Assembly (NCBI RefSeq): GCF_003918875.1
Contig: NW_025766181.1
Span: 558,001-622,000 of the forward strand
Reading direction: 5' to 3'
Source of the DNA: Haliotis rubra
Taxonomy: Eukaryota
Length of the DNA: 64,000 nt
This document shows positions 1 through 64,000 of the stretch, piece by piece (positions within the stretch are counted from its first letter, which is position 1; every line of letters starts with the position of its first letter). The notes below the pieces were generated by a model. It was given only the letters and a program-made list of their open reading frames with translations. It was not told the origin of the DNA and ran no database searches. Position numbers and translations under genes: made by a program.

Positions 1-57
1 GTATTCCTATATTTAATCCCAGCGGTCATATACGACACTAAATTTCGGAAAAACCCA

Positions 58-183
58 GGGGCGGTGGGTTAGCCTAGTGGTTAAAGCGTTCGCTCGTCAC
101 GCCGAAGACCCGGGTTCGATTCCAGACATGGGTACAATGTGTGACGCCGATTTTAGGTGTCCCCACCGTGATATTGCTGGAAT
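58..183 (+). mobile_element. tRNA-derived SINE, family A (3'-truncated)
   Basis: A-box-like TAGCCTAGTGG and B-box GGTTCGATTCC followed by non-tRNA body CATGGGTACAATGTGTGA...GTGATATTGCTGGAATA; same body recurs at 38963 and 43292. Confidence 0.85.
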
Positions 184-1009
184 AAGTAAGTACTTCGACT
201 TATCAGAGGTTCGACACACATGCAAAATGACTTAACAGGAACACATGGCATTTACTTCGAGACTACCGTTCGTTTGACACATCAAACATCTACGGTGTTT
301 GACTGTAAATATATATGTGTCAGGTGTACCCACAAATAAGTGAATATGGATTACAATCACAACACAGACTACTTTTTCATTGAAACACTGGCGTGTAAAT
401 GTCCCTGATGGGAACTGAAGAATTGTAAACTGAGAGTAATGTGGAAATCTTCTCTCAAGAGGACTGCCCACCAGATAGCCTCAGGTTGTATTTCGATAAC
501 AGTATACTTCAGATGAATGTGCCCACAGTTTGGGTGCTGTGCACATATGTATTTGCTTTCTTGAAGAATCAGTGCGTGCCACAACCTCTTTGTTGTCACT
601 CTTTCAATGCTTCACGTAAACAATTATTCCCAGTGGTCAAACTATTACACATATATGGAAACATGAAACTGCAATAAGCAACAGTCCAGAATTGCGCCAA
701 GTATGGAGGTTCTTTCAAATGGCCTTTTCTACTGAGGTCCACGTGGTTGGGTTGCTGCTTGCAAGTTTCTACACCTGTGGTTAAAGCAATGTCAGATTGT
801 GTTGTCTTCAAGTAGGTCAATAATCAAAGACGTGTATACTACATGTAGATATGTTACTAGGCATGTACTTTGTATTTATAGAACAAGGCCATTCCAACCT
901 GGACGATCAATTATGCATGGCATAACAATATTTAGACAGCTCGATTGCAACATGTTTGGAAACATATATCTTCAAAAAGTCATAGTGGTGCTCATAAAAT
1001 CACCTCACA

Positions 1010-1376
1010 ACTGTTTGTTATTTTTAACGCCGTATAGAGCCGTGTCCCAGCAATATGACGGCGACCTATTCGAGTTTGACCAGACACTTCAGTGATTAAC
1101 ACAATATGATTGGGATAAGATGGCATGTGCGATGAGTCAGTAAGCCGCATCAACCAGTCCCATTAGTGGCCTCTTACAACACTTGCAAAACATTGCTGGA
1201 CACTAATTCTAAGTCAGATCTCCCAATTGTGTAGATCGATGCTCATGTTGACGTTGATCACTGGATTGTCTGGTCCAGACTCGATTATTTACAGACCGCC
1301 GCCATATAGCTAGAATATTGCTGAATGCGGCGTTAACAACAAACCAATCAACCAAACTAAGTCAGATCATCATGGG
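1010..1376. mobile_element. Nested SINE family B: + strand partial copy (1221-1356) inserted in an older antisense copy
   Basis: GATCGATGCTCATG...CTGGATTGTCTGGTCCAGACTCGATTATTTACAGACCGCCGCCATATAGC matches copy at 63537; flanked by duplicated CTAAGTCAGATC (1209-1220, 1357-1368). Confidence 0.75.
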
Positions 1377-2459
1377 AAGCACCCTATTGCAAATATCTTG
1401 ATACCAGTATTGTATTATGTATGTACACGCATGATTGTATTTGGACTCCGCTCAGCGGGTCGATCCTACTGTATCATGTTCTGAGAAAGCTGGACGCCCA
1501 GGGACACTGAATGATGTCAGCGTGGATTTGAACCTAACACATTACCAGAATCCAGCTTAATAACCATTAAGGTAGTACCTGGTCAAAACTGAAGCAATAC
1601 ATATTTGGGAGTAATTTGGAGCATTATCAATGGGCCATTACATTGTAATGATGTGGTTAGACATCTACGTTCAAGATACTTTCATCTACGTACATGATAA
1701 TTATACCTACGTACGACATATTTTCATCTATTGAGAAGAAGATATCGTCTATTATCCATCGAATTTTCGACTTTTGGAACCGTAACCTCTAATTAATCGA
1801 CAATAGTTCCGGGGACGTTGTTGGCAAACTGTGGCTAAATTGTGATTTTTACTTTCAACCTTAACATGGTTTTAGGTACTACCAGAACATTCAGTTAGGT
1901 ACCTTTTAGTTAAAATTAAAATACACCAACACGACTCTAAATATTTAAATGATATCTAAACATTATATGATTGCAGAAACCATATCCAACTAAGCATCTT
2001 CACAAGGCAACATCACGGTCAGAGTAACGACACGCATGAGTGAGGTATCATGTAAGGATCATCAACGTAGATGAAAGTTTCTTCTGTGCATATTTAAGGT
2101 ATCACCATTCGTAGATAACAAAAATATTTTACACTGTGTCGTCATCGAGATAAATATTGAGAGAATATCCAAGAATCCATTCTCGCGAGGCCTGAAACTG
2201 ACATCACTGAAATGCCAAACAAAATAAATGTAATCTAACAATTGGGCCAAAATAATAAATCGATGCAGGCATGTTTATTACAATATGAATAATACTGGTT
2301 TCAGTTCATTCCTTTTTTTAAATTACATCCATTTTTGTACTACCAAGCTATTGCATCCTTTGCATAACTTTGATAACGACGGCAAATGAGCATCATAGCC
2401 TATTCAGCTGACAGGACCGCTTCGCTTATTCTTGTAACGAAGTAGTACTGAGGCATATC

Positions 2460-3334
2460 TCAGTGAAGTGTGTGTTTTTCCAAAATTGAATATGTTGAAC
2501 GTTTTCACATTAAATGTATTTTGTAAATATGTTTTAGGTGTTGGGTATTATGTCTCAAATGATGAAGCTTTGGGTGAATGTGCTAGACATGGTCTGTTTA
2601 TTGATTATCATAAACGATGTATTACATTTTGGTTAAAATTGTTATCAATGCCAACTGTTAGATATCCAAAACAATGTTATTTATTATGTAAATCATTGGA
2701 TGAATGTAATCGTATAACATGGGCATCACAGGTTAAACATTTACTATTTAGTTATAGCTGTGGTTTAGTGTGGATCACACATGAAGTAGGTGATAAAAAC
2801 ATGTTTCTTAAAACCTTTGTACAAAGATTTAAAGACTGTAATGAACAAAGTTGGTACTCTAAAATTAGTGATTCAACTAAATTATGTAATTATAAAGAAC
2901 ATAAATGTCTATTGTCACTTGAATGTTATTTGTGTGCTATCCCAGAAAGACAATACAGCAGACTTTTATGTTTATTGCGTATATCTGAGTTGCCTTTAAT
3001 GGTTAATATTAGTAGTCGGTGTGGCATTATCCGCTGTAATAGAATATGTACATTTTGTGCGTTATGTTGTGTAGAAGATAAAGTCATTAGATCACTTCCT
3101 TCTAAAATGGCCATTGTATGACTTTCTCAGATCAAAATATATATCAAGATATTATTGTAATTGACCTATGATGTTTAAGTTTACAACTCTTCTAACATGT
3201 AATAAAATACATATTTTGTTAAATGTTGCAAAGTTTATTAAGGACGCTCTATTTCTCAGAAATTCCCATCTGTTATTATAATGATATTTTGCATCATTTT
3301 GTACATGGATTTATACTGAATAACGAAATTGAAT
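2460..3334 (+). mobile_element. 5'-truncated non-LTR retrotransposon 3' end (RTE-X-like), decayed
   Basis: ORF 2468-3121 resembles C-terminal part of the LINE at 56474 (GEC.R..L.I...C I.FW.K.L.M...R.P...Y, WAS...LLFSY, C..C..EDK); TTGAA-type tail; 11-bp TSD TGAGGCATATC at 2449-2459 and 3335-3345. Confidence 0.85.
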
Positions 3335-3904
3335 TGAGGCATATCCAATGATTGCGGTAAACAATTTTAATGATAACACACACGTATCTCAGTTGGTGTT
3401 GTTTTTCAATTCTGGACAACTGACTTCATATCTAAAGGTTCAAAATAAAGTAGACCAACTATGCAATGTGCAAACAGTTGTTTTAAAAGAGGGACGAATG
3501 TTTGCTTTTTTGATTCATATACTTGCAGAACATCAATGTAACGTGAAGGAAAAGTGCATGTATTTACATTTTGATGAATTACAATAACAAAACGTGATTC
3601 GGAGTGATATCAACACGCAAATAGTCTAAGGAAAAATTGGTTTACTGGCTGAGGTCAAGTGGCAAGTCGGCATTCCACACGTACACACTGTGTCTCCCTC
3701 TCATGCTTGTGATAAATGTCCTGGCACGTTTCCAAAAGTAGCGGGTTTTGCTGGAAACTGGAAACTAGCAACATAACGAAAATGTGTAAAATGCATTTTT
3801 CACACACACGTGGAGTTCGTCAAGGATGTACACTTAGTGGTCTGTTGTTTTCATTATCTATTAATTGCTTTAAAGTAACAACTATTTGTTGGTGATTTTG
3901 CATT

Positions 3905-4235
3905 ATTGAAATGGTATTTGCCGACGATCTTATATTGGTGTCTGATCTGTCATCAAAGTTAGGAAAAACAAATAATCTGCTCCCAGAATATTCTCATGAA
4001 TGTCTTTGAATGACATTTAGAAGTGAAACACATAAAGGGTGAAGTTTAAGGATCACATTTCACAGAAGAGGACATCTATAAAATTGCCCCTTTTAGCATT
4101 AATCAAATTACAGATAATTGTCGTTGATAGTTGGGGACTTCTTTGACAGTTGAAAAATGGAGTTATAACAGTGAACCTCTTGGTGCCGTTAGTTCTTATA
4201 AGTACCTTGGTTTAATGGTTACCCCAAAATTATTT
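3905..4235 (+). pseudogene. Ancient LINE reverse transcriptase fragment
   Basis: Manual translation gives FADDLILVSD and EKWSYNSEPLGAVSSYKYLG; more decayed relics in later spacers (~11870, ~19030, ~34550). Confidence 0.6.
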
Positions 4236-4239
4236 GGGG

Positions 4240-4490
4240 TAATCAGCTTTCCGGGCACGTGAACAAAGTGTCAAAGCCCGCAATGATACATGTGGTCTCA
4301 CCTGAGGCAAGTGAGTTCACAATTGCCTCAGTTCACCCAGCAGAAAATGGGTACCCGGTAAAATATGGTAACCTTCTAGCGCCTCACAGGCAGCTTGGGT
4401 TATCCGTGGTAATAATAATCAGACTTTGCGCTTTGAGCAGGATATGAAGCCTGGAAAGGCGTGTTATAAGTATTTTCATTATTATTTCCA
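4240..4490 (+). mobile_element. SINE fragment with Deu/Nin-like core and LINE-like tail
   Basis: CTCAGTTCACCCAGCAGAAAATGGGTACC core; GCGCTTTGAG...AAAGGCG..TATAAG..(ATT)n tail. Confidence 0.45.
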
Positions 4491-6056
4491 TAAATGACTT
4501 ATTCAAACTATCTGAGAGCAAAATTGTGTCGATACGTATTTATGGTGTTCTTAAAAGGCATTTAGAAGCCTAATGATAATGAACACCTCACACGTTTTAT
4601 GCATAACAACTTTCTATTCTATTCAGTATATTCTAGTTGTTGTCCATAACATGTATCATGTATTCACGTATTTATGGTGACGTAATATGTGAGTTAAAAG
4701 AGAAGGGAGGACAAGGCTAATAGGCAGTGTTTAGCAGTTTTACATTTATTTAAGTACTCGTGTTAGTAACCTAAATCCTGTTACATACGGCACACTTCCG
4801 CTTTTAGTTAAATATTTATGTCAATTGTATTCAGTTCTGGGACAGAAAATATGTGCGTCCAATGATAGTGACTATATACTCAGCAGAGTTAGAAAAAAGC
4901 TGAAAAGTACGTGACAAAAATGCCCGACTTGGGCTACTCATGTAACAAATCTTCTGTGGCACTAAGTTGAAAATTGTGTAATATTTCATGTGCCATTTTA
5001 GCCACATGTGGAGGATTATGCTGAACAAGATATATATATGACTGTAACCTCATGAATGCTACGCTTTGTGTTTATCTACATTTGAATGTAAACCCGCAAT
5101 CTGTATGTTATAAATGGCTTTGTCAAAATGTATATAATGCCTGATATATTTCTTTTTACACAGAAAGTTGGCAAATGTAGATATGAATTAAATGATCTTA
5201 ACGTTTTGTGTAAAATCTGTTTTGTCTTGACGATGAAAGTCATGCATACTTTATTATCCATGTTATGCAAAAAAGCACGTCATTTGTAGCCCCATGAATG
5301 CACAGCTAATTCTAATTCTATGTTAAATGCAGCAAGATTATGTCTTCAAATATAAGGTCATTAAAATGTGTCTATATATTTTAGATATTTGTGTTATGTG
5401 CCTTGGTCATAAGGTCTTCCATCTAAATATTGTAAACATGAATCTGTGGAGTAAATATGAATACATTAGGTATAATGGGCAAATATTACACGAAGTGGTA
5501 AACACCATCAGTGCAGATAGGATTGTGACTATAAGATTGTCATCCACACAACTTCAAGATGATTCAGACTGTGACTGATTTCGTTTTTGGATTCCTCTGG
5601 CTTCATTATGTTATGTTGTCATTGAAAACACCTGTATAGTGTAAATAACACACGATAAAAAAAGAAAATAAGTCATCCGTCACACACCTGCAATGTATTT
5701 CTTAAGAATCTGTTTACGAACGTGAGATGTTTGTAGAAGTTAAAAATTATTAACCCGTATATGCCATGTACATCTTACTTGACAGGAAACAAATGGATAC
5801 ATACATACACGGTGTATTAATAGAGAGGATACTGGTCTAAGACAGGGCTGTGACGTTACTCCGGAGCTATTAGGCCTCGGGTGATAAATTGTTTACCAAC
5901 ATCAATCTGACAGAATGTGGTGAGGGTAGGCGAAATTATGTCTTTTCGTGAGGTCAAGTATGGTACAGCGGCGTCTGAATCACCTCTACAGTGCAGTAAT
6001 AGCGGTAGTGACGTGTTTTGCGCAGGTTTTTACGTCGATGTTTTCCGATATTTTTG

Positions 6057-6138
6057 TATAAAAGGGGATACGAGCGATACTATCTTCAGTCCACGAGTAT
6101 TTGCTTTGTACTGCGGCAGAAGTTCTACAGACTCAAGC
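6057..6138 (+). promoter_or_regulatory. TATA box + initiator + non-coding exon 1 of Gln-rich gene copy 1
   Basis: TATAAAAG at 6057, TCAGT Inr with A at 6088 (31 nt downstream), GTAAGT donor at 6139; conserved in all four copies. Confidence 0.75.
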
Positions 6139-7046
6139 GTAAGTACATTTTCTTTTGTTTTTCATACACACTCCTCCATGCAAATATCAGCTGTTTTGTA
6201 GAATTTGTTTTTGGTATTATTATTATAGGATATTTATATAGCGCACATATCCAGGCAACTAGTGCATGCTCAAGGCGCTGGTATTTTTCCCTCGATCATT
6301 GGATGTCAATCTCAACGGCACATCGTATTATCAATCTCAACTCCCTGGGGAGTATACATCCTTAGAATATCCTTAGAATTAAACCTACAGTTTCAAATGC
6401 CAGAAGTTAACATACGTTCATGCAAGGTCTGAACCGTTTGCCATTGTAAATTTCAAAACAATCCAAAGATGGGATAACAATTTGAAAAACGCCATGTATC
6501 TTCCCTGGCTTTATTAAGATAAAGCTTCAAAAAGTATCTGAGGATGTAAACATGTGTTTGAAAGTTCGCAAGAAATATAGCAAAAAAAAGTTTAACCACA
6601 GGAAACTACTTCCAGTAAAACCTGGTACCAGTATATATTTGTCCCTCAATTCCAAACACAATCAACATTTGAGTATACAAAGAAAGCCATCCTCAAGTGT
6701 TTGAATCAGTTTCCTGTATTAGTGTTCGCTATTAATGTTAAAATTCAACTTATATTTGTTTTACTGGAACGGAGGCTGTTGAAGGTGTCTGTAGTTCGTG
6801 TAGTTTTCTATATCAAAAAAGGTAATAACCACGAGATGACTTATGAACTGTACATATATATTTAAAAGCCACTTGTCTACCCTGATTTAAGTCATACCTA
6901 CCTTTCAGCAAAATCACAGACTATACCTTCCTATACAGCATAAACTGCGATCAGAGTTTCTATTTGATAAAACACCCCACCTTTACGATGGATTTATATT
7001 AACAGATCCGTTTGTTTGTAAAATCAATCTTTTTTCTTCCAGAAAA

Positions 7047-8352
7047 ATGAATACTCTTCAAATTCTCGTAGTTCTTATGGCAGTATGCTGTGCAAGTCAA
7101 GGGAGACATATCCGTAAGTGTAACCAAGTTGACAAATCTGTTATTTGATTTGTGAATTATGCTAAATTATACACGAAACCTAATCGTATTATTCTGCCAT
7201 CGTAAAGTACCTTGTTTTTATGTATGGTTGTTGTGTGTATGTTTAATCCCACAAATAAAACATCAAACATATATAATGATAAAAAAATTCATATTCCCAT
7301 GTAACATAATATTGACCTCTCCGCGAACACCTGTGAGCCATCTCTGTATTTCATTGGTCCATTTATGTGACTTTCACAACTGTTTTGCCCTTTCGCCCAA
7401 TGGATTCTGATTTGGCTGATAATCGAGGCGTTGACTTATGATACTTTCATAAAAGAGCTTCTATTTCCTATGATCTATTTTCTCATGTTTTGTTTGCAGG
7501 TTCCAGGCGTTTTGTAAACCAACCACCATCAGGTACGTTTTATACAAGGTCAAGAAATACAAATGAATATTCTGTCATAAAAGTCGAGCGGGTTTGTCTT
7601 TACGAATACAATAGGTATGCATAATAGGTGATATAGGTGACTAGAGATATACGTGATTACTTTGTCATATTACCTCACAACTTACATGTAACGGTGGGAA
7701 GACTGGTAATACATCATATATTACCCTACCCTACACTACGATATTAAAAGAACAAGGGGTGACGGAATGCTGAATATGATGTGGCTTGTTTGTGGTTCTT
7801 TCAGGTTTATTCCCGCCAGGCAACAATCATCTGGATATCCAAGCGATTATGGCACTCTTGAAGAATCCAATGATGATGAAAGGGCTTGGTCAGGTTAATA
7901 GTCAACAACAACAACAACAACCGCAGCAGCAGCAGCAACAACTAGGAACGGGTCAAATTCCACAAGCCGAAGTGACCCAACATACAAAGAATCAAGGACA
8001 AGTTCAGGGACAGACACCAACACAAAATGGAGGTCACGGTCAGCAAGGTCACACAAACAATGGTCAGACACAACAGGTCCCCGTCCCAGCTCCAGCTGCC
8101 AATACTCTAAAGACTGTCGATCCAATGCAGCAGCTTATGGGGTCTTCAAACATGTTCACCGACCCAATGTTTTTACAATACTTGGCGAGAAGGGTAAACA
8201 TGATGAAGCCCAAATACAGGAGAGGAGACTTTATCCCCCAAAAAGGCCTCTTCCCGGGAGGATATGTGATATCTGCTGATGGTAGTGATGCTGAAGTGAG
8301 GGACATATATGGAAGGTTGCACTCAATTGATGGTGGCATTTTCCAAGCATAA
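7047..8352 (+). CDS. Secreted Gln-rich low-complexity protein, copy 1 (215 aa; exons 7047-7113, 7500-7532, 7805-8352)
   Basis: Splices in frame via GT-AG phase-1 introns: MNTLQILVVLMAVCCASQGRHI-RSRR-FVNQPPSGLFPPG...polyQ...DGSDAEVRDIYGRLHSIDGGIFQA; signal peptide; AATAAA at 8568. Confidence 0.9.
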
Positions 8353-9535
8353 AGCTTGTGCAGACATTTTCACATTGTGATAGATTTACAGGATCCGACT
8401 TTTCTTTTGCCTGCTGGACGGGCATATCACAGATCATACAATTAATGTAGATTCTCACTGCAATGCATCTCATGTACATACAAGTGTTTCATGGTCTATA
8501 AACACCGACTTCATCTTTGTCCATCAAAACTTTACATAATTTTGATAGAAGTCTCTCTTTTTTGATAAATAAAATTTCTGTTAAACATATTCATGTTCCT
8601 TGTTTCACTGATTTCATTGTCAATATGGCAATATTTATTTAATGCAACTTCACGTTATTTTCTAAATTGCTCAAAGCGTTGGCCAACGACTTTGGGGAAG
8701 TATGATGATATCGTTGTAAATTTATGATGCAGCGTTCAGTCTCCATACGCTGATCGAAAACAGCAGCTCGTGAGTAATTAGACATTCATCAAAGGTGCAC
8801 AACACCACTGACTAATAGCCACAACAAACACCCTTTTTGACGATTCCACGATCATGTACATGTGCATATTCGTGAATAAAGACAACATGGTATATAGTTT
8901 CAACAGCTAATATATAGTGGTGTTCACATGCACTAAAGACTGACACATAATTCCTAATGAAATATTTCGGGATTAAGTTTTCTCTGAAATGGACCAAGTA
9001 ATAAGAAATTATATTGGTTTCCGTTTCAGAAAGATTACTTTTAGTCAAAGTGAACTGTCTATAGTTTTCTAAATATTGGCCACATTTCGTAAGCATGATC
9101 AGTTTCATCAGTTAATTTCGTACCAAAGATAAAAGGATTTGAACCTAAGGCTTGTGAATAGAACTCAAGAACCAATAAGGTAGTACCTTGTGAAAACTAA
9201 ATTCAAATATGGAAGTGTGCAGGGCACCACTGATGCAGGACAATTACATTGAAATGATGTATTCAGTTCACGATGCTAACATCCTCGTTGATGATACGGA
9301 CACCTGCGTCGAGGATACGTTCATCTAAGTAGATGATATGTATATTTACGTTCATACTATGATCTATTCAGTAGACTACTAAAACCATAATGTCTTTAGT
9401 AAAATCTAATATAGGTCCGGGTCTGTTTCATGTAGCATATGGCTGAGATAATAATGATTTTGTACTTTCAAATTTAGTTTTTTATTGAGGTACTATCAGA
9501 ACATTGAGTGAGGTAGTTTTTCATCAAGATGTTTT

Positions 9536-9593
9536 GAATGAATGAATGAATGAATGAATGAATGAATGAATGAATGAATGAATGAATGAATGA
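9536..9593 (+). repeat. (GAAT)n microsatellite
   Basis: Direct reading. Confidence 0.95.
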
Positions 9594-10379
9594 AATACAT
9601 AAATAAATAAATCGTGTACATTACAGCATAAACTATATCTCACTGAGAACCTCCACAAGGCAACATCACTGCCATGGTAATGACACTGAATGATATAAGG
9701 AGTTTTAAGCATCATCAACGAAGATGAAAGGTTCTTCTACGCAAATTAAATATCTTCATTCGTTGATGCCAAAAATATCTTAAACTGTGTCACAAATATG
9801 CTTCTATAGTATCGAGAGAAGAATGTTGAGAAGAATGACAAAGTCGTCATTGAAATGACAAACAAATAATTGTACAACATAACAATTGTGCCAAAACGTT
9901 AAATCAACACAGGCATGTTTATTACATTATGAACAATACTGGTTTAAGTTCATTTCTTGTTTTAAATTTCACCCAGTTTTTTAATACTGTCATGCTTTTA
10001 CACGCTTTACACACTAAATTCACGTCCTATTCAGCGGACGTGTCCGCTTCGCTTATTCTTGTTATAAGGTGGTGCTTGGGCACATCCCACGTAGTTCAGT
10101 TATATGTATAAGACTAACTCGGGACAACCAACATCTTCTCTAAATGTTTAAGATAAAGTAGACCAACTATGTCAGGTGCAAACAAATGTGCAAACAAGAG
10201 GAATGAGAGTTTGCTTCTTTACTCATAGACTTCCAGAACACCACTACAAATAGACCAGAACATGCATGTATTTAAGTTGTTATTAACTAGAATAACAAAT
10301 GAATTGAGAATGTTACATCAACACGAAAAAGGAAACTATGCTTTCATGGCTGATGTCAACTGGCCAGTTAGCATTCCGC

Positions 10380-11797
10380 ACAGGAAAGCAAAAGTAACTC
10401 TGCATAACATAAAATTGCATAAAATGAAAGTTATTTGAAAAGTTATTAAAACAACCCTAAATAAACTTGAAGGAAGCACTTTGTTATCACGTATCGCGCG
10501 TGGCACGTGCACTTTGTGCACAATGAACTTACTTACTTTTTGTATGTTTTTTGACACCTGATATTGAAAATAGAAGAGCGGTTAATTATTCTCTTGCCTC
10601 TGAATGTTATGGGTAACACATTAATTTCAATCTCAACTGCACGTACTTCAGGCCACGGTTTACGGAAAATCGGCGTCTCCGCTCTGTGGGTATGCTGGAG
10701 ACTGCAATTGCCCAAAATGAAGTGGCCAGACAGTTTGGAGTCCATCGGAACACGTGTCTGTGGAAACGTTTTCAACAAAATGGGAACACGAGAGATTTGC
10801 CTCGGACTGGCCGTCCACGCGACGCGTGACATCACGTCAGCAAGACAACCACGTTCGGCTGACCCATATATGGAATCGAGCACAGACTGTCAGTTTGCCT
10901 GCTCGGACCATTCCTGGAATACGACCAATCAGTTCCAGAACTGTACGGAACCGACTGAGGGAGCACAACATCTGGCCCCGACGGCCTGCAATACGTCCAA
11001 TCTTGCTCCACGTTGTGCCTGGTGCAGACAGCTTCTACAATACAGGAGACAAGACTGGGATGCTGTTTTGTTCACTGACAAGTCGAGATATCATCTGGAC
11101 AGCACGGGTGTACAGAAGCCGAAGTGACTCGTGCGTTGTTCAACGTTGGCAGTTTGATGGCGGAGTGTTATGGTATGGGGAGTCATCACATCTCATGGTC
11201 GGACACATCTTGTCATTTTCAATGGCAGTCTGACAGGTCCGCGATACAGGGATGAGATCATTAGGCCACATGTGCAGCCGTTCATTCAAGGACAGAGACG
11301 ACACGCTTCAGCAAGATAATGCTCGTCCATAGGTGTTGTGACAGATGCCCTGAGAAAGCAGAGCATTCCGGTACTCTCCTGGCCAACTGTTTCCATCCCC
11401 TATCGAGCACACGTGGGATGCAATGGAGCAATGTTAACGTCAAGTTCAAAATCACCCATTGACGTTTGCTGAATTTCGGACAAGCGTTGGTTCAGACATA
11501 GAAACACATTCCCCAAGCTTTCTTCATCAATCGCCTTGTGTCGTCTATGTGTCGTCGTTGTCAAGGCTGCATCAACGCCAATGGCGGACACACGATACTG
11601 AATTTGTAGACTGACTTTTGACACCACATATCTTCAAGGGCGTGTTGCGATGATTAGTGGCAAAGCAAAAAGGATTTCAATATTATCCTGCCAACAGTTA
11701 AACAGTGATAAAGGACGACACCACGAATCATGTTATTATCTTTTTACATTCAAAAATGGCGTTACATCAAATACTGTACAGTTACTTCCTTCCAGTA
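10380..11797 (+). mobile_element. Decayed Tc1-like transposon B, copy 1 (ends approximate)
   Basis: Frameshifted pieces RRVTSRQQDNHVR, ISSRTVRNRLRE, DWDAVLFTDKSR, QQDNARP. Confidence 0.8.
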
Positions 11798-12420
11798 GAA
11801 TACATTCTATTCGGGTAATAATTTTGAACATGTATAATTATATGTTAAATAAAATATAAGTGAAATGTTATGTGCCGAAGACGTAGTGATGGTATCCAAT
11901 CTATCATCAAGCAAAGGGAATATAATCTGCTCTCAGAATATTCTTTTAAACGTAAATGGTGATCAAAATTATGAGAGTGTTTGAATGGAAATTAGAAGTG
12001 ATACACAATGTTTGTTTATTTTGGCTTTACGCCGCACCCTATATGACGGCGGTGTGTAAATAATCGGGTCTGGACCAAACGATCCAGTGACGTTTATGGA
12101 TACAAAAGTTGGTATGTATACATTTTCCCCTTTAGCATAATCGAATTAAATAAAATTGTCGCACATATGCACACAGTGTATTAATATAGAGGACAATGGT
12201 CTTAGACAGGGTTGTGACGTTACCCCAGAGCTTTAAGGCCGCTGGTGATAAATTGTTTACCAACATCAATCTGACAGAATGTGGTGAGCGTAGGCGAGAT
12301 GATGTCTTTTCGTGAGGTCAAGTATGGTTCAGCGGTGTCTGAATCACATTAACAGTGCATAAATTGTGGCAGTGACGTGTTTTGCGCAGAGTTTTACGTC
12401 GTCGTTTACCGATATTTTTG

Positions 12421-12503
12421 TATAAAAGGGGATACCAGCGATACTATCTTCAGTCCACCAGTATTTGCCTTCGTATTGCGGCAGCATTTCTGCAGACTCA
12501 CAA
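12421..12503 (+). promoter_or_regulatory. TATA/Inr + non-coding exon 1, copy 2
   Basis: TATAAAAG 12421, TCAGT Inr (A at 12452), GTAAGT donor 12504. Confidence 0.7.
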
Positions 12504-13071
12504 GTAAGTACATTTTCGTTGGCTTTTCATAATACATCTCCATGCTAATATCACATGTTTTGTAGAATATCCTTAAAATTAAACTGACAGTTATTATTCC
12601 ATTTCAAGTGTCACAAGTGAAAATACTTTCATGCTAGCTAGGAACACGGATCAAGGAATGTATCTGAGCATGTAACATTTCGTATGAAAGTTCGCAAGAA
12701 ATATAGTAATGCTGAGAAAGTTTGTCCCTCAATTGCAGACACAATGAACATTTGAGTATTAAAAGAAAACCACCCCAAAATGTCTTGCATCGGTTTCCTT
12801 TATTAAGGTTTGTTATTAATGTTTTCCTGGAACGGAGGGTGTTAAAAAGTCTCCAGTTCGTGTCAGTGTATAATCGAAGACTTAATAACCAAGAGATGAC
12901 TATATGAACTGCACATACATATATAAAATGAATTGATCTGCCCTGATAAAAGTTCTAAGTAAAATCACATTCCATACCTTTCTTTACAACATAGACTGCG
13001 ATCCTAGTTGATAACACACCCCACACGTATGATGGATTTACATTAACAAATGTGTTTGTTCTTCCAGCAAA

Positions 13072-14738
13072 ATGAATACTCTTCAAATTCTCGTAGTTCT
13101 TTTGGCAACATGCTGTGCAAGTCAAGGAAGAAATATCCGTAAGTGTTACCAAGTTGACAAATCTGTTGCGCGAATTAATGTTAAAACAAAACCAAATGGT
13201 ATTATTCTGACATCGTACATGTAAAATACCTTGTATTTATGTAGGGTTGTTGTGTATGTGTTTAATGCCGCGAAAGAAACATCATACATTATCCCCATGT
13301 AACATAATATCCCCGTTTACGGGAACACCTGTGTGTCATCACTGAATTTCAGTAGTCCATCAATGTTACTTCCACAACTGTTTTGCTTTTTGCGCCTAAT
13401 GGATTCTGATTTGGCTGATAATCGGCGTTGACTTATAATACATTCATAAAAGAGGTTCTATTTCCTGAGATGATATTTATTCCTGTTCTATTTGCAGGTT
13501 CCAGGCGTTTTGTAAACCAGCCACCACCAGGTACGTTTTATACATGGTCAATACATAAATTGTATATTCTGTCATGAGAATAAGGAAAATTGCGTATCGA
13601 TAATCTAGCGAGTGTACTCGCTGGTGTGGCTTGTCTTTACAAATAATATAGGTGGGTAAAGTGTGATGTAACTTCGTGTTCAAGATTATATCACTCATGT
13701 TACGACGTGCAACCACGTGATTATGTGTACATGACTAGGGCATTTCTGTACTCGTCTACTCTATGCCGGTTTACGACAACGAGCCCTTGGGATTCCTCAT
13801 TCGGACACAGAATACTGACACAGTCCAATGGTACTTTTGTTTAGCCCTAATGCTTCTTAGCCCTAGTACTTGTCGGACAGTCTAGTCTACCTTTAGAGGC
13901 GGTCACTAGAGATGTACGTGATTACTTCGACATATTACCCTTCAGCCTGCATATAACGCCGGGAAAACTGGAAATGTAATAAATTATACAGTGACAATAC
14001 GATATTAAGAGAACATAGGCATACAGAATGCTGAGTATTGTGTCGCTGTAAAACCTTCTTTGTGGTTCTTCCAGGTTTATTCCCGCCAGGCAACAACCAT
14101 CTCGATATCCGAGCGCTTATGGCACTCTTGAAGAATCCAGTGATGATGAAAGGGTCTGGTCAGGTTAATAGTCAACAGCAACAACAACAGCAGCAGCAAC
14201 AACAGCAACAACAACAACAACAGCAGCAGCAACAACAACTAGGAACGGGTCAAATTCCACAAGCCGAAGTAACTCCTCAATCAGCCCAAAATCAAGGTCA
14301 ACCTCAACCTGAGCCTCTTCCAACCCAGACGAAACCTCAAAACCCGCCACTGACCCAACATACAAAGAATCAAGGACAACTCCAGGGACAGACACCAACA
14401 CAAAATGCAGGTCAAGGTCAGCAAGGTCAAACAAACAATGGTCAGACACAACAGGCCCCTTTCCAGCTCCAACTGCCAATACGCCAAAGACTGTCGATCC
14501 AATGCAGCAGCTTATGGGGTACTCAAACATGTTCACCGACCCAATGTTTTTACAATACTTTCAACAATTCATGAGAAGGGTAGACAGGATGAAGCCCAAA
14601 TACAGGAGAGGAGACTTTATCCCCCCAAAAGGCCTCTTCCCGGGAGGATATGTGATATCTGCTGATGGTAGTGATGCAGAAGTGAGGGACATATATGGAA
14701 AGTTGCACTCAATTGATGGTGGCATTTTCCAAGCATAA
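13072..14738 (+). CDS. Secreted Gln-rich protein, copy 2 (exons 13072-13138, 13498-13530, 14075-14738); 1-bp frameshift in C-run at ~14456-14459
   Basis: Near-identical to copy 3; GCCCCTTT vs GCCCCCTTT splits the last exon into ORFs 14038 and 14502; pseudogene or homopolymer error. Confidence 0.8.
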
Positions 14739-15798
14739 ATCTTGTGCAGACATTTTCACATTGTGATAGAATTACATGATCCGACTTTTTGTAGCCTGCT
14801 GGACAGGCATATCACAGATCATACAACTACTTTAGATTCTCACTGCAATGCATCCCATGTACATAGACGTGTTTCATGGTCTATAAACACCGCTTCATCT
14901 TTGTCCATCACAACTTTACATCATTTTGATAGAATTTTGTTCTTTTTTGATAAATAAAATCTCTACTAAACATATTCGTGTTTATTCTTTCATTGTCAAT
15001 ATTGCAATATTTATTTCATGTATTTACCTTTTTCATGTCATTTTCTAATTTGCTCACCGCGTTGACCAACGCCTTTGGGGAAGTATGAGGATATTATTGT
15101 ATAGTTATGATGCAGCGTTCAGTCTCTATACTCTGATAGAAAACTGCATTCATCAGAAGGACACAACACCAATGAATAACACACACAACAAACACCCATT
15201 TGAGGATTCCACAATATCATGTGCATAAGAAGTGGACGACGTTTATTCTTGAATAAAGGCAACATGGTACATAGTTTCAACAGCTAATATATAGTGGTGT
15301 TCACATGCACCAGAAGCTGACGCATAATTCCTAACGAAATGATTTGGGATTAAGTTTTCTCTCAAAATGGACCAAGTAAAGCGAAATTATATTGGTTTCC
15401 GTTTCAGAAAGATTACTTTTAGTGTACATTCGATATGTTATGATCTATTTAGGAGAATATGAAAACCAAAATGTTTTTAATAAAATCGACAATAGTTCCT
15501 GGTCTGTTGTATGTAGCCTACAGTTTAATAAATATTAACTTTCTACTTTTAAATTTAGTATGTCTTCTATTGAGGTACTATCGGAACATTGAGTAAGGTA
15601 ACTTTTCATTCAGATGTGTTTGAATTTTGATAACGGAATATACATGACTTTATTTTAACGCTGATAGTTAAATTTGAAATGATTTCATAAAGGTTAATAT
15701 AGAAAGGTCAAATTAAAATACACCAATATGCTACTGTACATTTCAATAAATACATAAATAAATAAATAAATAAATCTAGTACATGATGGCATATACTA

Positions 15799-16885
15799 TA
15801 GTCAGCAGCAAAAAAAATGTCAGTACGAATTCAAAATTTGATAGGCACTGTAATCAAATCATTACGGAAATGGACACAATAAGCGGATCAAAACCATTTT
15901 TTGTGTACAATATCTTGACACATCAGTGAATAACTCAGCAGAATAACTTCAAGACATTACGTGAACGTTTGCAGTCCATTCAGACTCTTGACTTCAGTAT
16001 CTAGTGTGACCACAACGAGCGGCAATAACTGCAGCACAGCGTCTATGCATGGGGTGCACCAATCGATTGATGAAGGCCACTGGCACCTGGAAACACACTC
16101 TGTGAAAGGCCTGGCGCAGAAGATCGTCTGTGTTCGGCCTTGGTATGACATTATTCAGACTCCGCTGAATTTCATCCCAAAGATGTTCAATTGGGTTTAA
16201 ATCAGGACTAAGGGCTGGCCACTGCATAATGCTGACACCGTTCTGCTGTAGGAAGTTCCGTGTAGCTCTGGCAGTATGAGCCCGTGCGTTATCATGCTTG
16301 AAAATGTTGTTCCGGTGACGTGCGAAATGTGGTATGACTCGGGGTCTGAGAGCTTGGTCGATGTAGCGCACTGCTGTGATGCCGCCTCCTCTCCCTGGAC
16401 CAAGGTTCTGGAACACCACAGCATCCTTTCTCTGGTTCAGGCCTATTCCACCCCATACCATGATACTTGCACCTCCCCATGAGTCGCTTTCCTTAATACC
16501 TTGGTCCGAGTAACGCTGGCCACGTCGTCGCCATATTCTTGTTCTGCCATCTGCAGTTGATACGCAGTACCTACTCTCATCTGACCTGGAAGTGATTGGC
16601 AACGGCTTGTGCAGTGTGGCCAGCTTCAAGTCTTCCTAGCGCCTGGTTCCTATCAGCTATCATGAGTCGCGGCATCCTGCTGACGTTGTAATGTGAATGT
16701 TTCAACCAGGTTTGGGGGGTGCATTTTATAGGGCTGGTCCTTGTGAACAGCACGTGCAGCATGAGTTGCATGAAAAGTTTGGGAAGGAATGTCTTTGCTC
16801 AGGTAAAGTTGGAGATGTTGTCAAAATATACAATCAATACAATATACATTAAATTCCAAACTGACGTTTCTTTTGCTGCTTAGTA
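15799..16885 (-). mobile_element. Tc1-like transposon A, internally deleted copy
   Basis: TIRs TA(G/C)TCAGCAGCAAAA...GTCAGT / ACTGACGTTTCTTTTGCTGCTTAGTA; motifs SDESR, IMVWGGI, HDNARAH, WPALSPDLNPIEHLW; ~355 bp absent relative to copy at 31511-32442; empty site at ~9634. Confidence 0.9.
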
Positions 16886-17637
16886 TTTATCCCACTGAGA
16901 AACTCCACAAGGCCACATAACGGCCAGGGTAACGACACTTTATATATGAAATTTTAAGTATCATTGATGAAAATGTCTTCTACGCATGTTGAAGGATCAT
17001 TATTCGTTGATGTAAATAATATGTTAACTTTGTCCCCAACATGCTTCTATAGTATCGAGACTCTATCCAAAATAAATATCCAAGAACACTTGTCGTCATT
17101 GAAATAACAAACACAATATGTGTACAATATAACAATTGTGCCAAAACGTTAATTCAACACATGCTTATTCCAATACCAATAATACTGGTTTCAGTTCATT
17201 CCTTGTTTTAAATTACATAGTAACTTTGATAACGACGGTAAATGACCGTACTAGCATATTCAGTGGACATGGCCGCTTTGCTTTTTCTTGTTAGGATGAG
17301 CTGCGTAGACACATCCCATGATTGCGGTAAACCATCTAACAACACGCACGCATTTCCTTTGTGGATGTGTATATACATAACCGACAAATAGTGGGCAACT
17401 AACATCTTCTCTAAACGTTTAAGATAAAGTAGACCAACTATGTCAGGTGCAAACAATTGTTTAAACAAGAGGAATGAGAGTTTGCTTCTTTACTCATACA
17501 CTTCCAGAAAACCACTACAAATAGACCAGAACATACATGTATTTAAGTTGTTATTAACTAGAATAACTAACCAACTCAGCTTGCTGGCTGAGGTCAACTG
17601 GCCAGTTAGCATTCCGCACAGGAAAGCAAAAGTAACT

Positions 17638-18850
17638 CTGCATAACATAAAACTACATAAAATAAAAAGTTATTTGAAAAGTATTTAAAATAACCCTAAA
17701 TAAACATGCAGCAAGCACTTTGTTATCACTTATCGCCCGTAGCACGTGCACTTTGTGCACAATGAACTTACTTACTTTTTGTATGGTTTTTGACACCTGA
17801 AGTTCACACACCTGATATTGAAATTTGAAGAACGGTTAATTATTCTCTTGCCTCTGAATGTCATGGATAATGCGTTAATTTCAACCTAAACTGCGCTTAC
17901 GTCATGCTACGGCTTACAGAAAATCAGCATCTCTGTTCCGTGTGTATACTGGAGACTGGAATGGCCTAAAATGAAGTGGCCAGACATTTTGGTGTCCATC
18001 GAAACACGTCTCTATGGAAACGTTTTCAACATAATGGGAACACGAGAGATTTGCCTCGGACCGGCCGTCCACGCGACGCGTGACGTCACGTCAGCAAGAC
18101 AACCACATTCGGCTGACCCATATATGGAATCGAATCAAGACTGCCAGTTTGTCTGCTCCGACCATTCCTGGAATACGACCAATCAGTTCCAGAACTGTAC
18201 GGAACCGACTGAGGGAGCACAACATCGGGCCCCGACGGCTTGCAATTCAATTTTGCTCCAACGCCACAGACAGACATGTCTTGCCTGTTGCAGACATCAT
18301 CTACGTGACAGGAGACAAGATTGGGATGGTGCCTTGTTAACTGACGAGTTGCGCTTTCATCTGGATAGCTCAGATGGCAGGGCAAGGGTGTACAGACGGC
18401 GAAATGAACGGTATGCTGACTTGTGCATTGTTCCACGTTGACAGCGTTATGGAATGGGGAGTCATCACATCTCAAGGTCGGACGGAGCTTGTCATTTTTA
18501 ATGGCAATCCGACAGGTCTGCGATATCTTGATAAGATAATGCCCGTCCCCATGTCGCTACTGTGACATATTTCCTGAGACAGCAGAACATTGCGGTACAC
18601 TCCTGGCCAACTGTTTCTCCGGAGCTGTCCCCTTTAGGGTACGCTTGGGCTGAAATTGTGCGACGTTCTTGCAAGCCCAAAACCATGGACCAACATTATC
18701 CAAGCTTTCTTAAATCTCTTAGTGTCGTCTATGAGTTGTTGTTGTCAAGCCTGCATCAACGCCAATGGTGGACACACACGATACTGAATTTGCAAAGTGA
18801 CACCACATCTCTTCAAGGCCAAGTGTCAATTATCTTGTCAACAGTTAAAC
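17638..18850 (+). mobile_element. Decayed Tc1-like transposon B, copy 2
   Basis: Paralog of 10380-11797; DWDGALLTDELRFHL, WPTVSPELSP. Confidence 0.8.
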
Positions 18851-19596
18851 AGTGAAAGTGATGGAAATAACAAAACAATCATGTTAATTTTTGCATTAAA
18901 AAATTGGCATTGCATACAACATTGCACATGTATTTGACTGAATGTTGTCTAACGCCGCACTCTGGACCAAACGTTCCCATGAGAAGGGTGAGGGATAAAG
19001 GGCGGGGGGATATAGAAGTTAATATGTTATATGCCGAAGATGAAATGTTATATTCTGAAGATTTGGTAATGGTATCTGATCTATCATCAAGCAAAGGAAA
19101 TGAACTCTGCTCTCAGAATACACTTTTAAACGGAAATGGCGATCAAAATTATGAAAGTGTTTGAATGGCAATTAGAAGTGATACACATAATGTTTGTCTG
19201 TTTAACGCCGCACTCTATATGATGGTGGTGTGTAAATAATCGGGTCTGGACCAAACGATCCAGTGACGTTTATGGATACAAAAGTTGGTATGTATACATT
19301 TTCCCCTTTAGCATAATCGAATTAAATAAAATTGTCGCACATATGCACACAGTGTATTAATATGGAGGACACTGGTCTTAGACAGGGTTGTGACGTTACC
19401 CCAGAGCTTTTAGGCCGTTGGTGATAAACTGTTTACCAGCATCAATCTGACAGAATGTGGTGAGCGTAGGCGAGAAGATGTCTTTTCGTGAGGTCAAGTA
19501 TGGTACAGCGGTGTCTGAATCACATTAACAGTGCATAAATTGTGGCAGTGACGTGTTTTGCGCAGAGTTTTACGTCGTCACTTACCGATATTTTTG

Positions 19597-19680
19597 TATA
19601 AAAAAGGGATACGAGCGATACTATCTTCAGTCCACCAGTATTTGCCTTCGTATTGCGGCAGCATTTCTGCAGACTCACAT
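19597..19680 (+). promoter_or_regulatory. TATA/Inr + non-coding exon 1, copy 3
   Basis: TATAAAAA 19597, TCAGT Inr (A at 19629), GTAAGC donor 19681. Confidence 0.7.
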
Positions 19681-20279
19681 GTAAGCACATTTTCGTTGGC
19701 TTTTCATAATACATCTCCATGCTAATATCACCTGTTTTGTAGAATATCCTTAAAATTAAACCGACAAGTATTTCCATTTCAAGTGTCACAAGTGAAAATA
19801 CTTTCATGCTAGCTAGGAACACGGATCAAGGAATGTATCTGAGCATGTAACATTTCGTATGAAAGTTCGCAAGAAATATAGTAATGCTGAGAAAGTTTGC
19901 CCCTCAATTGCAGACACAATGAACATTTGAGTATTAAAAGAAGGCCACCCCAAAGTTTCTTGCATCGGTTTCCTTTATTAAGGTTTGTTATTAATGTTAA
20001 AATTCCACTTATATTTGTTTTCCTGGAACGGAGGGTGTTAAAAAGTCTCCAGTTCGTGTCAGTGTATAATCGAAGACTTAATAACCAAGAGATGACTATA
20101 TGAACTGCACATTAAAACGAATTGATCTGCCCTGATAAAAGTTCTAAGTAAAATCACATTCCATACCTTTCTTTACAACATAGACTGCGATCCTAGTTGA
20201 TGAAACACCCCACACGTATGATGGATTTACATTAACAAATGTGTTTGTTTGTAAAAATCAATCATTTTCTTCCAGCAAA

Positions 20280-21942
20280 ATGAATACTCTTCAAATTCTC
20301 GTAGTTCTTATGGCAACATGCTGTGCAAGTCAAGGAAGAAATATCCGTAAGTGTTACCAAGTTGACAAATTGCGCGAAATAATGTTAAAACAAAACCAAA
20401 TGGTATTATTCTGACATCGTACATGTAAAATACCTTGTATTTATGTAGGGTTGTTGTGTATGTGTTTAATGCCGCGAAAGAAACATCATACATTATCCCC
20501 ATGTAACTTAATATCCCCGTTTACGGGAACACCTGTGTGTCATCACTGAATTTCAGTAGTCCATTAATGTTACTTCCACAACTGTTTTGCCTTTTGCGCC
20601 TAATGGATTTTGATTTGGCTGATAATCGGCGTTGACTTATAATACATTCATAAAAGAGGTTCTATTTCCTGAGATGATTTTATTCCTGTTCTATTTGCAG
20701 GTTCCAGGCGTTTTGTAAACCAGCCACCACCAGGTACGTTTTATACATGGTCAAGATATCAAATGTATATTCTGTCATGAGAATAAGGAAAATTGCGTAT
20801 CGATAATCGAGCGAGTGTACTCGTTGGTGTGGCTTGTCTTTACAAATAATATAGGTGGGTAAAGTGTGATGTAACTTCGTGTTCAAGATTAACTCACTCA
20901 TGTTACGACGTGCAACCACGTGATTATGTGTACATGACTAGGGCATTTCTGTACTCGTCTACTCTATGCCGGTTTACGACAGCGACCCCTTGGGATACCT
21001 CATTCGGACACAGAATACTGACACAGTCCAATGGTACTTTTGTTTAGCCCTAATGCTTCTTAGCCCTAGTACTTGTCGGACAGTCTAGTCTACCTTTAGA
21101 GGCGGTCACTAGAGATGTACGTGATTACTTCGACATATTACCCTTCAGCCTGCATATAACGCCGGGAAAACTGGAAATGTAATAAATTATACAGTGACAA
21201 TACGATATTAAAAGAACATAGGCATACAGAATGCTGAGTATTGTGTCGCTGTAAAACCTTCTTTGTGGTTCTTCCAGGTTTATTCCCGCCAGGCAACAAC
21301 CATCTCGATATCCGAGCGCTTATGGCACTCTTGAAGAATCCAGTGATGATGAAAGGGTCTGGTCAGGTTAATAGTCAACAGCAACAACAACAGCAGCAGC
21401 AACAACAGCAACAACAACAACAACAGCAGCAGCAACAACAACTAGGAACGGGTCAAATTCCACAAGCCGAAGTAACTCCTCAATCAGCCCAAAATCAAGG
21501 TCAACCTCAACCTGAGCCTCTTCCTAACCAGACGAAACCTCAAAACCCGCCACTGACCCAACATACAAAGAATCAAGGACAAGTTCAGGGACAGACACCA
21601 ACACAAAATGCAGGTCAAGGTCAGCAAGGTCAAACAAACAATGGTCAGACACAACAGGCCCCCTTTCCAGCTCCAACTGCCAATACGCCAAAGACTGTCG
21701 ATCCAATGCAGCAGCGTATGGGGTACTCAAACATGTTCACCGACCCAATGTTTTTACAATACTTTCAACAATTCATGAGAAGGGTAGACAGGATGAAGCC
21801 CAAATACAGGAGAGGAGACTTTATCCCCCCAAAAGGCCTCTTCCCGGGAGGATATGTGATATCTGCTGATGGTAGTGATGCAGAAGTGAGGGACATATAT
21901 GGAAAGTTGCACTCAATTGATGGTGGCATTTTCCAAGCATAA
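20280..21942 (+). CDS. Secreted Gln-rich protein, copy 3 (254 aa; exons 20280-20346, 20701-20733, 21278-21942)
   Basis: Intact spliced frame: signal peptide, RSRR, Q22 tract, Q/P/T/N linker, C-terminal DGSDA module. Confidence 0.9.
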
Positions 21943-23342
21943 AGCTTGTGCAGACATTTTCACATTGTGATAGAATTACATGATCCGACTTTTTGTAGCC
22001 TGCTGGACAGGCATATCACAGATCATACAACTACTTTAGATTCTCACTGCAATGCATCCCATGTACATGGACGTGTTTCATGGTCTATAAACACCGCTTC
22101 ATCTTTGTCCATCACAACTTTACATCATTTTGATAGAATTTTGTTCTTTTTTGATAAATAAAATCTCTACTAAACATATTCGTGTTTATTCTTTCATTGT
22201 CAATATTGCAATATTTATTTCATGTACTTACCTTTTTCATGTCATTTTCTAATTTGCTCACCGCGTTGGCCAACGCCTTTGGGGAAGTATGAGGATATTA
22301 TTGTATAGTTATGATGCAGCGTTCAGTCTCTATACTCTGATAGAAAACTGCATTCATCAGAAGGACCCAAGTCCAATGAATAACACCCACAACAAACACC
22401 CATTTGAGGATTCCACAATATCATGTGCATAAGAAGTGGACGACGTTTATTCTTGAATAAAGGCAACATGGTACATAGTTTCAACAGCTAATATATAGTG
22501 GCGTTACATACACCAGAAGCTGACACATAATTCCTAACGAAATGTTTGGGATTAAGTTTTCTCTCAAAATGGACCAAGTAAAGCGAAATTATATTGGTTG
22601 CCGTTTCAGAAAGATTACTTTTAGTGTACATTCGATATGTTATGATCTATTTAGGAGAATATCAAAACCAAAATGTTTTTGGTAAAATCGACAATAGTTC
22701 CTGGTCTGTTGTATGTAGCCTACAGTTTAATAAATATTGACTTTCTACTTTCAAATTTAGTATGTTTACTGAGGTACTATCGGAAGTAAGGTAACTTTTC
22801 ATTCAGATGTGTTTGAATTTTGTTAACGGAATATACATGACTTTTTTTTAACGGTGATAGTTAAATTTGAAATGATTTCATAAAGATGTGTTAATATAGA
22901 AAGGTCAAATTAAAATACACCAATATGCTACTGTACATTTCAATAAATACATAAATAAATAAATAAATGAATAAATAAATCTAGTACATGATGGCATATA
23001 CTATACTCAGCAGCAAAAAAAAAGTCAGTACGAATTCAAAATTTGATAGGCACTGTAATCAAATCATTACAGAAATGGACACAATAAGCGGATCAAAACC
23101 ATTTTTTATGTACAATATCTTGACACATCAGTGAACAACTCAGCAGTATTTCAAGACATTACGTGAACGTTTGCAGTCCATTCAGACTCTTGACTTCAGT
23201 ATCTAGTGTGACCATCACGAGCGGCAATAACTGCAGCACAGCGTCTATGCATGGGGTGCACCAATCGATTGATGAAGGCCATTGGCACCTGGAACCACAC
23301 TCTGTGAAAGGCCTGACGCAATAAATCGTCTGTGTTCGGCCT

Positions 23343-23790
23343 GGCCTCAGACCACAGTTACCCCCTTAACTTTTACCATGACCCGGAAGTAAAATATGAG
23401 AATATAGTGCCTTGTTTAAATGGGCTGTTCTGCTTGTGCTGATTTTTCAGGGTGACTTGTGATAGCTTAAATGAAAGGTAAGACATTGTACTTTATTGCA
23501 AAATTTTTGGGTCCACAATCTACTCATGGTATTGACACCAGCCTTCCTTGATTTGACCCCAAGTTCAAGGCTGTCTGGTGTGTTTCGGCTCGTAACTTCC
23601 GGTGACCATTGTTTACAGTGGATACAGCAAAATCGACATGGTCGATCCAGGCTCATATTTTGCCGATTAAGTGACAAGTGGCAGGTTGGTGAGCATGCAA
23701 CAGGAGAACAGCCTACGACCGATATTAATTATGGTGCACTGGCATGTCACTGTAGATAGCAAAGAAGGAAAATAATTGTGGTCTGAGGCC
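23343..23790 (+). repeat. Left long terminal direct repeat (448 bp)
   Basis: GGCCTCAGACCACAGTTA ... TAATTGTGGTCTGAGGCC (18-bp TIR, 1 mismatch). Confidence 0.95.
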
Positions 23791-24061
23791 TGATATGGTG
23801 AAGGTAGTGCAAGTGTTTAATTTGCTATATGTCTGTTATTTTTCAAAATATTCACTTGAAACTTTGCATATTTACTGCCAGGAGCATTTGAAATATGTAT
23901 ACATGTGTTTTCAACTGAAAATATTTTTTTTACATTTTTATGAATTTATTTCAGTTTTCTGATTGCATATTGTTTTAGTGAGTGAGCGGACGCATCATAT
24001 TTAGACATATTGGTTCAATTATGGTGAATGTATGTATCACTACACCGCACGTGCCTTATAG

Positions 24062-24463
24062 ATGCATGTGATACCTAAAATGGCTAATATTCAAGCCTTT
24101 TTCCAAAGATATAGAGCCAAGTTTGTGAAGAATTCAGTCCTCAGTGTGGAAAATGGCATATGTCATATGTGGACTGGAGCATGCAAGCACAGTGGGTATG
24201 GGGTGTTGCGGTATTTTTGCCCCATAGCCTACCAGTGGCGTACTACTCATGCTCACAGGCTGAGTTTTATAGTACACAGGGAAAACTTCGACATAGGTGA
24301 TTACGACATCAGCCATTTGTGCCACAACAGTAAATGCACCTATGTCGAACACCTGTCTGCTGAACCATACAGCATAAATGCAGACAGAGTGGCCTGTGTA
24401 AACAGGGGTGTGTGTAAAGGCCATGCACCTTTCCCAGATTGCCTTTTGGCATTGAAGTCATAG
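24062..24463 (+). CDS. His-Me finger (His-Cys box-like) endonuclease, intact copy
   Basis: CHMWTG...GYG...AHRLSF...DISHLCHNSKC..VEHL..EP..IN..R..C....C.GH...P.C. Confidence 0.9.
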   Translation: MHVIPKMANIQAFFQRYRAKFVKNSVLSVENGICHMWTGACKHSGYGVLRYFCPIAYQWRTTHAHRLSFIVHRENFDIGDYDISHLCHNSKCTYVEHLSAEPYSINADRVACVNRGVCKGHAPFPDCLLALKS

Positions 24464-24693
24464 GAGAACAGAAAAACAAAGGCAAAGTATATGAAAAATA
24501 CTATATCAAATAATATAGTAAAATTTTATTCATATTTCCTGATTTTCACCACAGTCACAGTTAGTTGTGACATAGCATTTATTCACAACACATAGCTTTA
24601 GAGACATTATGATGTATTTAAACTTAAAGTTACACAGTATCTGTCTTTAGGAAGTAATTAGCACATACAGTTCTGCAGCATCACTGCACATTT

Positions 24694-26694
24694 TCAATAT
24701 TTTGAATAAGAATGTTCATGGTTTTTTGCTGAAACACGGTACAGGGTCTAACTGACCCTTTCTGTAGTCCCCACTCTGCTTGTCAGTCTGTTTAGACTTC
24801 AAATGTTCACAGATCTTGCTTCCATGCTGTGTAAGTTTCCTTTTCACAACACTGGGGCTTTTCTGATAGTCTTTGTGATAGGTAGCCTCCTTGTCCATTT
24901 GTTCAAGTGACCGCACAGCTCGGCTTGAAAGTTTCACCCCAGAATGGTCGCACTTGTCGATTGCTGATGTCCCAGGGCCATTGTTGAGCCTGTGAATTGT
25001 GGAAGAAGCCCTCCCAATCATGTTCCTTGAAAAGTTTACATTCTTTGGCAAAGAAATACTCAGTGATCGATTGGCAGCTTCACATTTCTGTGTGTCTGTG
25101 TACAGTTTCATTTGTTCCACCACTTCTACACTTAACTTCATTTTGAGAATTTCATTAAGCAAGTGTTTATCATTGTCATCCATATTGAAATGAGTGATAC
25201 TGTTGCAGCCGAGGAACATGGATCGCTGCCACCAGCTGTTTGTTACACCTCCTCTACACACAACTGAGTACCGGGCACACCTGGAGCAGTCGCCGCTGTA
25301 GCACTTGAGGGTTGCTTCGAGCACTCTTGGTAAGATACTACGAAGTGTTTTCATGTCACCTGCATGATCTTTCATGAGTTCTTTTAGTATCAGGCTGCAC
25401 CGTGCTTTGACATCCTGGCTCAGCACCTTCTTTGCTTCCATTTTATGTGTACGAGTAGTGCCGGGGAACATATCTGGGTTAAAATCAGCTCTGTAACATT
25501 GTCGGAACTGTCCTTGAGCCAAGTGGGTTGGGTCAGCTAGCCTTTGCACCTTCCACATTGGGTCCAACACTTTGAGAGCTTTGTCTACTCCATCTGCAGA
25601 CTTCGAATCCCCATCGGTTGTGGCATACTTTATGAGTACACCCTGTAGTGCGAGCTGATTACCAATGTCCTCTCCCATTTTGAACTCAGAGAATGGAGTG
25701 AAGGCCGACATGTTCGCAGTACAGTCTGGGTGCCCCCCCTGGACATTTCACATCCATGCCTTTTCCTTTCAGCCAGGCACCAGTCCAGCAGAGCTTATTC
25801 TGGAATGACGCACTGACGATGAACTTCTTGTCAGTAACAGTTTCGCAGGCGATGCCGATTGCTTGTGATGCATTCTGCCCTGGCTTCTTCCTGCTTGCTA
25901 TTGTTGTCGAGTTGTATCGGCCATCCATAGCAATGTTCATCTCACACGGCTCAGTACCCCTCTTTCGATTAACTTCCTTCACTAACTCCACCTTTTCTGC
26001 CATATCCTTAGTGTTAAGTTCAGTTACAGCCTTAGCCACCTTGTTGGAGGTCCTCTGCATACTGCTCCTGCATGGGGGGTGGAATGTCCATGTTGGCCAT
26101 CAGTAACCTCGCTCTCGTATTTCCTATAGGTGTGTCCTGTAGACCCAAGGCAAGTCCCACGTTGGGTGCTGCTGGGTTTGGCCCAGGTTTACCCGTCTCG
26201 ATTTCTTTGTATAACTTCATTTCAGGTGCTACAAAGTCACATGTGACACATTTCAGTGTTATTTTCCAGCATGCTCCCCATTTTCTCTCCTTGGCTATCT
26301 GCAGCTGAGGGTCGTCACAGTCACTGGATGTTGACCGATGCAGTCGCAGAGCTGTGTTCCATGCTTCGGCCACCTTTTCATTGTCGACTAGTCGCATACC
26401 CTCCAAGTCATCTTTGCTTGACTCTTGTTTCAGGTCATGCTTGCTCGTTGAAGTGGGACGCAGCAGCCTCACTGAAGTAGAGATGCCATCGCAGTCAGGT
26501 GTTGACAGCCCAGTGCCATCCAGCCTTGACTTGGTGACCAGGGAGAAGTCTTCTGCACTCAACCTAGTGACTGTCCTGGGTATCTGGGGTGGAGAGGCAC
26601 TTTCCGACTCTTCCGATTCAAGGGTGAGACCTTTGTTCCAGGGAGTATGGCCTTTGCTGAACTGTGACTTGATTCTCTTGCGGTCGCCTTTCAT
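24694..26694 (-). CDS. Kolobok-type DDD/E transposase, copy 1 (~665 aa after repairing 3 homopolymer frameshifts)
   Basis: CxxC (KCVTC), IAMDGRYNS, TTDGDS, TQKCEAANRS; frameshifts at ~26074, ~25735, ~24722; probable start MKG at 26694 downstream of TATATAAG. Confidence 0.8.
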
Positions 26695-26941
26695 CGTGAT
26701 TGTGTCGAATAGAACTAATGAGCTCTGAGCACAGCATGTACTTATATATCCCATCTCTGTGTGTTGTCACTGGCACTGACAAGCAGGTATATGTATTAGA
26801 AAATGTATTGGAAACTCAAGACATACACATGTCTTGCGCCACTGGTGTAAATCGCAGTTGAGCCATACACACCTACTGACACTTTGTCGCGTATTGGCCA
26901 GGTGTCAGGTGAGAGTGGACATGCTTGGTGACTCGCTGCAC

Positions 26942-26979
26942 TTGATTGGCTGTACTCAGCTACTTGTGCAGCCAATCAA
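26942..26979. promoter_or_regulatory. Inverted pair of CCAAT boxes upstream of transposase
   Basis: TTGATTGGCTGTAC-N10-GTGCAGCCAATCAA; repeated at ~30579-30616. Confidence 0.5.
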
Positions 26980-27696
26980 TTTAACGAGGAAAGATAGGGC
27001 TTTCTAATGAATACAAATTTAACAGTTTCAATTTTCATTTTTGTTGAAAAATATGAACTTTAATGGAATTATTTTAGTATAAAATGCATGTATGTATATA
27101 AAAATAGAGAAAAAAATGAAAAAAAATGCTTTAATGGACTGAAATCATTGTCCTTTGATAGCACATGCAATAACAAAAGAGGAACACTTGATGTTTTTGT
27201 CAATTTCCACCTGGTTATGGAGTTATAGACAAATTAGAATTGTGTTTGAAATTAATTCATGCCCAAAATTAACACTCAAATGCCAGAGATACAGCATGGA
27301 GTAAAAGCAGTATAAGTCAAGTTGTGTATGAGTTAGGGCTTTCAAATTTTCTGTGAGCCTTACATAGTGTCTGGGCTTAGTATTGATTAAGTTTTATTTA
27401 ATTTGCAGACTTTTTTGGTGTCCTGATATGGTGAAGGTAGTGCAAGTGTTTAATTTGCTATATGTCTGTTATTTTTCAAAATATTCACTTGAAACTTTGC
27501 ATATTTACTGCCAGGAGCATTTGAAATATGTATACATGTGTTTTCAACTGAAAATATTTTTTTTTACATTTTTTATGAATTTATTTCAGTTTTCTGATTG
27601 CATATTGTTTTAGTGAGTGAGCGGACGCATCATATTTAGACATATTGGTTCAATTATGGTGAATGTATGTATCACTACACCGCACGTGCCTTATAG

Positions 27697-28100
27697 ATGC
27701 ATGTGATACCTAAAATGGCTAATATTCAAGCCTTTTTCCAAAGATATAGAGCCAAGTTTGTGAAGAATTCAGTCCTCAGTGTGGAAAATGGCATATGTCA
27801 TATGTGGACTGGAGCATGCAAGCACAGTGGGTATGGGGTGTGTTGCGGTATTTTTGCCCCATAGCCTACCAGTGGCGTACTACTCATGCTCACAGGCTGA
27901 GTTTTATAGTACACAGGGAAAACTTCGACATAGGTGATTACGACATCAGCCATTTGTGCCACAACAGTAAATGCACCTATGTCGAACACCTGTCTGCTGA
28001 ACCACACAGCATAAATGCAGACAGAGTGGCCTGTGTAAACAGGGGTGTGTGTAAAGGCCATGCACCTTTCCCAGATTGCCTTTTGGCATTGAAGTCATAG
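27697..28100 (+). pseudogene. His-Me finger endonuclease, copy 2 (2-bp TG insertion at ~27839)
   Basis: Near-identical to 24062-24463; GGGGTGTGTTG vs GGGGTGTTG. Confidence 0.85.
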
Positions 28101-28330
28101 GAGAACAGAAAAACAAAGGCAAAGTATATGAAAAATACTATATCAAATAATATAGTAAAATTTTATTCATATTTCCTGATTTTCACCACAGTCACAGTTA
28201 GTTGTGACATAGCATTTATTCACAACACATAGCTTTAGAGACATTATGATGTATTTAAACTTAAAGTTACACAGTATCTGTCTTTAGGAAGTAATTAGCA
28301 CATACAGTTCTGCAGCATCACTGCACATTT

Positions 28331-30330
28331 TCAATATTTTGAATAAGAATGTTCATGGTTTTTGCTGAAACACGGTACAGGGTCTAACTGACCCTTTCTG
28401 TAGTCCCCACTCTGCTTGTCAGTCTGTTTAGACTTCAAATGTTCACAGATCTTGCTTCCATGCTGTGTAAGTTTCCTTTTCACAACACTGGGGCTTTTCT
28501 GATAGTCTTTGTGATAGGTAGCCTCCTTGTCCATTTGTTCAAGTGACCGCACAGCTCGGCTTGAAAGTTTCACCCCAGAATGGTCGCACTTGTCGATTGC
28601 TGATGTCCCAGGGCCATTGTTGAGCCTGTGAATTGTGGAAGAAGCCCTCCCAATCATGTTCCTTGAAAAGTTTACATTCTTTGGCAAAGAAATACTCAGT
28701 GATCGATTGGCAGCTTCACATTTCTGTGTGTCTGTGTACAGTTTCATTTGTTCCACCACTTCTACACTTAACTTCATTTTGAGAATTTCATTAAGCAAGT
28801 GTTTATCATTGTCATCCATATTGAAATGAGTGATACTGTTGCAGCCGAGGAACATGGATCGCTGCCACCAGCTGTTTGTTACACCTCCTCTACACACAAC
28901 TGAGTACCGGGCACACCTGGAGCAGTCGCCGCTGTAGCACTTGAGGGTTGCTTCGAGCACTCTTGGTAAGATACTACGAAGTGTTTTCATGTCACCTGCA
29001 TGATCTTTCATGAGTTCTTTTAGTATCAGGCTGCACCGTGCTTTGACATCCTGGCTCAGCACCTTCTTTGCTTCCATTTTATGTGTACGAGTAGTGCCGG
29101 GGAACATATCTGGGTTAAAATCAGCTCTGTAACATTGTCGGAACTGTCCTTGAGCCAAGTGGGTTGGGTCAGCTAGCCTTTGCACCTTCCACATTGGGTC
29201 CAACACTTTGAGAGCTTTGTCTACTCCATCTGCAGACTTCGAATCCCCATCGGTTGTGGCATACTTTATGAGTACACCCTGTAGTGCGAGCTGATTACCA
29301 ATGTCCTCTCCCATTTTGAACTCAGAGAATGGAGTGAAGGCCGACATGTTCGCAGTACAGTCTGGGTGCCCCCCCTGGACATTTCACATCCATGCCTTTT
29401 CCTTTCAGCCAGGCACCAGTCCAGCAGAGCTTATTCTGGAATGACGCACTGACGATGAACTTCTTGTCAGTAACAGTTTCGCAGGCGATGCCGATTGCTT
29501 GTGATGCATTCTGCCCTGGCTTCTTCCTGCTTGCTATTGTTGTCGAGTTGTATCGGCCATCCATAGCAATGTTCATCTCACACGGCTCAGTACCCCTCTT
29601 TCGATTAACTTCCTTCACTAACTCCACCTTTTCTGCCATATCCTTAGTGTTAAGTTCAGTTACAGCCTTAGCCACCTTGTTGGAGGTCCTCTGCATACTG
29701 CTCCTGCATGGGGGTGGAATGTCCATGTTGGCCATCAGTAACCTCGCTCTCGTATTTCCTATAGGTGTGTCCTGTAGACCCAAGGCAAGTCCCACGTTGG
29801 GTGCTGCTGGGTTTGGCCCAGGTTTACCCGTCTCGATTTCTTTGTATAACTTCATTTCAGGTGCTACAAAGTCACATGTGACACATTTCAGTGTTATTTT
29901 CCAGCATGCTCCCCATTTTCTCTCCTTGGCTATCTGCAGCTGAGGGTCGTCACAGTCACTGGATGTTGACCAATGCAGTCGCAGAGCTGTGTTCCATGCT
30001 TCGGCCACCTTTTCATTGTCGACTAGTCGCATACCCTCCAAGTCATCTTTGCTTGACTCTTGTTTCAGGTCATGCTTGCTCGTTGAAGTGGGACGCAGCA
30101 GCCTCACTGAAGTAGAGATGCCATCGCAGTCAGGTGTTGACAGCCCAGTGCCATCCAGCCTTGACTTGGTGACCAGGGGAGAAGTCTTCTGCACTCAACC
30201 TAGTGACTGTCCTGGGTATCTGGGGTGGAGCGGCACTTTCCGACTCTTCCGATTCAAGGGTGAGACCTTTGTTCCAGGGAGTATGGCCTTTGCTGAACTG
30301 TGACTTGATTCTCTTGCGGTCGCCTTTCAT
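28331..30330 (-). CDS. Kolobok-type DDD/E transposase, copy 2 (2 frameshifts, ~30177 and ~29371)
   Basis: Near-identical to copy 1; ORFs 30130, 29322 and 28331 join into one protein. Confidence 0.8.
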
Positions 30331-31060
30331 CGTGATTGTGTCGAATAGAACTAATGAGCTCTGAGCACAGCATGTACTTATATATCCCATCTCTGTGTGT
30401 TGTCACTGGCACTGACAAGCAGGTATATGTATTAGAAAATGTATTGGAAACTCAAGACATACACATGTCTTGCGCCACTGGTGTAAATCGCAGTTGAGCC
30501 ATACACACCTACTGACACTTTGTCGCGTATTGGCCAGGTGTCAGGTGAGAGTGGACATGCTTGGTGACTTCGCTGCACTTGATTGGCTGTACTCAGCTAC
30601 TTGTGCAGCCAATCAATTTAACGAGGAAAGATAGGGCTTTCTAATGAATACAAATTTAACAGTTTCAATTTTCATTTTTGTTGAAAAATATGAACTTTAA
30701 TGGAATTATTTTAGTATAAAATGCATGTATGTATATAAAAATAGAGAAAAAATGAAAAAAATGCTTTAATGGACTGAAACCATTGTCCTTTGATAGCACA
30801 TGCAATAACAAAGAGGAACACTTGATGTTTTTGTCAATTTCCACCTGGTTATGGAGTTATAGACAAATTAGAATTGTGTTTGAAATTAATTCATGCCCAA
30901 AATTAACACTCAAATGCCAGAGATACAGCATGGAGTAAAAGCAGTATAAGTCAAGTTGTGTATGAGTTAGGGCTTTCAAATTTTCTGTGAGCCTTACATT
31001 GTGTCTGGGCTTAGTATTGATTAAGTTATATTTAATTTGCAGACTTTTGGTGTCCTGATA

Positions 31061-31510
31061 GGCCTCAGACCACAGTTACCCCCTTAACTTTTACCATGAC
31101 CGGAAGTAAAATATGAGAATATAGTGCCTTGTTTAAATGGGCTGTTCTGCTTGTGCTGATTTTTTCAGGGTGACTTGTGATAGCTTAAATGAAAGGTAAG
31201 ACATTGTACTTTATTGCAAAATTTTTTTGGGTCCACAATCTACTCATGGTATTGACACCAGCCTTCCTTGATTTGACCCCAAGTTCAAGGCTGTCTGGTG
31301 TGTTTCGGCTCGTAACTTCCGGTGACCATTGTTTACAGTGGATACAGCAAAATCGACATGGTCGATCCAGGCTCATATTTTGCCGATTAAGTGACAAGTG
31401 GCAGGTTGGTGAGCATGCAACAGGAGAACAGCCTACGACCGATATTAATTATGGTGCACTGGCATGTCACTGTAGATAGCAAAGAAGGAAAATAATTGTG
31501 GTCTGAGGCC
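31061..31510 (+). repeat. Right long terminal direct repeat (450 bp)
   Basis: Same sequence and TIRs as left LTDR apart from homopolymer lengths. Confidence 0.95.
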
Positions 31511-33176
31511 TTATCATGCTTGAAAATGTTGTTCCGGTGACGTGCGAAATGTGGTATGACGTAGGGTCTGAGAGCTTGGTCGATGTAACGCACTGCTGTG
31601 ATGCCACCTCCTCTCCCTGGACCAAGGGTTCTGGAACACCACAGAACCCACTCTCTGGTTCAGGCCTATTCCACCCCATACCATGATACTTGCACCTTCC
31701 CATGAGCCTCTTTGGTCCGAGTAACGCTGGCCACGTCGACGCCATATTATTGTTCTGCCATCTGCAGTTGATACGCAGTACCGACTCTCATCTGTGAACA
31801 GAACAGTTCTCTATTGCCTGTATCGCCAGTTTTGGTGTTGTAAGGCAAACTGTAGACGTTCACACCGATGACGAGGAGTGAGGATAGGTCCACGGTAAGG
31901 TCTACGGCATTGGAGGTCCCCGCTGTTAAGACGTCGGCGTACTGTATCAGTACTGATTGGTCTTCCGTGTGTTCCCACTGTTTGGCGTGCTGTTTCGGAT
32001 GCCTGCATGAAGGGATTCTGTACATGCTGTCGCACAGCATGGCAGTCTTGTCGTCTTGTGGTCACCCTTGGTCCGCCAGTACGGGGGCGATCATTTGTCG
32101 TGCTGGTGGCCCGGAAACGTTGCTGCAGCCTGTAGATGGTCCGAACGTTGACCTTGAAGTGATTGGCAACGGCTTGTGCAGTGTGGCCAGCTTCAAGTCT
32201 TCCTAGCGCCTGGTTCCTCTCGGCTATCATGAGTCGCGGCATCCTGCTGACGTTGTTTCAACCAGGTTTGTGGGGGCGCATTTTAAAGGGCTGGTCCTTG
32301 TGAACAGCCCGCGCAGCATGAGTTGCATGAAACGTTTTGGAAGGAATGTCTTTGCTCAAGTAAAGTTGGAGATGTTGTCAAAATATACAATCAATACAAT
32401 ATACATTAAATTCCAAACTGACGTTTCTTTTGCTGCTTAGTATTTATCCCACTGAGAAACTCCACAAGGCCAAATCACGGCCAGGGTAACGACACTTCAT
32501 ATATGAAATTTTAAGTATCATTGATGAAAGTTTCTTCTACGCATATTGAAGGATCATCATTCGTTGATGTAAAGAATATGTTAACTTTGTCTCCAGCATG
32601 CTTCTATAGTATCGAGACTCTATCCAAAATAAATATCCAAGAACACTTGTCGTCATTGAAATAACAAACACAATATGTGTACAATATAACAATTGTGCCA
32701 AAACGTTAATTCAACACATGCTTATTCCAATACCAATAATACTGGTTTCAGTTCATTCCTTGTTTTAAGTTACATACTAACTTTGATAACGACGGTAAAT
32801 GACCGTACTAGCATATTCAGCGGACATGGCCGCTTCGCTTTTTCTTGTTACGAAGTGCTGCGTAGACACATTCCTTGATTGCTGTAGACAATCTAACAAC
32901 ACGCACGTATTTCCTTTGTGGATGTGTAAATACATAACCGAGAAATAGTGAGCAACTGACATCTTATCTAAACGTTTAAGATAAAGTAGGCCAGCTATGT
33001 CAGGTGCAAACAATTGTTTAAACAAGAGGAATGAGAGTTTGCTTCTTTACTCATACACTTCCAGAAAACCACTACAAATAGACCAGAACATACATGTATT
33101 TAAGTTGTTATTAACTACAATAACTAAACATTTCAGCTTTGCTGGCTGAGGCCAACTGGCCAGTTAGCATTCCGCA

Positions 33177-34380
33177 CAGGAAAGCAAAAGTAACTGTGCA
33201 TAACATAAAACTACATAAAATAAAAATTATTTGAAAAGTAATTTAAATAACCCTAAATAAACATGCAGCAAGCACTTTGTTATCACGTATCGCCCGTAGC
33301 ACGTGCACTTTGTGCACAATGAACTTACTTACTTTTTGTATGGTTTTTGACACCTGAAGTTCACACACCTGATATTGAAATTTGAAGAGCGGTTAATTAT
33401 TCTCTTGCCTCTGAATGTTATGGGTACCGCGTTAATTTCAACCTTGCTACGGTTTACAGAAAATCAGCGTCTCTGTTCCTTGGGTTTACTGGAGACTCGA
33501 ATGGCCTAAAATGAAGTGGCCAGACATTTTGGTGTCCATCGAAACACGTCTTTATGGAAACGTTTTCAACATAATGGGGAACACGAGAGATTTGCCTCAG
33601 ACCGGCCATCCACGCGACGCGTGACGTCACGTCAGCAAGACAACAACATTCGGCTGACCCATATATGGAATCGAGTCCAGACTGCCAGATTGTCTGCTCG
33701 GAACATACCTGGAATACGACCAATCAGTTCCAGAACTGTACGGAACCGACTGAGGGAGCACAACATCGGGCCCCGACGGCTTGCAATTCAATTTTGCTCC
33801 AACGCCACAGACAGACACGTCGTGCCTGGTGCAGACATCATCTATTTTACAGGAGACCAGATTGGGATGGTGTTTTGTTCACTGACGAGTTGCGCTTTCA
33901 TCTGGATAGCTCAGATGGCAGGGCAAGGGTGTACAGACGGCGAGATGAACGGTATGCTGACTTGTGCATTATTCAACGTTGACAGCGTTATGGAATGGGG
34001 AGTCATCACATCTCAAGGTCGGACGAAACTTGTCATGTTCAATAGCAATCCGACAGGTCTGCGATATCTTCATAAGATATCCCCGTCCCCATGTCGCTAC
34101 GTTCACAGATTTCCTGAGACAGCAGAACATTGCGGTACACTCCTGGCCAAATGTTTCTCCGGAGCTGTCCCCTTTTGGGTACGCTTGGGCTGAAATGGTG
34201 CGTCAAGCCCAATATCATGGAACAACATTCTCCAAGCTTTCTTAAATCGCTTAGTGTCGTTGTCAAACCTGCATCAACGCCAATGGTGGAGAAACACGAT
34301 TACTGAATTTGCGAAGTGACACCACATCTCTTCAAGGCCAAGTGTCAATTCCTAATTATCTTGTCAACAGTTAAACAGTG
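33177..34380 (+). mobile_element. Decayed Tc1-like transposon B, copy 3
   Basis: VARHFGVHRNT, DWDGVLFTDELRFHL, WPNVSPELSP. Confidence 0.8.
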
Positions 34381-35102
34381 AAAGTGATGGAAAGCACAAA
34401 ACAATCATGTTAGTTTTTGCATTAAAAAATTGGCATTGTAAACAACATTGCACAGGTATTTTACTGAATGTTGTCTAACGCCGCACTCTGGACCAAACGT
34501 TCCCGTGAGAAGGGTGGGGGGTTAAAGGGCGGGGGGATACAGAAGTTAATATGTTATATTCTGAAGATTTGGTAATGGTATCTGATCTATCATCAAACAA
34601 AGGAAATAAACTCTGCTCTCAGAATACACTTTTAAACGGAAATGGCCATCAAAATTATGAAAGCGTTTGAATGGAAATTAGAAGTGATACACATAATGTT
34701 TGTCTGTCTAACGCCGCACTTTATATGAAGGCGGTGTGTAAATAATCGGATCTGGACCAAACGATCCAGTGACATTTATGGATACAAAAGTTGGTATGTA
34801 AACATTTTCCCCTTTAGCATAATCGAATTAAATAAAATTGTCGCACATATGCACACAGTGTATTAATATGGAGAACACTGGTCTTAGACAGGGTTGTGAC
34901 GTTACTCCAGAGCTTTTAGGCCGCTGGTGATAAATTGTTTACCAGCATCAATCTGACAGAATGTGGTGAGCGTAGGCGAGAAGATGTCTTTTCGTGAGGT
35001 CAAGTATGGTACAGCGGTGTCTGAATCACATTAACAGTGCATAAATTGTGGCAGTGACGTGTTTTGCGCAGAGTTTTACGTCGTCACTTACCGATATGTT
35101 GG

Positions 35103-35185
35103 TATAAAAGGGGATACGAGCGATCCTATCTTCAGTCCACCAGTATTTGCCTTCGTATTGCGGCAGCATTTCTGCAGACTCACAT
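35103..35185 (+). promoter_or_regulatory. TATA/Inr + non-coding exon 1, copy 4
   Basis: TATAAAAG 35103, TCAGT Inr (A at 35134), GTAAGT donor 35186. Confidence 0.7.
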
Positions 35186-35756
35186 GTAAGTACATTTTCG
35201 TTGGCTTTTCATAATACATATCCATGCTAATATCACATGTTTTGTAGAATATCCTTAAAATTAAACCGACAATTATTTCCATTTCAAGTGTCACAAGTGA
35301 AAATACGTTCATGCTAGCTAGGAACACGGATCAAGGAATGTATCTGAGCATGTAACATTTCGTATGAATGTTCGCAAGAAATATAGTAATACTGAGAAAG
35401 TTTGTCCCTCAGTTGCAGACACAATGAACATTTGAGTATTAACAGAAAGCCACCCCAAAGTTTCTTGCATCTGTTTCTTTTATTAAGGTTTGTTATTAAT
35501 GTTAAAATTCCACTTATATTTGTTTTACTGGAACGGAGGGTGTTAAAAAGTCTCCAGTTCGTGTCAGTGTGTAATCGAAGACTTAATAACCAAGAGTACA
35601 CCATATCAACTCGTAAAAGTTCTACGTAAAATCACATTCCATACCTTTCTTTACAACATAGACTGCGATCCTAGTTGATGAAACACCCCACACGTATGAT
35701 GGATTTACATAACAAATTTGTTTGTTTGTAAAAATCAATCATTTTCTTCCAGCAAA

Positions 35757-37390
35757 ATGAATACTCTTCAAATTCTCGTAGTTCTTTTGGCAACATGCTG
35801 TGCAAGTCAAGGAAGAAATATCCGTAAGTGTTACCAAGTTGTGTCTGTTATCTGTTGCGTGAATTAATGTTAAAACAAAACCTAATGGTATTCTGACATC
35901 GTAGATGCAAAATACCTTGTATTTATGTAGGGTTGTTGTGTATGTGTTTAATGCCGCGAAAGAAACATCATACATTATCCCCATGTAACATAATATCCCC
36001 GTTTACGGGAACACCTGTGTGTCATCACTGAATTTCAGTAGTCCATTAATGTTACTTCCACAACTGTTTTGCCTTTTGCGCCTAATGGATTCTGATTTGG
36101 CTGATAATCGGCGTTGACTTATAATACATTCATAAAAGAGGTTCTATTTCCTGAGATGTATTCATTCCTGTTCTATTTGCAGGTTCCAGGCGTTTTGTAA
36201 ACCAGCCACCACCAGGTACGTTTTGTACATGGTCAAGACATAAAATGTATATTCTGTCATGAGAGTGTACTCGTTGGTGTGGCTTGTCTTTACAAATAAT
36301 ATAGGTGGGTAAAGTGTGATGTAATTTCGTGTTCAAGATTAACTCACTCATGTTACGACGTGCAACCACGTGATTATGTGTAAATGACTAGGGCATTTCA
36401 GTACTCGTCTACTCTATGCCGGTTTACGACAGCGAGCCCTTGGGATGCCTCATTCGGACACAGAATACTGACACAGTCGAACGGTACTTTTTTAGCCCTA
36501 GTACTTGTTAGCCCTAGTACTTGTCGGGCAGTCTAGTCTACCTTCAGAGGCGGTCACTAGAGATGTACATGATTACTTCGACATATTACCCTTCAGCCTG
36601 CATCTAACGTCGGGAAAACCGTTAATGTAGTAAAGTATACAGTGACAATACGATATTAAAAGAACATCAGCATACAGAATGCTGAGTATTGTGTCGCTGT
36701 AAAACCTTCTTTGTGGTTCTTTCAGATTTATTCCCGCCAGGCAACAACCATCTCGATATCCGAGCGCTTATGGCACTCTTGAAGAATCCAGTGATGATGA
36801 AAGGGTCTGGTCAGGTTAATAGTCAACAGCAACAACAACAGCAGCAGCAACAACAGCAACAACAACAACAACAGCAGCAGCAGCAACAACTAGGAACGGG
36901 TCAAATTCCACAAGCCGAAGTAACTCCTCAATCAGCCCAAAATCAAGGTCAACCTCAACCTGAGCCTCTTCCAACCCAGACGAAACCTCAAAACCCGCCA
37001 CTGACCCAACATACAAAGAATCAAGGACAAGTTCAGGGACAGACACCAACACAAAATGCAGGTCAAGGTCAGCAAGGTCAAACAAACAATGGTCAGACAC
37101 AACAGGTCCCCGTCCCAGCTCCAACTGTTAATACTCCAAAGACTGTCGATCCAATGCAGCAGTTTATGGGGTACTCAAACATGTTCACTGACCCAATGTT
37201 TTTACAATACTTTCAACAATTCATGAGAAGGGTAGACATGATGAAGCCCAAATACAGGAGAGGAGACTTTGTCCCCCCAAAAGGCCTCTTCCCGGGAGGA
37301 TATGTGATATCTGCTGATGGTAGTGATGCAGAAGTAAGGGACATATATGGAAAGTTGCACTCAATTGATGGTGGCGTTTTCCAAGCATAA
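35757..37390 (+). CDS. Secreted Gln-rich protein, copy 4 (254 aa; exons 35757-35823, 36183-36215, 36726-37390)
   Basis: Intact spliced frame, same architecture as copies 1-3. Confidence 0.9.
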
Positions 37391-38962
37391 AGCTTGTGCA
37401 GACATTTTCACATTGTGATAGATTTACATGATCCGACTTTTTGTTGCCTGCTGGACAGGCATATCACAGATCATACAACTATTTTAGATTCTCACTGCAA
37501 TGCATCCCATGTACATAGACGTGTTTCATGGTCTATAAACACCGCTTCTTTTTTGTCCATCACAACTTTACATCATTTTGATAGAATTTTCTCTTTTTTA
37601 ATAAATAAAATCCCTCTTAAACATGTCTCTGTTCCTATTTTCACTGATTTCATTGTCAATGTGGCAATATTTATTTAATGCAACATATTTCACGTTATTT
37701 TCTAAGTTGCTCACCGCGTTGACCAACGCCTTGGGGGAAGTATGAGGATATCATTGTGTAGTTATGACTCCATACTCTGATCGAAAACGTCAGCTCGTTA
37801 GTAATTAGACCTTAATCAGAGGGACACAACACCAGTGAATAACAGGAAAAACAAATGGGCGCAAATAGGCCTCTTATTGGCCCACGTCGCCCTAAAATTA
37901 TAAAACCAACCAACAGGAACAACAAACACCATATCACGATTCCACAATAGCGTGTGTATAAGAAGTAGAAGACGTTTACTCATAAATAAAGGAAACATGG
38001 TACATAGTTTACACAGCTAATATATAATGGTGTTCACATGCACAAGGGGCTGACACACGTAATAATTTGGGGTTATCATTTCTCTCAAAATGTACCAAGT
38101 ACTCGGATAATAAGAAATTATATTGGTGTCCGTTTCAGAAAGATTATAATTTCTGTACATTCCGTTTATGAGCTAAACAGCAGAATTAACATAAAGAGGT
38201 GAGGAGATCACTATTACAGCTAACACAGACAGATATTTCTCAGTTACAAGCAGTGATTTATAGGATGAGTTCTCATGCAGGAAACAAGACTTTCTTACAA
38301 TGCAATGCCCGTTCTGGATTTCAATATCCTGGCAGCTTTGTTTAAATATGTGGATGAAACATCACCATACACAGAATCATGTTTGGGACAGTCTTATGTT
38401 GGATACCTAGTTACGTTCACCATCGCCATCGAAAGTTTTGAGTATATGACAACAGGCATAAGAGTATCTGTTATTAATCTAACTGATCTACATCAGTACT
38501 GAAAACAGCGACCAAAACATTGTCACATACTGGTGTTCTTCCCAGCTCTTCTTGAACTGCAAGTGACGAATATTCTTTAAACATCGTAGAGGTAGCGCGT
38601 TAGGAAATTGTTGTGAGACTTTTCAATTTTTATTCTATAGGCGTATCATCGAACATCCTAACCATATAATTGAATAGGTACAAGGTTTTTAACAACTTAT
38701 AAGCCAAGATATTTATAATTTGATATAACTTCATTGTTAACCCTTTTGAAAACAAGCTTCAATCCATATCTCAAACACTGTTACTTTTGTCTTATCTACG
38801 ATTAAAGTCCCACTTATTACGTAACGATCATCTGCAAAAACCGATATCCACCTTCAATGGAAATTGAACTGGCATCGTCAATTTATAAGTTGACCCGAAA
38901 GAATATTCTAACTTATTCCTCAATCTGATCCCACATTACTCTGGTCAATTCCGTGAACCAGA

Positions 38963-39120
38963 GGGGCGGTGGGGTAGCCTAGAGGTTACCGAAGAAGACC
39001 CGATGTCGATTCCCCACATGGGTACAATGTGTGAAGCCCATTTCTGGTGTTCCCGTGATATTGCTGCAATACTGCTAAAAGCGGCGTAAATCCATACTCA
39101 ATCACTCACTCACTCACTCG
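38963..39120 (+). mobile_element. SINE family A with (CACT)n tail
   Basis: Matches 58-183; TSD GT(G/A)AACCAGA at 38953-38962 and 39121-39130. Confidence 0.85.
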
Positions 39121-39439
39121 GTAAACCAGAATGTTATTTCGTCTATTGAGAGTTTCGGCGCGGCTTTATCAAACACAATGTTTCAATCCAGACGTGCGGG
39201 TTTTTCTTAGTTTAAGGTATTCAGTTTTCACTCTGTCAAATTACTTTGAATTAAAATTTCAAATTATCAAACTTCTTTTTGGATTTTGGAGCTTTCGAAA
39301 TATTGTTACAAGTTTCTGATATTGTATTCTATTGTATTCTAACTTAATAATAAATTTCCGTGGTACTCGCAAGTCGAATGTCATATTGTTTTCTATCGTT
39401 CGATTTCATCTCTCAAAAATATGTCGAGACCAGCCTGAA

Positions 39440-39972
39440 AACTGTCAGCTTCTTAAATGTAATCCTTGACCTCAAAACACACAATTCATACCAAAATCTG
39501 TAGGTGGGAAAGCAACGAAAAGGCGACCAAGAAAAAACACATAGTGCAACCCGCCATTCAGTACAAAATGTCAAAACATCATTGGCAAACATTTCCTACA
39601 ACTGGTAGAGAAAGACTTCCCCCGCGAAAGCAAGCTTCACAAGATCTTCAACAGATCAACGGTTTAAGTAAGCTACAGCTGCATGGTCAACTACGAAATA
39701 TAATGGAACGTTTTGTAGCAATCAAACATAAGCAAACGAGACTCAGGATTGAAGAGAAGCTAGAAATTCTCACCAACAAAGGCAACAAGATCAACAAAAA
39801 GAGTGAACTACTTTCAACCTGTCGGCATGGAACGCACACAAGCTGAGTGAGAAAAAAAATAGTTCCAAGCAACTTAATTTCAGATTGTCTGGTGATTGCA
39901 GCACAGAATAAACATGAAATTATCCAGTGTATTAAACATACAACTGAACTTGCTCTCGGTAGGGCACTCTGT
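39440..39972 (+). mobile_element. Penelope-like retroelement relic
   Basis: Fragments FLNVILDL, KLHKIFNRSTV..SYSCM, EEKLEIL, INKKSELLSTCRH; degenerate CTG(G)TGA...GAAA after the stop. Confidence 0.65.
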
Positions 39973-40123
39973 NNNNNNNNNNNNNNNNNNNNNNNNNNNN
40001 NNNNNNNNNNNNNNNNNNNNNNNNNNNNNNNNNNNNNNNNNNNNNNNNNNNNNNNNNNNNNNNNNNNNNNNNNNNNNNNNNNNNNNNNNNNNNNNNNNNN
40101 NNNNNNNNNNNNNNNNNNNNNNN
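39973..40123. other. Assembly gap (N run)
   Basis: Ns. Confidence 1.
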
Positions 40124-41563
40124 AGAGGCATTCAGCTAGGAACTTTAAATTTACAACTTAGTTATCAAATGCATGTACTGTGTTAATTGCTTGCATGATA
40201 ACGGGGTTGTATTTACCACATAACCTCGCTGTCACTGTAAGACCACTCCTCACAATAAGACAAATTTTCAACTTGGTCTATAGAGAGACAATATTTTGTA
40301 TTAATATAATATCGGAATGTCCATTCATTGAAGATGACACAATACTTAACTATGCTAAACACTTACAGGAAAATATTCTATTAAATTCCAAGTTTTATAT
40401 GGTGCTACAATTATATTTGTTGAGTATTCACCGTTTCTATTTGTATCATCGCTGCCCGACCGGATAAATCCAAAATACATGATTACAAGTACACTTTAAC
40501 ACGAATATTTCCTTGAAAAAGGTACCCAAGAACTAAAGTCAATCAACACGACAAGTACACCAATATGCCCTTGGGGGAGAAACTTGTTTGATGTAAGAGT
40601 GTGGTTAGGGACTTAAGCTGCCCTCGAGGTGGATTAATAATTTACAAATTGGAAGCTGCTTAAGGACAGTTAACGTCAGATAAGTGTATATAAAAGTATG
40701 TCGCTGAAAGAGAAAGTAGTTTTATATTGGTGGTTTAAGATTAATCATCAGTGCCATCCTTGTATTGACATCCTATGTTACGACAACAGATCAGACGGAG
40801 TGACGCCAAAACAGTAATGGACATGCATTCAAGAAGCACTAAAAGTAAACCTAGGTAACCAAAAAGCATGTTCAGGATGATTTATAATCTGAATCTTAGT
40901 AAGGTTAATAGCCATGAATGTATGTGTTCATATGTTATAGGAAGTATGAGCTATTCATTGAAAGGGCAGATATATGTAAGGGAAAACTCTGTAGATAGTG
41001 TAATAATGGCTTCGCTGGAGACGAATATCACTTCCTACTTGTATGTCTAATATATAATATTAGAAAACATACATAAAGAAATATTTCTACCACAAACCTA
41101 ATGGTAACAAATAGTATACACTGATGACATGTGATTGTAACAATACTATTAGAAATTTAAATGTACATATTCCATGTAATGAATTTTAGAAATGTAACAA
41201 TGTAGTGAATTTGGAATACATCTCAGATGATGTGCTTTAGGCCTGATCTGTATTATGAATAATGAATGGGAGCAGCTCTCGGGACATGCCAGAGGTAACA
41301 AATCACAAACGCTAGATGCTGTGTGATATGTAAATGATGTAGCAATGTCGATTTTTAAATGTAAATAAGTTTTATTTTTCAGAGAAATTGCCCCTTTTCA
41401 AGTCAACAATGTGCACAATGCCGATTTTTAAATGTAAAGAAGTTTAACGTGTCAAGTAAATTGCTTCTATTCAAACCGCATGCAGTTTTTATTTCACTTT
41501 ATAACTGAGGAAAACTGACGGTATATATAACCAATGACACACAGTCCTTGACCGAGTTATTCA

Positions 41564-41830
41564 CCAGGTGAATGAATACATCATACATTAGATGCTGTTT
41601 GAAATGTAAATGATTTATAGGAACAATGATGACTGTTAAATGTAAACAAGTATTTAAGGTAATTGCTAATTTTGAAGTCATTCAGACAGGTGAATGAATA
41701 TATCAAACTCTTCAAAAATACTTTCAACAGAATAAAAAAACCAACAAGTATTTAAGGTAATTGCCAATTTTGAAGTCATTCAGACAGGTGAATGAATATA
41801 TCTAACTCTACAAAAATTACTTTCAGTAAA
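41564..41830 (+). repeat. Local ~100-bp tandem duplication
   Basis: AACAAGTATTTAAGGTAATTGC.AATTTTGAAGTCATTCAGACAGGTGAATGAATATATC twice plus a partial third. Confidence 0.75.
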
Positions 41831-42356
41831 ATGAAACAATAATTAATAAATTATCATGATAAGCGTTATGGTCAGGCATTATTCTGCTGTCGCTTTCTTA
41901 CGTACATATATATTTCTAAAAAATATGGTTATTTGATCGATAATGATTGCTTAAAGCATCCATTTTATATACACAGGTTAATGTTAAAACAAGTGCTGTA
42001 AAGTCAGGTAAAAAGCTGCTGTGTGCTCTTCGTCTGGTTAATCTATCAACATAAACCAAACACATTGCTCAGAATAGACCGTTGATACATCAAGATTACT
42101 GTCATTATAAAGAAAGAACCACACTAATGTGTCACTACTGTCATTCAAACAGACAGACTGGAGTGGAAGGAAGAAGGTGTAGGGCATGCAGGGTAAGTGT
42201 ATTTTGCATGGCTTTAATTCTATCTTAGACAAACGGATTACTCATTATTGAGAAAATATATGTTTGGATTAAATAGTACATGCAATAAAACATATTTATT
42301 ATGTCGGCCTGAATAGAAAATCCCATACGGGTGTCTTTTGAAGTCAAATATAATAT

Positions 42357-43735
42357 AGAAATTATTGAGAATTTTAGGAATATGTTTAATTGGATTTCTA
42401 GTATAAACAACCTTGACCAGCTATCAAGTTCTTGGTTTCATTCAAAAGAGACAACTCCGTTAATCTTTTTTCATTAGTTTGTGAAGAGTTATCCCTCTTT
42501 GTTTACTTGCTAGCAGACGACATTTTCAGTGATCCTCAGTATGGATGATTTAGAGAAGAAGAAGTTGATTTTAGAATATTATAACAAGGACATCAGATCA
42601 GCTAAAGTGATTTCAAGTAGAACAGGCATCCCTTTGTCCACTGTTTATCGTGTTTTGAAAAATATTGCAAATGGATATGGCATTGGGCACCAGGGAGGCG
42701 CAGGTAGGCCCAGAAAATTGACTGTCGGTGACAGGAGGCGGCTTGGTATTCTTGTTTCTAAAAACAAACGAAGGAGTTTAGAAAACTTAAGGCTGGATAT
42801 GATTGATAGAGGAACTGTGGCTGTCTGTAAGGAGACAATTAGAACTGAGCTGCATACAATGGGTTGGCAGAAAAGTCGAGGAATTCCATCACCGATCATG
42901 AAACCTGAACAAAAGGAGCGAAGGTTGAACTGGTGCTTACAGCATAGAAATTGTAACTGGGACAATGTGATTTTCTCAGATGAAAGTTCTGTGTTGCTGT
43001 TTCCTAATACACTGAAATTCTGGACCAAACAAACTGAAAAACCTTTGTATCAGCGCCCAAAGTACAGTCCGAAATTTAACGTGTGGGGTGGCATATCTGT
43101 GTTAGGGGCAATGCCCCTCTGTGTATTTGAAGGGAATATGAACAGTGAGCGGTACACAGATATTCTCGAGGGACATTTACTTCCATCTGCTCACGTGTTC
43201 TATGGAAAGTTTTGGATTTACCAGCAGGACAACGACCCAAAACATCGTTCAAAGCATTCACAGGCCTGGTTTCGGACCCAAAATATGACATTGGGGTAGC
43301 CTATTGGCCGTTGGCTCTACGCCGAAGACCTTAAATCCAATGGGTACAATGTGTGAAGTTTCTGGTGTCTCCCGCCGTGATGTTGCTGGAAAGCGGCGTG
43401 TCCAAACTAAGTCAAACCCAAACTATGACATCTGATTGGCAAAGCTATTGCCTGACCTAAATCCAATGGAAAATGTTTGAAGGAAAGTGTCAATAAGAAA
43501 AATCGATATTGGGAAAGAAGACAGCATGGACCACGACTTTCTAACTTCTTTGATCAGTAGTATGCCCCGCTGCATTGACGCCTGCATTGCTGCCCATGGT
43601 GACTTGACAAAATACTAACTGTTCACCTGTCTTTGAATCTGGAGTTATGTTCTGCTAATATTCACATTTAATACGTGAGTAATGAGTGAAAACAAAATTA
43701 CAATCTTAAATTCTCAATAATTTCTGGTTGTACTG
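42357..43735 (+). mobile_element. Tc1-like transposon C, interrupted by a SINE
   Basis: ORF 42529-43299 (GIPLSTVYRV, GRPRKL, VIFSDES, VWGGIS, QQDNDPKH) resumes after the SINE with PDLNPMENV; TIR AGAAATTATTGAGAATTT / AAATTCTCAATAATTTCTGGTTGTACTG-TA. Confidence 0.9.
43292..43415 (+). mobile_element. SINE family A inside Tc1 C
   Basis: 16-bp TSD ACCCAAA(A/C)TATGACAT at 43276-43291 and 43416-43431. Confidence 0.85.
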
Positions 43736-44437
43736 TATTTGATATCAAAAGTCACGAGGGTGAGATTCTTTTTATCATCCAATATCATACTTAATTTGTT
43801 GTTCAAGAGAAATTAAAAACGAAACGTCACCTGTAACAAGTTCATTTGAAGACTTGCGTATGAATACATCCAAGTGAACAAGGGCGATGGAAGATAGAAA
43901 CGATTGACAACATTACGTCATAAAAACAAGCATATAAAAAGTAGTTCCTTGGTGGCATTTTAAGCAAACTTTTATGTCATTAGAACAAGTCATGAAAAAA
44001 AATAACTCAACTGCAGTGGCAATCTTTGTATTCAGCTAAGGGAGATGAAAGTTGTCCGGAAATATTATTAACCAATCATGCAGCAATTACCTTAAAACTT
44101 ACCAGGAGATATTGCTTGAACTTCTACAAGCATATCTCCTCTGGAAACCAGTACTGGATGATAAATATGCTCATTGCAGGGTTGTTATGAGAGGAAATAA
44201 CAGTAATGCATTTGATTGATGGACATGATTGCCTTCAGTGTGAATAAACACTTCAGAGGGCTCGTTTGCACACTGGACCGGGCAATATACGAGAAATGTT
44301 TGAATGTTATACCGGATGATGTATATCTTTACATTTTGAACATTAGTGCGTATATAAGTGACCTCTTGGTATCTGTACCATGGCTTGGGAAACTGAGAGA
44401 AAAGACGAAACCTATTGAACATGTTGTCACAACAACA

Positions 44438-44578
44438 NNNNNNNNNNNNNNNNNNNNNNNNNNNNNNNNNNNNNNNNNNNNNNNNNNNNNNNNNNNNNNN
44501 NNNNNNNNNNNNNNNNNNNNNNNNNNNNNNNNNNNNNNNNNNNNNNNNNNNNNNNNNNNNNNNNNNNNNNNNNNNNNN
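44438..44578. other. Assembly gap (N run)
   Basis: Ns. Confidence 1.
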
Positions 44579-44814
44579 TAACCTCGCATAAGGTAGAGAG
44601 AGTTTGGATGAATCAAAATAAATAATAAACCTGTCGGTCAAAAGAATATAAACAACAAAAAATTTAATGGTTATTTGATTCGACAGTCTCAGGTTTAGAA
44701 TATTTCGGCGACCTTTCAGGCTAATAACGTTTTGATAAGGTCTGTACATTTTTCGTCAAATCTTTTTTTAGTGCATCACTTCACTTCCTGCTCCTCTTTG
44801 CAGAACTTACGACA

Positions 44815-46981
44815 ATGACGTACTGGCGTTTCATCTTGTGTACTCTGGCGTTCTGTTGTGGGGCGCATGCGCAGCATGTTAGTGAAGCACGTACGTATTT
44901 TTTAAATTGTTTTGTTGCTTTGATGAGCCATCGAACGCTCATTCCGTAAGCTGTTTTCCCCAAGGAAGTGGCCGGCTGGTCATCACAACATTAGTTGTTT
45001 GATCAAAGTTATATGTGACAAATGAAATATTCTCATGGCAACTGAAAAAGGTCACGCTTCACTACCAACAAATGGCTTGACTGGCAAATGATATGTTTGT
45101 AGAAGAATGCTCAGAGTTCCTCATATCAAGGGAGATTTCTTAATTACAAAGTTATGAGACATTTATATCATTTTCAGGCGATTTCTAATACGTTAAATGT
45201 ATTGCTATTAAATATTTCAAATGAATTCATCTTTTATATCACCATCCCACTGTGGAAATATAAAAACACACTTATATTCAATGAGCGGTTGTTATTAAAC
45301 GTGATGATGTGGTAGAATAACATTTTCAGCGTCCAGTGCGTAAGGCTGCATATTTTGACCTTTCCAATGACATTTAATGAACTTAAAATTAATGACGCTA
45401 AATGTTAAATGATTTCTGCAATTCTGATTGCAAAAAGGTGCAGTTTCTTGAATACAATACTGATCTTGGATATCGCTGGTATGATAACTAATATAAGTAC
45501 GAGAAGGGACCCACGCACAAACTCAGGACAACAAAATACCATTTAGTTGCGTATTGAAAGAAACTGGTCCGTTCGTGTAAGGATTTACAGGGGACAGTTC
45601 ATGAAAATGAAGTAACGATTTCCAAAGCTAAGTAAATATGGTGTATTTATTTTGAAGGTATTCGCTCGCTCCTGCCCCAAAGCGTTGCCTTTAAACTGCT
45701 TCTTCTGAAACCACCCGCACCCAGCGGCAGCTTGTTGCCACAAAGAAAAGCCCCAACAAGCACACAGGCAGGATCCTTCAACGGAGGTCCGTTAATTCGA
45801 TCTGATCCACGACTTGGCTCTGGTTTGGTGCACCCTCTACTTGATCCTAATTATGGTAGCAACCAGTTCAATGGCGTTGGTGGTTACTCCGAGACCATCT
45901 CACCAACAGGTTTTCCCGAAGGTATATCTGGATCTGGCGCATTTGCTGATACTTCCGGAGGGTCTTTGGGTTTCACAGGAAGTAATCCGCTTGGTTTGCC
46001 TGGTATTGATTCAACCGGGCTTCATGGGAGTTTCATGGGGTCCGGGGGTTTACTTGGCGACATGACAGGAGCTGGGAATGCTGGGCTAGCCCTTGAACAA
46101 CTTTCAGGTGGATTTGGACAAGACCCGGTTGGCGATATATTCGGGACATCGGGACAGAGTGGAGGTCTTCTTGGACTGGACTTGACACCGGGTAGTCTTA
46201 CAAGTGTTTTTCCTGGTGGAGCGGACACACTAGCTGGACAACCTGAGAATTCACAGGGATTTGGCATGTCTATGGGGCAGCCTGGCGATTTTCTTGGTAC
46301 AGGTATGGGACATGTAGAGTAGAGTTTTGAGAGTAAGGCATTAATGTACCTTCCCGGTGCGGGTTAATATTTTGGTCACGTGGGTCTATCGGTTGGCAAA
46401 TCTTGGCTTGAAAGCTCACCTTTAGATGTTCATAGACTTCGAGTTTCTAAGTTTCGATGTTATCACTTTGAACCGAACATAATTTTGACCATTATTACGA
46501 TTTCAGAGCTGCAGAACGTTAACAGTGGAATGGGAATGAATATGTTTCCGGAAAGTATTCCAACTTCTCCACCTCAAACACAAATGGTCCCTACAAAACC
46601 TCCGACGAACACTGGTCTGCCGCAAGGGCTTACCTCGGGATCCGTAATGGCTCCGGTAGACAGGAAACAAATACAAAACAATGTTCGAGTTCCGTCGCAA
46701 AAATGCAGCCGAGTTTACCAAAATCTCGTCAAAATCCAACTGGAAAAGGGCCTGCTGTGGTCGGTATCGCAAATGGACAAATTCAAATGCCCCGTCGCCC
46801 AGCACCAATCGGAGTTGGACCACCTATCATTCAAGTAGGAACCATACTTCCCCCAAGTGCTGTGCTGCCTGATGGTGGAGTGGTGGTTCGTGTTGATGGC
46901 TCTGATGCAACCGTTCAGTCTCCCGGTGGAGTAGAAACGACCGTGGATGGAACTGACTTCAGCCAAGAATTGGTTGGCTGA
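44815..46981 (+). CDS. Secreted Gly/Pro-rich protein with C-terminal DGSDA module (exons 44815-44890, 45658-46302, 46507-46981); apparent 1-bp deletion in A5 run 46699-46703
   Basis: Signal peptide MTYWRFILCTLAFCCGAHA; phase-1 GT-AG introns join ORFs 45732 and 46380; adding one A gives PSQKMQPSLP and enters ORF 46703; AATAAA at 47214. Confidence 0.8.
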
Positions 46982-47530
46982 GATTCTATTTTGTTTGTGG
47001 TCACTCGATGTGGTCCTATTAACCCTTCCTGTCTCAAAAAAGATGTGAGATTTTATTTTCTGATAGCATGTGAGCTTGAAGACCTTGTTGTTGCATGGTA
47101 ATGCTTCAAGATGGGTAATTGTTCCTGAACTAGAAAGGAAAACATGAACCTTTAATTGCGTTTTTGTATTCGTACACCAGTTCCTGAATTTGAGACGTAG
47201 TGATGTTATGTACAATAAAGTAATACAATTGGTTGTATTTGCAAATTATACCCATGACCCTTTATTCATTAAGCTGCATATGCCAGCAGTTGGTGTTGTT
47301 CTTATATGAGGTAGCTATTATCACTTACAGCAGGTCTTACGGTTTAATGTTGCACAAGTCAGTGTGCAGAGTTCCCTCCCTTAGATATGTCCTGGATTCT
47401 CACATCAAGGGTTAGAATGCATGATGTGCCTCCATTATGATACCTAATTTGGCTTTATGATGTCCATCCACTGTATGAGATATGTTGATCCAAGCAAAAG
47501 GTTAATATGTACACCATTACTGTTACAAAA

Positions 47531-47786
47531 GGATTACTCATTATTGAGAAAATATATGTTTGGATTAAACAGTACATGCAATAAAACATATTCATTATTG
47601 TCGGCCTGTATAGAAAGTCCCATACAAGTGTCTTTTGAAGTCAAATATAATATATCATCACGAGTTTTATCCATGAGTGGTGATATATTTGATATCAAAA
47701 GTCAGGAGGGTGAGATTCTTTTTTATCATCCAATATCATACTTAATTTGTTGTGCAAGAGAAATTTAAAACGAAACGTCACCTGTA
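47531..47786 (+). repeat. Interspersed repeat, intact version of the sequence split by Tc1 C (42235-42356 + 43736-43836)
   Basis: GGATTACTCATTATTGAGAAAATATATGTTTGG...GAAACGTCACCTGTAA in both places. Confidence 0.75.
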
Positions 47787-48594
47787 ATGATTTCGACCAC
47801 GTAAACCAGTATTTATATAAACCCCAAAGAACAATGGAAAATTATGGTTGGTTTATTTCAAGATACAGTATTGTTCATGAAGATTCGAACATATGCTTAC
47901 AACGGAAATTTGGACGATCCGATATTTTGGCCTCGTTTATTAAATGTATATATATCCCACATTATCGAGATCAGGTTGTATTCGGGGAGTCACCATTATG
48001 TATAAACAGATAATTATGTTTAAAGCTATAAATAAATTACATTTCATTAACATCCTCAAATGGACTGTAAATAATGTAATAGGTCTTTACCGTTCAATAA
48101 TACGCCGCTTCTAGTTCAGCCTCCCTCACTGAATCAGTAAAACTACCCCACCGCACCCCTTCCACGTATATTTCTTAAATGAAGGAATATCACAGTCAAA
48201 CCAGAGTGATTAAGTTTGAAACGTGTTTCAGTCATATCATGACGTGTCTTTTTCAAGTGTCTGTGTGTGTGTGTGTGGGGGGGGGGATGTCTGAGGGGAT
48301 GCAGGTCACTGAGGTGTATTAACTCGACTAATCCCACAATGATTCCCAGATGAGTACTGCGTAATAGTAGGGTTTACCCAACTATGTACATTTTCATGTA
48401 GGATCAAAGCTTTCTGATTCTTCTGAGTAGGACGAAACTGTTGAAATCTGACCAGAGTGATGGCGTTGATGTTACACGCATAATGCATACCATGTATGGC
48501 CCCAAGGATTGGCATAATATTTGTTGGTTGTAGCCAGTGGCATGCTGTTTTGCATTTTTTCGATTGGAGTCAGCCATGTTTGTTGGCAAACAAT

Positions 48595-48770
48595 ATTGTC
48601 AGCAGCATTTCAGCTACATGACGGTGGTCTGAAAATATCGAGTCTGAACCAGACAATCCAATGACTGACATCGTTAGTATCGATCTAGGCAATACGACTG
48701 CGTGTATCAACCAAATCACCAAGCCTGAACACCTGACAACGTCTCACACGATAAGGATGGGTTGCTGGAT
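48595..48770 (-). mobile_element. Degenerate SINE family B
   Basis: CGAGTCTGAACCAGACAATCCA...TATCGATCTA. Confidence 0.5.
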
Positions 48771-49830
48771 TAAATGAATCGGTTTCGGCGGATCAGGACT
48801 GGCGATTACATGAAGAAGATACAATAGACTCCAGTCTATACGCTAACCAACTCAGCGAACGCCTATATACTTACGTTTCCAGAAGGATGGCGATTTACTA
48901 ACGTACTGATCACTGATTACATGTGCAATCTGCATGTATTGATCGCGGACGGGAATCTATAGGAAACATTGTGAATCTTCCTGGACCATCTTGATTTTTA
49001 AGGTCCATATATACACAAAATTACTACTGGCAAACAAGGATAAATTGAGCACCGACCTGACAATTGACCCGTATTAGCATGTATGAGTGCCGCCCACTGG
49101 CGCTTGCCCTTGTTAGCGAAGTGGCCCCTAGGTTGTCCGCGATCAAGTGTAGTGCGACTTGCTACACCGACGTGAGAGTCTTATGAGCAAGGCGTGTGCA
49201 GCTACGCGCGGAATCAATTTCATCGTCATGTAATGCACGTGCACTAGCCTACATCTGTTCTACCTTTCACAAACCAACTGGGTTTGCTCATTGCCGTGCA
49301 CAACCTAATTCTCGTAAACGCGTTCTCTGCGCGGGTCCAACTTATCCTTGATTGCCGGTAGCATGTGCCTATCATCCATTACTACGACATTTTGTATGCC
49401 TGGGGATATTTCGGGTGTTCAGGCTTCCGTTACATGTGAAACTTTTAAATGAATTACACACAAATATATTTGAACAATATCATTTTATTCGTAGAATAAA
49501 TACTATATGTACAGACTCAACACCATATGGACAATTGGATAGAAAGCAGACATTACATATATACAAACATTAGTTTATATACAGGGATAGTGTTCATAAT
49601 TAACACAACACTTCTGTATAATCATGCGAAGAGAGTAGATTGTGATGGCATAAATAACCGACAAGTATGTCAGAAGATTACTGATCGGAATATAACTTAA
49701 ATTAACTGTTGTTTTAGATGAAATCTGATAGGTAATCAGTGTGTTGCTTAAGATGACTGCGTTCCCCTTTTCCTTCTGGCAGTGACCTTGTCATATCCTC
49801 CAAGGTAGAACTCGTGGCATCAAAGATTAT

Positions 49831-52800
49831 CTAAACACTGGAGCCAATAAAATCTGGTGCTCCACGATTGCCTCCATCTACCATGAAAGATCCAGCATTG
49901 GTGAAGCGAGAATTGCTGAAAGACAGACCATTCATTACAGATAACTCAGGTTGGTTAGGGTCCATTTGGGAAGGTGATGGTCCAGTCCCATCAGCAACGA
50001 TACGATCATTTCGGATTCGAACAGAATTTCCGTTTCTGTTTGCATTGCTATCTAATGGTGTAGAGCGATATTCGTTGTTGCTACCGTTCTGTCCGTTTAG
50101 CCGTGTCATTGTTCCAGCATCCATCATGACGGGTCCGTTCATGTCTGTGTATCCACGGGCATTCATGAAAGATTCGACATTCATATCCATCATTGATTGC
50201 CCAGACCGATTCGTATCAAATTGGGAAGGAGATCTTTCAGCATTATTTGTGTTGCGATTGATACTTGAAGGTGAATCGGCCCATCTTGACATGGGCATGT
50301 TAGATGGAGAGTCTCTGGTAAAGTCCATCATGTTCCTATTCGGACCAGATAACCCTACTGAGTCTTGCAAACCAAGATATCCTAAGTCCACCATCATAGA
50401 TCCAGCTGGATCTGTGAAGCCACGATTATCCATGAACGATTGCTCGTTCCGATCCATTTCTGGTGATCCTGATGGCGAAAAGACATTGCTATTCGTTGAT
50501 GAAAGCCTTCGTCCATTTCTAGAGGTCGATCGGTCAATATCCATGGGAGTTTGAGAAGTACCATCAAACATTGGATTCGACATATCGTTATTGCTGCCTA
50601 CACTGGATGATACGCCCATTTCGGCTGGTGCACTGACCAGTGGAACTTGTTCTATGGCCAAACCCAACATATCCAGATCGGCCTGATTCAAGTTGTTCAT
50701 GCGTGATCGACGTACATCCATTCGTCCGTCAAGAGTATCAAAGGATGTCGCAAATCCGCCAGGCCTGTTACCTCGACCACCAGAAATAGATGATCCACTT
50801 GGGTCCATCATACCAATAATATGTTGACTTGATGGGTTCGAGTCCTGTGCAGCCGGCCGGCTAAAGTCTCGGATCATTGACATGCTTCCATCAATATTAT
50901 TCAAGGAATTTGCAAACCCATCCATATTGTTCACCGTTTGCCCCTGGCCTCCAATCACAAAAGACCCTGTAGAATCCATCATGCCAATCATATTTTGTCC
51001 CAAATGTTGGAAATCTTGTGCAGCTGATCCTCCTATATTTCCCGTCATACCTCCGTCAGCAGTATTGAAGGAATTAGAAAACCCGTCAAGACTGTTAGTC
51101 ATTTGGCCTTGACCGCTAATCAGTGAAGAATCTTCAGCACCCATCACACTCATCAAATCATTTCCTTTTTGCTGAAAGTTCTTCGACATTGAATCTCTCA
51201 TACTTCCGGCCTGATTTCTGTCAATAGTATTTATGGATGTTGCAAATCCATCAATGTTGTTCCTCATTTGCCCTCGACCGCCAATTGTATTCAAGGAATT
51301 TGCAAACCCATCCATATTGTTCACCGTTTGCCCCTGGCCTCCAATCACAAAAGACCCTGTAGAATCCATCATGCCAATCATATTTTGTCCCAAATGTTGG
51401 AAATCTTGTGCAGCTGATCCTCCTATATTTCCCGTCATACCTCCGTCAGCAGTATTGAAGGAATTAGAAAACCCGTCAAGACTGTTAGTCATTTGGCCTT
51501 GACCGCTAATCAGTGAAGAATCTGCAGCACCCATCACACTCATCAAATCATTTCCTTTTTGCTGAAAGTTCTTCGACATTGAATCTCCCATATTTTCGGC
51601 CTGATTTCTGTCAATAGTATTTATGGATGTTGCAAATCCATCATTGTTGTTCCTCATTTGCCCTCGACCGCCAATCATAGAAGACCCTGTTGCATCCATC
51701 ATACCCAAAATATTCTGTCCCAACTGTTGAAAATCTTGTCCAGTTGATCCACCCATATTTCCTGTCACCCTTCTGTCCATAGCATCGAAGGAATTTGAAA
51801 ACCCATCAAGATTGTTCATCCTTTGACCATCCATCATTCCCATAAAATCGTTTCCTTGTTGCTGAAAGTCCTGTGCATTCGATCCACCCGCATTTCTGGT
51901 AAGTGGTCCATCTATAGTAGTTATGGATCCAAATCTGCCAAGTTTGTTCCTCATTTGCCCTCGGCCGTCATTCGTAGCAGAAGGTGTAGCATCCATCATG
52001 GTCATCATGTTTTGTCCGACTTGTTGGAAATCTTGTGCTGTTGACCCACCAATGTTTCCGTTCACAGTCCCACCTAAAGTATCCATGGATGGCGCAAATC
52101 TGTCAAGTTTGTTCCTCATGTCCCCAATCACGGAAGACCCGGAAGCATCCATCATACCGAGAATAGTTTGCCCTTGTTGCTGAAAGTCCTGTGCCGCTGA
52201 TCTGCTATCGGCCATCATTTCAGCCATGGGGTTTTGAAGATTTGGTGGTAGTTCGGCTGCATTTCCAATGGGGTCTGTTCTTCCAAATCCAACTGATTGC
52301 GGCTCGTTCATATATAACTGGTCTAAGGTATCGACATTGTTGACGCTTTGTCTGTCGGAATGCGGTACCGTGCCGTCCTGTCGACTGACCACCCATGACG
52401 GTTGCATGGGCATCGCTTGCCTTCCAGAAGGAACAAAGCTTATCTCTAGCACCTTAGCACCTCCCAGCATGTTGCTTGTTTCAGCGGCTAATATATCTGG
52501 TTCGGGCGTTGGGGAGAAGTTTGTATTCCCAGCATCCTGCAACGTTGGATTCCTAACAGCCACTTGATCACGCAGAGATGCCTGATTGCGAAGAGGACTT
52601 TGGTCACGACGAGGAACCTCATTACGGGGAGATGTCTGTTCACGGAGAGAGTTTTGATCACGTGGAGATGCTTGATTTCGACGGGAACCTTGTTCACGAC
52701 GGGAACCTCGATCATTGGAAGCTGCTTGCTGACGGAGAGTTGTTTGTTGTTCACGCTGAGACACTTGACTGCGGGGTGCTTGGTTACGAAGAGATGCTTG

Positions 52801-55433
52801 AGTTCGACGAGAAACTTGATCATTGGGAAATGATTGCTCACGAAGCGTTGTCTGATCACGCTGAGTTGCTTGGTTTCGACGCGATGCTTGATTTCGACTA
52901 GAACCTTGATCAAGACGAGAAGCCTGGTCATTTGGAAATGATTGCTGACGGACAGTTGTTTGTTGATCACGCTGAGACACTTGGTTGCGGGCTGCTTGGT
53001 TACGGAAAGTGGCTTGATCACGAGGAGAATTTGTTTGATCGCGAGGAAAACTTGTTTGATCACGACGGAATGTTTGATCTCCAGCAGATGCTTGATCCCG
53101 TTGAGGCCCTTGGTCACGAGATGTTTGATCACGACGAGAAGTTTGATCACGGGGAGATGTTTGATCACGGCGGGGAGCCTGATCACCATTAGACATGAAG
53201 GTGGTATTTTGTAGCCGAGTCATTTCCTTGGAAACGCGGGCATTTCCTTCTTGAGGACGCAGATTGTCCATTGATGCCGTGTTGATCTGCTCTGCTGACT
53301 CCATGTTTGACACGGTGGGAGTGTTTGTCTGTTGCATTGTCTGTCCCATGCGCCTTGAATTACGAACCATATTGGGAGTTTGCATCCTCTGTGTGGTTCG
53401 ACTTGGTGTTGGCATCATTGTCGGTGCTGGCCCTGGTGCTGCCGCGTTTGGAGTGGGTCGTCTCATATTCCGGAAACCACCAGGCTGTCTCGGGTAGAAG
53501 CGGCTACCCTGCTGCCTATTTCCCCCTGTGGGAAAACCTTGTCTAGACATTCTTCCCGGAAACGGCGAGTTGAATGGCCTTCTTCCAAAGCTGCCCCTAA
53601 AACTGTTGGGCCGACCTGAAAAAAACATTACAGGAACATTACTTAAAGTAATGCGGACACCATGCTGAACATTTGTCAGGAAATGGGAATCAGCCATTCT
53701 ACTGAGTAAGAGCATTTACATTTCTTCCAGACTCAACCTCTCCCTGGACTTATTGGCTAACATCAAACGCCAAAACGTGTAATTTGTTGTGGGATATTAT
53801 AGCGTTTCCCGAATGTGCTGAAATCTTGTGGTTTTTTAAGAAGAATCACATAACGTACCCATATCTCCCATGTGGGGAGGAAAGGGAAATCCAGGGGGGA
53901 ACGGCATTGGTCCAGCTTGTCGTCTGTGTCCTGAAATATAAGCGTGGATATTTGTGTGGATATTTGTTTTCATAACGGGAGAGACTCAGGTCACACAATT
54001 AGCTGCAGCACACACTATCTGATATGAGATAAAGAAGTCAGGCTGTGATGAGACGGAACTGACAACACTTGATGTTTGTTGTTGTTTTTGTTGTTGTTGA
54101 TTAACGTCGCGCTCAGCAATATTCCAGCTATATGGCGGTAGTCTGTAAATAATCGAGTCTGGACCAGACAATACAGTGTTCAACAACATGAACAAGTCAG
54201 CGAGCCTGACCACCCGATCTCGTAACTCGCCGCTTACGACAAGGATAGGTTACCTAAGATCAATTCTAAACCGGATTTTCACGGGTACCACAACACTTAA
54301 GACTGACCAATACACCTCGGAGAGTGCGGGTAAAACATATTACATATTGTTCAACGCGTCCAAAACATATATGCCCCTTAAATCAAATTGTATGGCCTCT
54401 TACTAATTAATTACACTACTGCCATGTTATGGAAACTATACAACTCTTCACGAATATTAGAAATGTGTGGGAAAAGAAAGTATATGGACGGTGTCCATTT
54501 TTTAATTAATAACTGCAACGTATGTTGTGAAATATGATTAGGTATATTCAACCTTCGCACATTCCAGCAAAAGTTTCTAGAACGTATCAGTTGGCTGGGT
54601 AATTTGAGGAAAACAGGACTCGATAACCATACCAGTTAAAATATTGATATCGTTTGATATGCAATGATAGCTACCATATCGTATTTAAATATATGCTGAA
54701 AAATAAATTCGTCATTCTCTTAACCATTTAACAACTATGATTCTCGATAACGTTTGGTTGCAACAGTATACTTCAACTCACGATGATGGTCTTCAGCTAA
54801 CTCTCCTCCAGAGGTTTGGGATAACATGTCTGCTTTGCCAGTCGCTGAAGAGAAAAGAACATATTGTCAGTGCTTTTGTCAAGTTCAGCCGAAGTGCTGT
54901 AAAATAAGTATACATCCGTGTTTGATGGGACTAAATATGTGACGTACAGTCGATGGCGATATATATTTGAGTCCTAGCTTACTTATCAGATAGACTAATA
55001 TATCGGATACTTTCAAACATTTACTAATTCTACAGATAATCCTTATATTGGCGTTTACTTGATCCTTGAAGTCGATTCACATGTTAAAATAGATCAACAT
55101 AGTTGAAATGATAAAAGAACAAAGATAAAATGCTAAAATAACATAGACCTAGTTGAAATGGAACGTACATTTATAAATAAATATACAAGTAAAACCTATC
55201 GATTTTTCAGGAATATTTTCTATCTCAACCTAGCTAACAAATAATAAGGATACTAAAACCCAAACAATACTGATGTTTACGTACTAGGTGTATGAACATA
55301 TACAGTCTATCTGTAATATTAAATGAAGTCAATCAGATAATTGTTCTAATCTATGAGTGTACTCACCATAAGTTGTCATACTTCCCAGAACGACCACGCC
55401 GAGTACCGTGAAAATCGTGTTTAATTTCGTCAT
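49831..55433 (-). CDS. Large secreted repetitive low-complexity protein, 1328 aa (exons 55433-55367, 54844-54782, 53930-53859, 53615-49831)
   Basis: MTKLNTIFTVLGVVVLGSMTTYA signal peptide; three phase-1 GT-AG introns splice in frame; RHRR site; RDQxS hexapeptide block; ~55-aa QDFQQ repeats; upstream donor at 56050. Confidence 0.88.
54071..54289 (-). mobile_element. SINE family B in intron
   Basis: Reverse match to 63537 copy, (CAA)n tail, TSD ACAACACTT at 54062-54070 and 54290-54298. Confidence 0.8.
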
Positions 55434-56351
55434 GATGTAAAACTGGAATATTAAACAGGCAATATTTAAGAAAACTGTTCCACTTGATGCAAATCGTCAA
55501 TATCAACACTGCCTATATTAGCCAACTATGGTAAAAGAGTAAGGTCCCTTTGCATATGAAAGATGTTTCTGTTAGTAATCATGCGTCGTCGATAAGACTT
55601 CGATAGACGAAATCCTAGCAAACTGAAGGACGGCAGACAATAACAGATAAACGATATTTATTATAAAGATTACGCGGAGAAAAGTAGCATGAAACACATA
55701 AAATGACTCAGACCCTAGGGACTTAGTTACTGAGTGAATTGGATTTTAAGCCGCATTTAACAGTATCCCAGCAACATCATATGATGATATCAGAAGTTAC
55801 GGGAATGAACTCGGTCTTTCCTGATGATGGACTCACGTGTTAACCACTAGGTCCGCCCTCCCCGTCGCAATTTTCAAGATGTTTTAAAATTACCGCTCCG
55901 ATTATCATAATTTGAAACGAAATCTGCCTACATTTAACATGGGAATGGTGTTGTTATACTGCTACTGCACAAATACACGGTCACCCATTGGCATGTAAAC
56001 ACACGTTAAAAGATCTATTTAAGCACATACAAAAGAACAAAAGCACTTACAGTGGTCTCCACTGCTTGTTGGACCTTGTGGAGTGGATGTTGGACACTGT
56101 GAGCACGGTGTTTTTGTCTCCGTCGTGACGTAACACTGACCCACGTCACATGTAAAGCGAGCCACATTAGTACCATAAATCACACTTTAAGCGCCCGGGG
56201 TGTGACGATATATCGTTACAATTACACGATGGTCAGTTTTACCGATGACAGCATCATGAGTATCCTGCTTGACAAGTCAATCGATTGGCGTAATTAGCAT
56301 CGCGTGTCACAAAGCCTTCCGTCACTGCACAGTGTACTTGTACAGGGGAGT

Positions 56352-58296
56352 TTTCAAGATCAAGATCAAGATGGTTTATTGTACATAAGGCCTCTGGCCC
56401 GTATACATAGTATTGTAATGACAGGCAAGGTATGGACATTGCAAACAGTGGAAAGCATCATGACATTGTTAGGTTAGTTGACAGGAGAAAGTAAACACTT
56501 CCTTAAAGACAGCGAATGTGTTAAAAACAGGGCTAATTTTACATGGACAGATTCGTCTTTTGATGATAAAATTCTTATAAGTGTTTCCCTTGTAGGGTGA
56601 CCCAGATATTTTTGTGGAATGTACTCCTTTCTTAAATCGGCATAAGCGTCACATATAAATAACAGATGATATTCGTCTTCGATATCCGCCATACAGACAG
56701 GGCAAAATCTGAGATGTTTGGCGAGTGACTTGTTACGGCCAGTATTGATCATTATATCAGTCAAGCCAAGTCTAAATCTAATAACTGTATTTCTAAATTT
56801 CTTGCTTGTAATGTTTGATAGATATGTCTCAGGTTCGATCAATGATTTAAGGGATCTATATACGTCAAATCTTGAACTTAGATTCAGGGTATTCATCCAA
56901 TTCTGGCGAAACATATCCACGGCTCTTTGGCGAAATTCATTCATAAACAGCCACTCGTTACCGACACCTTGGAAAATCCACACATATCCAAATCCATACG
57001 AAAATAACAGATATCTTATATTTGATGCCCATGTTACATAACCAATATTATCTAAATTAAGTAGCATGTTATATGACTTTCTTGGTAGACGCTGTTCATG
57101 CATTTTCAGTATTTTGAACCAGTATTTTATGCAGCGAAGGTGAGAGTTTATATAAAGTGGGTATCTTCCGCATTCTCCATATACCATAAAGTTTGGTGTT
57201 GTAATGTTAACATTAAGGAACTTCTTACACGCCAATAGATGTATTTTTTCAATCGGTTCAAAAGTCTTGAAACCCCATATCTCCGCCCCATACAAAAGCA
57301 TTGGTTGTATCTGTGCATCGAAAAGTTTTAAAAACATCTTTGGTGTTATTGGCGCTAATGGATATAGTGATGAAAGCAGATACACCAGAGCCTTTTTTGC
57401 TTTTGCTGATAAGGCAATAGCAGCTTTACCCATATTCAATGCATAATTAAAAAGTATTCCAAGATATTTGTATTCAGAAACTATTTGCATTGGAATGCCG
57501 TTATAAGACCATTTATCGCCATTAGCGATTGGTCCACCCCTTCTAAATACAACAATATTTGACTTATCAAGATTAACATCTAATTTCCATTCTTTCGAGT
57601 AGTTCTCCAGATTGTATAATTGGTTCTGTAAACCTACCACTGAGTCCGATACTAATATCACGTCGTCAGCAAACAGTAGCATTAAAATCTCCAAAATATC
57701 AGGATATAGTTGTACACCATGTTTGCCTTAATGAATTATTTCATTTTCCAATTCGCTAATGAAGAAGGAAAAGAGAATAGGGCTTAACAAACATCCTTGC
57801 TTCACACCCAGTGGGCACTCAAAATAGTCAGTGAATCCCCCATTGCTACGCACACAAGCCTTTACGCTGGCATAAATACCTCGTAACATAAATAACATTT
57901 TCCCATCTAATCCCGCCCGCTTTAAACAAGCCCACAATCTCTGTCGATTTACAGAGTCAAATGCTTTCGTAAAGTCAATAAATGCTACATATATTTTACG
58001 TTTTCTTCTTATTAAGTCCTTTTGCACAACTGCATACTATGTAAAATATGATCAGATGTGGAATAACCTTTCCTAAAGCCAGCTTGTATTTCAGGAATTT
58101 TATCTCTAATATTAGCCCACATGTTTAATCTTTTGTTGAGGATAGATGTAAACAATTTACCAATACTACTCGTCAGAGATATGCCTCTGTAATTGTCAGG
58201 GTTATTGATGTCACCCGTCTTATGTAGAGGGACTATGATAGACTGTGCCCAGGTTCTTGGAAAGTATCCAGTCTTAAAAACATAGTTAAAACATTA
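56352..58296 (-). mobile_element. 5'-truncated non-LTR retrotransposon (RTE-X-like RT), with stops
   Basis: NYRGISL, QAGFRKG, FIDFTKAFDSV, GVKQGCLLSP, LFADD, YKYLG, CPVC...EDEYH...C; AATAAA + (ATCTTG)n tail. Confidence 0.92.
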
Positions 58297-60759
58297 GTTA
58301 GAAAGGCCTGATTGTATTGTATAACACACATATATCACCAGCGACACCGAGAGATAAGCTCGTGTCAGTCATTCCTTGCCCAAGATTCACTTTTGTAGAT
58401 TTACAAATGTGCAAAATATGTTTAAGCGAGGCATACGATGACAGAAACATCACTCTAGATAAAACAACTACTATGGTGATGATGATGATGATGAAGAGGA
58501 GGAGGAGGCAACACGTGCCTATGGAATTGTACATTTGACTCTTGTTTCAACATAAATCTCATGTGGACATTGTATTTAGACACACATGGAATGTCTCTCT
58601 GTCTATATATATACTATAAAAGCGACAAAACCCTTTCCACTTCCAGAAGAAATCTTTGCTAAAAGCAGAGTCGATTGTACAATTGTAACTTGATCAAGAG
58701 TATATGTTTTTTTCAGGAGTATTACAGCTGTACGATGTTTGTTTGTAAACACATCGAGTCTGGAACAAACAATCCAGTGATTGTCACCATGCGATGACAG
58801 AGCGGGGTCACTGTAAAATGATATCATGTGAGCCTATACTACCCCACAAGATATGCCCACGTTTCCATGAAGGAAAGTTTTCGACATAATAGTAATGGAG
58901 TGGTCTTAACATTAGCAAATTGATGTTTTCATAATTCTTCTGATATACTGAGGGACTGGTATCATGATATCTGTTATCTGTAACATAAGTCTATTTCATG
59001 AAAGGTCAGTTATATGGAAACATTTATTTCCTCAGGAAACTCAAGGACAGTTTTGCTCGGTTACATTCCAATCCTTATGGAAAGTTATTTCTATACCCAA
59101 ATCACGCACTCTATCCTAAAACCTGTTATGATAGGTTTACCACAAGGTTAAGTCCTCCCTCCACTATTATTCATCAGAAGTTTAAACGATCGTGTGGACT
59201 GTATCGACAGTAATTTGCGTGCAAATGGCATACCTTGTATGTCATAGCTTATAACGTATATGCCTCAATGAGAATTTCAATATATATTTGAAAGAAAGTG
59301 GATGTCGGCCAAAATATGACAATGTTTTTAGGTTCAAGGTTTTTAGTTTACAGGACTATTCAACCTTTATCCTTCACGAGTTCTCGATATAACAGTACAT
59401 GAAGTACATTATACATAAACAACTACATAAACTTGTACATTGTTTGACCACAACACGAGGATCTCAACTAAACCTAGCTGGTACGGTATAATAGAAAGTA
59501 AATAGTGACCTCTGTTTCGTCCGTCTGAGAAAGGCCTGTCAAACAGTCGATCCCTTGTTTTACTTTCGTATCTTGAAAATTCTCCGAATAAAATAGAAAC
59601 AGACGGACTAAGCATTAAACCTTTTAATTTGCGATCGCGACGGGTTTTTCATACGTAGCTGAATGTTTTTCCTACATGACATTGTACGTTTAACCATAGG
59701 TTAAGGCTAGTATATGTTGTCTTATAGTTTCTCTTTTACCCTGTTTTGCATTTTTTTACTTAAACTAATTCCGTCAAATAAGAGAGAATGATTATTATCT
59801 GATGTTGCCGTTTTGTAATTTCAGAATTACTAATGTTATGATATTTATCGGTCATGTCTTCACAGTTGTTTGGTTTTTTTTCAGAATAATAAGTGTCTAA
59901 TGTCTGTAACAAAAACATTTGTAAAATATTTGTCATTATATAAATGGCATCATGACAAATATATTGACACTCATGATGTGTCACTGCTTCCTGTTGTGTC
60001 GACGTCGAAATGTCAATCAAACACTTCATTGTACATTCCATGTCTACTCGGGCGTTACAACAACAACAATAGAAACATGATTGAACAGATGCCTTAGGCT
60101 TGAACTTGTTTGTAGCCTCTGGTTATTGACAGAACAAAGCTATTATAGTCTTGATCACATCGCCTGTAACGGTTCCCCTCCCAATGTAATTTGTATCCTT
60201 ACTCATACGGTTCCTACAATAAAGCAGTATGTGGACTGCAATCCATTCTATAATGGTGGATTCTACCTGTCTTCGTTAACGAGTAGAAACTACTTAAAGT
60301 AAATGGCATAAATACATTTGTATATTTCTTGATAAATGCATATGAATCGGACTTTTGCTGAGATGTTTAACCTTTAGGTATATCGATGAGAAAATAGCGT
60401 TCAATAACCATCAAATAGTGAATTCCCTTCCACGAATTTCCTTCAAATTAAGGAGACAAGTGAGACTGCTTCAACCGTTTCATATTTAGATCTATAAATT
60501 CAAACGGATGATTTCAACTTTGCAGCAGTCCATTTTTCCTTTCACGTCGACCAATATTCCAACAGCTTCAGTCTTTGGTGTATATTTGTGGTGTATGTTT
60601 GAGGTACAACGGAACATGCCCTTTTTAAGCAAGATTTCGGAGATCGTCATAGACATCTTAATCAGACGTTGTTTGATCAAATTTACAACATCCAAGACCG
60701 CAGAAACATTCAAAATGTTTTGTTATTGACATGTGGAGACAATTTTTAAAATTTGATGC

Positions 60760-61060
60760 CCGAGATCGGAAGGTCGCGGGTTCGATCCCCGGCCGCGTCG
60801 TACCATAAGACGTTAAAATATGGTACTTGTTGATCCCTGCCTGGCGCTCGGTATTAATGGCTACAACAAGGACTGGTCGGCTCGGAGTCAGTATAATATT
60901 CATGTTTCACTGCGGCATGGTATCTCAGTGGGCTAGCACTATACAACCAGCTTAGGTCGGGGCAAGTACAAGCAGCCACACATACAAACTCAAACACGTC
61001 GTCATATGAGCGAAATATTCTTAAGTGCGACGTTAAACCCCATTTCACCTCACCTCACCG
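60760..61060 (+). mobile_element. tRNA-derived SINE family C (Meta/RUDI-like core), 5'-truncated
   Basis: GGTTCGATCCC B box, GACTGGTCGGCTCGGAGTCAGTATAAT core, (CACCT)n tail, 11-bp TSD AAATTTGATGC. Confidence 0.8.
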
Positions 61061-61545
61061 AAATTTGATGCATCGGTGACAAAAAAGATGTCAGATTCAA
61101 ATCCCTATTTTGGCATGCACCATACTTTACAGATTTGCTTCAGGTGAACAATTGTTTAGCCTTTGCATAATTATGTTAATGACGGGTGTAACCGGTGGAG
61201 CAGGATACGCTCACCTTATTGCGAACACCTGGTGTCGTCACATTTTGATAATGATTCATAAACACAAGCCTTGTCGTCGAATCTCATTGTGTCAATCACT
61301 GGATTGTCTGGTTCAGACTCTTATTGTTTACAAACTACGCCGAACTACAGTAATACTGCTGAGTGCGGCGTCAAGCAAACAGATACCCGTGATACAGACA
61401 GAATTGTAAATCTACGCCTCTTTCAGCAGAGATGCCTTACGGATGTGAAAATGGTTTTGTCGTTTATATTTGTTATGAGACGTGTAGTATTGGGTCAAGT
61501 TATTAACGCTTGTAACATGCCAGTTCTCTGGGGCCTTTGTTTTAA

Positions 61546-62590
61546 AGACTAGTGGTAACAGGCGAAGAATATCTAGTCCTTTGTGCAAGATAGTAGTGGT
61601 TTGAAGTGATTTATATTGGACCCTTTGTACTAAACGACAGTGGTAAGATTACTAAGAGGCGAGTTATAGCTGGTCCTTTCGCCTTAGCGTTAGGACTAAG
61701 AGGCAAGTTATATCAGGTCATTTATCTTGAACGCAAAGATTAAGAGGCATGTTATGTATGGTCCTTTGTGTTGCACGCTAGGAGTAGGAGGCAAGTTATA
61801 TCTGGTCCATTGTGTTGCACGCTAGGAGTAGGAGGCAAGTTATATCTGGTCCATTGTGTTGCACGCTAGGAGTAGGAGGTAAGTTATATCTTGTCCATTG
61901 TGTTGCACGCTAGGGGTAGGAGGCAAGTTATATCTGATCCTTTGTGTTCCACGCTAGGAGTAGGAGGCAAGTTATATCTTGTCCATTGTGTTGCACGCTA
62001 GGACTAGGAGGCAAGTTATATCTTGTCCATTGTGTTGCACGCTAGGAGTAGGAGGCAAGTTATATCTGATCCTTTGTGTTGCACGCTAGGAGTAGGAGGC
62101 AAGTTATATCTTGTCCATTGTGCTATATGCTAAGAGTAAGAGGCACGTTATACCTAGTCATTTCGCCTTAACGTTAGCAGTAAGAGGCAGGTGATATCTG
62201 GTACTTTGTGCTAAACGCAAGGAGTAAGAAGTGGTACATGTTGGGTCCCTTGTGCTAAACCCTAGGAGTATTGAATGAACAAACTTTATGGCTGACAACT
62301 TCTTTTATTTCGTGAGTGCTACGTTTCGATGCAGATTCTTGTACCGGTGTCAAGCAGGAATGTAACATGAAGAGCAGGAGATGTATACATACTGAGTGTA
62401 ACAAAGAACAAATATCGTTCGTCCCAACTCCTAAAATGCCACTCAAAGAAGAAACATGCTGTGATATATATTGGGTCCTTTGTTCTAAACGCTGGGAGTA
62501 AGAGGCGAATTACGTCTGGACCTTTGTGCTAAATGTTATGAGTAAGAAGTGATTTATATTAGGTCATTTGCGCTAAACGCTAGTCGCAAG
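61546..62590 (+). repeat. 44-bp minisatellite with homogeneous centre and diverged edges, interrupted at ~62270-62450
   Basis: Unit TGTGTTGCACGCTAGGAGTAGGAGGCAAGTTATATCTGGTCCAT, e.g. starts at 61811 and 61855. Confidence 0.92.
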
Positions 62591-63536
62591 ATTCGAGTCT
62601 GATCCTACATATACATAAAACTGAGCGCAAGTTTCGCTACCGTAGTCATTAACTGTAACACTAAGGAGGGGAGAGTATCGAGATGGTTGTGATACACGTT
62701 AGTGATGAGAGTCAACTGGTATCGTTCACGTGAGTGCAAGCATATTGTGCAGCTATTTACATTGTTTTGTCTCATTTATTTGTATAATTTTAACAAGCAA
62801 AATCATCACCTAAACGTGTATCAACAGTAAGAAATGTTTACTTCATGAGTCAGTTTCAGGTGTCGAGCAGGTGGCACGCAGGTGCATCAAGATTTGTGGG
62901 TATTTAATCAAATCTGCTCAAGCGCATACACAAAATAAAAAGCAATCGGAAAATGTCAACGATGATATTTTAAGCTGTCAGTCGGTCGTACAATTACTTT
63001 TTTCAGAAAATAAACAACCAAATATAGGAACGTATACTCTTAATAAAATGGAACCCATGGGTTTTTTTTAAACCGCATGTTGACTTTAACTGCTTTAAGA
63101 TAATTCTCGATATGATGAATGTGATGTCGCATATGATATCTGTATCAAACACATCACTATCGAATAAACATTTCTTGTTTGCGTAATTCTAAGACATCAT
63201 ATTTTTGCCTGTTCGTTCTCCATCACGGGGCATGCATTTGCAAAGATCAAAATTTCACGGTCCTTCTGGACGTTCTAAAAAATATTTATTGTAAAAACGA
63301 CCGAAAATACATTCGAGGGCACAACAAAATTAATGTATGATTTTGACGGGTTACGGGATTAAATCAAATTTAATCATTAGTAACAAGTTACTCCTTTGTT
63401 GGTTTTCACTTTTACAATTTCGTTCCAGTAAAACATTGCTGTTTGAACCAAAGTAACTGAGTAGTATTAACAAGTTATGAAACAAGAACTTCACCTACTA
63501 CAACTATGATACTACTATCTGTATACACAACAAAAT

Positions 63537-63762
63537 ATGACTCGTGAAGATGCGGGTTAGAATTGGTCTTCAGTAACCCATGCTTGTCGTAGGAGGCGAC
63601 TAACGGGATCGGGTGGTCAGGCTCGCAATCGGTTCCCAATTGCGCAGATCGATGCTCATGCTGTTGATCACTTGATTGTCTGGTCCAGACTTGATTATTC
63701 ACAGATCAACGCCATATAGCTGGAATATTGCTGAGTTAGGCGTAAAACTAAACTCACTCACT
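63537..63762 (+). mobile_element. SINE family B, near full-length
   Basis: (ACTC)n tail; TSD CACAACAAAAT at 63526-63536 and 63763-63773. Confidence 0.85.
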
Positions 63763-64000
63763 CACAACAAAATGTCAGTGAAAAACAATTTCATGCCCAG
63801 AATTGAAAGATGCGTAACTAAAATCTGTCCACGCATCCTGTCTTGAACAAAAAAGGAATTGTCACGGAGGAATTGTTTCGACTTGGTCACGTGTGATGGG
63901 AAGTTGATAATGGATAGAATACTCGACACTCTTCAGTTCTGGAGTAGAATCAACACATTAGCGTAATTTCTGTCACTCAACAGAAAAAGCGACCAAACCC

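What the first reader, a model, noticed from the sequence alone, without database searches (positions are those of the whole stretch)
6057..56140. Six-gene cluster of secreted low-complexity proteins with one shared exon grammar
Seen: each gene has a splice acceptor a few bases before the ATG, a signal-peptide exon (67 nt in copies 1-4 and in the 1328-aa gene, 76 nt in the 44815 gene) and only phase-1 coding introns. An Arg codon split C|GT or C|GA opens RSRR, RHRR or degenerate RIRS, GTACGT donors recur, and I see no Cys in the mature chains. Inference: common ancestry with rapid replacement of low-complexity content, analogous to the vertebrate SCPP cluster. Likely extracellular materials such as shell matrix, periostracum or adhesive mucus, activated by proprotein convertase.
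Basis: partly seen in the sequence, partly recalled or inferred. Interest (0 to 1): 0.75.

Follow-up and report, generated by a model that had tools for sequence, protein, structure and literature searches.

The report
Abalone shell-matrix protein gene cluster
This stretch of blacklip abalone genome holds tandem genes for secreted, cysteine-free, disordered proteins; relatives of five were found in abalone shell, the sixth is a conserved gene missing from the H. rubra and H. rufescens gene calls I saw, and the type of cluster is already known in molluscs.

Summary
The window is Haliotis rubra. Each has a signal-peptide exon ending in phase 1 and a split Arg codon.

Copy 2 and g5 each carry a frame break as assembled.

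c1-c4 and g5 are true paralogs. They share a roughly 45-residue C-terminal beta-rich domain (GG.V...DGSDA.V....G.....DG). Three more paralog types in the H. rufescens cluster have it too.

In the published H. laevigata shell proteome, orthologs of the c-type were found with 2-5 peptides. One peptide starts right after RSRR and spans an exon junction. The g5 ortholog was found only in trace, and a further paralog ranked as a major nacre protein.

g6 keeps an open frame of over 1100 codons in three species (dN/dS 0.34, rubra vs cracherodii). It is absent from the gene calls I saw for H. rubra and H. rufescens. It has the exon grammar but no detectable sequence link to the family, and I found no g6 peptide in the shell data.

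A convertase motif R-x-[KR]-R is conserved in c-type and g6 but not in g5. Cleavage is untested.

Verdict: new member of a known kind, a lineage-specific tandem cluster of shell-matrix genes.

The parts
6057..6138 (+). c1 TATA box and non-coding exon 1 (transcription start not determined)
   Evidence: The equivalent c3 block is 77% conserved with H. rufescens, including TATAAAAG and the GTAAGT donor.
7043..7113 (+). c1 signal-peptide exon (ATG 7047, 67 nt coding, phase 1, donor GTAAGT)
7500..7532 (+). c1 33-nt exon: split Arg C|GT, then SRRFVNQPPS (RSRR convertase motif), donor GTACGT
7805..8352 (+). c1 last exon (181 codons plus stop). It lacks 117 nt of the Q/P-rich middle found in c2-c4. 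C-terminal domain at about 8215-8349.
12421..12503 (+). c2 TATA box and exon 1
13068..13138 (+). c2 signal-peptide exon (ATG 13072)
13498..13530 (+). c2 RSRR exon
14075..14738 (+). c2 last exon with a 1-nt deletion near 14460. The ORF as assembled stops at 14574. The C-terminal domain continues in another frame to the stop at 14736-14738.
19597..19680 (+). c3 TATA-like box (TATAAAAAAG) and exon 1 (donor GTAAGC)
20276..20346 (+). c3 signal-peptide exon (ATG 20280)
20701..20733 (+). c3 RSRR exon
21278..21942 (+). c3 last exon (220 codons; run of 21 Gln; C-terminal domain at about 21805-21939)
35103..35185 (+). c4 TATA box and exon 1
35753..35823 (+). c4 signal-peptide exon (ATG 35757)
   Evidence: The public gene call of 254 aa spans 35757-37390.
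36183..36215 (+). c4 RSRR exon
36726..37390 (+). c4 last exon
39973..40123 (.). Assembly gap 1 (151 N), intergenic between c4 and g5
44438..44578 (.). Assembly gap 2 (141 N), 225 nt upstream of the g5 signal-exon acceptor. The exon 1 and promoter of g5 were not located.
44804..44890 (+). g5 signal-peptide exon (ATG 44815, 76 nt coding, phase 1, donor GTACGT)
45658..46302 (+). g5 Gly/Leu/Ser-rich exon (split Arg C|GT, then IRS...; phase 1-1). It contains the sequence LLLLKPPAPSGSLLPQR, found as a peptide in H. laevigata nacre.
46507..46981 (+). g5 last exon. The frame breaks near 46697. The C-terminal DGSDA domain (about 46844-46978) lies in the other frame.
56051..56140 (-). g6 non-coding exon 1 (donor GTAAGT after 56051) and proximal promoter. 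The transcription start is not determined.
   Evidence: This upstream block is 77% conserved in H. cracherodii.
55367..55442 (-). g6 signal-peptide exon (ATG 55433, 67 nt coding, phase 1)
54782..54844 (-). g6 63-nt exon: acidic propeptide segment, phase 1-1, ending in C|
53859..53930 (-). g6 72-nt exon: split Arg C|GA, then HRR|QAGPMPFPPGF... (RHRR motif; RQKR in two other species)
49831..53615 (-). g6 last exon, 1260 codons with no Cys. In order: a basic P/R/G-rich start, RDQ-type 36-aa repeats, a unique conserved block, G/S/N/M/D-rich repeats (including a 390-nt unit x2 at 98% identity, 50898-51675), and an S/N/M-rich tail.

Best explanation
The window covers most of a Haliotis-restricted tandem cluster of genes for secreted, cysteine-free, largely disordered low-complexity proteins.

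Shown:
- c1-c4 and g5 belong to one paralogous family.
- The family has a shared gene plan: a non-coding exon 1; a signal-peptide exon ending in phase 1, usually with C| so that an Arg codon is split; an optional mini-exon that starts with a furin-type R-x-[KR]-R; and one large last exon.
- All members share a conserved C-terminal domain of about 45 residues, predicted to be a small beta sheet.
- In H. rufescens the cluster runs: 157-aa gene, 157-aa gene with RKRR, 255-aa gene, one c-type gene, g5, then g6 on the other strand. H. rubra has amplified the c-type to four copies.

Likely mechanism (inferred):
1. The proteins are secreted by mantle epithelium.
2. The signal peptide is removed.
3. 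In c-type and g6, a convertase removes a short N-terminal propeptide.
4. The disordered Q-, G/L/S- or P/V-rich chains become part of the nacre organic matrix.
5. The conserved C-terminal domain provides a specific contact. The partner is unknown; it could be chitin, another matrix protein or mineral.

The low-complexity middle changes quickly by slippage and indels, while the two ends are held by selection.

g6 is a real, conserved gene of more than 1100 codons, absent from the gene calls of two species. It has the same exon plan and sits in conserved synteny, but it lacks the family domain. Its membership and its tissue of expression remain open.
For: - Species and record: a 100% identical H. 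rubra protein.
- Exon plan. The H. rufescens RefSeq protein matches the c-type splice model.
- Same plan in a paralog outside the window: 73-nt signal exon ending C|, a 43-nt exon starting GT AAA CGG AGA (RKRR), phase 1.
- C-terminal domain: 16 invariant columns across 8 sequences of 3 types. The profile search returns only Haliotis family members, one unidentified eukaryotic contig and a Logan contig, plus repeat-rich proteins, at least one of them bacterial.
- Structure: AlphaFold2 gives pLDDT of about 80 over four short strands.
- Cluster order and synteny.
- Shell proteome (Mann et al. 2018, PMC6003135): idb_28907 with 2-5 peptides in all six nacre fractions and in prismatic-layer fractions; idb_16318 listed as a major, nacre-only protein; one CLC_8292 peptide identical to g5.
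- Selection: dN/dS 0.20 in the C-terminal domain against 0.57 in the middle.
- g6: dN/dS 0.34 (rubra vs cracherodii), with open frames of 1138 and 1228 codons in two other species.
- Convertase motif kept while the residue at P3 varies: RSRR and RFRR in c-type, RKRR in the 157-aa paralog, RHRR and RQKR in g6.
Against: - All shell evidence comes from a sister species and from a deep proteome that also lists actin and tubulin.
- The c-type is a minor component (about 0.02-0.18% iBAQ), and g5 is at trace level.
- No expression data could be examined.
- I found no g6 peptide with about 17 probe strings, and g6 has no detectable sequence similarity to the family.
- Phase-1 introns at signal-peptide ends are common in secreted proteins generally (PMC1626468).
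- c2 and g5 are not intact ORFs as assembled.
- The role of the C-terminal domain is a guess. Foldseek found no significant match.
Confidence: 0.75

Rival explanations
1. g6 is an unrelated neighbouring gene for a secreted repetitive protein. Its resemblance to the family is only the generic layout of metazoan secreted-protein genes.
For: The C-terminal domain profile finds nothing in g6 or its orthologs. Excess of phase-1 introns at signal-peptide ends is general (PMC1626468). The 67-nt length match is not conserved; it is 70 nt in two other species. I found no g6 peptide in the shell proteome.
Against: The Arg codon is split C|GA exactly in front of a conserved R-x-[KR]-R, as in c-type and the RKRR paralog. 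From general knowledge, an exon ending in C at a donor site is rare. g6 sits tail-to-tail with g5 in three species. It has zero Cys in 1260 residues, like the rest of the cluster.
Confidence: 0.5
2. These are general mantle mucus or extrapallial-fluid proteins that are trapped in shell by accident and have no specific role in building it.
For: Abundance is low for the c-type and trace for g5. The same proteome contains cytoskeletal contaminants.
Against: The c-type was recovered in every nacre fraction under three washing protocols, including a hypochlorite wash. The paralog idb_16318 passes the 'major protein' threshold and was found only in nacre.
Confidence: 0.2
3. The frame breaks in c2 and g5 are real mutations, so these two are young pseudogenes or truncated alleles rather than assembly errors.
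For: As assembled, both lose the conserved C-terminal domain. The public H. rubra model for g5 stops early at 246 aa.
Against: The c2 break is one base in a C-run, and the sequence after it is 99% identical to c3 with the stop still in place. The H. laevigata g5 transcript encodes a full-length protein of about 400 aa. From general knowledge, single-base indels in homopolymers are typical of long-read hybrid assemblies.
Confidence: 0.4
4. The genes encode peptide-hormone or neuropeptide precursors, suggested by the signal peptide followed by a basic cleavage site.
For: An R-x-[KR]-R sits directly after the signal peptide.
Against: There is only one such site per protein, and no R.[KR]R occurs inside any large exon. 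Peptides from both the N- and C-terminal ends of the long chain were recovered from shell. The mature chains are 180-1280 residues of low-complexity sequence.
Confidence: 0.03

Closest known systems
Lineage-specific tandem clusters of mollusc shell-matrix protein genes, such as Shematrin, N19, N16 and MSI60-related in Pinctada fucata (Takeuchi et al. 2016, PMC4759782; reviews PMC4897951, PMC5400390)
   Same: Tandem duplicates of secreted, repetitive, low-complexity, fast-evolving proteins found in shell. Copy number differs between close species, and the family is restricted to one lineage.
   Different: The sequences are unrelated. The abalone family is tied together by a conserved C-terminal beta domain and a conserved exon plan. 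Its members have quite different compositions (Q-rich, G/L/S-rich, P/V-rich).
Uncharacterised H. laevigata shell proteins idb_16318, idb_28907/idb_36084 and CLC_8292 (Mann et al. 2018, PMC6003135)
   Same: These are the orthologs or paralogs of the window's c-type and g5 genes. Their peptides match the window's exons.
   Different: That paper does not mention idb_28907 or CLC_8292 in its main text. It lists idb_16318 only as 'Uncharacterized'. I did not see it describe a family, a shared domain, a gene structure or a genomic cluster.
Vertebrate SCPP gene cluster (enamel, dentin, milk and saliva proteins)
   Same: A tandem cluster of secreted disordered proteins for mineralised and other extracellular materials. 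Gene structure is conserved while the coding content is replaced.
   Different: There is no homology. From my own knowledge, SCPP genes have phase-0 introns and an SXE phosphorylation motif and descend from SPARCL1. Here the introns are phase 1, no SXE motif was seen, and a folded C-terminal domain is kept.
Pif/BMSP nacre proteins, processed at a dibasic site (RMKR; PMC11291548 citing Suzuki et al. 2009)
   Same: Precedent for a nacre matrix protein that is cut at an R-x-K-R type site.
   Different: Pif is cut internally into two functional halves and carries VWA and chitin-binding domains. Here the site lies a few residues (c-type) or about 24 residues (g6) after the signal peptide, and cleavage is unproven.

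Membership tests
Haliotis C-terminal 'DGSDA' domain family (unnamed; idb_16318, idb_28907, CLC_8292 types) | Match to the C-terminal domain profile (GG.V...DGSDA.V....G.....DG) | tested here: met
   c1-c4 score E 1e-37 to 1e-43 and g5 scores 6e-25 in the six-frame scan. The alignment has 16 invariant columns. For g6 this feature is NOT met: there was no hit at any threshold.
Haliotis C-terminal 'DGSDA' domain family | Signal-peptide exon ending in phase 1, with the next exon opening on a split codon (Arg, C|GN, in most types) | tested here: met
   c1-c4, g5 and g6. Also the H. rufescens 255-aa gene (58 nt, C|GC) and the RKRR paralog (73 nt, C|GT). In g6 the split Arg lies one exon further downstream.
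Haliotis C-terminal 'DGSDA' domain family | Position in the conserved cluster | tested here: met
   In H. rufescens the order is 157-aa, 157-aa, 255-aa, c-type, g5, then g6 reversed. The g5/g6 pair is also found in H. cracherodii. The one H. cracherodii c-type gene found lies about 430 kb away on the same scaffold.
Mollusc shell-matrix proteins (working definition: identified by MS in cleaned shell extract) | Peptides recovered from shell matrix | tested here: inconclusive
   By ortholog in H. laevigata only. The c-type was found with 2-5 peptides in nacre and prismatic layers. g5 was found with 1-2 peptides at trace level. I found none for g6. No H. rubra shell data are available.
Proprotein-convertase (furin-type) substrates | R-x-[K/R]-R motif in an accessible position after the signal peptide | tested here: met
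   RSRR in c1-c4, RFRR in H. cracherodii, RHRR and RQKR in g6. It is not met in g5, where RIRS is conserved in three species.
Proprotein-convertase (furin-type) substrates | Cleavage actually occurs at the motif | not testable with these tools
   The shell peptide FVNQPPPG... starts right after RSRR, but that boundary is also a tryptic site.
Vertebrate SCPP family | Phase-0 introns throughout, an SXE motif near the N-terminus, and descent from SPARCL1 | tested here: not met
   All coding introns here are phase 1. There was no Pfam or other homology. The SCPP criteria are from my own knowledge.
Neuropeptide or prohormone precursors | Several dibasic sites flanking short peptides | tested here: not met
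   There is only one basic motif per protein and none inside the large exons.

The most novel reading that the evidence does not exclude
g6 is a highly derived member of the same family. It kept the ancestral exon plan and convertase site but replaced all its coding content, including the C-terminal domain. On that reading, one ancestral gene gave rise by tandem duplication and content replacement to at least six shell-matrix proteins of quite different composition. That would be a mollusc counterpart of the vertebrate SCPP story. The conserved C-terminal domain would be a new small fold that anchors disordered chains in nacre.
Probability: 0.3. Interest if true: 0.6.

Novelty: new member of a known kind. 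Interest (0 to 1): 0.5.

Why it matters
The work gives a genomic and evolutionary frame to several 'uncharacterized' abalone shell proteins: one family, one conserved C-terminal domain, one exon plan and one cluster. It shows copy-number change between close species (one c-type gene in H. rufescens, four in H. rubra). It flags a conserved 1328-codon gene that is absent from the gene calls I saw for two species and truncated in a third. It also offers a tractable case for studying how the low-complexity parts of biomineral proteins turn over while their ends stay fixed. It does not reveal a new principle, because tandem, lineage-specific, fast-evolving shell-matrix gene clusters are already described in molluscs.

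Tried and rejected
- Pfam scans of all large exons found no family.
- A profile HMM of the C-terminal domain, run against g6, its H. cracherodii ortholog and 2000 shuffles, gave no g6 hit.
- I tested a possible link between the g6 repeats and a metagenomic protein with DGSDAT repeats (P0011). BLASTP gave E 0.058, not significant, so I dropped it.
- The repeat-rich hits to the domain profile are beta-propeller-type repeats (DGGYVVTW..QDGS...IYGQRF..DGT); at least one is bacterial (Paraburkholderia). I treat this as motif-level resemblance only.
- Foldseek of the domain model against the PDB found nothing significant: best E 0.015, TM below 0.5.
- The H. asinina shell proteome supplements had no match to family motifs.
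- About 17 g6 probe strings gave no g6 peptide in the H. laevigata supplements. Several of those files are truncated, and the g6 repeats would give very long Met-rich tryptic peptides, so this is weak negative evidence.
- I searched for the non-coding exon 1 of g5 by comparison with H. rufescens and H. cracherodii and did not find it.
- I looked for an ortholog of the H. rufescens 255-aa gene or the 157-aa genes inside the window. None is present.
- Spliced (joined-exon) protein models were not submitted to any search. All searches used single exons by reference or database proteins by id.

Full report
IDENTITY AND GAPS

The window is 40% G+C with two N runs, at 39973-40123 and 44438-44578. 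A g5 exon is 100% identical to a Haliotis rubra protein. The look-up places the window on GCA_003918875.1 contig QXJH01000216.1. That look-up fetched a locus from the same assembly (L003). I used only its gene-call table. I did not read it for the gaps and I filled nothing in.

Both gaps are intergenic and no coding exon touches either. The flanks on both sides align to H. rufescens in the same order and orientation (window 37096-37710, 40534-40715, 41775-42215, 44679-44738 and 44797-44899 against L001 12045-12699, 14129-14318, 16566-17062, 19064-19122 and 19209-19311). The ORFs listed across gap 2 are runs of X. Gap 2 lies 225 nt upstream of the g5 signal-exon acceptor, so the non-coding first exon and promoter of g5 cannot be placed.

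THE OBSERVATION

Self-BLAST shows four tandem copies. Direct reading and scripts confirm the exon plan.

- In c1-c4 a TATA box and a short non-coding exon come first. An acceptor lies 4 nt before the ATG. The signal-peptide coding part is 67 nt and ends with C|. A 33-nt exon then completes the Arg codon (C|GT) and reads SRRFVNQPP., with a GTACGT donor in phase 1. A single large exon follows.
- In g5 the acceptor is 11 nt before ATG 44815. The signal part is 76 nt with a GTACGT donor, the split codon is C|GT (Arg), and the next residues are IRS.
- In g6, on the minus strand, ATG is at 55433 and the signal part is 67 nt. Two phase 1-1 exons of 63 and 72 nt follow. The second opens with C|GA (Arg) and reads HRR|QAGPMP. 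The last exon has 1260 codons, which gives 1328 residues in total.

No Cys occurs in the mature parts of c1, c3, c4 and g6, or in g5 when read in the conserved frames.

- c2 has a one-base deletion in a C-run near 14460. As assembled it ends out of frame at 14574. The remainder is 99.1% identical to c3 and reaches the normal stop.
- The last exon of g5 changes frame near 46697. In H. cracherodii the same exon is one open frame. The public H. rubra model instead reads through the donor at 46302 and stops at 246 aa.

I left both breaks as they are and searched the pieces separately. These are not toxin or effector genes.

- GTACGT occurs at only three independent donor sites. In the other species the g5 and g6 donors read GTATGT.
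- The g6 signal exon is 70 nt in H. cracherodii and H. rufescens, so the match at 67 nt is a coincidence.

WHAT THE GENES ARE

Pfam finds nothing in any of the large exons. Word searches by single exon found only Haliotis proteins.

- For the c-type: H. rufescens (243 aa) and H. cracherodii (225 aa).
- For g6: a 739-aa H. cracherodii model.
- For g5: the H. rubra model.

The H. rufescens RefSeq protein reads ...NIRSRRFVNQSPADLFP..., which matches the c-type splice model.

c-type, g5 and a 255-aa H. rufescens neighbour share a C-terminal block (tblastn E 1e-5 to 1e-8 in small databases). An alignment of eight sequences has 16 invariant columns.

I searched a profile of that alignment against 1.84 billion representatives, which gave 13 hits at E up to 0.001.

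- The three known types.
- Two further H. rufescens and H. cracherodii proteins of 157 aa that were not in the profile (E 2e-6 and 1e-5).
- One ORF on an unidentified ENA contig and one Logan contig.
- Long repeat-rich proteins whose beta-propeller-type repeats resemble the motif; at least one is bacterial (Paraburkholderia).

No other named mollusc genus was among the hits.

AlphaFold2 predicts four short strands at pLDDT of about 80 for the last 45 or so residues. Foldseek finds no significant match.

THE CLUSTER IN OTHER SPECIES

In H. rufescens all genes lie on one strand in this order: 157-aa gene, 157-aa gene, 255-aa gene, one c-type gene, then g5. g6 follows on the opposite strand. H. 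cracherodii has the g5/g6 pair. The one c-type gene I found there lies about 430 kb away on the same scaffold.

The paralogs outside the window follow the same exon plan.

- One 157-aa gene has a 73-nt signal exon ending C|, then a 43-nt exon GT AAA CGG AGA... (RKRR|FAQQQP) in phase 1, then a last exon.
- The 255-aa gene has a 58-nt signal exon ending C| followed by GC (Arg).
- The other 157-aa gene has a 22-residue signal sequence close to that of the c-type, and its signal exon joins the last exon directly.

The c-type promoter and exon 1 are 77% conserved in H. rufescens. The g6 upstream block is 77% conserved in H. cracherodii.

Taken together, the common ancestry of c1-c4 and g5 is well supported. 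H. rubra has amplified the c-type: c2-c4 are 97-99% identical to each other in the last exon, and c1 is 94% identical to them.

SHELL PROTEOME

The H. laevigata shell proteome (Mann et al. 2018, PMC6003135) contains three relevant entries.

- Entry idb_28907 (244 aa) has four peptides: FVNQPPPGLFPPGNNHLHIR (preceded by ...NIRSRR, and spanning the exon 3/4 junction), ALMALLK, GLFPGGYVISADGSDAEVR and the C-terminal LHSIDGGVFQA. It was found in all six nacre fractions and in prismatic-layer fractions, at about 0.02-0.18% iBAQ. Sibling entries idb_36084 (c1-like) and CLC_13596 share these peptides. The paper's main text never mentions idb_28907 or CLC_8292.
- Entry idb_16318 is the ortholog of the 255-aa paralog. 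It is listed in Table 1 as an uncharacterised major protein found only in nacre.
- Entry CLC_8292 carries the peptide LLLLKPPAPSGSLLPQR, identical to g5. It was identified from 1-2 peptides at trace abundance. Its 440-residue frame implies a full-length protein of about 400 aa.

I found no g6 peptide with about 17 probe strings. Several of the files are truncated, and the g6 repeats would give very long, Met-rich tryptic peptides, so this is weak negative evidence.

g6

The last exon is open for 1260 codons in H. rubra, 1138 in H. cracherodii and 1228 in H. rufescens. Between H. rubra and H. cracherodii, dN/dS is 0.34 at dS 0.57, and repeat-number differences produce 282 gap columns. The signal exon and the R-x-[KR]-R exon are conserved in position.

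g6 is missing from the gene calls returned for the H. rubra and H. rufescens loci, and it is truncated to 739 aa in H. cracherodii.

The domain profile finds nothing in g6. Its link to the family therefore rests on four points.

- The exon plan.
- A split Arg in front of a conserved basic motif.
- The absence of Cys.
- Conserved adjacency to g5.

Excess of phase-1 introns at signal-peptide ends is a general feature (PMC1626468). From general knowledge, an exon ending in C at a donor site is rare, which adds some weight. I rate membership at about even odds.

CONVERTASE SITE

Arg at P4, a basic residue at P2 and Arg at P1 are kept while P3 varies. The variants are RSRR in H. rubra, H. rufescens and H. 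laevigata; RFRR in H. cracherodii; RKRR in the 157-aa paralog; and RHRR or RQKR in g6. This pattern argues for selection on the motif.

Cleavage itself is unproven, because the shell peptide boundary is also a tryptic site. A dibasic cut in a nacre protein has a precedent in Pif (PMC11291548).

In g5, RIRS is conserved in three species, but it is not a convertase consensus. It aligns better with the RIIW/RILW start of the 255-aa paralog.

EVOLUTION

For the c-type, comparing H. rubra with H. rufescens, dN/dS is 0.20 in the C-terminal 75 codons. It is 0.57 in the low-complexity middle, which also has 17 gap columns. The main g5 exon gives 0.46.

COMPARISON WITH KNOWN SYSTEMS

Tandem, lineage-specific, fast-evolving shell-matrix gene clusters are described in Pinctada and Lottia (PMC4759782). 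This cluster is a new example of that kind, with an unusual conserved C-terminal domain. The SCPP comparison is an analogy only.

NOT DONE

I did not submit joined (spliced) protein models to any search or fold. I worked exon by exon, by reference, or with database proteins by id. 

Noticed in passing
window 23343-31518: A 3.64-kb unit carrying Mutator-like transposase ORFs is present twice in tandem (23789-27428 and 27422-31060, 99.5% identical). It is flanked by roughly 455-bp direct repeats (23343-23797 and 31061-31518). An ORF at 24062-24463 matches the zinc-binding loop of a His-Me homing endonuclease. This insertion explains why the c3-c4 spacer is 15 kb rather than 7 kb.
   Followed up: partly
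window 10564-11233, 15994-16629(-), 17971-18441, 31811-32242(-), 33516-34193, 42529-43299: Tc1/mariner-type transposase fragments (DDE_3, HTH_Tnp_Tc3_2) lie in several spacers between the gene copies and between c4 and g5. The c2-c3 spacer is 92-95% identical to the parts of the c3-c4 spacer that flank the large insertion.
   Followed up: partly
window 56474-57694 (-): A reverse-transcriptase fragment (RVT_1, just below the Pfam cut-off) lies directly upstream of the g6 promoter region.
   Followed up: no
window 50898-51675 (-): The g6 repeat region contains a 390-nt (130-aa) unit repeated twice at 98% identity. This is either a very recent internal duplication or an assembly effect. Repeat numbers differ strongly from H. 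cracherodii.
   Followed up: partly
window 8221-8229, 21811-21819, 37259-37267 (approximate; the c-type KYRRGDF motif): All H. rubra c-type copies carry an RGD tripeptide just before the C-terminal domain. It reads KGE in H. rufescens and H. cracherodii, and KGD or RGD in H. laevigata, so it is not conserved.
   Followed up: partly
L006 4432-4854 (ENA ERZ25071447 ctg82341): A 140-codon ORF ending in the same C-terminal domain sits on a 42-kb contig of 35% G+C with no DNA similarity to the window. It probably comes from another eukaryote, so the domain may extend beyond Haliotis.
   Followed up: partly
P0007, P0008, P0016 (long repeat-rich proteins; P0007 is from Paraburkholderia): Their tandem repeats (..DGGYVVTW.S..QDGS...IYGQRF..DGT..) resemble the abalone C-terminal domain (GGYVISADGSDAEVRDIYGKLHSIDGG). 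This may be convergence, or a shared blade-like beta motif.
   Followed up: no
L004 compared with L002 (H. cracherodii JAJLRC010000024.1): The one c-type gene I found in H. cracherodii lies about 430 kb from the g5/g6 pair. In H. rubra and H. rufescens the distance is about 7 kb. Its public model also skips the RFRR mini-exon and starts at an internal Met.
   Followed up: partly
window 56115-56150 (-): Just upstream of g6 exon 1 there are two CRE-like half-palindromes (TGACGT and ACGTCA), seen by eye.
   Followed up: no
window 49831-55442 (-); L009 16730-23376: g6 does not appear among the gene calls returned for the H. rubra and H. rufescens loci, although its open frame exceeds 1200 codons in both.
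   Followed up: yes

What the first reader, a model, noticed from the sequence alone, without database searches (positions are those of the whole stretch)
23343..31510. Composite eukaryotic DNA transposon pairing a homing-type nuclease with a DDD/E transposase between MITE-like direct repeats
Seen: two near-identical ~450-bp direct repeats, each with an 18-bp TIR, enclose a His-Me finger nuclease gene and a convergent transposase gene. Known: this is the KolobokP architecture (Kolobok superfamily, LTDRs of ~450 or ~660 bp, nuclease related to group I intron homing endonucleases), so the system class is described. Inferred: this family is very young, since the LTDRs differ only in homopolymer lengths and nuclease copy 1 is intact.
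Basis: partly seen in the sequence, partly recalled or inferred. Interest (0 to 1): 0.8.

Follow-up and report, generated by a model that had tools for sequence, protein, structure and literature searches.

The report
Known abalone KolobokP transposon, tandem dimer
This is a copy of an already published abalone DNA transposon family (KolobokP-1_HaRub) in one of its described variant forms, two internal units in tandem between two 450-bp direct repeats, so it is ordinary apart from a missing target-site duplication.

Summary
Two direct repeats (LTDRs, 23343-23790 and 31061-31510; 448 and 450 bp) have no substitutions between them and three homopolymer indels. Each carries an 18-bp terminal inverted repeat (17 of 18 bases).

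They enclose two tandem 3.6-kb internal units (INT1 23791-27428, INT2 27424-31060) with no LTDR between them. This LTDR-(INT)2-LTDR form is described by Kojima & Bao 2022 (PMC9587614). The INT begins and ends with TGATA, and the INT/INT junction keeps one copy.

Each INT encodes an I-PpoI-like His-Cys box nuclease and a convergent DDE transposase. The LTDR, INT ends and transposase text match KolobokP-1_HaRub (Haliotis rubra; 4539 bp, LTDR 452, TIR 18).

- There is no target-site duplication, and 148 bp of the target, a Tc1/mariner remnant, are missing.
- Both transposase copies share a frame break in a G7 run inside the CCHC finger. The published HaRub protein starts right after the same point.
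- Nuclease copy 1 is open but has Tyr where copy 2 and four relatives have His.
- Indels outnumber substitutions (12 to 6), so ORF status may reflect assembly noise.

Verdict: already known, low interest.

The parts
23343..23790 (-). LTDR1, 448 bp. It is the 3' LTDR in the element's own orientation, because the element lies reversed in the window. TIRs at 23343-23360 and 23773-23790.
   Evidence: matches the KolobokP-1_HaRub-LTDR text in reverse complement
23791..27428 (-). INT1 internal unit. It begins with TGATA (23791-23795); its last TGATA (27424-27428) is shared with INT2.
24062..24463 (+). His-Cys box / His-Me finger nuclease, copy 1, open ORF of 133 aa. Residues S84 H85 C87 H88 C92 H97 E101 N106, plus C34 and C112/C118/H121/C127. 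Y103 stands where copy 2 and the relatives have His.
24716..26754 (-). DDE transposase, copy 1, read in three frames. Breaks: a G6 run at 26074-26079 (private), a G7 run at 25733-25739 (C7 on the + strand; shared with copy 2, inside the CCHC finger), and a T6 run at 24722-24727 near the C-terminus (private). Motifs: D1 AMDGRYN 25931-25911, D2 TTDGDS 25621-25604, DPTH 25534-25523, Cys finger 25303-25250, E in KCEAAN 25087-25070.
27424..27428 (.). INT1/INT2 junction. A single TGATA stands where a canonical multimer would have TGATA-LTDR-TGATA.
   Evidence: the same kind of junction is described in PMC9587614
27424..31060 (-). INT2 internal unit, ending in TGATA (31056-31060).
27697..28100 (+). 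Nuclease copy 2. The frame is broken at a GT-repeat length difference around 27838-27843. It keeps His at the position that is Y103 in copy 1.
28331..30390 (-). DDE transposase, copy 2. Breaks: a G4 run at 30176-30179 (private) and the shared G7 run (C7 on the + strand, 29369-29375). Its C-terminus ...CFSKNHEHSYSKY is the same as in the published HaRub protein.
31061..31510 (-). LTDR2, 450 bp. TIRs at 31061-31078 and 31493-31510.
23338..23342 (.). Left flank, ending ...GGCCT. It is not repeated on the right side, so there is no TSD.
31511..31515 (.). Right flank, TTATC...; it differs from the left flank.
16141..16288 (.). The 148 bp present at the paralogous uninterrupted site (previous tandem unit) and missing at the insertion. 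It lies inside an open Tc1/mariner DDE_3 ORF (15994-16629, minus strand).

Best explanation
The region is one insertion of the published KolobokP family KolobokP-1_HaRub (Kolobok superfamily; abalone, Haliotis). It lies in reverse orientation and has the described variant form LTDR-(INT)2-LTDR.

How the element type is thought to work:
- The DDE transposase recognises the 18-bp TIRs carried by each about 450-bp LTDR.
- Using the outermost TIRs moves the whole composite. Using the two TIRs of one LTDR excises that LTDR alone.
- The I-PpoI-like His-Cys box nuclease is proposed, but not shown, to cut within or at the ends of LTDRs and so provoke unequal crossover that builds multimers.

Inferred history at this locus:
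1. A monomer or multimer inserted into a Tc1/mariner remnant in the spacer of a 7.2-kb host tandem array, after the duplication that produced units 2 and 3.
2. Unequal crossover between LTDRs made a dimer.
3. The middle LTDR was then lost together with one copy of its flanking 5-bp TGATA, leaving INT-TGATA-INT.
4. A separate event removed the TSD and 148 bp of adjacent target. The most likely cause is a transposase-end-mediated adjacent deletion, or repair after an aborted excision.

As assembled, neither transposase copy is translatable, so any further mobility would need a transposase supplied in trans.

Shown: the anatomy, the domains, the family match, the absent TSD and the target deletion. 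Inferred: the order of events, the role of the nuclease, and whether the frame breaks are real.
For: Anatomy. Nuclease: PF05551 at 36.9 bits against a cut-off of 27; I-PpoI chains at E = 0.005 with S-H, C, H, C, H, E and N aligned; the same residues and the C-terminal C-C-H-C are invariant against a 41%-identical relative. Transposase: PF20700 covered at profile positions 1-208 and 228-355 of 357, split at the shared break; D, CCHC, D, DxxH, Cys finger and E motifs located. Family identity: the LTDR text, the INT start 'tatcaggacac...', the transposase text and the figures 4539 / 452 / TSD 4-5 / TIR 18 / 136 LTDR / 45 INT copies for KolobokP-1_HaRub. Our monomer would be 448 + 3637 + 450 = 4535 bp. 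The LTDR-(INT)n-LTDR form with a micro-deletion at the INT/INT junction is described. Empty-site comparison.
Against: No TSD flanks this copy, whereas the family is reported with 4-5 bp TSDs. The insertion history therefore cannot be read directly. The supplement text is machine-read PDF with visible errors, so percent identity to the consensus could not be computed. No other genomic copy could be fetched here, so copy numbers rest on the paper. The indel-to-substitution ratio between repeat copies (12 to 6) is abnormal. It suggests unpolished long-read homopolymer errors, so calling an ORF 'broken' or 'intact' is uncertain.
Confidence: 0.93

Rival explanations
1. History variant. Two separate same-orientation KolobokP insertions sat 148 bp apart after a local hop. 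The transposase then excised 'LTDR - host DNA - LTDR' as one composite unit, using the outer TIRs of the two facing LTDRs. This joined the two INTs at one TGATA and left different target halves on the two sides.
For: One event would explain three facts together: no TSD, exactly the inter-site DNA missing, and a clean INT/INT junction. Solo-LTDR excision with this type of footprint is documented for the lineage.
Against: It needs two insertions within 148 bp in the same orientation. Nothing at this locus separates it from a single insertion followed by an adjacent deletion. INT1 and INT2 differ by only 0.17% and the LTDRs have no substitutions, which fits a local duplication equally well.
Confidence: 0.12
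2. The tandem INT-INT is an assembly artefact: a monomer falsely duplicated, or two haplotypes placed in tandem.
For: The region is a long near-identical repeat with many homopolymer differences of the kind typical of poorly polished long-read assembly.
Against: The copies differ by 6 substitutions. The junction is base-precise, with a single TGATA, and reproduces the junction type reported for real LTDR-(INT)n-LTDR insertions in other species. No N run or contig break lies nearby.
Confidence: 0.05
3. The element belongs to another class: an LTR retrotransposon, a MULE/MuDR element (as the Pfam name suggests), or an unrelated gene pair caught by chance between two MITEs.
For: It has long direct terminal repeats. 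The Pfam family hit by the transposase is named 'Mutator-like transposase'.
Against: No RT, integrase or gag lies inside the element. The LTDRs carry their own TIRs. The transposase has the CCHC finger after the first D, plus the DxxH motif and the Cys finger before the E, which the paper uses to define the late Kolobok lineages. Its text is near-identical to a protein placed in the KolobokP tree. The same LTDR + INT combination is a multi-copy family.
Confidence: 0.02
4. The copy is an autonomous, functional element, and all frame breaks are homopolymer sequencing errors.
For: Every indel between the repeat copies lies in a homopolymer or GT repeat. Indels outnumber substitutions 12 to 6. All catalytic and zinc-binding motifs are present in the pieces.
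Against: The G7 break is identical in both copies, and the published HaRub protein also starts just after it. That independence is not guaranteed if the window comes from the same assembly. A 1294-aa ORF elsewhere in the window is uninterrupted, so the assembly is not error-ridden everywhere.
Confidence: 0.25

Closest known systems
KolobokP-1_HaRub (Haliotis rubra; Kojima & Bao 2022, PMC9587614, Table S1 and Data S1/S3)
   Same: LTDR sequence and length (452 against 448/450). The 18-bp TIR GGCCTCAGACCACAATTA. An INT starting TATCAGGACAC... in the element's orientation. A monomer length of 4539 against 4535 bp. Transposase text from NVQGGHPDCTANMSAFTPF... to ...CFSKNHEHSYSKY. The same frame break before GGHPDC.
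   Different: This copy is a dimer without a middle LTDR. It lacks the 4-5 bp TSD and has lost 148 bp of target. It also carries private homopolymer differences.
KolobokP-1_HaRuf (Haliotis rufescens)
   Same: Sister family with the same size and TIR. By eye, on machine-read text, most residues of the transposase match. Its transposase reads through ...VKCPGGHPDCTANM....
   Different: It has many substitutions in the LTDR and in the protein (for example KVTLKCVVCDFTAPE against KITLKCVTCDFVAPE), and no frame break at the CCHC finger.
I-PpoI and other His-Cys box homing endonucleases of group I introns (PDB 1A73, 1CZ0)
   Same: The His-Me finger core SHLCHN-x2-C-x4-H-x3-E-x4-N aligns residue for residue. 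Two Cys/His zinc motifs are present.
   Different: The gene is not inside an intron. The protein has 133 aa against 163. The target site is unknown. No palindrome beyond chance was found in the LTDR.
Bacterial composite and pseudo-compound transposons (Tn10, Tn5, IS26 type)
   Same: Two directly repeated terminal modules, each with its own inverted ends, flank a central segment. A single module can excise on its own. Adjacent deletions without a TSD are classic outcomes of such systems (established knowledge; analogy drawn).
   Different: Here the transposase is encoded in the central segment, not in the terminal modules. The host is eukaryotic. The element has an extra homing-type nuclease.

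Membership tests
KolobokP lineage | Long terminal direct repeats of about 450 or about 660 bp | tested here: met
   448 and 450 bp, with no substitutions between them
KolobokP lineage | Each LTDR carries short TIRs (11-18 bp) with termini 5'-RR...YY-3' | tested here: met
   18 bp, 17 of 18 complementary, GG...CC. Four occurrences against 0.02 expected by chance
KolobokP lineage | [quoted passage not shown] | tested here: met
   PF20700 on the minus strand and PF05551 on the plus strand, 3' ends facing, in both INT copies
KolobokP lineage | Insertion flanked by a 3-5 bp TSD | tested here: not met
   The flanks are ...GGCCT and TTATC.... The paralogous site shows 148 bp missing. This is a property of this copy; inside it, each LTDR position is flanked by the 5-bp TGATA
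KolobokP lineage | Sequence match to a named family member | tested here: met
   The LTDR, INT and transposase text of KolobokP-1_HaRub were found by word look-up in the paper's supplement. Percent identity could not be computed because of machine-reading errors
KolobokP lineage | The same LTDR + INT recur elsewhere in the genome, including solo LTDRs and multimers | not testable with these tools
   No abalone genome is available here. Exact-protein look-ups found nothing. The paper reports 136 LTDR and 45 INT copies
Kolobok superfamily (late lineages with a CCHC finger) | DDE triad with a CCHC finger after the first D, a C/DxxH motif, and a Cys finger before the E | tested here: met
   AMDGRYN; KLC...VKC | GGH-PDC (split by the frame break); TTDGDS; DPTH; CYSGDCSRCARYSVVC; KCEAAN.
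Kolobok superfamily | Phylogenetic placement among Kolobok rather than MuDR, P or hAT | not tested
   No reference set was available. The placement relies on the published tree that contains the near-identical HaRub/HaRuf proteins
His-Cys box homing endonucleases (I-PpoI group) | His-Me finger with S97/H98, H110, E114 and N119 equivalents, plus eight Cys/His zinc ligands | tested here: met
   S84 H85, H97, E101, N106; C34, C87, C92, H97 and C112, C118, H121, C127. The correspondence of the C-terminal site rests on spacing only
His-Cys box homing endonucleases (I-PpoI group) | The I-PpoI fold | tested here: inconclusive
   The single-sequence AlphaFold model had a mean pLDDT of 30 and was unusable
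LTR retrotransposon | RT, integrase and gag between the direct repeats; LTRs ending TG...CA | tested here: not met
   No such domains lie inside the element; the ends are GG...CC with 18-bp TIRs

The most novel reading that the evidence does not exclude
The missing TSD, the clean loss of exactly the 148 bp between two potential target sites, and the precise INT/INT junction could be the footprint of one event. In that event the transposase excised 'LTDR - host DNA - LTDR' from two neighbouring insertions. That would mean pairs of KolobokP LTDRs can mobilise intervening host DNA like a bacterial composite transposon. A second oddity is unexplained: the same G7-run frame break in both transposase copies and in the published family protein. 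It could mark amplification of a transposase-dead master element or, much less likely, recoding at the run.
Probability: 0.1. Interest if true: 0.45.

Novelty: already known. Interest (0 to 1): 0.15.

Why it matters
It adds little beyond confirmation. The element class, this family, and the dimer-without-middle-LTDR form were all published in 2022. The locus is a clean worked example, because a paralogous uninterrupted target lies 7 kb away. That comparison shows a KolobokP copy without a TSD and with an adjacent 148-bp target deletion. The published survey excluded such cases, since it counted only TSD-flanked insertions. A 2026 review (PMC13565253) still calls the role of the nuclease unconfirmed. 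An open nuclease ORF with its cognate LTDRs is therefore usable material for a cleavage assay.

Tried and rejected
- Exact-sequence look-ups of the nuclease and of the 338-aa transposase piece in public assemblies found nothing.
- The word-based protein search with the nuclease returned one relative at 41% identity (P0001, from an ENA metagenome contig). Its locus L001 shows no LTDR pair and no Mutator-like ORF, only RT fragments, so it gave no second example of the architecture. I did not take L001 or the window for human sequence.
- The single-sequence AlphaFold model of the nuclease had a pLDDT of 30, so no fold search was run.
- A palindrome scan of the LTDR for a candidate nuclease site found one 6+3+6 site (23632-23646). 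It is no better than chance: 40% of shuffles do as well.
- The RNA fold downstream of the G7 run gave z = -1.5, so there is no sign of a frameshift-stimulating structure.
- The Rfam scan of the window gave no hit, so no group I intron remnant sits next to the nuclease.
- Several peptide words were not found in the supplement because of alignment gaps and machine-reading errors.
- I did not run the large representative-protein search or further word searches. The family scans and the paper had already settled both proteins, and the operators flagged the cost.
- The N runs at 39973-40123 and 44438-44578 were left alone.
Full report
**Observation.** Two direct repeats lie at 23343-23790 (448 bp) and 31061-31510 (450 bp). 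They align with no substitutions and three homopolymer-length differences. Each begins GGCCTCAGACCACAGTTA and ends with the reverse complement of GGCCTCAGACCACAATTA, an 18-bp TIR matching at 17 of 18 bases. These are the only four matches in the 64-kb window, where 0.02 are expected by chance.

There is not one gene pair but two tandem internal units: INT1 at 23791-27428 and INT2 at 27424-31060, about 3635 bp each, with no LTDR between them. The INT starts with TGATA and ends with TGATA, so every LTDR position is flanked by this 5-mer. The INT1/INT2 junction holds a single TGATA at 27424-27428. INT1 and INT2 differ by 6 substitutions (0.17%) and about 9 indels, all in homopolymers or a GT repeat.

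**Genes.** The plus strand of each INT carries a 133-aa ORF. Copy 1 (24062-24463) is open. Copy 2 (27697-28100) loses its frame at a GT-repeat difference near 27838.
- The ORF passes Pfam zf-His_Me_endon (PF05551, 36.9 bits against a cut-off of 27).
- It aligns to I-PpoI (E = 0.005) with S-H-L-C-H-N, C, H, E and N in register.
- These residues and a C-terminal C-x5-C-x2-H-x5-C motif are invariant against the one relative found, P0001 at 41% identity.
- Copy 1 has Tyr103. Copy 2, P0001 and the three KolobokP nucleases visible in the paper's alignment all have His there. An open frame is therefore not proof of a wild-type nuclease.

The minus strand carries a convergent gene of about 680 codons (26754 to 24716 in INT1, 30390 to 28331 in INT2). 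Its pieces cover Pfam PF20700 'Mutator-like transposase' at positions 1-208 and 228-355 of 357. The pieces contain the first D (AMDGRYN), a CCHC finger, the second D (TTDGDS), DPTH, a four-Cys finger and the E (KCEAAN). This is the signature the paper gives for the late Kolobok lineages.

Both copies change frame inside a run of seven G, between the second C and the H of the CCHC finger (C7 on the + strand at 25733-25739 and 29369-29375). Copy 1 has two further private breaks, at the G run 26074-26079 and the T run 24722-24727. Copy 2 has one, at the G run 30176-30179.

**Identity.** Kojima & Bao 2022 (PMC9587614) defined KolobokP as LTDR-INT-LTDR. The LTDRs are about 450 or about 660 bp long, carry their own TIRs of up to 18 bp, and have 5'-RR/YY-3' termini. 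[quoted passage not shown] Solo LTDRs, (LTDR-INT)n-LTDR multimers and LTDR-(INT)n-LTDR forms are frequent. [quoted passage not shown]

Word look-ups in the paper's supplement matched the family as follows:
- Our LTDR, in reverse complement, matches KolobokP-1_HaRub-LTDR of Haliotis rubra.
- Our INT end matches the start of KolobokP-1_HaRub-I.
- Our transposase matches KolobokP-1_HaRub_1p and, with more differences, KolobokP-1_HaRuf_1p.

Table S1 gives this family 4539 bp, LTDR 452, TSD 4/5, TIR 18, and 136 LTDR and 45 INT copies. A monomer built from our parts would be 4535 bp. The window is therefore most likely from Haliotis rubra or a very close relative. The element is a member of an already named family in an already described variant form.

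The supplement is a machine-read PDF with visible letter errors, so I give no percent identity.

**A detail linking the locus to the literature.** The published HaRub protein starts at NVQ-GGHPDCTANMSAFTPF... This is exactly the reading frame that opens after the stop codon next to the G7 run in our copies. The sister HaRuf protein reads straight through ...VKCPGGHPDCTANM.... The break is therefore present in the authors' family-level sequence too. Two explanations remain:
- The H. rubra family amplified from a master whose transposase was already broken, so it was mobilised in trans.
- The run is a systematic homopolymer error, in which case the two observations may not be independent.

Between our repeat copies, indels outnumber substitutions 12 to 6. 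That ratio is abnormal for real mutation and typical of long-read errors in repeats that short reads cannot polish. A 1294-aa ORF elsewhere in the window is uninterrupted, however. I leave this point open.

**Insertion site.** The window holds four tandem units of about 7.2 kb. The spacer after units 2 and 3 contains a Tc1/mariner remnant: ORF 15994-16629 on the minus strand, PF13358 at 54.7 bits. The left flank of the KolobokP copy aligns to 15139-16140 at 94%, right up to the junction. The right flank aligns from 16289 onward. The unit-2 paralogue thus serves as an empty site, and 148 bp (16141-16288, inside the open Tc1 ORF) are missing at the insertion. The flanks ...GGCCT and TTATC... share no duplication.

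The insertion is younger than the unit 2/3 duplication (6% divergence). It has no TSD, unlike the insertions counted in the paper, which excluded TSD-less copies by design.

**Mechanism.** Shown: the anatomy, the domains, the family match and the target deletion. Inferred:
1. The transposase acts on the TIRs of the LTDRs.
2. The dimer arose by unequal crossover between LTDRs. This is the paper's model, possibly provoked by nuclease cleavage, and is still unconfirmed according to a 2026 review.
3. The middle LTDR was lost together with one TGATA, matching the published excision footprints.
4. The TSD and the 148 bp were removed by an end-anchored adjacent deletion.

An alternative reading explains the deletion, the absent TSD and the junction in one step. 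Two insertions sat 148 bp apart, and the transposase then excised LTDR-host DNA-LTDR as a composite. I give this about 10%, because nothing here discriminates between the two readings.

**Tests that gave nothing.** No palindrome beyond chance lies in the LTDR. No structure lies after the G7 run. No Rfam family, including group I introns, hits the window. The single-sequence structure model was unusable.

**Verdict.** The age inference is trimmed to 'this copy is recent'. Novelty: already known. Interest is low.

Noticed in passing
window 3400-8400, 10100-14800, 17400-22000, 32900-37400: Four tandem units of about 7.2 kb, 65-100% identical in pieces. Each ends in a Gln-rich ORF with a poly-Q run and no Pfam hit (for example 21241-21942, +, 233 aa). 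This is probably a tandemly duplicated host gene family. The KolobokP dimer accounts for the wider spacing between units 3 and 4.
   Followed up: partly
window 15994-16629 (-) and the interrupted copy at about 22800-23342 / 31511-32100: A Tc1/mariner transposase remnant (PF13358 DDE_3, 54.7 bits) lies in the spacers after units 2 and 3. The unit-3 copy is the KolobokP target. Other Tc1-like pieces lie at 42529-43299 and about 17971-18855.
   Followed up: partly
window 49831-53715 (-): An uninterrupted 1294-aa ORF with no Pfam hit. It is strongly repetitive: RDQ(T/A)S-type short repeats, about 55-aa 'GS.AQDFQQ.GQN..GMMD' repeats, and 390-bp and 108-bp DNA tandem repeats. It looks like a low-complexity structural or secreted protein gene in a single exon.
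   Followed up: no
window 61691-62226 and 41645-41825: A 44-bp tandem repeat in 12 copies (85% matches) and a 98-bp repeat in 1.8 copies.
   Followed up: no
window 56474-57694 (-): An ORF with a reverse-transcriptase fragment (RVT_1, 28.9 bits, just under the cut-off). It is a retroelement remnant.
   Followed up: no
window 25733-25739 and 29369-29375: An identical G7-run frame break occurs in both transposase copies. The published KolobokP-1_HaRub protein begins just after the same point, whereas the sister family in H. rufescens reads through. This is either a family-wide real mutation or a systematic homopolymer error.
   Followed up: partly
window 24368 / 28005: The open nuclease copy has Tyr103. 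The frame-broken copy and all relatives seen have His at that position, in the motif E-x-H-x-x-N.
   Followed up: partly
L001 10001-10558: A solitary His-Cys box nuclease gene (P0001, 185 aa, 41% identical) lies on a 288-kb eukaryote-like contig of an ENA metagenome assembly. It sits beside RT and integrase fragments and a NACHT gene, without LTDRs or a Kolobok-type transposase.
   Followed up: partly
window 39973-40123 and 44438-44578: Two N runs (151 and 141 bases); left as they are.
   Followed up: no

What the first reader, a model, noticed from the sequence alone, without database searches (positions are those of the whole stretch)
27400..27450. INT-INT junction is a precise LTDR-empty site and a candidate target of the element's own endonuclease
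Seen: INT end before LTDR2 reads GGTGTCC-TGATA|GGCC, INT start after LTDR1 reads GGCC|TGATA-TGGTGAAG, and the internal junction reads GGTGTCC-TGATA-TGGTGAAG with a single TGATA. The LTDR therefore behaves as an independent insert with a 5-bp duplication (3-bp GAT if termini are AGG/CCT), and the middle LTDR of a dimer is cleanly absent. Described multimers are (LTDR-INT)n-LTDR. Inference: this is a footprint-free excision product, or a copy of a circular INT. The rejoined sequence may be the nuclease's homing site, with the LTDR protecting it as an intron protects its site. Its survival might relate to the frameshift in nuclease copy 2 or loss of an LTDR promoter.
Basis: partly seen in the sequence, partly recalled or inferred. 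Interest (0 to 1): 0.85.

Follow-up and report, generated by a model that had tools for sequence, protein, structure and literature searches.

The report
KolobokP transposon dimer missing middle repeat
The junction is real, but it is a published kind of structure: two internal regions of a KolobokP DNA transposon (abalone-type family) joined head to tail where the repeat between them was lost, and nothing in the sequence shows it is the target of the element's nuclease.

Summary
Observation confirmed. Window 23343-31510 reads LTDR(448)-INT(3638)-INT(3637)-LTDR(450). The two INTs share a single TGATA at 27424-27428, and each remaining LTDR has TGATA on its inner side.

The element is a KolobokP DNA transposon (Kojima & Bao 2022, PMC9587614). 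Its LTDR and INT ends match the published KolobokP-1_HaRub family of the abalone Haliotis rubra.

The paper tabulates LTDR-(INT)n-LTDR, notes that only one copy of the 3-4 bp INT tip remains at such junctions, and explains them by excision of an LTDR.

"Footprint-free" cannot be told apart from two alternatives:
- loss of the LTDR plus 5 flanking bases on one side, which is the published excision footprint;
- a deletion between 7-bp direct repeats (CCTGATA).

The homing-site idea has no positive support. The junction is less palindromic than random sites, and it persists beside an apparently intact I-PpoI-like nuclease gene. One fact keeps it alive: the INT tips (TCC-TGATA-TGG across the virtual junction) are conserved in families whose nucleases are only 45-58% identical.

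The copy-specific frameshifts are homopolymer-length differences and may be assembly errors.

Verdict: an ordinary instance of a known structure, low interest.

The parts
23343..31510 (-). Whole element: KolobokP dimer LTDR-(INT)2-LTDR, 8168 bp. It lies in reverse orientation relative to the published convention (transposase on the direct strand).
   Evidence: Self-alignment, exact bounds, match to the published family ends.
23343..23790 (-). LTDR1, 448 bp, with its own terminal inverted repeats (17 of the first 18 nt match; ends GG...CC).
   Evidence: Against LTDR2 it has 0 substitutions and 3 short indels.
23791..27428 (-). INT1, 3638 bp, counted with TGATA at both tips.
   Evidence: Against INT2 it has 6 substitutions and 11 indels of 1-2 bp.
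27424..27428 (.). The single TGATA shared by INT1 and INT2, at the place where an LTDR plus a second TGATA is absent. With the preceding CC, the ambiguous stretch is 7 bp (27422-27428).
27424..31060 (-). INT2, 3637 bp.
31061..31510 (-). LTDR2, 450 bp.
24062..24463 (+). Nuclease gene, copy 1: an uninterrupted 133-aa His-Cys box (His-Me finger) nuclease.
   Evidence: Pfam PF05551, E 4.9e-09. Sequence match to I-PpoI at E 0.005, with the S-H, H, E, N and Cys/His positions aligned. Relatives are 120-135 aa and cover residues 11-132. The model has pLDDT 95.5 and its best fold match is I-PpoI.
27697..28100 (+). Nuclease gene, copy 2: broken by one frameshift as assembled, otherwise 98% identical in protein to copy 1.
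24716..26754 (-). Transposase gene, copy 1: broken by two frameshifts as assembled, with no in-frame stops.
   Evidence: Pfam PF20700 on every piece. Three frames when compared with an intact 661-aa relative, covering residues 3-656 at 54% identity.
28331..30390 (-). Transposase gene, copy 2: broken by two frameshifts as assembled, one at the same place as in copy 1. The C-terminal tail also differs in length from copy 1.
23263..23342 (.). Left host flank, a remnant of a Tc1/mariner-type transposase gene inside a ~7.2-kb host tandem repeat.
   Evidence: Aligns to the paralogous unit up to 16140.
31511..31600 (.). Right host flank. There is no target-site duplication with the left flank (GGCCT against TTATC).
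   Evidence: Aligns to the paralogous unit from 16289 onward.
16141..16288 (.). The 148 bp present in the paralogous host unit but missing at the insertion site. It lies inside an open 211-aa DDE_3 reading frame (15994-16629, minus strand).

Best explanation
This is a KolobokP DNA transposon of the abalone-type family KolobokP-1_HaRub, or a close relative, in the published LTDR-(INT)2-LTDR form.

Inferred history:
1. A monomer LTDR-INT-LTDR inserted into a Tc1-like remnant of one unit of a host tandem repeat.
2. [quoted passage not shown]
3. The middle LTDR was then removed by the element family's transposase, acting on that LTDR's own inverted ends.

The excised piece took the LTDR together with a target-duplication-length stretch (5 bp) from one side. 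Because both sides read TGATA, the result looks like a perfect empty site.

Shown: the anatomy, the family assignment, the young age of the duplication, and the nuclease's fold and conserved residues.
Inferred: the order of events, and that a transposase made the cut rather than a repair pathway.

No role for the nuclease is needed to explain the junction.
For: Anatomy:
- The LTDRs are 448 and 450 bp, with 17/18-nt inverted ends GG...CC.
- A PF20700 transposase and a PF05551 nuclease are encoded convergently.

Family:
- The LTDR ends and both INT tips are found in the supplement of PMC9587614 only in KolobokP-1_HaRub. That family is listed as 4539 bp, LTDR 452, TSD 4/5, TIR 18.
- Two of six internal 14-mers also match, in the same part of that file.

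The structure class is published. Table 2 of the paper lists LTDR-(INT)n-LTDR insertions. The text says that a 3-4 bp micro-deletion is almost always seen at INT-INT junctions, that only one TATA remains in KolobokP-1_MeMe, and that excision of an LTDR or a monomer explains this. It also says that excision removes 1-5 flanking bp on one side only.

Age: INT1 and INT2 differ by 6 substitutions in 3.6 kb and the outer LTDRs by none. The host flanks differ from their paralogue by 4-6%.
Against: - No target-site duplication flanks the dimer, and 148 bp of host sequence is missing on one side. This copy has therefore had at least one further rearrangement, and it would not have been counted in the published tables.
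- Both transposase copies are frameshifted as assembled, so any excision needed a transposase supplied from elsewhere.
- The same letters would result from a 7-bp microhomology deletion.
- No read-level support for the assembly is available.
Confidence: 0.6

Rival explanations
1. Microhomology deletion without transposase. The middle LTDR was lost by replication slippage or end joining between the two 7-bp direct repeats CCTGATA that bracket it, possibly after a break inside the LTDR. The published model places the nuclease's cut inside the LTDR.
For: The repeat at the deletion point is 7 bp, not 5. Both transposase copies here are frameshifted. The locus shows another non-transpositional change, the 148-bp host loss.
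Against: The paper finds the same one-tip junction in several families with only 3-4 bp tips, and finds LTDR loss at element-host borders where no such repeat exists. A 450-bp deletion landing exactly on the LTDR ends by microhomology alone would be a coincidence repeated many times.
Confidence: 0.2
2. The homing-site reading. The rejoined INT-INT sequence is the recognition site of the element's I-PpoI-like nuclease. Cutting it would trigger repair from an LTDR-filled copy and so restore the composite structure, a protein-based 'restorative homing'.
For: - The INT tips are conserved where the rest of the INT is not. LTDR end|TGATATGG is seen in the window, L005 and L011; TGCTATGG in L007/L008; TGATATCA in L012. 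Their nucleases are only 45-58% identical to the window's.
- ..TCCTGATA|LTDR start is seen in the window and in L008.
- The published consensus tips of four or five vetigastropod families agree.
- Inside a multimer this junction is the one LTDR donor site with a fixed sequence, which a protein nuclease could recognise. A review states that fixed-site condition in general terms.
- The paper itself asks for a mechanism that restores the composite after LTDR loss.
Against: - The junction has no dyad symmetry: best 4 of 8, with 95-98% of random sites as good or better. The closest solved relative, I-PpoI, is a homodimer on a semi-palindromic site according to the paper.
- The site survives next to a full-length nuclease frame, and six such junctions persist in three other genomes.
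- The nuclease is encoded in the INT, not in the LTDR that would 'protect' the site.
- Other KolobokP clades have quite different tips, and some are not direct repeats at all.
- The conserved tips could equally reflect transposase contacts or target choice.
Confidence: 0.1
3. Copy of a circular or concatemeric INT. An INT excised through the inner LTDR ends closed on its 5-bp tips, and was then copied or re-integrated next to a resident INT.
For: The junction is what an INT circle closed on one TGATA would carry. The paper considers circular intermediates for this lineage.
Against: The published circle models contain an LTDR. No INT-only circle has been reported. It needs more steps than loss of one LTDR from a dimer, and nothing in the window calls for it.
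Confidence: 0.05
4. Assembly artefact. The middle LTDR exists in the genome but was dropped when near-identical repeats were assembled.
For: The region is a 99.5% identical tandem. The excess of homopolymer indels suggests an assembly from error-prone long reads.
Against: The two INT copies keep 6 substitutions apart, so they were not collapsed. An assembler has no reason to remove exactly one LTDR plus one 5-bp tip. The same junction type is reported from several independent genome assemblies.
Confidence: 0.05

Closest known systems
KolobokP LTDR-(INT)n-LTDR insertions (Kojima & Bao 2022, Mob DNA 13:24, PMC9587614), for example KolobokP-1_MeMe, -4_MyCo and -7_MeMe; family KolobokP-1_HaRub of Haliotis rubra
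   Same: Architecture, LTDR length class (~450 bp), 18-nt inverted LTDR ends beginning GG and ending CC, convergent transposase and His-Cys box nuclease genes, and abutted INTs with only one copy of the tip. The LTDR ends and INT tips match the HaRub consensus.
   Different: - The tip here is 5 bp, against 3-4 bp in the described cases.
- This copy has no outer target-site duplication and lacks 148 bp of host sequence.
- The paper did not analyse insertion patterns in abalone.
- Identity to the printed consensus is perhaps around 90%, judged from 2 of 6 14-mers in a machine-read PDF. The species and subfamily are therefore not settled.
Bacterial composite transposons, and IS3/IS256-type copy-out circles with a spacer of target-duplication length
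   Same: A flanking repeat unit with its own inverted ends can leave on its own. The excised piece takes a few flanking bases from one side, of about the length of the target duplication. The paper draws this comparison itself.
   Different: This is a eukaryotic element. The transposase lies in the internal region, not in the flanking units. No circle has been observed.
Group I intron His-Cys box homing endonuclease I-PpoI and its homing site
   Same: Nuclease fold and catalytic and zinc-binding residues. The geometry is similar: a site split by an insert.
   Different: The nuclease is not encoded in the insert. The candidate site is not semi-palindromic. No cleavage data exist. The element also moves by a DDE-type transposase.
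Restorative homing by transposon-encoded guided nucleases (TnpB/IscB, OMEGA), as reviewed in PMC13565253
   Same: The concept only: a transposon-borne nuclease cutting the empty donor site so that repair puts the element back.
   Different: Those nucleases use a guide RNA to follow changing sites. Here recognition would be by protein, at one fixed internal site. The review cites the KolobokP nuclease only for the untested induced-crossover model.

Membership tests
KolobokP (Kolobok superfamily DNA transposon) | Long terminal direct repeats of about 450 or 660 bp at both ends | tested here: met
   LTDRs of 448 and 450 bp in direct orientation, with 0 substitutions between them.
KolobokP (Kolobok superfamily DNA transposon) | Each LTDR has its own short inverted ends (11-18 bp), 5'-RR...YY-3' | tested here: met
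   17 of 18 nt inverted, GG...CC. The motif occurs only at the four LTDR ends.
KolobokP (Kolobok superfamily DNA transposon) | [quoted passage not shown] | tested here: inconclusive
   All reading-frame pieces hit Pfam PF20700, which Pfam labels 'Mutator-like transposase'. They are 54-57% identical to an intact 661-aa relative that sits beside a nuclease homologue. Catalytic residues and the position in a Kolobok tree were not examined. The assignment rests on the DNA match to the published family.
KolobokP (Kolobok superfamily DNA transposon) | A small His-Me finger (His-Cys box) nuclease encoded downstream on the opposite strand | tested here: met
   PF05551. Sequence and fold matches to I-PpoI. 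Invariant S84, H85, E101, N106 and cysteines across 50 relatives.
KolobokP (Kolobok superfamily DNA transposon) | Target-site duplication of 3-5 bp around the whole insertion | tested here: not met
   The flanks read GGCCT and TTATC, and 148 bp of the paralogous host unit is missing. This is best read as a later change at this locus, not as a failure of family membership.
KolobokP (Kolobok superfamily DNA transposon) | Sequence match to a published family | tested here: met
   The LTDR ends and both INT tips are found only in KolobokP-1_HaRub in the paper's sequence file. Two of six internal 14-mers are also found there.
Published LTDR-(INT)n-LTDR structure class | Two INTs abutted with no LTDR, and only one copy of the short INT tip at the junction | tested here: met
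   One TGATA at 27424-27428, matching the paper's description.
Homing endonuclease with its homing site | The nuclease gene lies inside the insert that interrupts the site | tested here: not met
   The nuclease gene is in the INT (24062-24463), not in the LTDR.
Homing endonuclease with its homing site | A recognition site of the kind used by the closest solved relative (semi-palindromic, bound by a homodimer) | tested here: not met
   Best symmetry is 4/8 at the junction, and 95-98% of random window positions do as well or better.
Homing endonuclease with its homing site | The empty site is cut and the filled site is not | not testable with these tools
   No functional data. The only indirect evidence is that the site persists beside an intact nuclease frame.

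The most novel reading that the evidence does not exclude
In one KolobokP clade (abalone, top shells and relatives), the ~11-nt sequence formed when two INT tips meet (TCC-TGATA-TGG) is a functional site kept constant over deep divergence. It would be the preferred landing site of the LTDR, the target of the element's I-PpoI-like nuclease, or both. An LTDR lost from inside a multimer or a circle could then be put back by repair. That would be a protein-based form of restorative homing in a eukaryotic DNA transposon.
Probability: 0.1. Interest if true: 0.7.

Novelty: new member of a known kind. Interest (0 to 1): 0.25.

Why it matters
As it stands, this is one more example of a structure already catalogued for KolobokP, so it changes little.

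Its use is as a clean, young specimen: two INTs 99.8% alike in substitutions, both outer LTDRs intact, and one full-length nuclease frame. It comes from a family whose two INT tips are identical.

The side observation may matter more. Conservation runs through the LTDR's inverted end and 6-8 nt into the INT, then stops, in families that are otherwise unalignable. The function of the KolobokP nuclease is still an open and untested question. A fixed internal site is the one condition under which a protein-guided nuclease could maintain a transposon's structure.

Tried and rejected
- **Exact-protein look-ups.** Searches for the window's nuclease and for one transposase piece in public assemblies found nothing on record. 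No independent contig of this locus could be obtained.
- **Word-based protein search with the nuclease.** It gave one hit. Its contig L001 has no direct repeats and is not a KolobokP copy.
The junction 19-mer was scanned in the metagenome collection. It gave three loci (L002-L004), but they have no similarity to the element beyond about 23 nt. Two of the three were read (L002, L004) and carry the same unrelated flanks; L003 showed no match to the element either. These are chance hits, and a collection of this size makes some likely. This collection is not reads of the host species, so the result says nothing about misassembly.
- **Dyad symmetry.** There is none at the junction. Scanning LTDR1 plus INT1 found only two 7/8 sites, fewer than the 4.5 expected. 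The only perfect palindrome is the hypothetical one made by abutting the two LTDR ends.
- **INT tips as extended inverted repeats.** Rejected, because the flanks are direct repeats, not inverted ones.
- **A universal rule that an INT starts and ends with the same letters.** Rejected. Several published families have unlike or inverted-looking tips.
- **Promoter question.** Not addressed. The promoter scan on offer is for bacterial sigma-70 sites, and no expression data are available.
- **Full identity to the published consensus.** Not computed, because that would have meant typing a long sequence into a script.

Full report
**1. The observation**

Reading the window confirms all three junctions.
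- LTDR1 ends ...GAGGCC at 23790 and is followed by TGATATGGTGAAG.
- GGTGTCCTGATA ends at 31060 and is followed by LTDR2, which starts GGCC.
- GGTGTCC-TGATA-TGGTGAAG at 27417-27436 holds a single TGATA (27424-27428).

A self-comparison aligns 23789-27428 with 27422-31060 at 99.5%, and aligns the two LTDRs at 98.7%. The exact parts are:
- LTDR1, 23343-23790 (448 bp)
- INT1, 23791-27428
- INT2, 27424-31060
- LTDR2, 31061-31510 (450 bp)

The LTDR end motif occurs only at the four LTDR ends. The inverted ends match in 17 of 18 nt.

The shared stretch at the deletion point is really 7 bp (CCTGATA), because the LTDR ends in ..GCC and the INT ends in ..TCC.

**2. What the element is**

The INT carries two genes that converge:
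- on the minus strand, pieces of a transposase (Pfam PF20700);
- on the plus strand, a His-Me finger nuclease (PF05551).

That paper defines KolobokP by the following features:
- an internal region between two long terminal direct repeats of about 450 or 660 bp;
- each repeat with its own 11-18 bp inverted ends, 5'-RR..YY-3';

Short strings from the window were searched in the paper's sequence file. The LTDR ends and both INT tips occur only in KolobokP-1_HaRub, from the abalone Haliotis rubra. That family is listed as 4539 bp, LTDR 452, TSD 4/5, TIR 18, with 136 LTDR copies and 45 INT copies. Two of six internal 14-mers were also found in the same part of the file. That file is a machine-read PDF.

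The window therefore most likely comes from an abalone. It carries this family or a close relative, in reverse orientation. The species itself was not determined.

**3. The structure is already described**

The paper's Table 2 has a separate column for LTDR-(INT)n-LTDR, with six cases in three genomes. Its text makes these points:
- a micro-deletion of 3 or 4 bp is almost always seen at the junction;
- in KolobokP-1_MeMe the INT starts and ends with TATA, and only one TATA is found at the junction;
- excision of a solo LTDR or of a monomer explains this.

The paper also shows that LTDR excision takes 1-5 flanking bases from one side only. It likens this to IS3/IS256 circles, which carry a spacer of target-duplication length.

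With TGATA on both sides of the lost LTDR, that published footprint gives exactly the letters seen here. So does truly precise excision, and so does a deletion between the 7-bp repeats. 'Footprint-free' is therefore not a separate finding.

**4. History of this copy**

The two INTs differ by 6 substitutions in 3.6 kb and the outer LTDRs by none. The host flanks differ from their paralogous unit by 4-6%. The dimer is therefore much younger than the host's tandem duplication.

The host context is a tandem repeat of about 7.2 kb with at least four units. The insertion lies in a remnant of a Tc1/mariner-type transposase gene. The paralogous unit has an open 211-aa DDE_3 frame there.

There is no target-site duplication, and 148 bp present in the paralogue (16141-16288) is missing next to LTDR1. 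This copy has thus undergone at least one more rearrangement. A deletion running from a transposon end into the neighbouring DNA is a common by-product of aberrant transposition (general knowledge, not tested here).

**5. State of the genes**

Nuclease:
- Copy 1 is an uninterrupted 133-aa frame.
- A full search found 1986 representative relatives, typically 120-135 aa, which cover residues 11-132 of the query. Copy 1 is therefore full length.
- In an alignment of 50 relatives, S84, H85, C87, C92, E101, N106, C112 and C118 are invariant.
- These align with S97, H98, C100, C105, E114, N119 and C125 of I-PpoI.
- The predicted structure is confident (pLDDT 95.5). Its best solved matches are I-PpoI (probability 1.00, TM 0.52) and I-HmuI, as the paper reports.
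- Copy 2 has one frameshift.

Transposase:
- Each copy is broken by two frameshifts, one of them common to both copies. There are no in-frame stops.

The differences between the two halves of the dimer are 14 short indels against 6 substitutions. Twelve of the indels lie in runs of four or more identical bases. A pair of host repeat units shows 8 indels against 53 substitutions. The copy-specific frameshifts may therefore be long-read assembly errors. No argument should rest on them.

**6. The homing-site idea**

Against it:
- The junction has no dyad symmetry. The best score is 4 of 8 pairs, and 95-98% of random places score as well or better.
- It persists 3.4 kb from a full-length nuclease frame.
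- The nuclease is not encoded in the insert that would protect the site.
- Comparable junctions persist in other genomes.
- Other clades have different tips, and some are not direct repeats.

For it, one observation I did not expect. Contigs carrying nucleases only 45-58% identical to this one show the same letters just outside the LTDR:
- ...GAGGCT|TGATATGG in L005
- ...GAGGCC|TGATATGG in L011
- ...CAGGCC|TGCTATGG in L007/L008/L009
- ...GACGCC|TGATATCA in L012

On the other side, L008 reads ..CTCCTGATA|LTDR start, against ..GTCCTGATA| in the window. An alignment shows conservation through the 18-nt inverted end and 6-8 nt into the INT, and none beyond. The published consensus tips of HaRub, HaRuf-1, SteCin-1 and PhoLin-1, and one end of SteCin-3, agree.

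The tips are therefore constrained in this clade. That could reflect transposase contacts, LTDR target choice, or a nuclease site; the data do not say which.

The idea resembles the 'restorative homing' discussed for guided nucleases. A 2026 review notes that a protein-based homing enzyme could serve a transposon only where the site is fixed, and it cites the KolobokP nuclease model as untested. Inside a multimer the LTDR's donor site is fixed. I give this reading about 10%.

**7. Searches that failed**

- Exact-protein look-ups found no other assembly of this locus.
- The junction 19-mer in the metagenome collection gave only chance matches.
- L008 is an ordinary filled INT-LTDR-INT junction of another family, and L007 is the same unit circularly permuted.

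My script printed the bounds of reading-frame pieces and of their pairwise matches.

All typed strings were short and were taken from tool outputs.

**9. Verdict**

The structure is an instance of a published class in a published family. The nuclease-target interpretation is unsupported but not excluded. Interest is low. The conserved INT tips are the one lead worth a descriptive follow-up.

Noticed in passing
window 23785-23804 and 31049-31064; L005 44-70; L011 493-520; L007 435-462; L008 2019-2035 and 2495-2522; L012 311-336: The few bases just outside each LTDR end (TGATA plus 3 more) are conserved across KolobokP families whose nucleases are only 45-58% identical, while the rest of the INT is not alignable. 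The paper does not discuss this.
   Followed up: partly
window 23335-23342 / 31511-31520, and paralogue 16141-16288: The dimer has no target-site duplication, and 148 bp of the host Tc1-like gene remnant is missing next to LTDR1. This looks like a deletion running from the transposon end into the host DNA.
   Followed up: partly
window 23343-31510: The differences between the two halves of the dimer are mostly 1-bp length changes in homopolymer runs (14 indels against 6 substitutions). This may be an assembly-error signature and would affect every frameshift call in this window.
   Followed up: partly
window ~2000-38200: A host tandem repeat with a period of about 6.0-7.3 kb and at least four units, 72-100% alike piece by piece. 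It includes a Tc1/mariner-type DDE_3 frame (15994-16629, minus strand). The KolobokP dimer interrupts one unit.
   Followed up: partly
window 49831-53715 (minus strand): A 1294-aa open frame with no Pfam match. It contains 390-, 165- and 108-bp internal tandem repeats (50892-52126, 52667-53029).
   Followed up: no
window 61565-62304: A satellite with a 44-bp unit, about 12-17 copies, 85% matches.
   Followed up: no
window 42529-43299 (+) and 56474-57694 (-): Other mobile-element remnants: a Tc1-type transposase frame (HTH_Tnp_Tc3_2 plus DDE_3) and a reverse-transcriptase fragment (RVT_1).
   Followed up: no
L007 1260-3245 (-) and 746-1123 (+); L008: A related KolobokP unit with an uninterrupted 661-aa transposase and a 125-aa nuclease (from a Logan run and an NCBI assembly). 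Its two INT tips differ by one base (TGATA / TGCTA), which would make the origin of the surviving tip readable at any empty junction of that family.
   Followed up: no
window 24716-26754 and 28331-30390: Pfam labels the transposase domain 'Mutator-like' (PF20700), whereas the paper places the family in the Kolobok superfamily. This is a difference in naming that I did not resolve.
   Followed up: no
window 39973-40123 and 44438-44578: Two runs of N (151 and 141 bases). They were left as they are.
   Followed up: no

What the first reader, a model, noticed from the sequence alone, without database searches (positions are those of the whole stretch)
46835..46981. Unnamed ~45-aa 'DGSDA' C-terminal module shared by otherwise unrelated neighbouring proteins
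Seen: RGDFIPPKGLFP-GGYVISADGSDAEVRDIYGKLHSIDGGIF (copies 1-4) aligns with VGTILPPSAVLPDGGVVVRVDGSDATVQSPGGVETTVDGTDF (gene at 44815), giving G-x2-hPP-x4-P-x0/1-GG-x-V-x3-DGSDA-x-V-x4-G-x5-DG-x2-F. The upstream regions are compositionally different (polyQ versus Gly-rich). I do not recognise the motif. Inference: a small Cys-free beta-meander acting as an assembly or ion-binding cap on disordered secreted proteins, defining a family.
Basis: partly seen in the sequence, partly recalled or inferred. Interest (0 to 1): 0.8.

Follow-up and report, generated by a model that had tools for sequence, protein, structure and literature searches.

The report
Abalone shell-protein family's shared C-terminal domain
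The shared "DGSDA" tail is real: it is the conserved, probably folded C-terminal domain of a small abalone-only family of mantle-secreted shell-matrix proteins that sit side by side in the genome, not a module shared by unrelated genes, and no database or searchable paper describes it.

Summary
Four tandem polyQ genes and the Gly-rich gene at 44815 end in the same ~48-residue Cys-free module (Smith-Waterman 76 against shuffles 22±4.4).

The carriers are not unrelated. In other Haliotis genomes the same cluster holds four paralogue types on one strand: a 158-aa gene, a Pro-rich 255-aa gene, polyQ and the Gly-rich gene. Each has a signal-peptide exon closed by a phase-1 intron, a fast-changing low-complexity middle and this tail.

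A profile search of 1.84 billion representative proteins found only Haliotis members. Pfam and PDB sequence searches found nothing.

Supplementary tables of the 2018 H. laevigata shell proteome hold MS/MS peptides from three of the four types. These include the module peptide and the exact C-terminal peptide of the polyQ protein. So these are mantle-made shell-matrix proteins that keep the tail.

AlphaFold gives a small beta sheet or barrel (pLDDT up to 90). It resembles SH3/Tudor/KOW barrels only weakly (Z≈5). The core is two 17-residue hairpin units.

Caveat: in this assembly a 4-nt deletion next to an A5 run puts the Gly-rich gene's module out of frame. This may be an assembly error or a pseudogene. 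The module's function (anchoring, assembly or Ca binding) is inferred, not shown.

The parts
46835..46981 (+). C-terminal module of the Gly-rich family member ('gene 5'), stop codon included
   Evidence: Translation. It is 81% identical to the H. cracherodii orthologue with dN/dS 0.38. A local family profile scores 88 bits.
44815..46981 (+). Gene 5. Exon 1 is 44815-44890 (signal peptide, GTACGT donor, phase 1). Exon 2 is 45658-46302 (Gly-rich, phase 1). Exon 3 is 46507-46981.
   Evidence: Exon borders were transferred from P0005 mapped on L003 and from tblastn of P0005 on the window. Splice sites were read.
46697..46703 (+). Frame break in gene 5: a 4-nt gap relative to H. cracherodii, next to an A5 run (46699-46703). 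Upstream the exon reads in the frame that stops at 46838. Downstream the module frame is open.
   Evidence: DNA alignment; frames. An independent 143-nt DNA contig carries one extra letter somewhere in 46643-46784 (record 13).
7047..8352 (+). PolyQ gene copy 1. Exons are 7047-7113, 7500-7532 and 7805-8352; the module is 8206-8349. The Q run is short (6).
13072..14738 (+). PolyQ gene copy 2. Exons are 13072-13138, 13498-13530 and 14075-14738; the module is 14592-14735. It is frame-shifted by a C4-versus-C5 run at about 14455.
20280..21942 (+). PolyQ gene copy 3. Exons are 20280-20346, 20701-20733 and 21278-21942; the module is 21796-21939. The gene is intact, with a Q run of 22.
35757..37390 (+). 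PolyQ gene copy 4. Exons are 35757-35823, 36183-36215 and 36726-37390; the module is 37244-37387. The gene is intact. Its C-terminal 11 residues equal the MS/MS peptide found in shell matrix.

Best explanation
The stretch encodes the C-terminal domain of one member of a Haliotis-restricted tandem family of shell-matrix proteins made by the mantle.

Every member has three parts:
- a signal peptide on its own exon, closed by a phase-1 intron;
- a rapidly evolving low-complexity middle (Q-rich, P-rich, G-rich or Q/S/Y-rich);
- a conserved ~48-residue Cys-free tail. The tail is a Pro-containing lead-in followed by two 17-residue hairpin units, each ending in a DG-x-D turn. It is predicted to fold into a small SH3-like beta sheet or barrel.

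The family grew by tandem duplication, and the disordered middles diverged through repeat expansion. This genome has amplified the polyQ member to four copies.

Shown here: homology, family membership, cluster synteny, mantle transcription, presence of three paralogue types in shell matrix, retention of the tail in the mature polyQ protein, purifying selection on the tail, and the beta prediction.

Inferred (about 0.4): the tail is the one folded, interaction-competent end of these proteins. It would dock them to another matrix component or to each other, while the disordered part occupies the organic-mineral interface. The conserved Asp residues at the two turns may add Ca2+ or carbonate-surface contact.

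The copy at 46835-46981 is out of frame in this assembly. Most likely that is a one-base error or polymorphism in the A run; otherwise this gene is a recent pseudogene.
For: Family and homology:
- The profile search of 1.84e9 representatives found three clear clusters, all Haliotis, at E 3e-25, 1e-14 and 2e-14.
- A fourth paralogue lies in H. cracherodii locus L007 (47 bits; sequence).
- Pairwise BLASTP gives 1e-7 to 6e-9.

Cluster:
- H. rufescens has Pro-rich, polyQ, Gly-rich in order.
- H. cracherodii has the 158-aa gene, Pro-rich, polyQ, Gly-rich, then the orthologue of the window's 1294-aa ORF.

Architecture:
- Phase-1 introns follow the signal peptides.
- The signal peptides share an A-x-CC motif in three of the four types.
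- PolyQ and Pro-rich also share a TDP...KP region upstream of the module.

Protein evidence from the supplements of Mann et al. 2018 (PMC6003135):
- GLFPGGYVISADGSDAEVR and the C-terminal LHSIDGGVFQA are assigned to idb_28907 and idb_36084.
- idb_16318, the Pro-rich orthologue, is in Table 1 and in the set of 80 major proteins.
- FPGGGIVTAGDGR(DGTVVNR) is assigned to idb_54301, the orthologue of the 158-aa gene.
- The idb entries come from a mantle transcriptome.

Selection: dN/dS is 0.16 for the polyQ module and 0.38 for the Gly-rich module, at dS 0.35-0.40. Identity over the whole aligned polyQ protein is about 64%, and 67% over the Gly-rich exon 2, both with many indels.

Fold:
- AF2 gives pLDDT 79-90 across the polyQ module, with strands at 71-77, 80-85, 90-94 and 97-99.
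- The Gly-rich module gives the same strand pattern at pLDDT 68-83.
- An internal period of 17 stands out (sum score 64 against a null of 25±9).
Against: - No experiment addresses what the tail binds. The fold matches are at background level (Z≈5).
- The alignments behind the models are shallow: 12 rows from four subfamilies.
- Gene 5 was not seen in the shell proteome, and no RNA run covering it was available.
- As assembled, gene 5 cannot make the module.
- Signal-peptide similarity between subfamilies is not significant on its own (E 0.1-0.5), and phase-1 introns after signal peptides are common.
- A 48-column profile has limited reach, so absence outside Haliotis is not proof.
Confidence: 0.75

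Rival explanations
1. The module is a mobile unit acquired independently by unrelated neighbouring genes through exon shuffling.
For: The middles share no detectable similarity, and their composition differs completely.
Against: The module never has its own exon; it is the end of the large last exon in all four types. All carriers lie in one same-strand tandem cluster conserved in three genomes. Signal-peptide exons, intron phase and an A-x-CC motif are shared. PolyQ and Pro-rich homology runs about 40 residues upstream of the module. Rapid turnover of low-complexity regions explains the unlike middles.
Confidence: 0.08
2. The tail is primarily a Ca2+- or mineral-binding cap. The conserved Asp residues of the two DG-x-D turns would coordinate calcium or bind aragonite or calcite faces.
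For: Four conserved acidic positions sit at predicted turns. The proteins are occluded in CaCO3 shell.
Against: There is no match to EF-hand, DxDxDG or RTX GGxGxDxUx patterns, and no Pfam hit at E up to 10. The best PDB sequence hits are at chance level: uL6 at E 0.2 and RsaA at E 1.2. One paralogue has DGRDG, and the module's net charge is modest.
Confidence: 0.25
3. The copy at 46835-46981 is a dead end. Gene 5 in this genome is a recent pseudogene, so this particular stretch is not translated.
For: A 4-nt deletion relative to H. cracherodii breaks the frame, and the exon-3 frame stops at 46838. The listed indels of a deep contig from another DNA sample show none at this site.
Against: The downstream frame is fully open and under constraint. 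The break abuts an A5 run. The other frameshift in the window, in polyQ copy 2, is also a homopolymer length difference, which suggests assembly indel errors. A 143-nt independent contig has one extra letter within 46643-46784. The gap total of the deep contig leaves one undisplayed inserted letter. A GT...AG interval at 46656-46708 (53 nt) would also restore the frame if spliced.
Confidence: 0.3
4. The tail is a sorting or processing propeptide that is removed before the protein reaches the shell.
For: It sits at the extreme C-terminus and is preceded by basic residues in polyQ (K-x-K-Y-R-R).
Against: The exact C-terminal peptide and the module peptide of the polyQ protein were recovered from several shell-matrix preparations. 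Module peptides of idb_54301 were recovered too.
Confidence: 0.03
5. The resemblance is chance or compositional.
For: The module is short and rich in G, D and V.
Against: z=12 against shuffles. The significant similarity is transitive across four subfamilies and at least five species. The position at the C-terminus and the spacing are conserved.
Confidence: 0.01

Closest known systems
Uncharacterised H. laevigata shell-proteome entries idb_28907/idb_36084, idb_16318 and idb_54301 (Mann et al. 2018, Proteome Sci 16:11, PMC6003135)
   Same: They are orthologues of the polyQ, Pro-rich and 158-aa paralogues. Peptides match the window's polyQ module exactly. The transcripts come from mantle and the proteins from shell.
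   Different: The paper lists them as uncharacterised. Only idb_16318 is in the main text, as a table row marked 'P/V'. It does not mention a shared C-terminal domain, a gene family or a cluster. The Gly-rich member is absent from that proteome.
RefSeq models XP_071110958.1 (H. cracherodii) and XP_046351676.2 (H. rufescens), plus the polyQ and Pro-rich models P0001-P0004
   Same: They are direct orthologues with the same exon structure and the same tail.
   Different: They carry misleading automatic names (collagen alpha-1b-like, austinoid cluster protein W-like, POU domain 6 factor 2-like, DDB_G0288537) and no domain annotation.
Shematrin-type bivalve shell-matrix families (own knowledge; not tested here)
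   Same: It is the same kind of thing: a lineage-restricted, tandemly expanded secreted family with conserved ends and a hypervariable low-complexity middle.
   Different: There is no sequence relation. The shematrin C-terminus is a short basic motif, not a ~48-residue predicted beta domain.
SH3-like small beta-barrels (Tudor, KOW, SH3)
   Same: Both AF2 models align to them at rmsd 2.0-2.4 Å over 41-49 residues, and they fill the top of both lists.
   Different: Z≈5 is within the background of the method. There is no sequence similarity. Those domains are intracellular nucleic-acid or peptide binders.
Orphan metagenome protein P0007 (443 aa; Logan, JGI and ENA contigs)
   Same: It has tandem 17-residue units of the type G-x-T-A-S-I-DG-S-D-A-T, with the same period and turn as the module's two units (hhalign probability 74%, E 3e-5).
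   Different: It is a long array rather than two units, and it lacks the Pro lead-in. Its organism is unknown and it has no relatives. The relationship is unproven.

Membership tests
Haliotis DGSDA-tail shell-matrix family (unnamed; defined here) | C-terminal module with the invariant G...P-GG-x-V-x3-DG-x-D-x2-V-x4-G-x4/5-DG pattern, ending the protein | tested here: met
   A local profile scores 88 bits for 46523-46978 and 106-115 bits for the four polyQ copies.
Haliotis DGSDA-tail shell-matrix family (unnamed; defined here) | Signal peptide on a separate first exon closed by a phase-1 intron, followed by a low-complexity region | tested here: met
   Window exon 1 is 44815-44890 and the polyQ first exons all have GTAAGT donors. 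Phases come from orthologue mapping. No signal-peptide predictor was available, so the call is by inspection.
Haliotis DGSDA-tail shell-matrix family (unnamed; defined here) | Place in the conserved same-strand cluster | tested here: met
   The order polyQ, Gly-rich gene, 1294-aa minus-strand ORF is seen in the window and in H. cracherodii. H. rufescens has Pro-rich, polyQ, Gly-rich.
Haliotis DGSDA-tail shell-matrix family (unnamed; defined here) | Uninterrupted reading frame from signal peptide to module | tested here: not met
   This is met for polyQ copies 1, 3 and 4. It is not met, as assembled, for gene 5 (4-nt gap at 46697/98) or for polyQ copy 2 (C-run at 14455).
Haliotis DGSDA-tail shell-matrix family (unnamed; defined here) | Protein present in shell matrix | tested here: inconclusive
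   PolyQ is supported by exact peptide matches. For gene 5 no peptide was found. Its exon 2 has almost no K or R, so tryptic detection is unlikely.
RTX / beta-roll calcium-binding repeats | Tandem GGxGxDxUx nonapeptides; Pfam HemolysinCabind | tested here: not met
   No Pfam hit at E up to 10. The spacing is 17 with the GG and DG-x-D halves unlike the nonapeptide, by inspection. RsaA scores E 1.2.
EF-hand / DxDxDG calcium loops | D-x-D-x-D-G loop with a downstream acidic ligand | tested here: not met
   The sequence is (V/A/G)-D-G-(S/R)-D-(A/G), with no DxDxDG. There is no Pfam hit.
SH3-like small beta-barrel fold | Five-stranded barrel superposable on Tudor, KOW or SH3 domains well above background | tested here: inconclusive
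   Z is 5.1-5.2 with rmsd 2.0-2.4 Å. Foldseek E is at least 0.025. The tool's own background is Z 7-8.
H. asinina glutamine-rich shell protein QRP (CLC_253-like) | Sequence identity to QRP or CLC_253 | tested here: not met
   CLC_253 (QRP-like) is listed among the major proteins in Table 1, and the paper states the 80 major proteins are collected in Additional file 28. That file holds a single DGSDA, which belongs to idb_16318. So the QRP-like entry lacks the tail. This is an indirect test; CLC_253 was not read directly in the file, and the QRP sequence itself was not compared.

The most novel reading that the evidence does not exclude
The tail is a previously undescribed extracellular small beta-barrel domain, born in the abalone lineage by duplication of a 17-residue DG-turn hairpin. 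It would serve as the common docking or self-assembly handle that recruits a set of otherwise unrelated-looking disordered proteins into nacre and prismatic matrix. That would make it a lineage-specific 'address tag' for shell incorporation.
Probability: 0.3. Interest if true: 0.55.

Novelty: new variant of a known kind. Interest (0 to 1): 0.4.

Why it matters
Mollusc shell-matrix proteins are mostly orphan, disordered and hard to relate to one another. Mann et al. 2018 ask outright whether such proteins share true homology.

Here three catalogued 'uncharacterised' abalone shell proteins plus a fourth uncatalogued paralogue turn out to be one tandem gene family, recognisable only by a conserved tail. 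This gives:
- a concrete example of how low-complexity matrix proteins diversify, with fixed ends and free middles;
- a small domain that can be expressed, for testing how such proteins are recruited into nacre;
- corrected annotation for misnamed RefSeq models.

It is useful to biomineralisation specialists but not a surprise in kind.

Tried and rejected
- Pfam on all window pieces and on full-length orthologues gave nothing.
- PDB sequence searches with a single sequence and with a profile gave nothing below E 0.2.
- Foldseek against PDB for both models gave nothing below E 0.025.
- RNA evidence: the run search returned only DNA-like contigs and tiny unindexed runs. The laid contigs run through the introns, so there is no transcript information.
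- I first proposed a 53-nt intron at 46656-46708 to join the frames. Orthologue models read straight through that interval, so I demoted it.
- The polyQ protein is not the 24-Q prismatic protein idb_20008, which is a different, longer protein.
- H. asinina shell paper (PMC2989941): no mention. A full-text search for DGSDA plus abalone found 0 papers.
- The weak profile hits look like chance hairpin or repeat resemblances: Bartonella YadA-like adhesin, an NHL-like repeat protein, a bacterial Ig-like repeat protein and a 98-aa ORF.
- P0007 has no relatives, and its neighbours have no Pfam domains.
- Six test strings from the 1294-aa neighbour ORF were absent from the proteome tables.
- The look-up for P0004's locus failed.
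- I did not search a joined spliced model of gene 5. I used exon references and annotated orthologues instead.
Full report
**What is in the window**

The window is eukaryotic, and earlier notes of this scan call it an abalone genome. My own comparisons agree, since the closest proteins are all from Haliotis.

A six-frame scan finds the string DGSDA five times, all on the + strand and all a few residues before a stop codon. Four hits belong to a tandemly repeated polyQ gene. Repeat spacing is 6.4, 7.2 and 15.4 kb. The fifth hit is the finding, 46835-46981.

**Is the resemblance real?**

Yes.
- The local alignment of the two tails scores 76. Shuffled sequence gives 22.2±4.4, and none of 5000 shuffles exceeds 47 (Gumbel p about 9e-8).
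- Of the C-terminal 52 residues of all 416 open frames in the window, the best unrelated one scores 35.

**Gene models**

Mapping the H. rufescens and H. cracherodii proteins gives three exons for the polyQ gene:
- a 67-nt signal-peptide exon with a GTAAGT donor;
- a 33-nt mini-exon;
- a ~665-nt last exon.

The published H. laevigata transcript places the peptide ALMALLK at residues 47-53. That position fits only if the mini-exon is included.

Copies 1, 3 and 4 are intact. Copy 2 lacks one C in a C5 run at about 14455 and is frame-shifted.

The Gly-rich gene has exon 1 at 44815-44890, exon 2 at 45658-46302 and exon 3 from 46507. Both introns are phase 1, as in the H. cracherodii model.

**The frame problem**

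Exon 3 enters in the frame that runs to a stop at 46838. The module lies in the frame of the ATG at 46703.

The DNA alignment with H. cracherodii shows several indels that are multiples of three, plus one 4-nt gap at 46697/46698 directly before an A5 run. Orthologues in H. cracherodii and H. rufescens, and a genomic contig of a fourth species, read straight through.

So, as assembled, this gene cannot make its tail. Three readings remain.
- **(a) A one-base undercall or polymorphism in the A run.** An extra A gives ...Q-K-M-Q-P..., which aligns with P-K-V-Q-Q in the orthologue.
  - An independent 143-nt DNA contig spans 142 window bases at 46643-46784, so it has one extra letter there.
  - The deep contig's gap total (78) exceeds the listed indels (77) by one inserted letter.
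  - The window's other frameshift is also a homopolymer difference.
- **(b) A recent pseudogene.**
- **(c) Use of a GT...AG interval at 46656-46708.** No orthologue model supports this.

The downstream frame is open and constrained (dN/dS 0.38 at dS 0.40). I put (a) near 0.6, (b) near 0.3 and (c) under 0.1. The site could not be resolved because only one read-laying run was allowed and it returned DNA contigs only.

**The carriers are a family, not unrelated genes**

The H. rufescens locus around the polyQ orthologue also holds two relatives. Upstream is a 255-aa Pro-rich gene ending in the same tail. Downstream is the 415-aa orthologue of the Gly-rich gene.

In H. cracherodii the order on one strand is:
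1. a 158-aa gene;
2. the Pro-rich gene;
3. polyQ;
4. the Gly-rich gene;
5. on the other strand, the orthologue of the window's 1294-aa ORF.

The 158-aa gene also ends in the module (47 bits with the family profile), with DGRDG in place of DGSDA.

All four types have a signal-peptide exon followed by a phase-1 intron (gene borders read). Three of the four signal peptides end in an A-x-CC-x3-(G/A) pattern. PolyQ and the Pro-rich member share a further TDP...KP stretch of about 40 residues upstream of the tail. The module is always the end of the large last exon and never an exon of its own.

This is what tandem duplication followed by repeat-driven divergence of the middles would give. It argues against shuffling of a module among unrelated genes.

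**Distribution**

- A profile of the module, run against 1.84 billion representative proteins, gave three strong clusters (E 3e-25 to 2e-14). All are Haliotis.
- Word-based searches found orthologues only in H. rufescens, H. cracherodii and H. asinina.
- The remaining hits are weak repeat or hairpin resemblances.
- The one worth recording is P0007, an orphan metagenome protein. It is built of tandem 17-residue units with the same DG-S-D-A-T turn and the same period as the module (hhalign probability 74%). It has no relatives of its own.

**What the proteins are**

The supplementary tables of Mann et al. 2018 (PMC6003135), the H. laevigata nacre and prismatic shell proteome, contain several relevant peptides.
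- **PolyQ.** The module peptide GLFPGGYVISADGSDAEVR, its missed-cleavage form, the C-terminal peptide LHSIDGGVFQA (residues 234-244 of a 244-residue entry) and ALMALLK are all assigned to idb_28907 and idb_36084. All of them match the window's polyQ genes exactly; the C-terminal peptide matches copy 4.
- **Pro-rich.** The orthologue is idb_16318. It is listed in Table 1 as an uncharacterised protein with values only in the six columns I read as nacre, and it is among the 80 'major' proteins.
- **158-aa gene.** Peptides FPGGGIVTAGDGR and its extension belong to idb_54301, this gene's orthologue.

The idb entries come from a mantle transcriptome of a laevigata x rubra hybrid. Hence three of the four paralogue types are mantle-expressed and occluded in shell. 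The tail is retained in the mature polyQ protein.

The main text does not discuss these entries together and does not note a shared domain. A full-text search for the motif with 'abalone' found no paper. The Gly-rich member was not detected. Its long exon 2 has almost no Lys or Arg, so trypsin would give few usable peptides.

**Structure**

- AlphaFold2 on the family alignment gives mean pLDDT 68 for the Gly-rich tail, with strands at model residues 31-37, 40-44 and 50-54.
- For the last 100 residues of polyQ it gives pLDDT 79-90 over the module, with strands at 71-77, 80-85, 90-94 and 97-99.
- A self-correlation test shows a clear internal period of 17. The summed score is 64 against a null of 25±9, although the four sequences are related. 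The core is therefore two hairpin units, each with a DG-x-D turn.
- Exhaustive structural comparison puts SH3-like small barrels (Tudor, KOW, SH3) at the top for both models. Z is only about 5 (rmsd 2.0-2.4 Å over 41-49 residues), which the tool states is within background. Foldseek finds nothing significant.
- No Pfam family or PDB sequence matches.

**Selection**

Against the Californian species the module is 81-90% identical (dN/dS 0.16 and 0.38). Identity over the whole aligned polyQ protein is about 64%, and 67% over the Gly-rich exon 2, both with many indels. The Q run varies from 6 to 22 even among the window's own copies.

**Mechanism**

- **Shown:** a secreted shell-matrix family with a constrained, retained, probably folded tail.
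- **Inferred:** the tail is the interaction end. It would dock to a matrix partner or self-associate, while the disordered middle acts at the organic-mineral interface.
- **Secondary reading:** calcium or mineral contact through the conserved turn aspartates is possible, but the tail fits no known Ca-binding pattern.
- **Ruled out for two paralogues:** removal of the tail as a propeptide, because its peptides are found in shell.

**Verdict**

The finding is a real but lineage-restricted domain family within a well-known class, the orphan shell-matrix proteins. The proteins are already catalogued; the family and its domain are not described. Interest is moderate.

Noticed in passing
window 14455 (polyQ copy 2): A one-base shortfall in a C5 run frame-shifts an otherwise near-identical copy of the polyQ gene. 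This is either an assembly homopolymer error or a very recent pseudogene.
   Followed up: partly
window 49831-53715 (- strand): A 1294-aa single-exon low-complexity ORF is conserved at 52-58% identity in the same place and orientation in H. cracherodii (L003 16188-19667). Six test strings from it were absent from the shell-proteome tables. It has no DGSDA tail.
   Followed up: partly
L004 3372-4631; L005 562-1821 (metagenome contigs): The orphan protein P0007/P0015 is built of tandem 17-residue units, ...G-x-T-A-S-I-DG-S-D-A-T-M-T..., with the same period and turn as the module. It has no relatives and no Pfam domain, and it sits on an AT-rich, gene-sparse contig. Its organism is unknown.
   Followed up: partly
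window 8224-8232, 14610-14618, 21814-21822, 37262-37270: The window's polyQ proteins carry an RGD tripeptide at the start of the module. It is KGE in the Californian species and KGD in H. laevigata, so it is probably not a conserved integrin motif.
   Followed up: no
RefSeq names of P0001, P0002, P0005, P0012: Automatic names are composition-driven and misleading: POU domain class 6 factor 2-like, collagen type I alpha 1b-like, austinoid biosynthesis cluster protein W-like, DDB_G0288537.
   Followed up: yes
window 21942-35757: The 15.4-kb spacing between polyQ copies 3 and 4, against about 7.2 kb elsewhere, equals one repeat unit plus the ~8.2-kb transposon noted earlier at 23343-31510. The insertion therefore postdates the duplication.
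   Followed up: no
L002 (H. cracherodii contig position 4.83 Mb): A further polyQ copy (P0002) lies about 400 kb from the main cluster in the opposite orientation, with no other family member within 10 kb.
   Followed up: no
window 61565-62304: A tandem array of a 44-nt unit with about 17 copies.
   Followed up: no
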